42,462 nucleotides of DNA from Octopus bimaculoides (Eukaryota). The stretch is taken from positions 15,678,962-15,721,423 of the forward strand of contig NC_069008.1 in assembly GCF_001194135.2 (NCBI RefSeq). Reading direction: 5' to 3'. The notes under the pieces were generated by a model that was not told the DNA's origin, made no database searches, and saw nothing but the letters and a program-made list of their open reading frames with translations. Below are positions 1 to 42,462 of the stretch, one piece after another (position 1 is the stretch's first letter; each line of letters begins with the position of its first letter). The position numbers and the translations under genes were made by a program.

Positions 1-337
1 GACAGGAATGAAAAACAAATCAAAAATTTTTCCTTTTTTTCATGAAAAGATGCCTCCCACCATCCTGAAGACTGTGTTGAAAAAAAAAAAACTTGGAAAA
101 AATCCTCGTCAAAACGGAGAAATTCCAACTTACGTAAGCCGTCTGATCCGAAACTCCCCCACCCACGACTCCCAAAAAATATTGTCGGCAAATTTCTTTG
201 TACTCGTTATCTGCGTTTGAAAGGTGTTTGTGTAAAATTTCATTAAAAATTACCCATCTGATGTCATGAGGGGGAAAATGTTGGGTCGTGTCAATTTTCC
301 GAAACTCCCCTCTCCCAACCCCTCGGAAAATTTGACA

Positions 338-402
338 CTTCTTGAGAAACGCACTTCTCCAATTAACCCTAACGATATTGGAGAGGTGCGTTTCTGAAGA
401 AG
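338..402. repeat. 26-bp stem hairpin with loop TAACCCTAACGAT
   Basis: 338-363 pairs with 377-402 with one G-G mismatch and one G-T wobble. Confidence 0.8.
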
Positions 403-690
403 CTCCGAAAATTTTTTTTCCAACAAATCTTTACATACATTTAATCTACAGAATCTACGCGATTATTTGTTGAAGATTTCGTGAAAAAGTATCCATTCTT
501 CTGGAAGTTATGAGACAACAAAGTTGCAGGGGTCGGTAATATATCTGTGGTTATATCCTTGAATGTTGCAAACATTTTAACACTATTGACGTGTCACGAA
601 GTTGCGAACGTTGCAATTTCCCATTCTAGCCAAATCATAGAGGAGTTGCAACGAAACAGTGCAGGGGTACTTTGAAATTGGGTTCCGCGA

Positions 691-718
691 GGTAATCAGG
701 AATCGATTCCTGATTACC
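691..718. repeat. Perfect 28-bp palindrome GGTAATCAGGAATCGATTCCTGATTACC
   Basis: Direct reading of the sequence. Confidence 0.95.
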
Positions 719-1507
719 GAGAGGAAACGATTGAGAGTGTAGAAGGTAGCTTCCACTGCCAGAAATAGCAACCAAATAATGCACAAATCACAGACATCTC
801 GGTGCTAATGCAGATTCATTCATAAAAATAGAAGAGGCACACAGCATCGACACGTCCAAAACTGAACAGTATTAAAAAGAGTAAATATTTTTCATTGCTT
901 AATACTTACGGAAATGTTTTATGAAGGTTACAGGCGTGTGTGACAGTTGAGAAATGTCTTATAAGCGTGTATCGTAAGTTTTAAAAACTGAATTAAAAGT
1001 TAATTAAGACGAACCCAAGTACCTGACAATCTTTTAAGATGGAAACGGAACTTTGTCTAGTGCGCATGCGTGTTTCTTCTACATGCCCTACTTACGGCAG
1101 CCAGCTCGCGTTGCGGCCTTTCTTTCGATATCGGTGCGCTTTAACTTACGTCGACAATTCGAAAATCCACGTGAGATGCGAAACAAAAAGAAAAAAGAAA
1201 TTAATAAAGTTCATTACTTTTTGTCTGTTTTAATATAATATATGGCTTCACATGTATTTTAATAATATGTGGTTTCACATGTATATTCGAGGGGAGGGGC
1301 GGGATTTGTACTGTTTTTTGCTTCTAAGTATGTTTTCTGAGACGGATATAAAAATCGACTGAAGTTGAGGCTAACTTTTTCATTTGTTTTCTTTAAAAAA
1401 AAAAAAAAAGACGTAAAGCTGGAAATTACGTAACTCGAAACAACGTAAGCTGAGATATGTCCATGTATTGCTATATATGTACGTAACTCAATAACATCTA
1501 TGGGTTA

Positions 1508-1520
1508 TCTATCTACCTAC

Positions 1521-1551
<31 letters not shown>

Positions 1552-1646
1552 TCTGTCTGTCTACCGTTATATATAAGCCATAACGCTAAATTCTTTATGG
1601 ACGGGAAACCTAAGGTAATCCCATAAACTGGCCTTCCCCATTTTTA

Positions 1647-1677
<31 letters not shown>
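1508..1677. repeat. Microsatellites (TCTA/TCTG)n and (TA)n; others at 2258-2315, 2615-2650, 2949-2991 and 23222-23250
   Basis: Simple repeats visible directly. Confidence 0.9.
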
Positions 1678-1681
<4 letters not shown>

Positions 1682-1699
1682 CTCAACTGTAGAAATGAG

Positions 1700-1900
1700 T
1701 TGTGACGTCACTGGTGCCAAGCCATATCAGCCTTTGCCTTTCCCTTGGAACACATCAGTGGCGTGGAGAGGGGAGGTTGGTATGCATGGACACCTGCTGG
1801 TCTTCCATAAACAACCTTACCTGGACTTGTGCCTGGAAAGGTAACTTTCTAGGTGCAATCCCATGGTCAGTCATGACCGAAGAGGGTCACATACACACAT
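1700..1900 (+). repeat. Probable retroposon 3'-end fragment (unassigned)
   Basis: GC-richer island in AT-rich DNA, adjoining microsatellites and a SINE; family not identified. Confidence 0.35.
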
Positions 1901-1911
1901 TCCTTTCTTCT

Positions 1912-2257
1912 TTTACTTGTTTCAGTCATTTGACTGCGGCCATGCTGGAGCACCGCCTAGTTGAACAAATCGATTATTCTTTGTAAGCCGAGTACTTATT
2001 CTATCGGTCACTTTTGCCGAGCCGCTAAGTTACAGAGACGTAAACACACCAGCATTGTCAAGCAATAGTTGGAGAACAAATACAGTCACACAAAAACACA
2101 CACACAAACAGAGTGTCCATCTACCAAATCTACTCACAAGGCTTTGGTCAGCCCGAGGCTATAGTAGAAGACACTGCCCAAGGTTATACACAGTGGGAGT
2201 GAACCCGGAACCATGTGGTTGATAGCAAGCTACTCACCACACAGCCATTCCTGTGCC
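1912..2257 (-). mobile_element. SINE family S1 copy
   Basis: Reverse complement of the S1 head and body. Confidence 0.85.
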
Positions 2258-2309
<52 letters not shown>

Positions 2310-2612
2310 GAGAGAGACCAATAAGAAAATGGAGGGGATCAATAGCTGGTATTCATCAACTTTTAGACATTATATTATGTCAATTTATTTATTTACTAAA
2401 AGGACAATTATAACAATATACATACATGTATAACATATTATGCTTTACATATATAATATATAAAATATAAAAATATCAGTAATTATTAAAATATATAACA
2501 TATAGCAAAAGAAATTGGGATAATATCTTACAGCTAATTCTGCCAAGAGGCAAAAATACCTCATTCTACTTTTATCCCTCCAGTGGACTGAAGTAATTAG
2601 TAGATGAAATTG

Positions 2613-2648
<36 letters not shown>

Positions 2649-2947
2649 ATAATTGAATAAGACATAGTCAACAAGAAGTACGGTTGGATAGTTATTTTTT
2701 AATCACTACACACGTTTCCACATAACATAGTTCTTCATATATGCAGGAATTCGATTAAGTACCGGTTTACCTGTTACTTTCACATGCGACAAATGCCCAA
2801 ATCTAGACTTGGAAGTATATCATATTACTACCGGCTATTTGGTGATTCTAAGAGTGAACAAGTTCTATGTTGTACTCTGCTACATTCCAAACTGAATATA
2901 CATAATTTTTCTTTTTGAAGGAAATATTTCTCTCAGCATACCAAGAA

Positions 2948-2991
<44 letters not shown>

Positions 2992-3414
2992 NNNNNNNNN
3001 NNNNNNNNNNNNNNNNNNNNNNNNNNNNNNNNNNNNNNNNNNNNNNNNNNNNNNNNNNNNNNNNNNNNNNNNNNNNNNNNNNNNNNNNNNNNNNNNNNNA
3101 CAGCCTCCAGAAAATGATTTATCACAGATGTTACAGTGATGTGACTTGTTTCGTGTTTGAATACATTGACTGTTATCGATGGGTGTTTTGCAGGTCATTT
3201 TTCATATCGGAATTTTAGTAGTGAACCATGTCCCTGCATGTTGTGAGAGGTAACTAAAAGGGTTGGCATCAGAAAAAGTTGAACAGATGTAAAAGACAGC
3301 CTGAAAAAGGCAGCTACTATGAATAGCTTAGTTCTTGGTAAGGCTAAAACCAACAAAGCTATCATAACTTAAAATATTGGCTGTTATTGTTATGAATTTT
3401 CATATTGATACAAT

Positions 3415-3565
3415 TACACTTCAATATGAATAGATACATGTTTAGTTAACTGACAGCCTCCAGAAAATGATTTATCACAGATGTTACAGTGATGTGACTT
3501 GTTTCGTGTTTGAATACATGTGTTTAATTGAGTCACTAATTTGAGAGAATGGTTCATTGCATACA
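3415..3565 (-). pseudogene. Frameshifted remnant of the last two fingers and C-terminus of paralog A
   Basis: With two 2-nt deletions restored, the minus strand reads YL(C)[16 protein letters not shown] and CIQTRNKSHHCNICDKSFSGGCQLTKHVSIHIEV*, matching the IHKEV*/IHKVV* end of the paralogs. Confidence 0.75.
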
Positions 3566-4654
3566 TCAGAGATATGGCTTCTCTCCTGTATGAATACGTT
3601 TGTGTCTAGTTAACTTACAACTTTCAGAGAATGATTTATCACAGATGTCACAGTGATATGGCTTTTCTCCTGTATGAATACGTTTGTGTTTAGTTAAATC
3701 ACTACTCACAGAGAATGATTTATCACAGATCTCACAGTGATATGGCTTTTCTCCAGTATGAATACGTTGGTGACATTTTAGGTTACTACTTTGAGAGAAA
3801 GATTTGCCACAGATATCACAGTGATATGGCTTCTCTCCTGTATGAATATGTTTGTGTTTTATTAAGCTATTACTCTGAGAGAATGTTTTACCACAGACAT
3901 CACAGTGAAATGGTTTTTCTCCTGAATGTATACGTTTGTGTTTAGTAAAGTCACTACTTCTGCAGAATGATTTATCACAAATACTACAAAGAAATGGCTT
4001 CTCTCCTGTATGAGTACGGTTGTGTCTAGTTAACTCACTACTTACAGAAAATGATTTACCACAGACGTCACAGAGATATTGCTTCTCCCCTGTATGAATA
4101 TTTTTGTGTTCAGTCAAGTGACTACTTAAAGAGAATGATTTACCACAGATGTCACAGTGAAATGGCTTCTCTCCTGTATGAATACGTATGTGTATAGTTA
4201 AGCCACTACTTTGAGAGAACGATTTACCACAGATATCACAGCAATATGGCTTTTCTCCTGTATGAATACGTTTGTGTGTAGTTAAATGATAACTTCGAGA
4301 GAATGATTTACGACATATATTACAATGATATGGCTTCTCTCCTGTATGAACACGTTTGTGAGTAGTTAAGACAGCACTTTGAGAGAATGACTGACCACAG
4401 ACATCACAGTGATATGGCTTCTCACCTGTATGAATACGTATGTGCCTTGTTAAGTCAATACTTGCAGAGAATGATTTACCACAGATATAACAACAATATG
4501 GCTTCTCCCCTGAATGAATACGTTTGTGAGTATTCAGGTAACTTTTCTGAAAGAATGACTTATTACAGACATCACAGTCATATGACAATTTACTTTTCTC
4601 TTTTATCATGCCTTCAGAAAAAATCAAGGCCTTAAGTTTTTCGCTTTTTTCCAT
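3566..4654 (-). CDS. C2H2 zinc-finger protein, paralog A (12 intact fingers, C-terminally truncated by a frameshift)
   Basis: ORF with 12 C-x2-C-x12-H-x3-H repeats and TGEKP linkers. First ATG is at 4654 (the track start at 4669 is TTG). Ends at TGEKPYL*; two further frameshifted fingers follow at about 3415-3565. Confidence 0.93.
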
Positions 4655-5003
4655 TATTATCCTGCTCAAATCACAACATACGTATATTGTTTCTAGATTT
4701 TATTTTCATAGTTTATTCTTAAGACACACTTTGCCTGCTGCATTTCTGTCCAATGTTCCTTTGTGTTAATTAAACCATATCCCAGTTTAATTAACACAAA
4801 ATTATTTTGTAATATATTCCTGTCAGTGATTTACAGGAATTTTGCTAATAATCTCAGTTCAAAGCAAATATTGCACAGTAATTCTAACACAGATTTAGAG
4901 AACCAGTTTTATACATGTGCTGTGTATAACATATTCCTTTGGTCTTTAAAAAATTGTAAATATTGAGAATGTATCTTCTGTTATGCCAACGTCATCTGAG
5001 ATC

Positions 5004-5133
5004 CTGAAATAAACAAACAGAGCAAGTATAAAACAAACAGGGCAAGATATAAAAGCTTCTTAAAAAATACAGATTGAACAGTGGAAAATTTACAACATAT
5101 CTATTGAGATAAATTGTAGAAATAAGCATTTAC
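5004..5133 (-). other. Putative short 5'-UTR intron of ZNF A
   Basis: CAG|GTAAAT donor and TTTCAG| acceptor homologous to the other paralogs; 130 nt, including a small internal duplication. Confidence 0.6.
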
Positions 5134-5228
5134 CTGAACAACTGAACTTTTTAATTTATTAAAATTTGCATCATTGAAACTGGGGCTTACATATTTGTAA
5201 ACTACAGCTACACCTTCACACTGTGTAA

Positions 5229-5545
5229 TCATCATCATCATCATTTAACGTCCGCTTTCCATGCTGGCATGGGTTGGATGATTTGACTGGGGACCGGCGA
5301 ACCAGATGGCTACACCAGACTCCAATCTGATCTGGCAGAGCTTCTACAGCTGGATGCCCTTCCTAACGCCAACCACTCCGAGAGTGTAGTGGGTGCTTTT
5401 TAAGTGCCACCGGCATGAGGGCCAGTCTGGTGGTACTGGCAACGGCCACGCTCAAATGGTGTTTTTATGTGCCACCTGCACAGGAGTCAGTCAAATGTTT
5501 TGTTCACATGCCACCGGCATAAGTGCCAGTAAGGCGAAGCTGGAA
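5229..5545 (-). mobile_element. RTE 3'-end-derived element
   Basis: (CAT)n followed by the reverse complement of the RTE 3' UTR; runs into a gap. Confidence 0.85.
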
Positions 5546-5890
5546 NNNNNNNNNNNNNNNNNNNNNNNNNNNNNNNNNNNNNNNNNNNNNNNNNNNNNNN
5601 NNNNNNNNNNNNNNNNNNNNNNNNNNNNNNNNNNNNNNNNNNNNNNNNNNNNNNNNNNNNNNNNNNNNNNNNNNNNNNNNNNNNNNNNNNNNNNNNNNNN
5701 NNNNNNNNNNNNNNNNNNNNNNNNNNNNNNNNNNNNNNNNNNNNNNNNNNNNNNNNNNNNNNNNNNNNNNNNNNNNNNNNNNNNNNNNNNNNNNNNNNNN
5801 NNNNNNNNNNNNNNNNNNNNNNNNNNNNNNNNNNNNNNNNNNNNNNNNNNNNNNNNNNNNNNNNNNNNNNNNNNNNNNNNNNNNNNNNNN

Positions 5891-6252
5891 GTAACTATTG
5901 GTTACGACGTCGAGGGTTCCAGTTGATCCAATCAACGGAACAGCCTGCTCGTGAAATTAACGTGCAAGTGGCTGAGCACTCCACAGACAAGTGTACCCTT
6001 AACGTAGTTCTCGGGGATATTCAGCGTGATTATAGTGTGACAAGGCTGACCCTTTGAATTACAGGCACAACAGAAACAGGAAGTAAGAGTGAGAGAAAGT
6101 TGTGGTGAAAGAGTACAGCAGGGTTCGCCACCATCCCCTGCCGGAGCCTCGTGAGACTTTAGGAGTTTTCACTCAATAAACACTCACAACGCCCGGTCTG
6201 GGAATCGAAACCGCGATCCTCCGCTGCCCTAACCACTGGGCCATTGCGCCTC
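5891..6252 (-). mobile_element. SINE family S2 copy
   Basis: High identity to the reverse complement of 40902-41289; the 3' end runs into a gap. Confidence 0.88.
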
Positions 6253-6384
6253 TACGAAGTGTGAGTAAAGTAACAGATAACATACTTTGGTGTATTTAGT
6301 TATGTCCCTTTACGTTTTTTTTTAAACGAACGTACACTGAACAATTAACACTAATTACTTTTATAGATAAGATTATAAACAAAA

Positions 6385-6700
6385 AAATACCTTATTTTAG
6401 AATTCATGTAGACGAGGCGTCCAGCATGTGGTCCCGTCTGATTCCTACATGTTCGACAACTTTAGCCAATCAATCGTTAATGGCCCAGTGCTAGGTAAAG
6501 GTCTTGTTAGTTTTATTTCGCTCTAAATTCTTGAATTCTGGTTCCAGTCTTTCCAAGTTTCCACCTTGTTTCTTGTCACCTTTTAACACTCTTTAATCAT
6601 TAGTCATAAAACGTCAGTTCTTCGTACACAATCAATGATGTCACTTCCTCTTTGTCAGTATCACGTGTTACTAAATCTAGAAACATCGAGTTGTTTCCCT
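6385..6700 (-). promoter_or_regulatory. Conserved upstream cassette (putative promoter/exon 1) of ZNF A
   Basis: Reverse complement of GGGAAACAACTC..GAGGAAGTGACATCA (CACTTCC at 6642-6648), homologous to the cassette upstream of every paralog; internally shortened. Confidence 0.6.
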
Positions 6701-6783
6701 TTTTACTATTTCGAAATATTAGAAGTGTTTCTTTTAATTGTCGATAACATTTGTAATATGGTGATTTTTGTTGGAATGCGAAG

Positions 6784-6927
6784 CGCTAGTGTAGCTAGAG
6801 TGTGTGCCACCCGGGGAGACCCTTCCGTTTGCCGTCCCCAGACCCCACAAAAAAACACATATTGCCTAAAAATGGTACCCCATTAAAGGTACCGTCACTA
6901 CAGTCCCTCCCATCAGCTACGTTAGTG
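6784..6927. mobile_element. hAT-like MITE, 144 bp
   Basis: Termini CGCTAGTGTAGCT / AGCTACGTTAGTG; exact 8-bp TSD ATGCGAAG. Confidence 0.8.
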
Positions 6928-7994
6928 ATGCGAAGAGGACAAAATTAAATGACAGACAGGAGGAGACTCGCCCCAAACGGAAAGCCCGTGCTATGTCTTA
7001 ACCTGTATAAATTGTTTCTGGTTTAGATATGAGGACGGCAAAATTTCAGGAGAGTGGTGTTCTATAGAGCCTTCAATCCCACCATTAAATTGGTACGACC
7101 CCCAACCTAGGTGAGATGAATGGCAAAGCTGACCTCGGCTTCATTTGAAAAGTAAACAGTTGCAACAAATAAGCACAAGGCATTTTTCCAACGCTCCTTC
7201 CCTTCTCAAGGTATATAAATAACTACATGAATAATACATATTAATACATAATAGTAAGTACATATACATACATATATGTACATACATCTATTTTCAGTAT
7301 GTTGGAGAAGCAACTCAATGCTAATCCCTGTATATTTATGATGATAAATGGTTTTACCGATAAAGGTTTTTTCATACTGAACTACTTGGCAAAATTGTTA
7401 ATTATTAATTCTATTATTAATTGACGATTCCCTGCCCTTATTCTTGTATATGTATATATATAGGTAAGCATATGTGGGCACAGGACGACAAGAAACATGT
7501 ACAACAAAAGGTACGAAGTATACGAACGTACATGAAATATGAACTATTTTTTTTAGCATATATATATATATATACAATTATTTACTTGTGATGTTAAAAT
7601 AAATCAATCATTTCCAGAAATAGACATTAAGCAATTTCACCAGTTGTTGGTTGTCAATATTTCATTTCTTCTTTCTGAAGCAAATGATGGTTCTTTATGT
7701 TTACACAATATATTTTCCCCTAGAACACTGAGAAAGTTACAGATTGGGCCACGAACAAGCATCAACTACTTTGAAAATACAAAAATAAAAAAAAGTGAAA
7801 TATAGACAAACAACAACTGGTCAATGTGTTTATAGGATTTATTAATTATGACTTCTGCCCAACATAGAAATAGTGGTTTCAACAGTTTCAGGTCAAAATA
7901 TTGCAAAACAAATTCAAAATCTGCAAGAATTTGCTTTTATTAAAAATATTAGAGGTATCTCAACAATGTACATATAGTTGTAGTGATATTCAAG

Positions 7995-8283
7995 CAAGGG
8001 TGTTGCCAGTGCCGCTGGACTGGCTCCTGTGCAGGTGACACATAAAAACACCATTTGAGCGTGGCCATTGCCAGTGCCGCCTGACTGGCCCTCATGCCGG
8101 TGGCACGTAAAAGCACCCACTACACTCTCGGAGTGGTTGGCGTTAAGAAGGGCATCCAGCTGTAGAAACTCTGCCAGATCAGATTTGAGCCTGGTGCAGC
8201 CATCTGGCTCACCAGTCCCCAGTCAAACCGTCCAACCCATGCTAGCATGGAAAGCGGATGCTAAACGATGATGATGATGATGT
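7995..8283 (+). mobile_element. RTE 3'-end-derived element with (GAT)n tail
   Basis: Shares GGCGTTA(G/A)GAAGGGCATCCAGCTGTAGAAACTCTGCC...CCAACCCATGCTAGCATGGAAAGCGG with the 34303 LINE 3' UTR. Confidence 0.85.
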
Positions 8284-8577
8284 TGGAAGGCTGTTATCAC
8301 ACACTGCTGTATCTCCATTCCTCTGTAATACATTTAGTTATTGATGACTATTTGTATTTTGTCTTTCAGAGGAAATTTGACAGTAAACCATATCCCCCAA
8401 AGCAGTAAGAGGCAACTGAAGGGGTTGGTGTCAGGGAATTTCCACCAACTGTAAATGACAGCCTAAGAAGGGAGCCACAATGAGTGGATTACTTATTGCA
8501 GTGGCTAAAACACACAGGGCAACCCAAACTTTAGGAGTTTTAAATGGTTGTTGTCATGACTTTTTTTATTGATATAG

Positions 8578-9555
8578 TTACACTACTTTATGAATTCGTA
8601 TATGTGTATTTAAGTTGCTATTCCGAGAGAATGATTTACCACAGATATCACACAAATATGGCTTCTCTCCTGTATGAATAAGTTTATGTTTAATCAATGA
8701 ACTATTTACAGAGAATGATTTACCACAAATATCACAATGATAAGGCTTCTCTCCTGTATGAATACGTTTGTGTCTAGTTAACACACTACTTCCAGAAAAT
8801 GATTTACCACAGATATCACAGGTAAATGGATCCTCAATTGTATGAATACGTTTGTGTTTAGTTAAGACAGAAGCTTGAGAGAATGATTTACCACAAATAT
8901 CACACCGATATGGTTTCTTTCCTGTATGAATACATTTGTGTTTATCAAAAAGACTACTAACTGAGAATGACTTCCTACAAATACCACAGTGAAAGGGCTT
9001 GTTCCCTGTATGAATATATTTGTGTTTAGTTAAGGCAAAACTTTGAGAGAATGATTTACCACAGATATCACACTGAAATGGCTTCTCTCCTGTATGAATA
9101 CGTTTGTGTGTAGTTAAGTCATTACTTGCAGAGAATGATTTACCACAGAAATCACAGACATATGGCTTCTCTCCTGTGTGAATACGTACATGTATTGTTA
9201 AGTTACTGCTAAGAGAGAAAGATTTACCACATGTTTCACAGTGATATGGCTTCTCTCCTGTATGAATACGTATGTGTGTAATCAGGTTAGCTTTTCGAGA
9301 GAATGACTTCTGGCAGAAATCACAATGAAATGGCTTCTCTCCTGTATGAATACATTTGTGAGAAGTTAGATCAATCTGAGAGAATGATTTACCACAGACA
9401 TCACTGCAATATGGCCTCTCTCCTGTAGGTATACGTTGGTGCATAGTTAGGTTACATTTTTGAGAGAATGACTTTTGACAGATCTCACAATCATATGATA
9501 ATTTCCTTCTCTCTTCAGGAAAAATCAATTCCTCGAGTTTCTCATTTATTTCCAT
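8578..9555 (-). CDS. C2H2 zinc-finger protein, paralog B (11 fingers, first two degenerate)
   Basis: 11 finger repeats. Finger 1 has the last H changed to P (HQRIP); finger 2 has C changed to S plus a 1-residue deletion. ATG at 9555. Confidence 0.9.
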   Translation of the reverse strand: MEINEKLEELIFPEERRKLSYDCEICQKSFSQKCNLTMHQRIPTGERPYCSDVCGKSFSQIDLTSHKCIHTGEKPFHCDFCQKSFSRKANLITHIRIHTGEKPYHCETCGKSFSLSSNLTIHVRIHTGEKPYVCDFCGKSFSASNDLTTHKRIHTGEKPFQCDICGKSFSQSFALTKHKYIHTGNKPFHCGICRKSFSVSSLFDKHKCIHTGKKPYRCDICGKSFSQASVLTKHKRIHTIEDPFTCDICGKSFSGSSVLTRHKRIHTGEKPYHCDICGKSFSVNSSLIKHKLIHTGEKPYLCDICGKSFSRNSNLNTHIRIHKVV

Positions 9556-10056
9556 AGTATTTCTTCTCAAATCACCATATACATTTCTTGTTTTTGATCT
9601 TGCAGCTTACTTCTTATGGATATTTCTAACTGCTACATTCATGTTCTGTGTTACTCTTGTCTAACAATGCTTTTGTACATTTATATCTCCGTAGGATTAA
9701 TCCAGATTCATCTTGTGAACATAGCAACCAGTGATGTACTGAAATATTGCTAATAACCTCAGAACAAATATTCTACCACAGATTTACTGAATCAGTTTTA
9801 TGTGTGTGCTGTGTATAGGATATTCGTTTGGTCTTTAAATAACGATAAATACTGAGAATGTATCGTCTGTTATGCCAATGTCATCTGATATCCTGAAATA
9901 ATAAAGAAACAACAGTGTAAGTTATAGAGGCTACTTAGAAAATACAGATTCAACAGTGGAAAATTTGGAACATTTCTATAGAGATAAACTGTAGAAATAG
10001 TCATTTAACTGAACTTTTTAATTTATTAAAATTTACATCACAGAATCTTGTGTCAC

Positions 10057-10530
10057 CATCATCATCATTTAATGTCCATTGTCCATGCTGACATGGGTTG
10101 GACGGTTTGACTGGGCTAGCATGCTGCACTAGGATCCAGTCTGATTTGGCATGATTTTCTATGGCTGAATGCCCTTCCGAATGCCAACCACTCCAAGAGT
10201 GTAATGGGTGCTCTTACATGCCACTGGTATGGGTGCCATTTGCATGACACCCGTATCTGCCACGATCACAATTTTGCTTGGCTTGATGGTTCTTCTTCTC
10301 AAGCATGACACAATGCCAAAGGTGTTGGTCATTGCCTCCATGAGGCCCAACACTCTAAAAGGAGCTCGGTCACTTTGCCTCCACGAAGCCTGACACCTGA
10401 AAGGAACTCAGCCACCTCACCTCCATGAGGCCTGGGAGAATGGAACTCAGCTACTGCACCTCTGTGCGGCCCAATACTCGAAAGGAACTCAGCCACTTTG
10501 CCTCCACAAAGGGGAAGTGGTGAGAGGACT
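10057..10530 (-). mobile_element. RTE 3'-end-derived element with an internal roughly 40-bp tandem array
   Basis: (CAT)n tail, RTE 3' UTR, then about 4-5 copies of GAAAGGAACTCAGCCACTTTGCCTCC..GAGGCCC. Confidence 0.8.
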
Positions 10531-10821
10531 CGGAACATTCCCGATGTGAATTTCCTGAGTCTTCTCCCCCTCCCCCATTCGCCAGTGCGCATTTTCCTTT
10601 TCATATTTGTTTACTACATGTTGTTGTACACCTATCACACTATTTCAGAGACATAATACCCCAGTTGGCAACAAATGGCCTTTCTCTCAGAGTGAATGGC
10701 AGATTGTACGGGGTATGTGTATGAACAGCTATGCTGAATGATAGCGAGCCAAGAGTAGTGAATGCAGCATTTTATATATGTGATTACGAAGATTAATTAA
10801 ACTGAGTTAATTACCATTTTA

Positions 10822-11468
10822 TTAGGTTGTCAAGAAAGTTCTTGCGGTTTTTAACCTTTAAATTCAGATGCACATATCTCGTCTCAAACAAAACTTTATT
10901 AATTGAAATAAACACCATCAGAATCAACACACTTTTGTCATTTCTCAAGTATTCTTGTTTTTCCAATCTCTTTCAAATGGTTGGAAATTGTCGTATACGT
11001 TACGTCTAATTCAGAAGCAAGCTCTCGAACAGTTGTACGTGGATTAGCTTCGACTAAGGCTCTTAGTTTATCGTTGTCAATATCCGATGGCCGACCACTA
11101 CGCTTGTCATCTTCAAGACTCTCGTCACCGCTACGAAATTTCTTGAACCACCATTGCGCTGTACGTTCATTAGTGGTTCCTGGGCCAAACGCATCGTTGA
11201 TATCGCGAGCTGTTTCAGAAGCTTTTCGGCCTAGCTTGAACTGGAATAAGAAAATTGTGCGAATTTGCTTTTTGTCCATGTTGTATTCAACGTTCCGGAA
11301 AAAATGGCCTAATTATTCAAAAAGAAAAAGAGTAACACGATTAGATAGGGCGAAAGTTGGGCTTTAAAATGATATATAAAATCAAAGTAATTTAAGGAAA
11401 ATTAATTTGAAAATACATCATTTAAAACCAAAATTAAAAATTCCGCAAGAACTTTCTTGACAACCTAA
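10822..11468 (-). mobile_element. Internally deleted mariner transposon, Hsmar1/cecropia-like (647 bp)
   Basis: Perfect 26-bp TIRs TTAGGTTGTCAAGAAAGTTCTTGCGG (10822-10847 and 11443-11468), TA duplications on both sides, and a transposase N-terminal ORF. Confidence 0.95.
10938..11279 (-). CDS. Truncated mariner transposase: intact bipartite HTH TIR-binding domain, catalytic DD34D domain deleted
   Basis: MDKKQIRTIFLFQFKLGRKASETARDINDAFGPGTTNERTAQWWFKKF...SGRP closely resembles the Hsmar1/SETMAR transposase N-terminus. It is fused in frame to the C-terminal remnant ILEK*QKCVDSDGVYFN*. Confidence 0.85.
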   Translation of the reverse strand: MDKKQIRTIFLFQFKLGRKASETARDINDAFGPGTTNERTAQWWFKKFRSGDESLEDDKRSGRPSDIDNDKLRALVEANPRTTVRELASELDVTYTTISNHLKEIGKTRILEK

Positions 11469-12048
11469 TATGTTATATTTTATAAGCATAAGACATGTCT
11501 ATTTTTATTAGACATTTAAGGATTCCACGCGTGTAGTGTAAATAATATGGTCCAGATGGACTATATGTAATCTGAACCTTTCCCCCCTTATTTTTTTTTG
11601 TTTTTTTTACGGAGTCCCACGTTTTAGGCCATGGAGATTCTGATTCTGAAAAACAATTTTCAAAAATCTCAATTTCAAAATTTCGATCCCCCCCCCGGTT
11701 TTTNNNNNNNNNNNNNNNNNNNNNNNNNNNNNNNNNNNNNNNNNNNNNNNNNNNNNNNNNNNNNNNNNNNNNNNNNNNNNNNNNNNNNNNNNNNNNNNNN
11801 NNNNNNNNNNNNNNNNNNNNNNNNNNNNNNNNNNNNNNNNNNNNNNNNNNNNNNNNNNNNNNNNNNNNNNNNNNNNNNNNNNNNNNNNNNNNNNNNNNNN
11901 NNNNNNNNNNNNNNNNNNNNNNNNNNNNNNNNNNNNNNNNNNNNNNNNNNNNNNNNNNNNNNNNNNNNNNNNNNNNNNNNNNNNNNNNNNNNNNNNNNNN
12001 NNNNNNNNNNNNNNNNNNNNNNNNNNNNNNNNNNNNNNNNNNNNNNNN

Positions 12049-12278
12049 GTCCTTCACAATTTGTCTTCAATCGTCTTCCTCTTCACCGTAATTCCTTCGT
12101 CAATTATTATATAAATTGGACAATATTATTCAGTTTAGGGATCAGAAATGAAATGCAATTAAACAGCAACAAGATACTTACTAGCGCTCTTTAGTGATTA
12201 GAGGTCAATTCCTTGTATACAATTAAAAATATCACTTCCTTTTTGTCATTACATCTAAAAACATGGAGTTGTTTCCCT
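12049..12278 (-). promoter_or_regulatory. Conserved upstream cassette of ZNF B (3' part lost in gap)
   Basis: Reverse complements of GGAAGTGA (CACTTCC at 12233-12239), GATCCCTAA and AAGGAATTACGGT present; oriented with gene B. Confidence 0.6.
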
Positions 12279-12302
12279 TTTGACCATGTAAAAATATTCT
12301 TT

Positions 12303-12385
12303 TCTACTCAAATCCACTCACAGGGCTTTGATCGGCCGGAGGCTATAGTAGAAGACACTTGCCCAGGGTGCCACACAGCCACTCC
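12303..12385 (-). mobile_element. SINE S1 fragment
   Basis: CCACTCACAGGGCTTTGATCGGCCGGAGGCTATAGTAGAAGACACTTGCCC matches the S1 body. Confidence 0.7.
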
Positions 12386-13073
12386 ATGTTTTTTTTTTTT
12401 TTTTGTATGCCACCACCACAAGTGATGATAAATTCATAAGTTACAATGCTAAGGTCCCCAAGTGGACCTTATAACTGAAGGAGAAACAAAAGAGAACGAG
12501 TGATGAGCCTCTGCAGAAAGACAAGGAGGAGATTCGAGAGAATGACAGGGAGCAAGGGGAGGAGGGGGAGGGAATCAGTGACAGGATTTATAAAAGGAGA
12601 AATAGTGTTGAAAAAAAGGGAGAAGGTGGGTCGTGTATGAATGGAGTTCCTAGGGGATCCAATATTATAAGGGGGGCGAGGATGGACAGAAAGGGTGCAA
12701 CAATATAAGAGAGTTGCAGGAGAGTCATATGGGTCGTTGAGAAGGAGAAAGATGAGGAGAGATGTTGAGGAGGAAAAGAAACTGCTGGGGTGGGATTATG
12801 GAATTAATGGAGGCAGAGGAGGAGATGTTGGAGGGTACAACACTCAGATGGGGACGGAATGAGTGTGTACGTTACAAGACTATTTTAGATGGAGGTGGAC
12901 TAATGGAGGGGAAGTAAAGAGAGGCATGAGAGAAATGGGGTGGGAGCAGGAAGTGTAAGGAAGGTCAGAGTGCATCTTACAGGTGTAAGGGCAATAGTGT
13001 GACAAAGGTAAAAAGAAATACACAGATCCATATAAATTTATGTATACACATACAAAATGCATGTACACATATA

Positions 13074-13449
13074 GGCGCAGGAGTGGCTGTGTGGTAAGCA
13101 GCTTGCTTTCCAACCACATGGTTCCGGGTTCAGTCCCACTGCGTGGCACCTTGGGAAAGTGTCTTCTACTATAGCCACGGGCCGACCAAAGCCTTGTGAG
13201 TGGATTTGGTAGACGGAAACTGAAAAAAGCCCGTCGTATATATGTATATATATATATATGTATGTGTTTGTGTGTCTGTGTTTGTCCCCCCAACATCGCT
13301 TGACAACCGATGCTGCTGTGTTTAGGTCCCCGTAACTAAGCGGTTCGGCAAAAGAGACCGATAGAATTAGTACTAGGCTTACAAAGAATAAGTCCTGGGG
13401 TCAATTTGATTCGACTAAAGGCGGTGCTCCAGCATGGCCGCAGTCAAAT
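13074..13449 (+). mobile_element. tRNA-derived SINE (family S1)
   Basis: Head GGCGCAGGAGTGGCTGTGTGG (A box), GGTTCAGTCCC (B box), internal (TA/TG)n; homologous to 29028 and to the reverse complement of 1912-2257. Confidence 0.88.
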
Positions 13450-15060
13450 NNNNNNNNNNNNNNNNNNNNNNNNNNNNNNNNNNNNNNNNNNNNNNNNNNN
13501 NNNNNNNNNNNNNNNNNNNNNNNNNNNNNNNNNNNNNNNNNNNNNNNNNNNNNNNNNNNNNNNNNNNNNNNNNNNNNNNNNNNNNNNNNNNNNNNNNNNN
13601 NNNNNNNNNNNNNNNNNNNNNNNNNNNNNNNNNNNNNNNNNNNNNNNNNNNNNNNNNNNNNNNNNNNNNNNNNNNNNNNNNNNNNNNNNNNNNNNNNNNN
13701 NNNNNNNNNNNNNNNNNNNNNNNNNNNNNNNNNNNNNNNNNNNNNNNNNNNNNNNNNNNNNNNNNNNNNNNNNNNNNNNNNNNNNNNNNNNNNNNNNNNN
13801 NNNNNNNNNNNNNNNNNNNNNNNNNNNNNNNNNNNNNNNNNNNNNNNNNNNNNNNNNNNNNNNNNNNNNNNNNNNNNNNNNNNNNNNNNNNNNNNNNNNN
13901 NNNNNNNNNNNAATCAGATTCCTCTTGTGTCCATAACAAATTTTCTGAAGAAATTGAAGCCTAGACTGTTTCCCTGCTTACTAAAACTTTGGTCTTTGCT
14001 TCATAAACTCTAACATTATTGAGTTGAAGTTTTGCTTCCTTTTATATCCTTGTATGATGGATATATAATTTAACGAAACAATGAGGAAGAAACGACACAC
14101 TGCTATTACACGAGAGCCAACGCTTTCAATCACGCCTCACAGTGAACTGCTTACCAACCTGAACTGCTAATCGCTCACATTGTTTTGTTTTATAACAATG
14201 AGTCAGTCTACCTTTAGTCACTCGGTGGATGGTCGGAATCCTTCCACAACATCTTCCCTTTTTTAGAATCAGATTCCTCTTGTGTCCATAACAAATTTTC
14301 TGAAGAAATTGAAGCCTAGACTGTTTCCCTGCTTACTAAAACTTTGGTCTTTGCTTCATAAACTATAGCATCTTTGAGTTCAAGTTTTGCTTTCTTTTAT
14401 ATCCTTGTATGTTGGATATATAATTTGACAAAGCAGTGAGGAAGTCTACTTTCACCATTAGCCTTCCTGAGATGCCACAACAGCTTTTGTTGGGTGTCAA
14501 TGTATAATTCCTTTTTCCTAAGCAATTCATATAGTTTTTATGTCCCAATAATATATTTTCTTTGAAAACATTGATAGAGTTGTACATTTGCGTCACAACT
14601 ACTTTGAAATTAGAACAAAATTCAAATTAAATAATGACAAACTACAACTGGTGAAAGTGTTTATAGACTTTATTAATTACGATCCCACCCAAATATGATA
14701 TTGGTTTGAAAATCTCACCAATGAAGATAGAGTTGTGGTGATATAAAATATAGTGTTATGAAGTTGTTAGCACATAATGTTGTATTTTCATTCCTGTGTG
14801 AATACATTTACAGTTACAAATGCATACATTTGTTTTTCATACATTTTTTCAGAGGAATTTTCACAGCAAACATTATGCTTCAATCTTGTAAGGGGTAACT
14901 AAAGGAGTCAGTGTCAGGGAAGGTCCACCAACTGTAATAACAGCCAAAGGAAGTGAGCCACAATGAGTGGATTAGTTATTGCTGTTGCTAACACTTACAA
15001 GGTAACCCCTAGTTTAGATGAAGCTTAAAATGTTTGTTATAAATTTTAATGTCAATGCAG

Positions 15061-15990
<930 letters not shown>

Positions 15991-16240
15991 CTAATCAATG
16001 CTTTTGTAAATTCATCATCATTGACGTAACCCAAATGCATTTTGTAGACATTCCAGACAGTTATGTAAAGAAATATTGCAAAGAATCTCAGGTCAGATCA
16101 AATATTTCATAGGAATTCTACCACAGATTTCTGGAAACAGTTTTATACAACATCTGATCTGTACAACATTTTCTCTTAGTCTTCAAAAGATGATCAATAT
16201 TGGGAATAAATCTTCAGTTATTCTAATGTCATTTGATATT

Positions 16241-16342
16241 CTGAAATAATAAAGAAACAACAGTGTAAGATATAGAGGATACCATAAAAATACAGATTCA
16301 AAAGTGGAAAATTTACTACATTTCTATGGAGATAAACTTTAC
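16241..16342 (-). other. Putative short 5'-UTR intron of ZNF C
   Basis: CAG|GTAAA donor and TTTATTATTTCAG| acceptor; 102 nt. Confidence 0.6.
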
Positions 16343-17503
16343 CTGAACAAATGCATTTTTTAATTTATCAAAATTTACATCACAGAATCTTATGTGAAGC
16401 TTGCATATTTGTAAACTTCACTGAGACCCGCACATTGTGTAAAAGTATTCAGATTAATGCTTTTTATGCTTTTCAGATCACATCAGAAGGATTTAAGATA
16501 TTCATTGTTAATTTTGAGGCTAGTTGATTGACATTTCATTAAAACCTTATGACATTTGTCAAGAGGTACCCCTAACTAAATAATGAATAATTTCCAAAGG
16601 TTCTGAAATTAAGATTCATTGAAAATATAGTAAAATATCCAGGGAAAATAAACCACCCCGAGATGGTTCTAATTGTAGAGAAAACTCTGAGTCCCAGCCC
16701 CTATACATACATTGAACTAAAATATGAATAATAACTGTTTGTTTTCAAGATCAGATTCATTGATAATACATGAAAAAGTGAAATTATAAAGAAAATAGGA
16801 AAACTCCGAAGGTTCCCCACTCCCTCCACCATCAAAGGTCATTTCTAGCATGCCTGAATGTCAAATTCATTGAAAAAAACTCTGACAAAATTTATCCTCA
16901 ACCAAATGAACGAGGGGTGTAGATCTACAAAATTCCAAAGGCCTTTGTAACCTCATATTTTTTTTTTTTTCAAAGCTAGTTATTACCAACTGGTTTGCAG
17001 TTAATATTTGTTGATAGCATACAAAAAAAAATGAGGAAAATGGAAAAGAAAGCTTGGGGGCTGGGGGAATTCCCCTCTCTGCCTCTGTTTTCAGGACATG
17101 CTCAATGGTCAGATCTGTTGACTGCACAAAAAAAAACAAAAAAAAAAAAACATTTCCAGCTGAAATTGAGACAGGTGTTTGTCTTTAAATTTACCTTCAT
17201 CGTTTATTTCTCCTCCACTTTCTTCGAAGTTTTACACATACACATTCTCCTTACATCTCGTTGCTAACAAAGACTGATGTTTTTTCCTTTCCGATGTCAC
17301 CAATATTTTAGTCATAAAATGAAAATTGCTATTGGTATAATGATGAATATTTATTGCATTTTTGACTTTGAGAAGAAACAGATTTTTTACAGATATTCAC
17401 TACCTTACAAAAACTACATCAGCTAAGCAAATGGCCTTCTCTAAATGCATTTAAAACATATTCAGAACACTATTCCAGAAAATTAGTTCAGTTACCCTTA
17501 GAG

Positions 17504-17797
17504 CAGTGCTTCTCAAACTACCTGATGTGGCATACTGGCAGTTTTTTTCTTTTCCCAATGTGCCAGGGACCAGTAATATTTCTTAGTAATACTAATTTAT
17601 ACCAGAAACAATATATACAATGAATATAATAAAAGTTGACAACATTTTTCATCTTATATTTATTTTGTAAACAAATAATACAATATTACATAAGCATTTT
17701 ATAATGTTTCTTTCTTTTCTGGAAACTCGCCACGTACTGGCAGCTGATGGCTTGGGGACCGGCACCGGTCTGCAGACCACCACTTTGTGGAGCACTG
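17504..17797. mobile_element. hAT (Charlie-like) MITE, 294 bp
   Basis: Termini CAGTGCTTCTCAAA / TTTGTGGAGCACTG; exact 8-bp TSD CCTTAGAG at 17496-17503 and 17798-17805. Confidence 0.88.
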
Positions 17798-18809
17798 CCT
17801 TAGAGCATACAGAAGACAAAGTTAGGTGGAGTAAAATGAGTAAGGCAAGATAAAGTAAATTTTGCTTTTTCAATTCTCCAGAATTACGTTTGAAAACAGA
17901 CTCATACACCTCGATATCTATCCGAAAGATCGGAAATGCCACAAAAAAAATTAATATCCAGGAAAGTGGCATATGTTATGAAATTAACGAAACTCCACTA
18001 AATAAAAAAAAAAAATCAATACAAAATATCCTCGATATTTTCTTCACGATCCGATGGAGTGGCTCTGCTCTCGATATAACGTAGCTGAACAGAAGAAGAA
18101 ATTACTGAAACTGGTCGTTATTCATTTCACCGCATTTTAGACATCCCTCATTGAAAATTGAAAAATGATCAAATTAAGCATTAACGTGGGGGGAAAAAAT
18201 TGACTTGGAATCGAACAGAGAAAAGAGTATTTGATTGTTAAACACTAAAAATTATCACAATATTTTATTAACAACCTCAATTAAAATCGGGTTCAGATTC
18301 GATGAAAAACTGCTTGAAAACAAAAAAGTACCTCTCACCTGACTATGAACCAAAATCTCTCAACCTTTAGCAACGACTATGCTGACGAATTTTTACTCTT
18401 AAACATGATGCAATGATTCCGAACAAGTAGGAAGAAAGTAACACAAAATCATAAATTACTCATTTTGCCCCACCACATCCTATTTATATTTTTGCGATAG
18501 TCGCTCGTGTCAGAAAACGACTGCTCTGCAATCTCTTGCAGGACGGCCTGCACAAATATTTCGCTTATAATAGTCAAATGTTTGTGCTGCACACTAGCTC
18601 ACCCCCTCCGTCAAATTGACATCCACCTTTACAGGTGCACGGCGTGATCGCAGAGCAACGCGCTCGCGAATGTTTGTAGACGTTCAGGGATTCCGCGTAA
18701 GAGTAAACAACACTTTATGAGACAAAGTGGGAGCCTGTAAATTAATTAGCAAGACTAAGTAAACCGACATAGTTATCCTTTTATAATATATATGATAAAC
18801 AATAAAACA

Positions 18810-19220
18810 TCTTACTTTAGAATTTTCTTAGATATTTAGTGAGTCCAATCAACTGATCAATGAAATCAATCATCGATGTCGCAGGTCTTCTTGTGTTTCT
18901 CACTAAATTCTTCAATTCCGTTTCCAATCTTTGTCCAATCTCTCCACTCTCTTTCTTGTCTCGTCTTTTTTTACTCTCCCTCACAATCTGTCTCATCCTA
19001 TCGTCCACCTCCTTTTCACTGATCCCCTCCACCGTAATTCCTTTATCAATTATTATACAACTACGACAATATTATTTTAGTTTAGGGATCAGGAACGAGA
19101 GAAGAAAACAACTATGAAAGGAAACGAATAGCACTCTCTCGTGATTTGACTTCATATTCAATCAATGATGTCACTTCCTTTTCAGCATTATCACTTGTCA
19201 CTAAATGGAGTTATTTCCCT
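18810..19220 (-). promoter_or_regulatory. Conserved upstream cassette of ZNF C
   Basis: CACTTCC at 19172-19178, ATTGG boxes, donor-like AAA|GTAAGA at 18815 on the minus strand. Confidence 0.65.
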
Positions 19221-19249
19221 TTTTACAATTTCAAAATATTTATTTTAAA

Positions 19250-19620
19250 TTTTGGCACAACGCCAGCAATTTCGGCGAAGGCTTAGGTCGATTGAATCGA
19301 CACTCAACCGGTCCTTATTTTATCGACCCGAGAGGATGAACGGCAAAGTCGACGGAATTTGAACGGTAAGCATTTCGCCAGGCATGCTCAAGATTCTTAT
19401 TTCTTTATTGCCCACAAAGGGCTAAACATAGACGGGACAAACAAGGAAAGACAAAGGGATTAAGTCGATTACATACACCTCAGTGCGTAACTGGTACTTA
19501 ATTTATCGACCCCGGGAGGATGAAAGGCAAAGTCGACCTCGGTGGAATTTGAACTCAGAACGTAACGACAGACGAAATACCGCTAAGCATTTCGCCAGGC
19601 ATGCTCAAGATTCTTATTTC
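19250..19620 (-). mobile_element. Two tandem S3 SINE copies between the C and D cassettes
   Basis: Two occurrences of TTATCGACCC..GGATGAA.GGCAAAGTCGAC..GGAATTTGAAC and of GCATTTCGCCAGGCATGCTCAAGATTCTTATTTC. Confidence 0.8.
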
Positions 19621-19759
19621 NNNNNNNNNNNNNNNNNNNNNNNNNNNNNNNNNNNNNNNNNNNNNNNNNNNNNNNNNNNNNNNNNNNNNNNNNNNNNNNN
19701 NNNNNNNNNNNNNNNNNNNNNNNNNNNNNNGACACAAACCCCCATTTTCGGCAAAGGGG

Positions 19760-19932
19760 AATCCGAATCTGCAAAAGAGTACAGCAGAGTTCGCCACCAT
19801 CCCCTGCTGTAGCCTCGTGGAGCTTTTAGGTGTTTTCGCTCAATAAACACTCAGAACGCCCGGTCTGGGAATCGAAACCGCGATCCTATAACCGCGAGTC
19901 CGCTGCTCTAACCACTGGGCCATTGCGCTTCC
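19760..19932 (-). mobile_element. SINE family S2, 5' half
   Basis: tRNA-like head and body match 40902-41070. Confidence 0.85.
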
Positions 19933-19984
19933 TGAAGTTTACTAAGAAAAGGACAAACCACTATTAATATTTTGAAATAGTAAA

Positions 19985-20445
19985 AAAGGGAAACAACTCT
20001 ATATTTCTAGATTTAGTGATGATACCAAAGAGGAAGTGACATCATTGTATACGAAGAACTGAACTCTAAGCACGAGAGAGTGCTATTCATTCCCATTTAT
20101 AACTTGTCTTCTATTCCTTCTTGATCCCTAATCTGAATATTATTGTTTTAAAGGAATTACGGTGAAGAGGACCAGTGAGAAAGAGGTGGACGATAGAATG
20201 AGACAGATTGTGAAGGACAACAAAAAGAATAAATTTGGAGAGATTGGACATAGATTGGAAAGAGAATTTAGAATGAAATTCAAGAAAGTTTAGACAGCTG
20301 TGGAACATTAATGATTGATTTCATTGATCGGCTAAATTTATCGATGTGTATGTAAACAACGACCTCTAGTACAAAACAGACGGGATCACATAGAAACAAC
20401 ATGCTAGACTCCCTAAATTAGTCTACATAAATTTTAAAGTAAGGT
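19985..20445 (+). promoter_or_regulatory. Conserved upstream cassette of ZNF D
   Basis: GGAAGTG at 20032-20038, GATTGG repeats, donor-like AAA|GTAAGG at 20439. Confidence 0.65.
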
Positions 20446-21300
20446 ATTTTATTGTCTATTATATATTATAAAAAGGTAATTATGTAAGGTTAATTAGGCT
20501 TACTAACCACAGGCTCCTCATTATCTCATAAAGTATTATTTACACTACTCATGTGGAATCCTTGAATAACTACGAAAATTCTAAGGTGTGCTGTTTTATG
20601 TCTATAAAATGTACTGTAAAACCGTATTTAGCTCAATTTAATTAATCTTCGTAAAATGATGGTTTATTTGTAAATTAGAGGAACGTGACTTGTCGCGTCT
20701 ATGAATCGCTTCTGTTTTGGACATAACTACAATTTGGTGTCATGCCCTCGACTTTGTTTCCTCATAACTTTCTTCACAAAGCACCATATTTTAAAATAAC
20801 ATTTTGTAAAAATACATTCTTGTGTCTGTGTATTATGTAAAGAGTTTCGGAATGGCACGCCCACTTAAGTTGAATTTTCTCCGTTTTCACGGGGATTTTT
20901 CAAATTTTGTTTTCTCCACGCCCTTGGAAATGATGGATTGGAGGGAAGCTTGTTAAAAAAATTAATTTTTGAAAAATTCTTCTGCTCCCCACAAAGAATA
21001 ATGGCACATTTTCTTTAAATTTCACCTTTCAATCTTAAAACTGACAGACTATGTACTAAATTCACAATGCAAGAGGCATAGACGGGATGTTCATCAATGG
21101 AATGTCAAGCTCAGCTGGAGCTAAACAACAATGTCAAATTATTTTTCATTAGAGAGAAGAATGTTATTGTCTTCTATTCTGCAGTTTAATCTAAATAATA
21201 TTACACAATGTGAAGATGTAGCTGTAGTTTACAAATATGTAAGTTACACACAAGATTCTGTGATGTGAATTTTAATACATTGAAAAGTTCAGTTGTTCAG

Positions 21301-21411
21301 GTAAATGTTTATTTCTAAAGTTTATCTCCTTAGAATTATTCTAAATTTTCCACTCTGTATTTTCTAAGTGGCCCCTCTATAACTTACACTGTTGTTTCTT
21401 TATTATTTCAG
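21301..21411 (+). other. Putative short 5'-UTR intron of ZNF D
   Basis: GTTCAG|GTAAAT ... TTTCTTTATTATTTCAG|; 111 nt. Confidence 0.65.
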
Positions 21412-21748
21412 GATATCAGATGACATTGGCATAACAGACGATACATTCTCAGTATTTATCGTTATTTAAAGACCAAACGAATATCCTATACACAGCACAC
21501 ACATAAAACTGATTCAGTAAATCTGTGGTAGAATATTTGTTCTGAGGTTATTAGCAATATTTCAGTACATCACTGGTTGCTATGTTCACAAGATGAATCT
21601 GGATTAATCCTACGGAGATATAAATGTACAAAAGCATTGTTAGACAAGAGTAACACAGAACATGAATGTAGCAGTTAGAAATATCCATAAGAAGTAAGCT
21701 GCAAGATCAAAAACAAGAAATGTATATGGTGATTTGAGAAGAAATACT

Positions 21749-22645
21749 ATGGAAATAAATGAGAAACTCGAGGAATTGATTTTTCCTGAAGAGAGAAGGA
21801 AATTATCATATGATTGTGAGATCTGTCAAAAGTCATTCTCTCAAAAATGTAACCTAACTATGCACCAACGTATACATACAGGAGAGAGGCCATATTGCTG
21901 TGATGTCTGTGGAAAATCATTTTCACAAAGTAATAGCTTAACAATACATGTACGTATTCATACAGGAGAGAAGCCATATGTCTGTGATGTCTGTGGTAAA
22001 TCATTCTCTGCAAGTAATGACTTAAGTATACACAAGCGTATTCATACAGGAGAGAGGCCATATCACTGTGATATCTGTGGTAAATCATTCTCTAAAAATG
22101 TTAGCTTAACTATACACAAACGTACTCACACAGGAGAGAAGCCATATCACTGTGATATCTGTGGTAAATCATTCTCTAAAAGTGATACCTTAACTATACA
22201 CAAACGTATTCATACAGGGGAGGATCTATTTCACTGTGATATCTGTGGTAAATCATTCCCTATAAATAGTCTCTTTGCTCAACACAAACGTATTCATACA
22301 GGAGAGAAACCTTTTCAATGTGATATCTGTGGTAAATCGTTCACTGTAAGTAGTGACATAATTAGGCACAAACGTATTCATACAGGAGAGAAGCCATATC
22401 ACTGTGACATTTGTGGTAAATCTTTCTCTGTAAGTTGTCACTTAGTTGAACATAAACGTATTCATACAGGAGAGAAGCCATATCACTGTGATATCTGCAG
22501 TAAATCATTCTCTGTAAATAGTGCCTTAACTAAACACAAACGTATTCATACAGGAGAGAAGCCATACTTGTGTGATATCTGTGGTAAATCATTCTCCCGG
22601 AGCAGCAACTTAAATACGCATGTACGTATTCATAAAGAAATGTAG
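21749..22645 (+). CDS. C2H2 zinc-finger protein, paralog D (10 fingers)
   Basis: 10 intact C2H2 repeats; ATG at 21749 with an in-frame TAA at 21695-21697 upstream; ends IHKEM*. Confidence 0.95.
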
Positions 22646-22864
22646 CTGCATCCATGTTAAAATTCATCACAAATATTTTAAGCTTCACCTAAACTGGGGG
22701 TTGCCCTGTGTGTTTTAGCCATCACAATAACCATTCCACTTGTGGATCACTTCTTTTGGCTGTCATTTACAGCCTCCCAATATTATATTTTATCTCTCCT
22801 CAACTATATCTACATTTGTGAGATATTGAAACAAATATTGTTATGTTTTGGTGGAGTCATAATT

Positions 22865-22870
22865 AATAAA
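22865..22870 (+). terminator. Putative polyadenylation signal AATAAA of ZNF D; homologous sites at 27717 (E), 33946 (F), 39134 (G), 14669-14674 (C, minus) and 7838-7843 (B, minus)
   Basis: AATAAA sits within a conserved ATTAATAAA(A/G)TC(C)TATAAACAC block downstream of six stop codons. Confidence 0.55.
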
Positions 22871-23039
22871 ATCTATAAACACACTGGCCAGTTGTAGTTT
22901 GTCTATATTTCATATCATTTTTTAAATTCTGTTTTGAAAGCATCTGTGACTCAATCTACAGTTATTCAAAGCAAGTTATGGACACAAGGTGCAGAGAAGG
23001 TAGCGTTTGTTTATGGAAGAAACACAGGAGTCATGGAAA

Positions 23040-23520
23040 CTACTGATACTCAGAAAATCGATTGTCTCAAATGCTCCAGAAGCTCTTTGGAGGTATTAGA
23101 CAATTTCTGCTATCTAAGGAACGTAATTAGCAGTGGGGGAGGATGCATGGAAAGTGTAATTGCTAGCATAAGAATGGGATGGAGAAGATTCAGAGAGCTT
23201 TTAACTCTGTTGCTAATCAAAGCTCTCTCTCTCTCTCTCTCTCTCTCTCCAAGCGAAAGGAAGATTGTATGTGCAGTACACGATCAGCAATGGTAAATAG
23301 TAGTGAGACGTGAGCCCTGAATACAGAAGATATGCGATGGCGAGAGGAACGAAGCTACTATGCTCTGCTGGATGTGCAACGTCAGTCTATAAGTGCGATA
23401 GAACGGTAGCGTATTAAGGGGAAAAGTTGGGCATATGAGGAATTAGATGCATTGTACAAGAGACTGTGCTAGTTGGATCGTGTAGAGTCATATACAGAAG
23501 TGGCAGTCACTTAAAACGGA
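23040..23520 (+). mobile_element. Decayed RTE LINE internal fragment (post-RT region) interrupted by (CT)n
   Basis: LEVLDNFCYLRNVISSGGGCMESVIASIRMGWRRFRELL resembles the RTE motif EVVDSFCYLG..IS..GGC....ARI..GW.KFREL. Confidence 0.75.
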
Positions 23521-23615
23521 TGGCCCTTGTGGAAGAGAGAGACCCAAAAAGAAGGAATGAAGTTTTGAACACCAATCTCAAGATACTGAGCCTTAGAAAG
23601 GAGATGGCTAAGGAC

Positions 23616-23704
23616 CACTAGCGTAGCTAGAGTGTGTGCCACCCCCGGTCTCCACAAAAAAAAAAAAAAGAAAACATTGCTTGCAGCAGACCCTACCGCT
23701 AGTG
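23616..23704. mobile_element. hAT-like MITE, shorter member of the 6784 family
   Basis: Starts CACTAGCGTAGCTAGAGTGTGTGCCACCCC as in the 6784 copy; ends CTACCGCTAGTG; TSD CTAAGGAC/CTAAGAAC (7 of 8 match). Confidence 0.7.
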
Positions 23705-24073
23705 CTAAGAACGGAGAAATTTGGCACATTGCTGTACTCAAGAAGACCCCTCTGCAACCGCAGATTTCGTGTCGGTGCCAGTGCCACATAAAAAGTCTTG
23801 GTCGATAAAATAAAATACCAATTTAATAGGGGCCATTCAGGTGAAAGTGGTTCTGTAGGATTTAGAGGACAACACTGTCCATTATTACACGAAGAGTGGA
23901 CATCGTCGACTAATCCTTTCCTCTGGGAATTCCTTGTGTTTGCACCGAAGTTAACACATAATACATGGCATCCGTTCGAAGTGATTCGCGTGCTGTCTGT
24001 CGTCGTTTAACCTTGTTCTCATTGCATCTCAACAAGAACGAAATTAATTCAGCTACCACTAATAACTCGACTT

Positions 24074-24424
24074 GTTGGCACTCCGTCGCTTACGACGTCG
24101 ACGGTTCCAGTTGATCCGATCAACGGAACAACCTGCTCGTGAAATTAACGTGCAAGTGGCTGAGCACTCCACAGACACGTGTACCCTTAACGTAGTTCTC
24201 GGGGATATTCAGCGTGACACAGTGTGTGACAAGGCTGACCCTTTGAATTACAGGTACAACAGAGACAGGAAGAAAGAGTGAGAGAAAGTTGTGGTGAAAG
24301 AGTACAGCAGGGTTCACCACCATCCCCTGCCGGAGCCTCGTGGAGCTTTAGGTGTTTTCGCTCAATAAACACTTACAATGACCGCGAGTCCGCTGCCCTA
24401 ACCACTGGGCCATTGCGCCACCAC
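24074..24424 (-). mobile_element. SINE family S2 copy
   Basis: Reverse complement of the 40902 element with an internal head deletion; 13-bp TSD AATAACTCGACTT. Confidence 0.9.
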
Positions 24425-24444
24425 AATAACTCGACTTACGAAGA

Positions 24445-24845
24445 AGGGAAATAACTCTATGTTTCTAGATTTCGTGATAGAGAGGAAGTGACATCATCGA
24501 TTGTATACCAAGAACTAAACTTCAGTCGTTAAGTGACTGCTATTGAGTATTCTGTTGATATTAGTTAAGTGGTTTCCAGTTTTGATCCCTAAACTGAATA
24601 GTATTGTCTTATTTATATAATAGCTTATAAAGGAATTACGGTTTAGGGGATCAGTGTGAAGGACAACATAAAGCAGAGCGACAAAAAACAAGGTAGAAAC
24701 ATTGGACAAAAATTGGAAACGGAATACAGGAATTTAATGAGAAAAACAAGAAGACCTTTACCCAGCCCTGGGACATTAAAGGATTGATTTCATTGATCGA
24801 TTGACTGGACTCCCTAAAGATATACGTAAGTTCTAAAGTAAGGTA
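24445..24845 (+). promoter_or_regulatory. Conserved upstream cassette of ZNF E
   Basis: GGAAGTG at 24484-24490; donor-like GTAAGT at 24826 and GTAAGG at 24838. Confidence 0.65.
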
Positions 24846-26227
24846 TTTAATTGTTTAAAATATATTATTGAAGGGTCATTATGACTTTAATTAGTCTTAC
24901 TAATTTACAGCCCCCCCCTCTTTGTCTCATAGACACGCGGAATCCCTGAACATCTACAAATATTCGTGGGCACGTTGCTCTGCGATCGCTTTCATATCTG
25001 ACGTGTGGGGCACCGTGCATCTGTAAAGGGTGGATGTCAATATGATGGAGCGGGTGAGCTAATGTGCAGCACAAGCATTTAATCATTATAAGCGAAATAT
25101 CTGCGGGGTTTTCTGCAAGAGATTGCAGAACAGTCTTTTTTGGAGTCGATGGAGTATCATAGTATAAATATGTAGTATGTGTTGGTGACTGTTCAGTTTC
25201 CGTTCGTTAAAAAAAAAAACGTGAAGGGACATAACTAAATACATCAAAATAAACTATTATATAAATAAGACATAACTAAATACATCTCTAGCCATTACGA
25301 TGAGCAATGGCCAGAGAAATATCGAGCTTTGTTTTTAATAACCAGTTGATCTGGTAAGCAGGGCCTCATATCAATGAGGGTGCGCATTGATGCCGTCGAG
25401 AGGTAGGCTCCGAAACGGCTCGCATTCTCTCCTGATGATCCCATACACTTGCTGGTTTCCGGTATGCGGAGTACTCGACTGGTAGCACTTGCATGTGCGA
25501 GTTGTTTGCAAGACATGTTATCTGATACTTTACTCACTCTTATCGCCCCTCGTCACCTTTATCTATTATTTACAACTGATCTCTTGCTTCTCTTTAGAGA
25601 AAATGATTTTTTTTTACTCGACTTACACAACTATTTGTATCTCTAACACATAAATCTGTATTTCTGACTGGTTATCTAGCAATCATTTCTTATTTCTTTC
25701 TTTTTACCGTTCATAAAACAGACTTGCATCTAAGTGTACGCCTCAAGATATAAAATAAACTAGAATTGAGAAAAACAAAAACAACTGAAGCTAAAATCAA
25801 AGTAATCGATACGTTTTGATTTTACGAACGTAAACTGAACAATATGTATGTGAAAAGAAGTGCATGCTAATATCGATTTAACGCCTGTAGATTAACCTGG
25901 TACCGTTCTTTTTTGGTTTTATGGAGAGGAAAATGAGGGTGATGTGATGAGAAACGAACCCTTGCCACAAACATACGTGAATATATTAAGGGAACTCTGA
26001 AAGATTATAAAAATAAGCGATTTTCATTTTATTGAGTGTAAAGCTGGTGACGTCAGTAAGGAACGAACCCCAGTTGTTGAGTGAGGAGATATGCATGTGT
26101 GTGTGTGTGTGTGTGTAACTGTCAAGAAACAGGAGGGGGAAAAATATGAAGGTATAGCTGTATATGTAAGCTACACACAAGATTCAATGATGTACATTTC
26201 AATAAATTAAAAAGTTCAGTTGTTCAG

Positions 26228-26336
26228 GTAAATGTTTATTTCCACAGTTTATCTCTGTAGAAACGTTCTGAATTTTCCAATCTATATTTTCTAAGTAGCC
26301 TCTATATCTTACACAGTCGTCCCTTTATTATTTCAG
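26228..26336 (+). other. Putative short 5'-UTR intron of ZNF E
   Basis: Same donor and acceptor context; 109 nt. Confidence 0.65.
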
Positions 26337-26424
26337 AATACCAAATGGCATTGACGTAACAGAAGATACATTCTCAATATTTATCATCCTTTGAAGATCC
26401 AGGGAATACAGAACAAATGTATGA

Positions 26425-27500
<1,076 letters not shown>

Positions 27501-28265
27501 CTGCATCCATGTTAAAATTCATAAATATTTTAAGCTTCACCTAAACTGGGGGTTGCCCGGTGTGTTTTAGTCACAGCAATAACTAATCCACTTGTGGATC
27601 ACTTCTTTTGGCCGTCATTTACAGCCTCCCAATATTATATTTTATCTCTCCTCAACTATATCTACATTAGTGAGATATTGAAACAAATATTGTTATGTTT
27701 TGGTGGAGTCATAATTAATAAAATCTATAAACACACTGGCCAGTTGTAGTTTGTCTATATTTCATATCATTTTTTAAATTCTGTTTTGAAAACACTTGTG
27801 ACCCAATCTACAGTTATTCAATGCAAGTTATGGACACAAGAGGAATCTGATTCTAAAAAAGGGAAGATGTTGTGGAAGGATTCCGACCATCCACCGAGTG
27901 ACTAAAGGTAGACTGACTCATTGTTATAAAACAAAACAATGTGAGCGATTAGCAGTTCAGGTTGGTAAGCAGTTCACTGTGAGGCGTGATTGAAAGCGTT
28001 GGCTCTCGTGTAATAGCAGTGTGTCGTTTCTTCCTCATTGTTTCGTTAAATTATATATCCATCATACAAGGATATAAAAGGAAGCAAAACTTCAACTCAA
28101 TGATGTTAGAGTTTATGAAGCAAAGACCAAAGTTTTAATAAGCAGGGAAACNNNNNNNNNNNNNNNNNNNNNNNNNNNNNNNNNNNNNNNNNNNNNNNNN
28201 NNNNNNNNNNNNNNNNNNNNNNNNNNNNNNNNNNNNNNNNNNNNNNNNNNNNNNNNNNNNNNNNN

Positions 28266-28660
28266 NTAATGGAGAAAGACTGTATGTGGCAGATGTCCAG
28301 AAGCAGTAACCTCGAAGAACATGCAAGAAATAGATTTTCTTGAATACCCAGGAAGTTCAGTACAGGTTGTACATAGTTTCTGCTACCTGTGTCCCCTAAT
28401 TAGCAGTGGAAAGGGATGTTCTGAAAGTATGGTCGCTAGAATATGTTTAGGATGTAGAAAGTTCAGAGAAGTATTAACCCTGTTGGCAACAAAACATCTC
28501 TTTTTTTTTTCAAATTGAGCAGGAGATTGTATGATGCTTGTGTACATACTTCAATGCAGCATGGTAGTGAGACATGTGGTGTGAATGTAGTGTAGTTGGG
28601 ATGTCAGGAATGGAACAAAGCTTGTATGCTCCATTAGATGTGCAACATCAGTTTGTGAAC
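28266..28660 (+). mobile_element. Decayed RTE LINE internal fragment
   Basis: QVVHSFCYLCPLISSGKGCSESMVARICLGCRKFREVL, the same RTE motif. Confidence 0.72.
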
Positions 28661-29027
28661 GTGTGTGTGTGTATGTATGTATGCTGCCTTCTACCAAACT
28701 CTCATTACCTTAAATATCACCTTTACTCCCACTCACAGCACCTCCCTTAAATTATATCTTTTGCCACCCACAACTCCTCCTTTTACTTTTCTCTCGCTAT
28801 CCACCCTTACCACTTGCCTCATTTTCCCCCACTCCCCTCTTTTCTTCTTCTCCACCACCCCATCTCCATTGAATATAGTTTCATGACATTTACAATACGA
28901 CCTTCCTCTTTTGAGGATCGATAAATTAAGTACTAGTTGCATACTGGGGTCGATGTAATCGACTAGCCCTCCTCTCCAAAAATTTCAGGGCCTTGTGCCT
29001 AGAGTGGAAAAAAAATATTTGGACATA

Positions 29028-29412
29028 GGCGCAGGAGTGGCTGTGTGGTAAGTAGCTTGCTTACCAACCATATGGTTCCGGGTTCATTCCCACTGCGTGG
29101 CACCTTGGGCAAGTGTCTTCTTCTATAGCCTTGGGCCGACCAAAGCTTTGTGAGAGGATTTGGTAGCCGGAAACTGAAAGAAGCCCGTCGTATACATGTA
29201 TATATATGTATGTGTGTATATGTTTGTGTTTGTCCCCCCAACATCGCTTGACAACCGATGCTGGTGTGTTTACGTCTCCGTAACTTAGCGGTTCGGCAAA
29301 AGTGACCGATAGAATAAGTACTAGGCTTACAAAGAATAATTCCTGAGGTCGATTTGCTCTACTAAAGGCGGTGCTCCAGTATGGCCGCAGTCAAATGACT
29401 GAAACAAGTAAA
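29028..29412 (+). mobile_element. SINE family S1 copy
   Basis: Near-colinear with 13074-13449; abuts the F cassette. Confidence 0.88.
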
Positions 29413-29424
29413 AAAGTAGAGAAA

Positions 29425-29830
29425 GAAGGGAAATAACTCGATGTTTCTAGATTTCGTGTTCAAGTAATAATGACAAAGCGGAAGTGATATGATTGATTCT
29501 ATACAAAGAACTGGCCTCTAATCACTAGAGAGTGCTATTAAGTCTCCTGTCGGTGACCGTGGGGTCTCTTTCCATTTCACCTCCAATCCTTAAACTGTTT
29601 AATATTGTCTTATTTATACAATAGTTGACAAAGGGGTTACGGTGGAGACGACCGGTTAGAAGGAAGTGGACGCTAGGACGAGACAGATTGTGAGGAAGAA
29701 CAAAGAGATGAGAGGCTGAAAACGAAATACAGGAATTTAGAGTGGAATCCTAGAAGACCTTTCCCCAGCACTGAACATTAATGATTGATTTCATTGATCC
29801 ATTGATTGGACTAAATTCTCAGGTAAGGTA
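29425..29830 (+). promoter_or_regulatory. Conserved upstream cassette of ZNF F
   Basis: GCGGAAGTG (core at 29480-29486); donor CAG|GTAAGG at 29823. Confidence 0.65.
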
Positions 29831-30909
29831 TTCTTGTTCTTTCTGATACGCTATAAAACAATAAAGTCAGGGGACTAATTCAATTTCGCACCTCTCCTTG
29901 AAAAATGCATTTAGATGTCGGAGATTACGAATATGAATAAACAAAAAAAAAAAAAAAAAANNNNNNNNNNNNNNNNNNNNNNNNNNNNNNNNNNNNNNNN
30001 NNNNNNNNNNNNNNNNNNNNNNNNNNNNNNNNNNNNNNNNNNNNNNNNNNNNNNNNNNNNNNNNNNNNNNNNNNNNNNNNNNNNNNNNNNNNNNNNNNNN
30101 NNNNNNNNNNNNNNNNNNNNNNNNNNNNNNNNNNNNNNNNNNNNNNNNNNNNNNNNNNNNNNNNNNNNNNNNNNNNNNNNNNNNNNNNNNNNNNNNNNNN
30201 NNNNNNNNNNNNNNNNNNNNNNNNNNNNNNNNNNNNNNNNNNNNNNNNNNNNNNNNNNNNNNNNNNNNNNNNNNNNNNNNNNNNNNNNNNNNNNNNNNNN
30301 NNNNNNNNNNNNNNNNNNNNNNNNNNNNNNNNNNNNNNNNNNNNNNNNNNNNNNNNNNNNNNNNNNNNNNNNNNNNNNNNNNNNNNNNNNNNNNNNNNNN
30401 NNNNNNNNNNNNNNNNNNNNNNNNNNNNNNNNNNNNNNNNNNNNNNNNNNNNNNNNNNNNNNNNNNNNNNNNNNNNNNNNNNNNNNNNNNNNNNNNNNNN
30501 NNNNNNNNNNNNNNNNNNNNNNNNNNNNNNNNNNNNNNNNNNNNNNNNNNNNNNNNNNNNNNNNNNNNNNNNNNNNNNNNNNNNNNNNNNNNNNNNNNNN
30601 NNNNNNNNNNNNNNNNNNNNNNNNNNNNNNNNNNNNNNNNNNNNNNNNNNNNNNNNNNNNNNNNNNNNNNNNNNNNNNNNNNNNNNNNNNNNNNNNNNNN
30701 NNNNNNNNNNNNNNNNNNNNNNNNNNNNNNNNNNNNNNNNNNNNNNNNNNNNNNNNNNNNNNNNNNNNNNNNNNNNNNNNNNNNNNNNNNNNNNNNNNNN
30801 NNNNNNNNNNNNNNNNNNNNNNNNNNNNNNNNAACATTGATGCTTGTTGACATGTTTCACATAATGTGAAGACAAGAACACACTCCCACACCAAAAGATG
30901 ATAATCTTT

Positions 30910-31058
30910 CAGTTTCTACCTACCAATTCCACTCAGATGGCTTTCATTGAACTGGTGCTTTGGTAGAAGAGACTTGCTGAAGGTGCTGTACTGTGGGACT
31001 GAACCTGAAATCACATGGTTGGGGAATCAAATTTGTTAACCACATAGCTATTCTTGCC
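30910..31058 (-). mobile_element. Diverged SINE S1 fragment
   Basis: Degenerate match to the S1 head (GTGGGACTGAACC, CACATGGTTGG). Confidence 0.6.
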
Positions 31059-31502
31059 AACATCATATCTTTCTCATCCAGTTATGTTTTCTTCATTCAC
31101 CAATGTTTATTTTTGTTTTTGGTTTGTCATAAAAATGGCAGAAACTGCAAAAACAACTTCATTTTGATCTTGGCTATTTAAGTGATCGCATGACATACTA
31201 GAAATAACAGCACATTTCCCTTAAATTACACCTTTCAGTCATAAATATTGAACGTGATGTTTCAAGATGTAGTCCTAAATATACATTGCTAGAGAGAGAC
31301 AGAGAGGATGTTCAAGGATGGAATGTCGTTAATAGTTTGCCTGCACAGTCAAAGCTCAGCCGTAACTAAGCAACAATGTCAAGTTATTTTTCAGTTGGGA
31401 GAAGAATGTTATTGTCCATTATTCTGTAGTTTAATTTATATAAAGTTACACAATGTGATGGTGTAGCTGTAGTTTGCAAATATGCAAGCTACACACAAGA
31501 TA

Positions 31503-32135
31503 TATCATCACCATCATCATTTAATGTCCGTTTTCCATGCTGGCATGCGTTGGACAGTTTGACTGAGGTCTGGAGAGCCAGCAGCTGCACCAGGCTCCAA
31601 TCTGATCTGGCAATGATTCTACAGCAGGATGCCCTTGCCAACCTCTCCAAGAGTGTAGTGGGTGCTTTTAACATGCCTCCAGCACAGGAGCCAGTCAGGT
31701 GGGCCTGGCATCAGTGACGCTCGGATAGTTNNNNNNNNNNNNNNNNNNNNNNNNNNNNNNNNNNNNNNNNNNNNNNNNNNNNNNNNNNNNNNNNNNNNNN
31801 NNNNNNNNNNNNNNNNNNNNNNNNNNNNNNNNNNNNNNNNNNNNNNNNNNNNNNNNNNNNNNNNNNNNNNNNNNNNNNNNNNNNNNNNNNNNNNNNNNNN
31901 NNNNNNNNNNNNNNNNNNNNNNNNNNNNNNNNNNNNNNNNNNNNNNNNNNNNNNNNNNNNNNNNNNNNNNNNNNNNNNNNNNNNNNNNNNNNNNNNNNNN
32001 NNNNNNNNNNNNNNNNNNNNNNNNNNCGGATGGTGCTTTTTACATGCCTGCAGCACAGGAACCAGTCAGGCAGACCTGGAATCAACCATATTCAGATGGT
32101 GCTTTTTACGTGCCACTGGCATGTGAGTCAGTCAG
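31503..32135 (-). mobile_element. RTE 3'-end-derived element spanning a gap
   Basis: (CAT)n tail and RTE 3' UTR with tandem subrepeats on both sides of gap 31731-32026. Confidence 0.8.
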
Positions 32136-32189
32136 GGAGCACAGGCCACAGCTACAAATTTTGATAAATTAAAATGTTCAGTTGTTCAG

Positions 32190-32304
32190 GTAAATGTTTA
32201 TTTCTACTGTTTATCTCCTTAGAAGCGTTCTAAATTTCCCATTGTTGAATCTGTATTTGTAAGTAGCTTCTATACCTTACACAGTTGTCTCTTTATTATT
32301 TCAG
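32190..32304 (+). other. Putative short 5'-UTR intron of ZNF F
   Basis: Same donor and acceptor context; 115 nt. Confidence 0.65.
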
Positions 32305-32650
32305 AATACCAACTGACATGGGAATAACAGAAGATACATTCTCAATATTTATCATCCTTTGAAGTCCCAGAAAATGTGTTATGCAGAACAGATGTATAAA
32401 ACTGTTTCTATACATCTGTGGTAGAATTGAATTCCTATGAAATATTTGCTCTGACCTGAGATTATTTGCAGTATTTCTGTACAAAACTGGCTGAAGTGTC
32501 TACGAGATAAATATTATTTAATTCCGCACGATTAAATTGACAAAAGCCAAAGGTAACACTGGCGAGAAATGCAGCAGCAGAAATATTTGTAAAGAGTAAA
32601 CTGCAAGAACAAAACGAAGAAGTATATTTAGTGATTTGAGAAGGAAAATT

Positions 32651-33559
32651 ATGGAAAAAAGTGAGAAATTTGAGCAGTTGATTTTGCCTAAAGACATAAT
32701 AAAAGAGAGCAGAAAATTGTCATATGATTGTGACATCTGTCAAAAGTCTTTCTCTGATAGAGTACAGCTAACTAGGCACATACGTATACATACAGGAGAG
32801 AAGCCATATTGCTGTGATGTCTGTGGTAAATCATTTTCTCAAAGTAGTCACTTAACAATACATGTACGCATTCATACAGGAGAGAAGCCATACGCATGTG
32901 ATATTTGTGGCAAATCATTCTCTGCAAGTAATGACTTAAGTATACACAAGCGTATTCATACAGGAGAGAGGCCATATCACTGTAATATCTGTAGTAAATC
33001 ATTCTCTAAAAATGTTACCTTAACTAGACATGAACGTATTCATACAGGAGAAAAACCGTATCACTGTGATATCTGTGGTAAATCATTCTCTGAAAATGTT
33101 AACTTAGTTACCCATAAACAGATTCATTCAGGAGAGAAGCCATTTCACTGTGATATCTGTGGTAAATTATTTACTAAAAGTTGTAATTTGAATACACACA
33201 GACGTACTCATACAGGAGAGAAACCATATCATTGCGATATCTGTGGTAAATCATTCTCTGCAAATAGTGACAGAACTAGACATGAACGTATTCATTCAGG
33301 AGAGAAGCCATATCACTGTGACATCTGTGGTAAATCGTTCTCTGTAAGTTCTCAAGTCGTTGAACACAAACGTATTCATACAGGAGAGAAGCCATATCAA
33401 TGTGATATTTGTGATAAATCATTCTCTGTAAATACTGCCTTAAGTAAACATAAACGTATTCATACAGGGGAGAAGCCATATTTGTGTGACATCTGTGGTA
33501 AATCATTCTCTTGGGGCAGCAACTTAAATACACATGTACGCACTCATAAAGAAGTGTGA
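32651..33559 (+). CDS. C2H2 zinc-finger protein, paralog F (10 fingers)
   Basis: 10 intact C2H2 repeats; ATG at 32651; ends THKEV*. Confidence 0.95.
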
Positions 33560-34302
33560 CTGTATCCATGCTAAAATTCACAAGTATTGTAAGCTTTATC
33601 TAAACTAGGAGTTGCTTTGTGTGTGTTAGCAACAGCCATAACTATTCCCCTCACTTTGGCTCTCTTGTTAGGGTGTCATTTACATTTGTTGGACCTTCCC
33701 TGATACCACCCACTTCAGTTTTCTTTTACAGTTTTGAGGGATATTATTTACTGTTAAAATTCTGCTGAGAGAGAGAGAGAGAACCAAAAGCACTCAGCAA
33801 TAACTATAAATGTATTCACACAGGAATGGAGATACAACTGCGTCTGATAACATCCTCCCATTATTATATTTCATATCACCACAACTCTATCTACACTGAT
33901 GAGATATTCAGACCAATATTGTTATATTTGGGTGGAGTCATGATTAATAAAGTCTATAAACACCCTAATTAGTTGTAGTTTGTTTTTATTTTATTAGAAT
34001 TTTGTGTCCTAGTTTCGAAATTAGTTGTAATACAATCTCTAGCTTTCGCAATGCTTGTGAGGAAAATATTTTGTTGAAATATAAATGAACATCAATTGCT
34101 GAAGAAATTGAAGTGAAACATAGACAATCAACAACTATTGTGGGTCGTTATAGGCTTTATTCATTATGAATCTTGCCATATTTAACAATGTTTTTCATAT
34201 TACTCGTGTATAATCCATGTAATGTATTTTCAGAAATGAGAAATAGTTTATTTTGACATTGTAGGTAAATAGTTATGATATGTATTCTCAATGGTTAGTG
34301 AA

Positions 34303-34850
34303 CATCATCATCATCATCGTTTAACGTCCGCTTTCCATGCTAGCATGGGTTGGACGACTTGACTGAGGACTGGTGAAACCGGATGGCAACACCAGGCTCC
34401 AATCTAATTTGGCAGAGTTTCTACAGCTGGATGCCCTTCCTAACGCCAACCACTCAGAGAGTGTAGTGGGTGCTTTTACGTGTCACCCGCACGAAAACGG
34501 CCATGCTCGAAATGGTGTCTTTTATGTGCCACCCGCACAAGAGCCAGTCCAGGGGCACTGGCAACGATCTTACTTGGCTTGCCGGGTCTTCTCACGCACA
34601 GCACATTTCCAAAGGTCTCGGTCAGTGGTCATCGCCTCGGTGAGGCCCAATGTACGAAGGTCTTGCCTCACCACCTCAGCCCAGGTCTTCCTGGGCCTAC
34701 CTCTTCCACGGGTTCCCTCAACTGTTAGGGTGTTGCACTTTTTCACGCAGCTATCCTCATCCATTCTCACCACATGTCCATACCAGCGCAATCGTCTCTC
34801 TTGCACACCACAACTGATGCTTCTAATGTTCAGCTTTTCTCTCAGAAATA
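34303..34850 (-). mobile_element. 5'-truncated RTE-clade LINE (ORF C-terminus plus 3' UTR with (GAT)n tail)
   Basis: Encodes RRLRWYGHVVRM...GTRGRGRPRKTWAEVVRQDL, the typical RTE C-terminal motif; 3' end ends AAACGATGATGATG. Confidence 0.88.
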
Positions 34851-35084
34851 AATACAGAAATTATAAAAGAAAATATTTCTTCCTCTCATGTTAAGATATG
34901 TGTGCACATCTACATATATATATGTATGTATATGCCAAATGAATTCGTAGTCATGGCTGTTGCTTGTGTCATGTAAATAGCACCTATGAAATCATAATTG
35001 TGGTCATTGCTGGTAGCATGATCTTCAAATGTTGTGCTTCACAGAAGTGAGGGACAAAGTGGTGAAGCATGATCTTTGAATTTT

Positions 35085-35250
35085 GGGCCTCAGAGGCGAT
35101 GACAAGTGACTGAGTCCTTGGTGATATGCCATGCTTGAGAAGAATCATCAAACCAAATGAAACTATCGTCGTGTCTGTTTCCAGTGCCATGTAAATGGCA
35201 CATAAAAGGCTCACATTACACCCTTGGAGTGGTTGGCATTAGGAAGAGCA
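35085..35250 (+). mobile_element. RTE 3'-UTR fragment
   Basis: CTTGGAGTGGTTGGCATTAGGAAGAGCAT matches the RTE 3' UTR; cut off by the inverted-repeat element at 35252. Confidence 0.65.
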
Positions 35251-35251
35251 T

Positions 35252-35452
35252 GCATCACAAAAAGAATGAAATTAATTCAACCACAGTTAATAGTTTGACA
35301 TATATATATATATTAATATATAGTATTAGAGAAAAGAACCAAGGTTTATGAACTCATCAATGAAAATCCACTGTCACATACAGAAAAAATTTATAATTGA
35401 AAGTACAATAAACTATTAACTGTGGTTGAATTAATTTCATTCTTGTGATGCG
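35252..35452. repeat. Element with 42-bp terminal inverted repeats
   Basis: 35252-35296 is the reverse complement of 35411-35452 except for a 3-nt A insertion. Confidence 0.8.
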
Positions 35453-35664
35453 AAGAGAACAATTCTTTTCTACTCTAGGCACAAGGCCCGAAATTTTGGG
35501 GGAGGGGGCCAATCGATTAGATCGACCTCAGTACGCAACTGGTACTTAATATATATTTTATACTGTGAAGCTTAATTTAATTTTAATTTTTAATAAATTG
35601 ATTTTAATTGAGATTTTACCTGTAATTTTGGATTTTATCCCTAATATTATTATTATATATATAT

Positions 35665-36095
35665 AAAAAGGGAAACAATTCCATGTTACTGTAGAAGAGA
35701 GAAGTGATACAAAGAGGAAGTGACTTCATTGATTCTATACAAAGAACTAAACTCTAATCACAAGAGAGTGGAATTGAGTATCCTGTTGATGTTGTTGTTC
35801 AGTCGCTTTCTGTTTCTGATCCCTGGACTGAATAGTATTGTCATATTTATGTAATAATCGACAAAGGAATCACGGTGGAGAGGATCAGTGAGAAGAAGGT
35901 GGACAATAGTAGACAGATTGTGAAGGACAAGGAAAAAAGGTGGAGACATTGGACAAAGATTGGAAATGGAATTCAGGAATTTAGAGTGAAATACAAGAAG
36001 ACCCTTACCCAGCACTGGGACATTAATGATCGATTTCATTGATCGATTGATTGGACTCCCTCCTATATATCTACGTAAATTCTAAAGTAAGATAT
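35665..36095 (+). promoter_or_regulatory. Conserved upstream cassette of ZNF G
   Basis: GGAAGTG at 35716-35722; ATTGG boxes; donor-like AAA|GTAAGA at 36087. Confidence 0.65.
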
Positions 36096-36288
36096 TTTAT
36101 TGTTTATAATATATTATTAAAGGATGTTTATGTCGGTATATTTAGTGTTACTAATTTACAGGCTCCCTCATTGTCTCATAACATATTACGTGGAATTCCT
36201 AAATGTCTGCAAACACCCGTGAGCACTTTGATATCTGAGGTGTGGTACGTTGTGCAACTAGGTGGACGTCAATTTGATGGAATGAACT

Positions 36289-36540
36289 GGCGATCTTTCG
36301 ATACTAGGCCGGAATATCGGCCTTTTCCGTAAAAAGTGTCTTCGGCGATCTTTACCAGAGATCGGCCTTTTCTGTAACACCCGCACGATCTTCACTAGGG
36401 TGTTAGGGTTAGGGTTTTAATGTCAGGGTTAGGGTTTGTTTGCTGCTTACCACTATCTATCTTTCTTAACCCTAACCCTAGTGAAGATCGTGCGGGTTAC
36501 GGAAAAGGCCGGTATTCCGGCCTAGTATCGAAAGATTGCC
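36289..36540. repeat. Foldback (MITE-like) element with internal TTAGGG/CCCTAA repeats
   Basis: Long inverted arms (GATCTTTCGATACTAGGCCGGAATA.CGGCCTTTTCCGTAA and CCCGCACGATCTTCACTAGGG) ending inward in telomere-type repeats. Confidence 0.8.
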
Positions 36541-37486
36541 CATACGAGAAATCTTTCACGAAATACGGTTCTTAGAATTCAGGTATGAGCAGTTATAAAA
36601 ACCCTGATTTGGGGGAAATAAATCAGTGTTCATTGGTTGTCACTTGATTTCATGACACTCACTTGCCTGAGATTTGGTTGTTATGATGCCAAGTCTTTTG
36701 TCTAATTCATAAAGGCTATTTTGAATTGGTGTTTAAAACTTTTTGCAGCCTAGTTATAAATTTTATGTTGTAAACCTCTATGACAGTCTTCTTTTGACTT
36801 GTAAAAATATACGTAAATAAATTTAGTGAATAATTTCTTTTTCTTCATTTTCTTCAACCTGTTTTTGTAACTATTGAAACTGTTTTTAACGCAGAGAAAA
36901 AGGTTGTGCTTATGCATATTCAACATACATGCACGTTCAACGTCTTGGTGTGTGTAAGTCACTACAACGTTTATGTAGTCTGAGCTAGGATTTATGTATG
37001 GTGATAAAATACTTATAATGAAGTTATAAGTGACGGATTTATCACCACAGATTCCTGCTCAAGAAATATTTAATATTTATATTTATTATAATTTCATGTC
37101 GAACACATTATAAATAGATTAAATTATCTAATTGTTATAGATAAATTTCCACTGTAAGTCCGATAGATCTGTCATTTTAATGAATTTTAATTACTTTTTT
37201 CTGATGATATCTGAAAAGAAACAGCAATTTTAGCAAAACATTAAGCAACACTAATAATAAATTTAAAAAAAACGTAAAAATAAACAAGCTTTTGACGGTT
37301 TTATAGATATTTCAAAATTATGATGCTAGGTGTTTCCATTATTTTGTCTAACCCCTGTATGTTATTGTCCGCTAACCTAAATAATATTACACAATGTGAA
37401 AATGTAGCTGTAGTTTACAAACATGTAAGCTACACACAAGATTCTGTGATGCAAATATTAATACATTAAAAAGTCCAGTTGTTCAG

Positions 37487-37598
37487 GTAAATGTTTCTTT
37501 CTAAAGTTATCTCTGAAAAATATTGTAAATTTTCCACCATTGAACAGTACTTTTAAGTAGCCTCTATATCTTATACTGTTGTTTATTTATTATTTCAG
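37487..37598 (+). other. Putative short 5'-UTR intron of ZNF G
   Basis: Same donor and acceptor context; 112 nt. Confidence 0.65.
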
Positions 37599-37869
37599 AA
37601 TATCAAATAAATATGATATAACAGATGATACATTCTCAGTATATATCCTCGTTTGAAGACCAAGGGAATATGTTGTCCAGAACAGATATACAAAAAAAAT
37701 TTCTATAAATCTGTGGTAGAATTCAGTGGAATATTTGCTCTGATCTGAAATTCTTTGAACTGGTTCTGTACATAATTGTCTGGAATGTCTACAAGATGAA
37801 TATGAGTTCATTCAACATGGATAAATTTACCAAAGCATTGATTAGACAAGAAATATTTGTAACGAGTAA

Positions 37870-38745
<876 letters not shown>

Positions 38746-40901
38746 CTGCATCCATGTTAAAATTCATAACAAGCATATTTTAAGCATCATCTAAACTGGG
38801 TGTTGCCCTGTGTGTTTTAGCCATCACAATAACCATTCCACTCATTGTGTCTCTCCTTTTAGGCTGTCATTTACAGCTGGTAGACCTTCTCTGATACAAA
38901 CTCCATTCGTTTTTTTGTTTCAGCATTGAAGGATATGTCAAAATTCATCTAAAGAGGAAAGAAAATAAAAGTGAAAAGCTCTAATGAATAACTTTAAATG
39001 TGTTCTGACAGGAATGGATGTACGGCAGTGTTTGATAACAGATTCTCAACAATATATTTTATATCGCTACAACTCTATCTACATTGATGAGATATTCAAA
39101 CCAATATTGTTATATTTGGGTGGAGTCATGATTAATAAAGTCTATAAACACCCTAATTAGTTATAGTTTGTTTTTATTTCGTTTGAATTTTGTGTTCCAG
39201 TTTCAAAGCAGTCGTTTATCCTATGTACAGCTCTCTCAATGTTTGCAAGGAAAATATTTTGTTGGGACAGAAGCAAACATCAATTGCTGAAGAAATTGAA
39301 GTGAAACATAGACAGCCAACAACCAGTGTGGGTCGTTATAGGCTTTATTCATTATGAATCTTGCCATGTTTAACAATGTTTTTCATATTACTCGTGTATA
39401 ATCCATGTAACACATTTTCAGAAATGGTTTATTTTGACACTGTTTTTCCCATCCTGTTCTTTCCTTTTTCTCCACTAGTCCACCTCTAACATAGTTTTGG
39501 GACGTTCACACTCTACCCTTTCTCTTCTAAGTGTGGTACCCTTCAACATCTACTTTGTGGCCCTTTCTCTGCCTCCTTTTCTTTCATAACCCTCGTCTCT
39601 GCTTTTTCAATACCTCAGCATCTCTTCTCATTTTTCTCCCTCTCATATACCCATAAAACACCCCTATAATTCTCTTTTATTGTTGCTTTCAGCATTCCTC
39701 TTCAACCTAGTTTGTTGCTCCCCTTCTGTCCCCCTTCCCCCACACCTGTGCATCCTTGCTCCTTTTAATGTTGAAGACCCTAGGATCCCTATCACATTTT
39801 CAACATTATTTCTCCCTTTCCTCCATCCTGTCTATAATTCCTTCCCCCCTCTCCTTGTTCCCTATCACGCTCCCCAATCTTTTCCTCGTACGTATCGTTC
39901 CTCATCCTTCTGCTGAGGTTCATCGCTCATTCTCCTTTCATTTCTCCATCAATTATAGGGTCCACTTTTGGACCCTATAACTTACAAGGTTAACATAACT
40001 TGTGATGGTGCCATGCAAAAACACCCACCCTCAACATTATAAAACTTGGTTTGTCTTCTTAAGAATAGCATTCAGATATAGAGACTCCACCAAAGGAAAT
40101 GTTGAAGCAGCAGTCCTCCCACTCCTCTAACATTTTATACCATTCTACCTGTACCAACTTGGAAGCTGGACGTAAATATTCTTTCTACTGTAAGATCAAA
40201 GCCTAAAATTTCTACAATAAGGTGAAGGGGTAGTTGATTGCATCAAACAAAGTGCTCAGATGGTACCTATTTCATCAACCCAAACGTGAAAGGAAGAGTC
40301 GACCATGGTGCACTTTGAACGCAGGATGTAAAGATGTACGAAATGCTGCGAAGCAACGATACTGCTTTTGAACAGAGATAAATAATAATGATACTGAGTG
40401 TGATGAAAGTGGGTCTGGCTCTGCGGAAGTCCTACGGATATTCACTGAGGAGAAAGCAGGATTCAATGTGTTAGAGAAACTCGGTGGAAGTAAAGAATAT
40501 GCACACCACCGTAACCCTAACCTTAAACGCTGGGTGTGCGTACTCTTATCTTCGCCGAAAACTCATAATTTCTATTACTTTAGACGTATTCGAAGTGAGT
40601 CCGACTGGGTGAAGGTTTGCTGGGTTGAAGAGATAGTCTTTCTATGCAATGGGACACATTGAAACGATCTTCCAAACGCCAGGGTATATCCTCGTTGTGA
40701 GTGAGAGATTAATGTTTATTTTCTTAAATCAAATTGTTATCTTGATGCTAATATTTCTCCTTATTAGTTGAAATCCCACCGGCGTCAACTTTGCCTTTCA
40801 TCTTTCCAGGATGGGGATTGAGAAAGTAGAATGCCTGTCTAATGGTGATCAGTGATGTGAAAGTGGGAACGAAGGGTTTAAAGAATGTTACTGTGTCTAT
40901 T

Positions 40902-41289
40902 GGAGGCGCAATGGCCCAGTGGTTAGGGCAGCGGACTCGCGGTCATAGGATCGCGGTTTCGATTCCCAGACCGGGCGTTGTGAGTGTTTATTGAGCGAAA
41001 ACACCTAAAGCTCCACGAGGCTCCGGCAGGGGATGGTGGCGAACCCTGCTGTACTCTTTCACCACAACTTTCTCTTACTCTTACTTCCTGTTTCTGTTGT
41101 GCCTGTAATTCAAAGGGTCAGCCTTGTCACACTGTGTCACGCTGAATATCCCCGAGAACTACGTTAAGGGTACACGTGTCTGTGGAGTGCTCAGCCACTT
41201 GCACGTTAATTTCACGAGCAGGCTGTTCCGTTGATCGGATCAGCTGGAACCCTCGACGTCGTAAGCGACGGCGTGCCAACAACAACAAC
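40902..41289 (+). mobile_element. Full-length tRNA-derived SINE (family S2) with (AAC)n tail
   Basis: A-box TGGCCCAGTGG, B-box GGTTTCGATTCCC, AAC-repeat tail, 12-bp TSD ACTGTGTCTATT. Confidence 0.9.
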
Positions 41290-41315
41290 ACTGTGTCTAT
41301 TATATCCTGCGTTAA

Positions 41316-41515
41316 GTCGGTGAGCTGACAGAAACGTTAGCACGCCGGGCGAAATGCTTAGCGGTATTTCGTTCTGAGTTCAAATTCCTCCGAGGTTGAC
41401 TTTGCTTTCATCCTTTCGGGGTCGATAAATTGAGTACCAGTTACGTAATGGGTCGACCTAACCGACTAGCCCCTTCCTCAAAAATTTCGGTCTTTGTGCC
41501 TAAGGCAGAAACGAT
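41316..41515 (+). mobile_element. SINE family S3 (central GACTTTGC..TTTCATCC..GGGGTCGATAAA domain)
   Basis: tRNA-like head GGTGAGCTG..GAGTTCAAATTCC and a conserved central domain. Partial copies at 28915-29010 (+), 35455-35550 (-), 40765-40830 (+), 40270-40360 (-) and about 7050-7200 (-). Confidence 0.75.
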
Positions 41516-41727
41516 TATACCCTGTGTTGATGCCATCGACTAATCAATCCGATCCAATGAAATTATTCTGTGCTTGTACCTAAATTAGAAGTAATTTAGA
41601 CAGCAAAGGCATGACCCATGCTCTCTGCATAGAGTGAACGTCGTCTGTCGTCTTTTAATTTTGTCCACTTCGCATCCCAACAAGAACTAAATTATTTCAG
41701 CCGCTTCTAATATTTTGAAATACAAAG

Positions 41728-42130
41728 CAGGGAAACAACTCTATGTGTCTAGATTTAGTGACAAGTAATACTGACAAAGAGGAAGTGATATCATTATATT
41801 GTATACCAAGAACTGTAGAGAGTGCTATTCAGTATTCCGTCGGTGTTGTTGTTTAATTGGATTCCAGGCTAGATCCCTAATCTGAATAATATTGTCTTAA
41901 TTATATAATTGACAGAGATGATAGATTGAGACAGAATGAGACATCCTAGGCGATAGAATGAGACAGATTGCGTGAGAGAGTAAAAAAAAGAGTAACGAGA
42001 AACAAGGTGGAAAGATTGGAAGTGGAATTCAGGAATTTAGAGTGGAATCCTAGAAGACCTTTTACCCAGTACTGGGACATTAATGATTGATTTCATTGAT
42101 CCATTGATTGGACTAAATTCTCAGGTAAGG
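41728..42130 (+). promoter_or_regulatory. Conserved upstream cassette of a predicted eighth paralog (H) beyond the window edge
   Basis: GGAAGTG at 41781-41787; donor CAG|GTAAGG at 42125; 3' half nearly identical to the F cassette. Confidence 0.6.
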
Positions 42131-42462
42131 TATTTTACTGTTTCTAATGTACTATAAAACAATAATTTAGTCAGTTTAATTAGATTCACTAACCACAGGC
42201 TCCTCATTATCTCATAAAGTATTATTTACACTTATATATACGCGGAATCCCTGAACGTCTACGAACATTCACGAGCATGTTGCTCTGCGATCGCTTTCAT
42301 ATCTGACGGGTGGCACCTGTAAAGGTGGATGTTAAAGTGATGGAGGGGGTGAGCTATTGTGCAGCACAAAATCATTATAAACAAAATATCTGCAGGTTTT
42401 TCTGCAATAGATTGCAAAACAGTCTTTTTTGGAGTCGAGGGATTACCATAATATAAATATAT

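Follow-up and report, generated by a model that had tools for sequence, protein, structure and literature searches.

Why does the same block of non-coding DNA sit on the 5' side of each gene in a cluster of octopus zinc-finger (ZNF) genes, and could it serve those genes as a promoter? The window examined here is a 42,462-nucleotide stretch of Octopus bimaculoides DNA, and the original prediction saw in it eight homologous blocks, each co-oriented with a ZNF gene, which would make every unit a self-contained set of promoter, two non-coding exons and ZNF exon.

The cassette and its gene unit

Using blastn, with unit G as query, and MAFFT, I recovered cassettes A-H; all eight are homologous, with identities of 64-86%, and each has the orientation of its own ZNF exon, as claimed. 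The cassette is non-coding, about 450-650 bp in size and placed 1.3-3 kb upstream of its ZNF gene. A ninth copy, I, lies past the window end (window-equivalent positions below continue the same numbering).

6372-6705, minus strand: cassette A; ETS core 6641-6648
12049/12077-12281, minus strand: cassette B, 5' half; ETS core 12232-12239
18607-19225, minus strand: cassette C; ETS core 19171-19178; donor-like AAA|GTAAG, last exon base 18816
19962-20538 (to 20649 by merged sensitive-search matches), plus strand: cassette D; ETS core 20032-20039; donor last exon base 20438
24441-24977 (blastn/MAFFT 24481-24977), plus strand: cassette E; ETS core 24484-24491; donor last base 24837
29422-29870 (blastn/MAFFT 29473-29812), plus strand: cassette F; ETS core 29480-29487; donor CAG|GTAAGG, last base 29822
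35645-36281, plus strand: cassette G; ETS core 35716-35723; donor last base 36086
41729-42224, plus strand: cassette H; ETS core 41781-41788; donor CAG|GTAAGG, last base 42124
about 53645-54287 (window-equivalent), gene I on the minus strand: cassette I, the ninth copy

Homology among the cassettes starts just 45-75 nt before the ETS core, and the core of the cassette has a single indel of more than 50 nt, common to A, D and I. Cassette A is decayed (about 140 nt of its middle are deleted and its donor GT has become AT), D has lost a TATA-like stretch and I has lost the AGGGAAAYAAYTC box. The window contains nine gaps. One (11704-12048) cuts cassette B, which resumes colinearly at 11503-11547 as a 3' remnant; cassette F meets another at 29961 after a run of 16 A; and a third (19621-19730) separates the head-to-head cassettes C and D, whose adjacency is therefore as assembled only. 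Two others, 13450-13911 and 28152-28266, fall between genes. Across the gap at 26881-27171 there is no continuous frame: its left side ends in an in-frame TAA (26878-26880) and its right side holds a 3' ZNF fragment.

Downstream of each cassette lies the ZNF exon, including that of gene H, which had been described as running off the window and whose exon was found where expected.

3566-4699 (coding 3566-4654), minus strand: ZNF exon A
8578-9606 (coding 8578-9555), minus strand: ZNF exon B
15061-15990 (coding 15061-15885), minus strand: ZNF exon C
21698-22645 (coding 21749-22645), plus strand: ZNF exon D
from 26425 (coding 26476-26880), plus strand: ZNF exon E
32600-33559 (coding 32651-33559), plus strand: ZNF exon F
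37870-38745 (coding 37921-38745), plus strand: ZNF exon G, 274 aa with nine C2H2 fingers
about 44466-45470 (window-equivalent, beyond the window), gene H on the plus strand: ZNF exon H

Between the two stands a further block, the proximal 5' block, which is family-wide.

4655-5229, minus strand: proximal block A
9556-10053, minus strand: proximal block B
15886-16456, minus strand: proximal block C
21187-21748, plus strand: proximal block D
26164-26475, plus strand: proximal block E
32155-32650, plus strand: proximal block F
37373-37920, plus strand: proximal block G, with the ATG at 37921

A small exon before an intron of about 110 nt had been expected, and the proximal block does contain a candidate intron of about 102-130 nt; in G, the candidate small-exon donor has its last base at 37486, the candidate intron is 112 nt long and the first base of the acceptor is 37599. 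Each column of the proximal block has an 80-99% majority across 20 copies, far better conservation than that of the cassette, and the block could itself hold the real promoter, a point against placing one in the cassette.

In A-I alike, the order is cassette, then proximal block, then ZNF exon, then 300-700 nt of 3' flank, with a unit spacing of 4.5-7 kb and strand switches between C and D and between H and I. At both of these junctions, head-to-head (C and D) and tail-to-tail (H and I), each cassette remains 5' of the gene that it belongs to. What was duplicated, in tandem and inverted segments, was a whole-gene unit with the cassette as a real, co-oriented component.

Distribution across the genome

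A search of the whole genome (2.34 Gb) with the cassette core of G (35664-36140) gave 10 first-look candidates, all of which were scored. The cassette occurs at nine loci, all in one sub-cluster of nine poly-C2H2 ZNF genes, A-I, on contig C28 (15.685-15.733 Mb); the tenth candidate is an AT-rich partial match on C5 that covers 57 query positions. A genome-wide copy count had been proposed as a check on whether the cassette is a dispersed repeat unlinked to ZNF genes, and because all nine copies fall within the sub-cluster it is not.

The family that the proximal block and ZNF exon form is larger, with at least 44 copies on this chromosome (296 first-look candidates). In 14 family members from other clusters the cassette is absent within 7 kb upstream, and these members have intact ORFs encoding 6-22 fingers; the ZNF family therefore expands and persists without the cassette. 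The statement that every ZNF copy carries one holds locally, for 9/9 genes of the sub-cluster, but not family-wide. Other sub-clusters likewise have private upstream sequence in common, by common descent, and the association of the cassette with nine neighbouring ZNF genes is an ordinary outcome of tandem gene duplication.

Motifs, splice donor and coding potential

The octamer GGAAGTGA, reported as invariant in the eight window copies, is so, and is kept in copy I as well; it is the longest invariant run (8 columns) of the nine cassettes. It occurs nine times in the window against 1.23 expected, none of 100 shuffles gave as many as nine, and 8/9 of these occurrences lie inside cassettes, co-oriented with the gene. 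A permutation test of its invariance is marginal (P=0.049) and no 12-column window of the cassette alignment is significantly conserved (P=0.18). Together with GGAATTTAG and a threefold ATTGAT repeat (TGATTGATTTCATTGATCGATTGA), it forms one of several short conserved islands. All this is weak evidence for a functional ETS-like motif in the cassette. The longer form given as usual, GAGGAAGTGACATCA, is exact in just 3/8 window copies (A, D and E), while GGAAGTGACATCA is found in 4/8, or 5/9 with I included. Of the downstream motifs ascribed to most copies, GATCCCTAA occurs in 5/8 and AGGAATTACGGT exactly in 4/8; A is without that middle part, which falls in its deletion.

The vertebrate ETS-CRE composite reads (C/G)CGGAAGTGACGTCAC and is bound cooperatively by GABPA and CREB1 (PMC3464117, PMC4555227). 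The cassettes resemble it in that their GGAAGT core overlaps an octamer beginning TGA(C/T) in the exact register of the composite, and GGAAGTGACATCA is one mismatch away from GGAAGTGACGTCA. Nevertheless, the proposed canonical element is not there: TGACGTCA and CCGGAAGT are each present in 0/9 copies. Although the GGAAGT core is present in 9/9, none has the ETS half (C/G)CGGAAGT; the 5' flank is instead (G/A)AGGAAGT, with GAGGAAGT in A, D, E, G, H and I and AAGGAAGT in B and C, whereas the GCGGAAGT flank occurs in F only, by chance. The precisely overlapping full CRE, GTGACGTCAC, is likewise absent from the nine copies, and with it the central CpG. The CRE-like half varies among copies, being TGACATCA in 5/9 and TGATATCA, TGATATGA, TGATATTT or TGACTTCA in the others. 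The vertebrate composite belongs in proximal promoters, within about 100 bp of a start site, a position that for the cassette motif is a prediction. To my knowledge, an ETS-CRE composite has not been described in an invertebrate host.

In promoters, NF-Y is expected to use a CCAAT pentamer that precedes the start site by about 60-100 bp. The ATTGG motifs predicted as its reverse box are indeed present on the sense strand, each cassette having 1-3 where 0.46 per 600 nt would be expected, yet they seem misplaced: the ETS core lies about 200-335 nt upstream of them (and the donor about 15-195 nt downstream), so that both cannot be canonically placed around one start site. No single ATTGG is kept in more than 6/8 copies.

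The donor-like A(A/G)|GTAAG is kept on the sense strand in 7/8 assessable cassettes, A being the exception, against a background expectation of 0.10 per 600 nt. Indels that are not multiples of three and stops in all frames mean that the cassette is not coding, and a protein-coding reading was rejected. A reading as structured non-coding RNA was rejected too, since an Rfam search of the cassette gave 0 matches at the gathering threshold and RNAalifold found no conserved fold (-12.6 kcal/mol for an alignment of 546 columns, the covariation term counting against the fold).

Retention of the cassette and its possible role

Median K2P distances are 0.35-0.37 for the cassette, 0.27 for four-fold sites, 0.27 for the proximal block and 0.45 for the 3' flank, and cassette divergence was not below the neutral proxies. 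Presence and absence tell a different story. Two features lie between cassette and proximal block:

30837-31501, plus strand: ancestral upstream stretch of about 650 nt, in F
36547-37361, plus strand: copy-specific transposable elements (TEs), in G

The 650-nt stretch is also present in the cluster at 15.0 Mb and is for this reason taken as ancestral. Only F has it whole and D has part of it, while C, E, G and I, all fully sequenced, are without it; since F and D keep it, at least two independent losses are needed. The cassette, by contrast, is retained in 9/9. It is free of large TE insertions, while copy-specific ones occupy the space between it and the proximal block, among them a SINE-like element of about 207 nt in G (37153-37361), for which the genome has over 3,600 first-look candidates, 91-95% identical. 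A dispersed repeat (24073-24426) abuts cassette E, 58 nt upstream of its ETS core. This pattern of retention favours constraint on the cassette.

The explanation I prefer, with moderate confidence, is that the cassette serves a lineage-specific ZNF sub-cluster as a promoter or distal first exon, its likeliest role being that of a compact promoter joined to a non-coding first exon. It would form the far 5' end of a duplication unit, 4.5-7 kb long and private to A-I. The founder gene would already have had the family-wide structure (a conserved proximal leader, about 470-550 nt long and containing the candidate intron of some 110 nt, and a single finger-array exon), with the cassette as an extra block further upstream, and tandem and inverted segmental duplication would then have copied the whole unit, cassette included. 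I infer a start site at or shortly downstream of the ETS-like core. After it would come an untranslated exon of about 340-425 nt, with the A(A/G)|GTAAG donor as its 3' end and the proximal leader as its splicing partner; that ETS or bZIP factors bind the cassette is put forward in the same conditional sense. This explanation draws on the cassette's co-oriented presence at every gene of the sub-cluster, the lack of a further copy in 2.34 Gb, the donor-like sites, the invariant octamer, the loss in most copies of the ancestral stretch and a core with one large indel and no large TE insertion. The co-oriented duplicated unit originally envisaged stands; its promoter part is set against a rate no slower than neutral and absence from the wider family. 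The shared regulon foreseen for the copies is hypothetical, and a cephalopod study reports that C2H2 paralogues from a single expansion clade are mostly spread over different co-expression modules (PMC12513265).

The cassette may instead be a non-functional passenger that happened to sit in the founder unit, the working promoter and leader being, as in the at least 35 other family members, the highly conserved proximal block, and the octamer and donor-like site having survived by chance; I regard this as a serious possibility, though a tentative one. It would account for a cassette divergence that equals or exceeds that of four-fold sites and of the far better conserved proximal block, for the marginal test of the octamer, for the parts lost in A, D and I, for intact family members that do without it and for the private upstream sequences of other sub-clusters. 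It explains less readily why the cassette persists in all nine genes while the adjacent stretch was repeatedly lost, why TE insertions crowd both flanks but spare the core, and why the donor-like site is so often kept. That same retention, with the short conserved islands, would also suit a non-exonic distal element (an enhancer, a silencer or a site where ETS, bZIP or homeodomain factors dock) that would act on transcription starting in the proximal block. The overall constraint is weak, however, and orientation is strictly kept, although unit duplication makes this automatic, and I consider such an element improbable.

Two further readings can be given very little weight. TEs are abundant around the cassette and its 3' tail past the donor (20570-20690 in D) weakly matches scattered places on other chromosomes, as would a TE fragment or dispersed repeat merely near ZNF genes; for the core, whose candidates lie in the cluster except for the short match on C5, the absence of scatter through the genome largely refutes this, and it is very unlikely. 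Slighter still is the chance that mis-joined or duplicated contigs pose as paralogues. The nine gaps, the 97.5% identity to D of the fragment beyond E's gap, and a tract of 561 nt with 99% identity between B and D would fit such an artefact, but pairs of cassettes differ by 14-36%, with distinct indels and distinct flanking TEs, and so cannot be duplicated reads of one locus.

How does this sub-cluster compare with known systems? The human chromosome-19 KZNF clusters consist of tandemly amplified poly-ZNF genes with a common promoter architecture. ZNF genes on zebrafish chromosome 4 have 'sharp-peak' TATA promoters (Hadzhiev et al., as related in PMC10547256). The octopus genes share with such clusters the local tandem and inverted duplication of whole units, a finger array in one exon and homologous 5' non-coding sequence at each copy. 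The sub-cluster differs in that its start sites are predictions, in that its distal block is limited to nine genes while the wider family has the proximal leader in common, and in that no N-terminal effector domain (KRAB and FiNZ were looked for) was found in its proteins. As a cluster of poly-C2H2 genes it also resembles the lineage-specific C2H2 expansions of cephalopods, described in two studies as large, species-restricted and arranged in chromosomal clusters (PMC9068888; PMC12513265), and its best named match by identity, at 61%, is an Octopus protein. These studies treat proteins, trees and expression modules, and a term search of PMC12513265 met none of the words 'promoter', 'upstream', 'UTR' and 'exon'.

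More speculatively, and this is doubtful, the founder of the nine genes may have captured a unique, non-TE sequence once as a new distal promoter and first exon, with ETS/bZIP-like input, in a case of promoter turnover. If so, at least 35 other family members would be without this regulatory input, and the ancestral upstream region would have become dispensable and then decayed independently in most copies. If general, every burst of ZNF amplification in cephalopods would go together with the gain of a private 5' module. Such modules would help to explain the spread of paralogues over different expression modules.

The cassette and its genes

The window (contig C28, 15678962-15721423) has a G+C content of 37%, a CpG observed/expected ratio of 0.62 and nine runs of N. 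It contains seven poly-C2H2 ORFs, each a single exon, of which A-C are encoded on the minus strand and D-G on the plus strand. The encoded proteins carry 9-12 fingers after an N-terminus of only ~24 residues (MEKSEK..L.LP...) and lack an effector domain. Adding 30 kb on each side placed the ZNF exon of H at window-equivalent 44466-45470 and brought in a ninth, minus-strand gene, I, whose cassette (the non-coding block upstream of each ZNF exon) lies at ~53645-54287. I identified no close orthologue in the protein collection, in which the only named cephalopod relative is from Octopus vulgaris; this protein has the top identity among named matches, 61%, and its locus, examined with 10 kb flanks, lacks the cassette. 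A homologue search with the N-terminus alone gave no candidate, and exact look-ups of the G, F and D proteins gave no match, an absence that has no bearing on expression. Cephalopod chromosome-scale assemblies and C2H2 expansions have been described (PMC9068888, PMC12513265), and I found no examination in the literature of the cis-regulation of these huge expansions.

The eight co-oriented homologous blocks of the original prediction are real and correctly placed. With unit G as the blastn query, the block at 35645-36281 matched all seven of the other predicted places at 69-78% identity, always in the orientation of the ZNF exon downstream, and a MAFFT alignment also bears out the homology. 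A search of the 2.34 Gb assembly (145,327 contigs) with the cassette core, in which 10 candidates passed the first look, returned nine loci, all in this cluster; the sole match outside it is AT-rich, partial (57 query positions) and on another chromosome (C5). The core is therefore no genome-wide dispersed repeat, and the claim that every ZNF copy has a cassette is true locally, now for 9/9, but holds only for one local sub-cluster. Because stops occur in every frame and indel lengths are not multiples of three, the cassette is non-coding and a coding exon is ruled out. A structured RNA is likewise ruled out (no Rfam matches, no conserved fold), as is assembly duplication, since the copies are 14-36% divergent and carry distinct indels.

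The wider family and its leader

Of 296 candidates that passed the first look in a search with the proximal block (~550 nt just 5' of the ATG), at least 44 were matches. This leader, ~470-550 nt long, is common to at least 44 ZNF genes, all on contig C28 except one on an unplaced contig, with clusters at 5.6-5.8, 14.5, 15.0-15.24 and 15.67-15.72 Mb. Fourteen loci from the other clusters (L022-L035), each taken with 7 kb upstream and each with the leader at ~6900-7500, encode the same protein type, and 0/14 have a cassette match or the ETS core, GGAAGTGA, in homologous context within those 7 kb. Comparing the nine cassettes with the 14 loci by blastn at word size 7 for a diverged cassette gave TE-like flank matches only. 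These loci have their own private upstream sequence, common within a cluster and including a SINE-like insert, and the ETS core is absent from it. Closer to the sub-cluster, the extended region holds further ZNF genes:

-20159..-9685 and 55190..65682 (window-equivalent): U1, U2, J and K, ZNF genes on either side of the sub-cluster
-3687..-2311, minus strand: ZNF exon of U3, a neighbouring gene of the same family

U1, U2, J and K belong to other subfamilies, with 10-19 fingers and different N-termini, and both the cassette and the leader are absent from them in the extended region. U3 has the proximal block. Most of its expected cassette stretch is covered by a run of 1298 N adjoining the left end of the window (G000:C28:15677665-15678961), which could hide a tenth cassette belonging to U3; the sequenced remainder (window 1-2991) contains none. 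The module is private to nine genes in a family of at least 44.

In A, C, D, E, F and G, the proximal block has a candidate donor TTCAG|GTAAAT and, at a distance of 102-130 nt, a candidate acceptor TTATTTCAG|RAT, which matches the predicted 110-nt intron. On the plus strand the candidate small-exon donors are at 21300, 26227, 32189 and 37486, with candidate terminal-exon acceptors at 21412, 26337, 32305 and 37599. The candidate intron is as conserved as its flanks (80-99% per column among 20 family members), so conservation cannot confirm the splice model. A tiny uORF-like ATGACATTGGCATAA follows just 3' of the acceptor, within the conserved leader. Leader conservation exceeds that of the cassette and is comparable to that of silent coding sites, so that the proximal block is a serious rival as the place of the true promoter or leader.

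Motifs and constraint in the cassette

The window has nine occurrences of GGAAGTGA where 1.2 would be expected, and eight of them are in cassettes; its predicted invariance in all eight copies extends to the ninth, I (9/9). The secondary motifs do exist, though with less uniformity than claimed: GGAAGTGACATCA is found in 5/9 cassettes, GATCCCTAA in five of the eight in the window, AGGAATTACGGT exactly in 5/9, and the donor-like A(A/G)|GTAAG in 7/8 assessable copies, A having a mutated GT. The last exon base before the candidate donor would be 20438, 24837, 29822, 36086 or 42124 in plus-strand cassettes and 18816 on the minus strand. A AGGGAAAYAAYTC box upstream of the ETS core is present in eight of the nine and lost in I.

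The motif is not a canonical ETS-CRE element. Compared with the defined composite, (C/G)CGGAAGTGACGTCAC (PMC3464117, PMC4555227), the cassette motif overlaps in the correct register, but no copy has the central CpG of the CRE, none has CCGGAAGT, and the CRE-like half is the variable part of the motif. The most parsimonious reading of the ancestor of the nine copies is GACATCA, and an older CpG form before it is conjecture. GAGGAAGTGA resembles generic or class-III-type ETS sites, and TGACATCA is an ATF/Jun-type variant. The ATTGG boxes are on the sense strand only, modestly enriched and ~200-335 nt downstream of the ETS core, so canonical ETS and NF-Y positions cannot share one start site. Reading these motifs as an ETS-CRE/NF-Y shared regulon goes beyond the evidence.

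Besides the ETS core, the best-conserved stretch of the cassette is a threefold ATTGAT direct repeat (TGATTGATTTCATTGATCGATTGA), nearly invariant in 8/9 copies, ~290-330 nt after the core (e.g. window 36020-36060) and ~25-75 nt upstream of the donor; the C5 match came from this part. TGATTGAT is a PBX/Hox-type site. A TATA-like TATATAAT ~150 nt downstream of the ETS core was rejected as a conserved feature, being present in 4/9, degenerate in three and deleted in A and D. Some cassettes have a CpG-rich patch (observed/expected 1.0-1.8; regional mean 0.62) a few hundred bases away on their upstream side:

951-1300: CpG-rich patch
23851-24250: CpG-rich patch upstream of E, overlapping a dispersed repeat at 24073-24426
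41101-41500: CpG-rich patch

CpG-rich 200-nt windows (observed/expected 1.2-1.8) near several cassettes are at inconsistent positions and partly within TEs, which makes them uninformative.

Substitution rates speak against constraint on the cassette. The median Kimura distance between cassettes, 0.35-0.37, is above the 0.27 measured both at four-fold sites (last 81 codons) and in the proximal block, and below the 0.45 of the 3' flank. Gene conversion in the coding exon and proximal block (as between B and D, or between D and E, whose 3' ends are identical) probably lowers the first two of these proxies. In a tree-aware parsimony profile 127/361 columns are invariant; the 8-mer GGAAGTGA is the longest run of such columns (column permutation P=0.049), and 12-column windows show no significant conservation (P=0.18).

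Presence and absence across copies speak for constraint on the cassette. It has been lost from none of the nine, and its core has only one indel >50 nt. F alone holds ~650 nt between cassette and proximal block (30837-31501) whose homology to sequence upstream of the ZNF genes at 15.0 Mb on C28 makes them ancestral; this stretch begins right after an 872-N gap and may therefore continue into it. D has ~200-340 nt of it left, it is gone from the fully sequenced C, E, G and I, and it was very probably lost in A and B as well. Since F and D fall in different clades of the cassette tree, there were at least two independent losses. Copy-specific repeats fill the space between cassette and proximal block, with a dispersed element of ~140 nt there in D, and in E a repeat stops 58 nt short of the ETS core on its upstream side.

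This pattern of retention and repeats is that expected of an exon or promoter amid intron and intergenic DNA, which is suggestive, not decisive. From sequence, I put at about even the chance that the cassette is the distal module, first exon plus promoter, of a ZNF sub-cluster amplified locally. That it is a passenger, to which the substitution rates are congenial and the retention in all nine copies is not, is a tentative but substantial possibility; an enhancer, for which the same retention speaks, seems improbable. If the cassette is a true promoter and first exon, it would offer a defined candidate core of 60-100 bp, the AGGGAAAYAAYTC box plus the GGAAGTGA core, in a species-restricted sub-cluster, and the sister clusters with the leader and without the cassette would be a natural experiment on how new tandem duplicates acquire regulation or alter it. 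As a passenger, the cassette would be a simple illustration that paralogy alone yields motifs that seem conserved. That tandem ZNF duplicates carry their own 5' region is ordinary as a general phenomenon, the zebrafish chromosome-4 ZNF genes being an example with shared promoter architecture, as far as a citation in PMC10547256 indicates. The decay of the ancestral upstream region after the module appeared is, together with the privacy to nine genes, mildly interesting.

Gaps, rearrangements and insertions

The B cassette is cut off by the gap 11704-12048, with a colinear continuation at 11503-11547; the F cassette reaches the gap at 29961 with an A16 run, and a further gap (19621-19730) lies between the head-to-head cassettes of C and D. 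Gene E is discontinuous across the gap 26881-27171. Its left part (26476-26880) is a complete four-finger ORF with TAA at 26878-26880, immediately before the N run, and to the right (27172-27800) is a 3' ZNF fragment with flank, 97.5% identical to D 22317-22948. Either the two sides are mis-joined, or a recent conversion took place, or the gene is truncated and has a relic after it.

A 561-nt tract, 99% identical between B (9370-9930, minus) and D (21374-21934, plus), takes in the proximal leader and the 5' portion of the coding exon. Unlike the tract, the B and D cassettes are well separated (K ~0.39) and group with different partners, which points either to a recent conversion event between these inverted paralogues or to an artefact of the assembly. 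The fingers of B include degenerate ones.

G carries a specific SINE-like insertion of ~207 nt (37153-37361), with >3,600 first-look genomic candidates; identities of 91-95% among the scored copies suggest that this family was recently active. At 36546-37155 there is also an older element of ~600 nt. Two short inverted-repeat pairs of 93-95% identity flank cassette G (36289-36332 / 36497-36540 and 35252-35296 / 35410-35451); absent from the other copies, they resemble MITE-type palindromic insertions.
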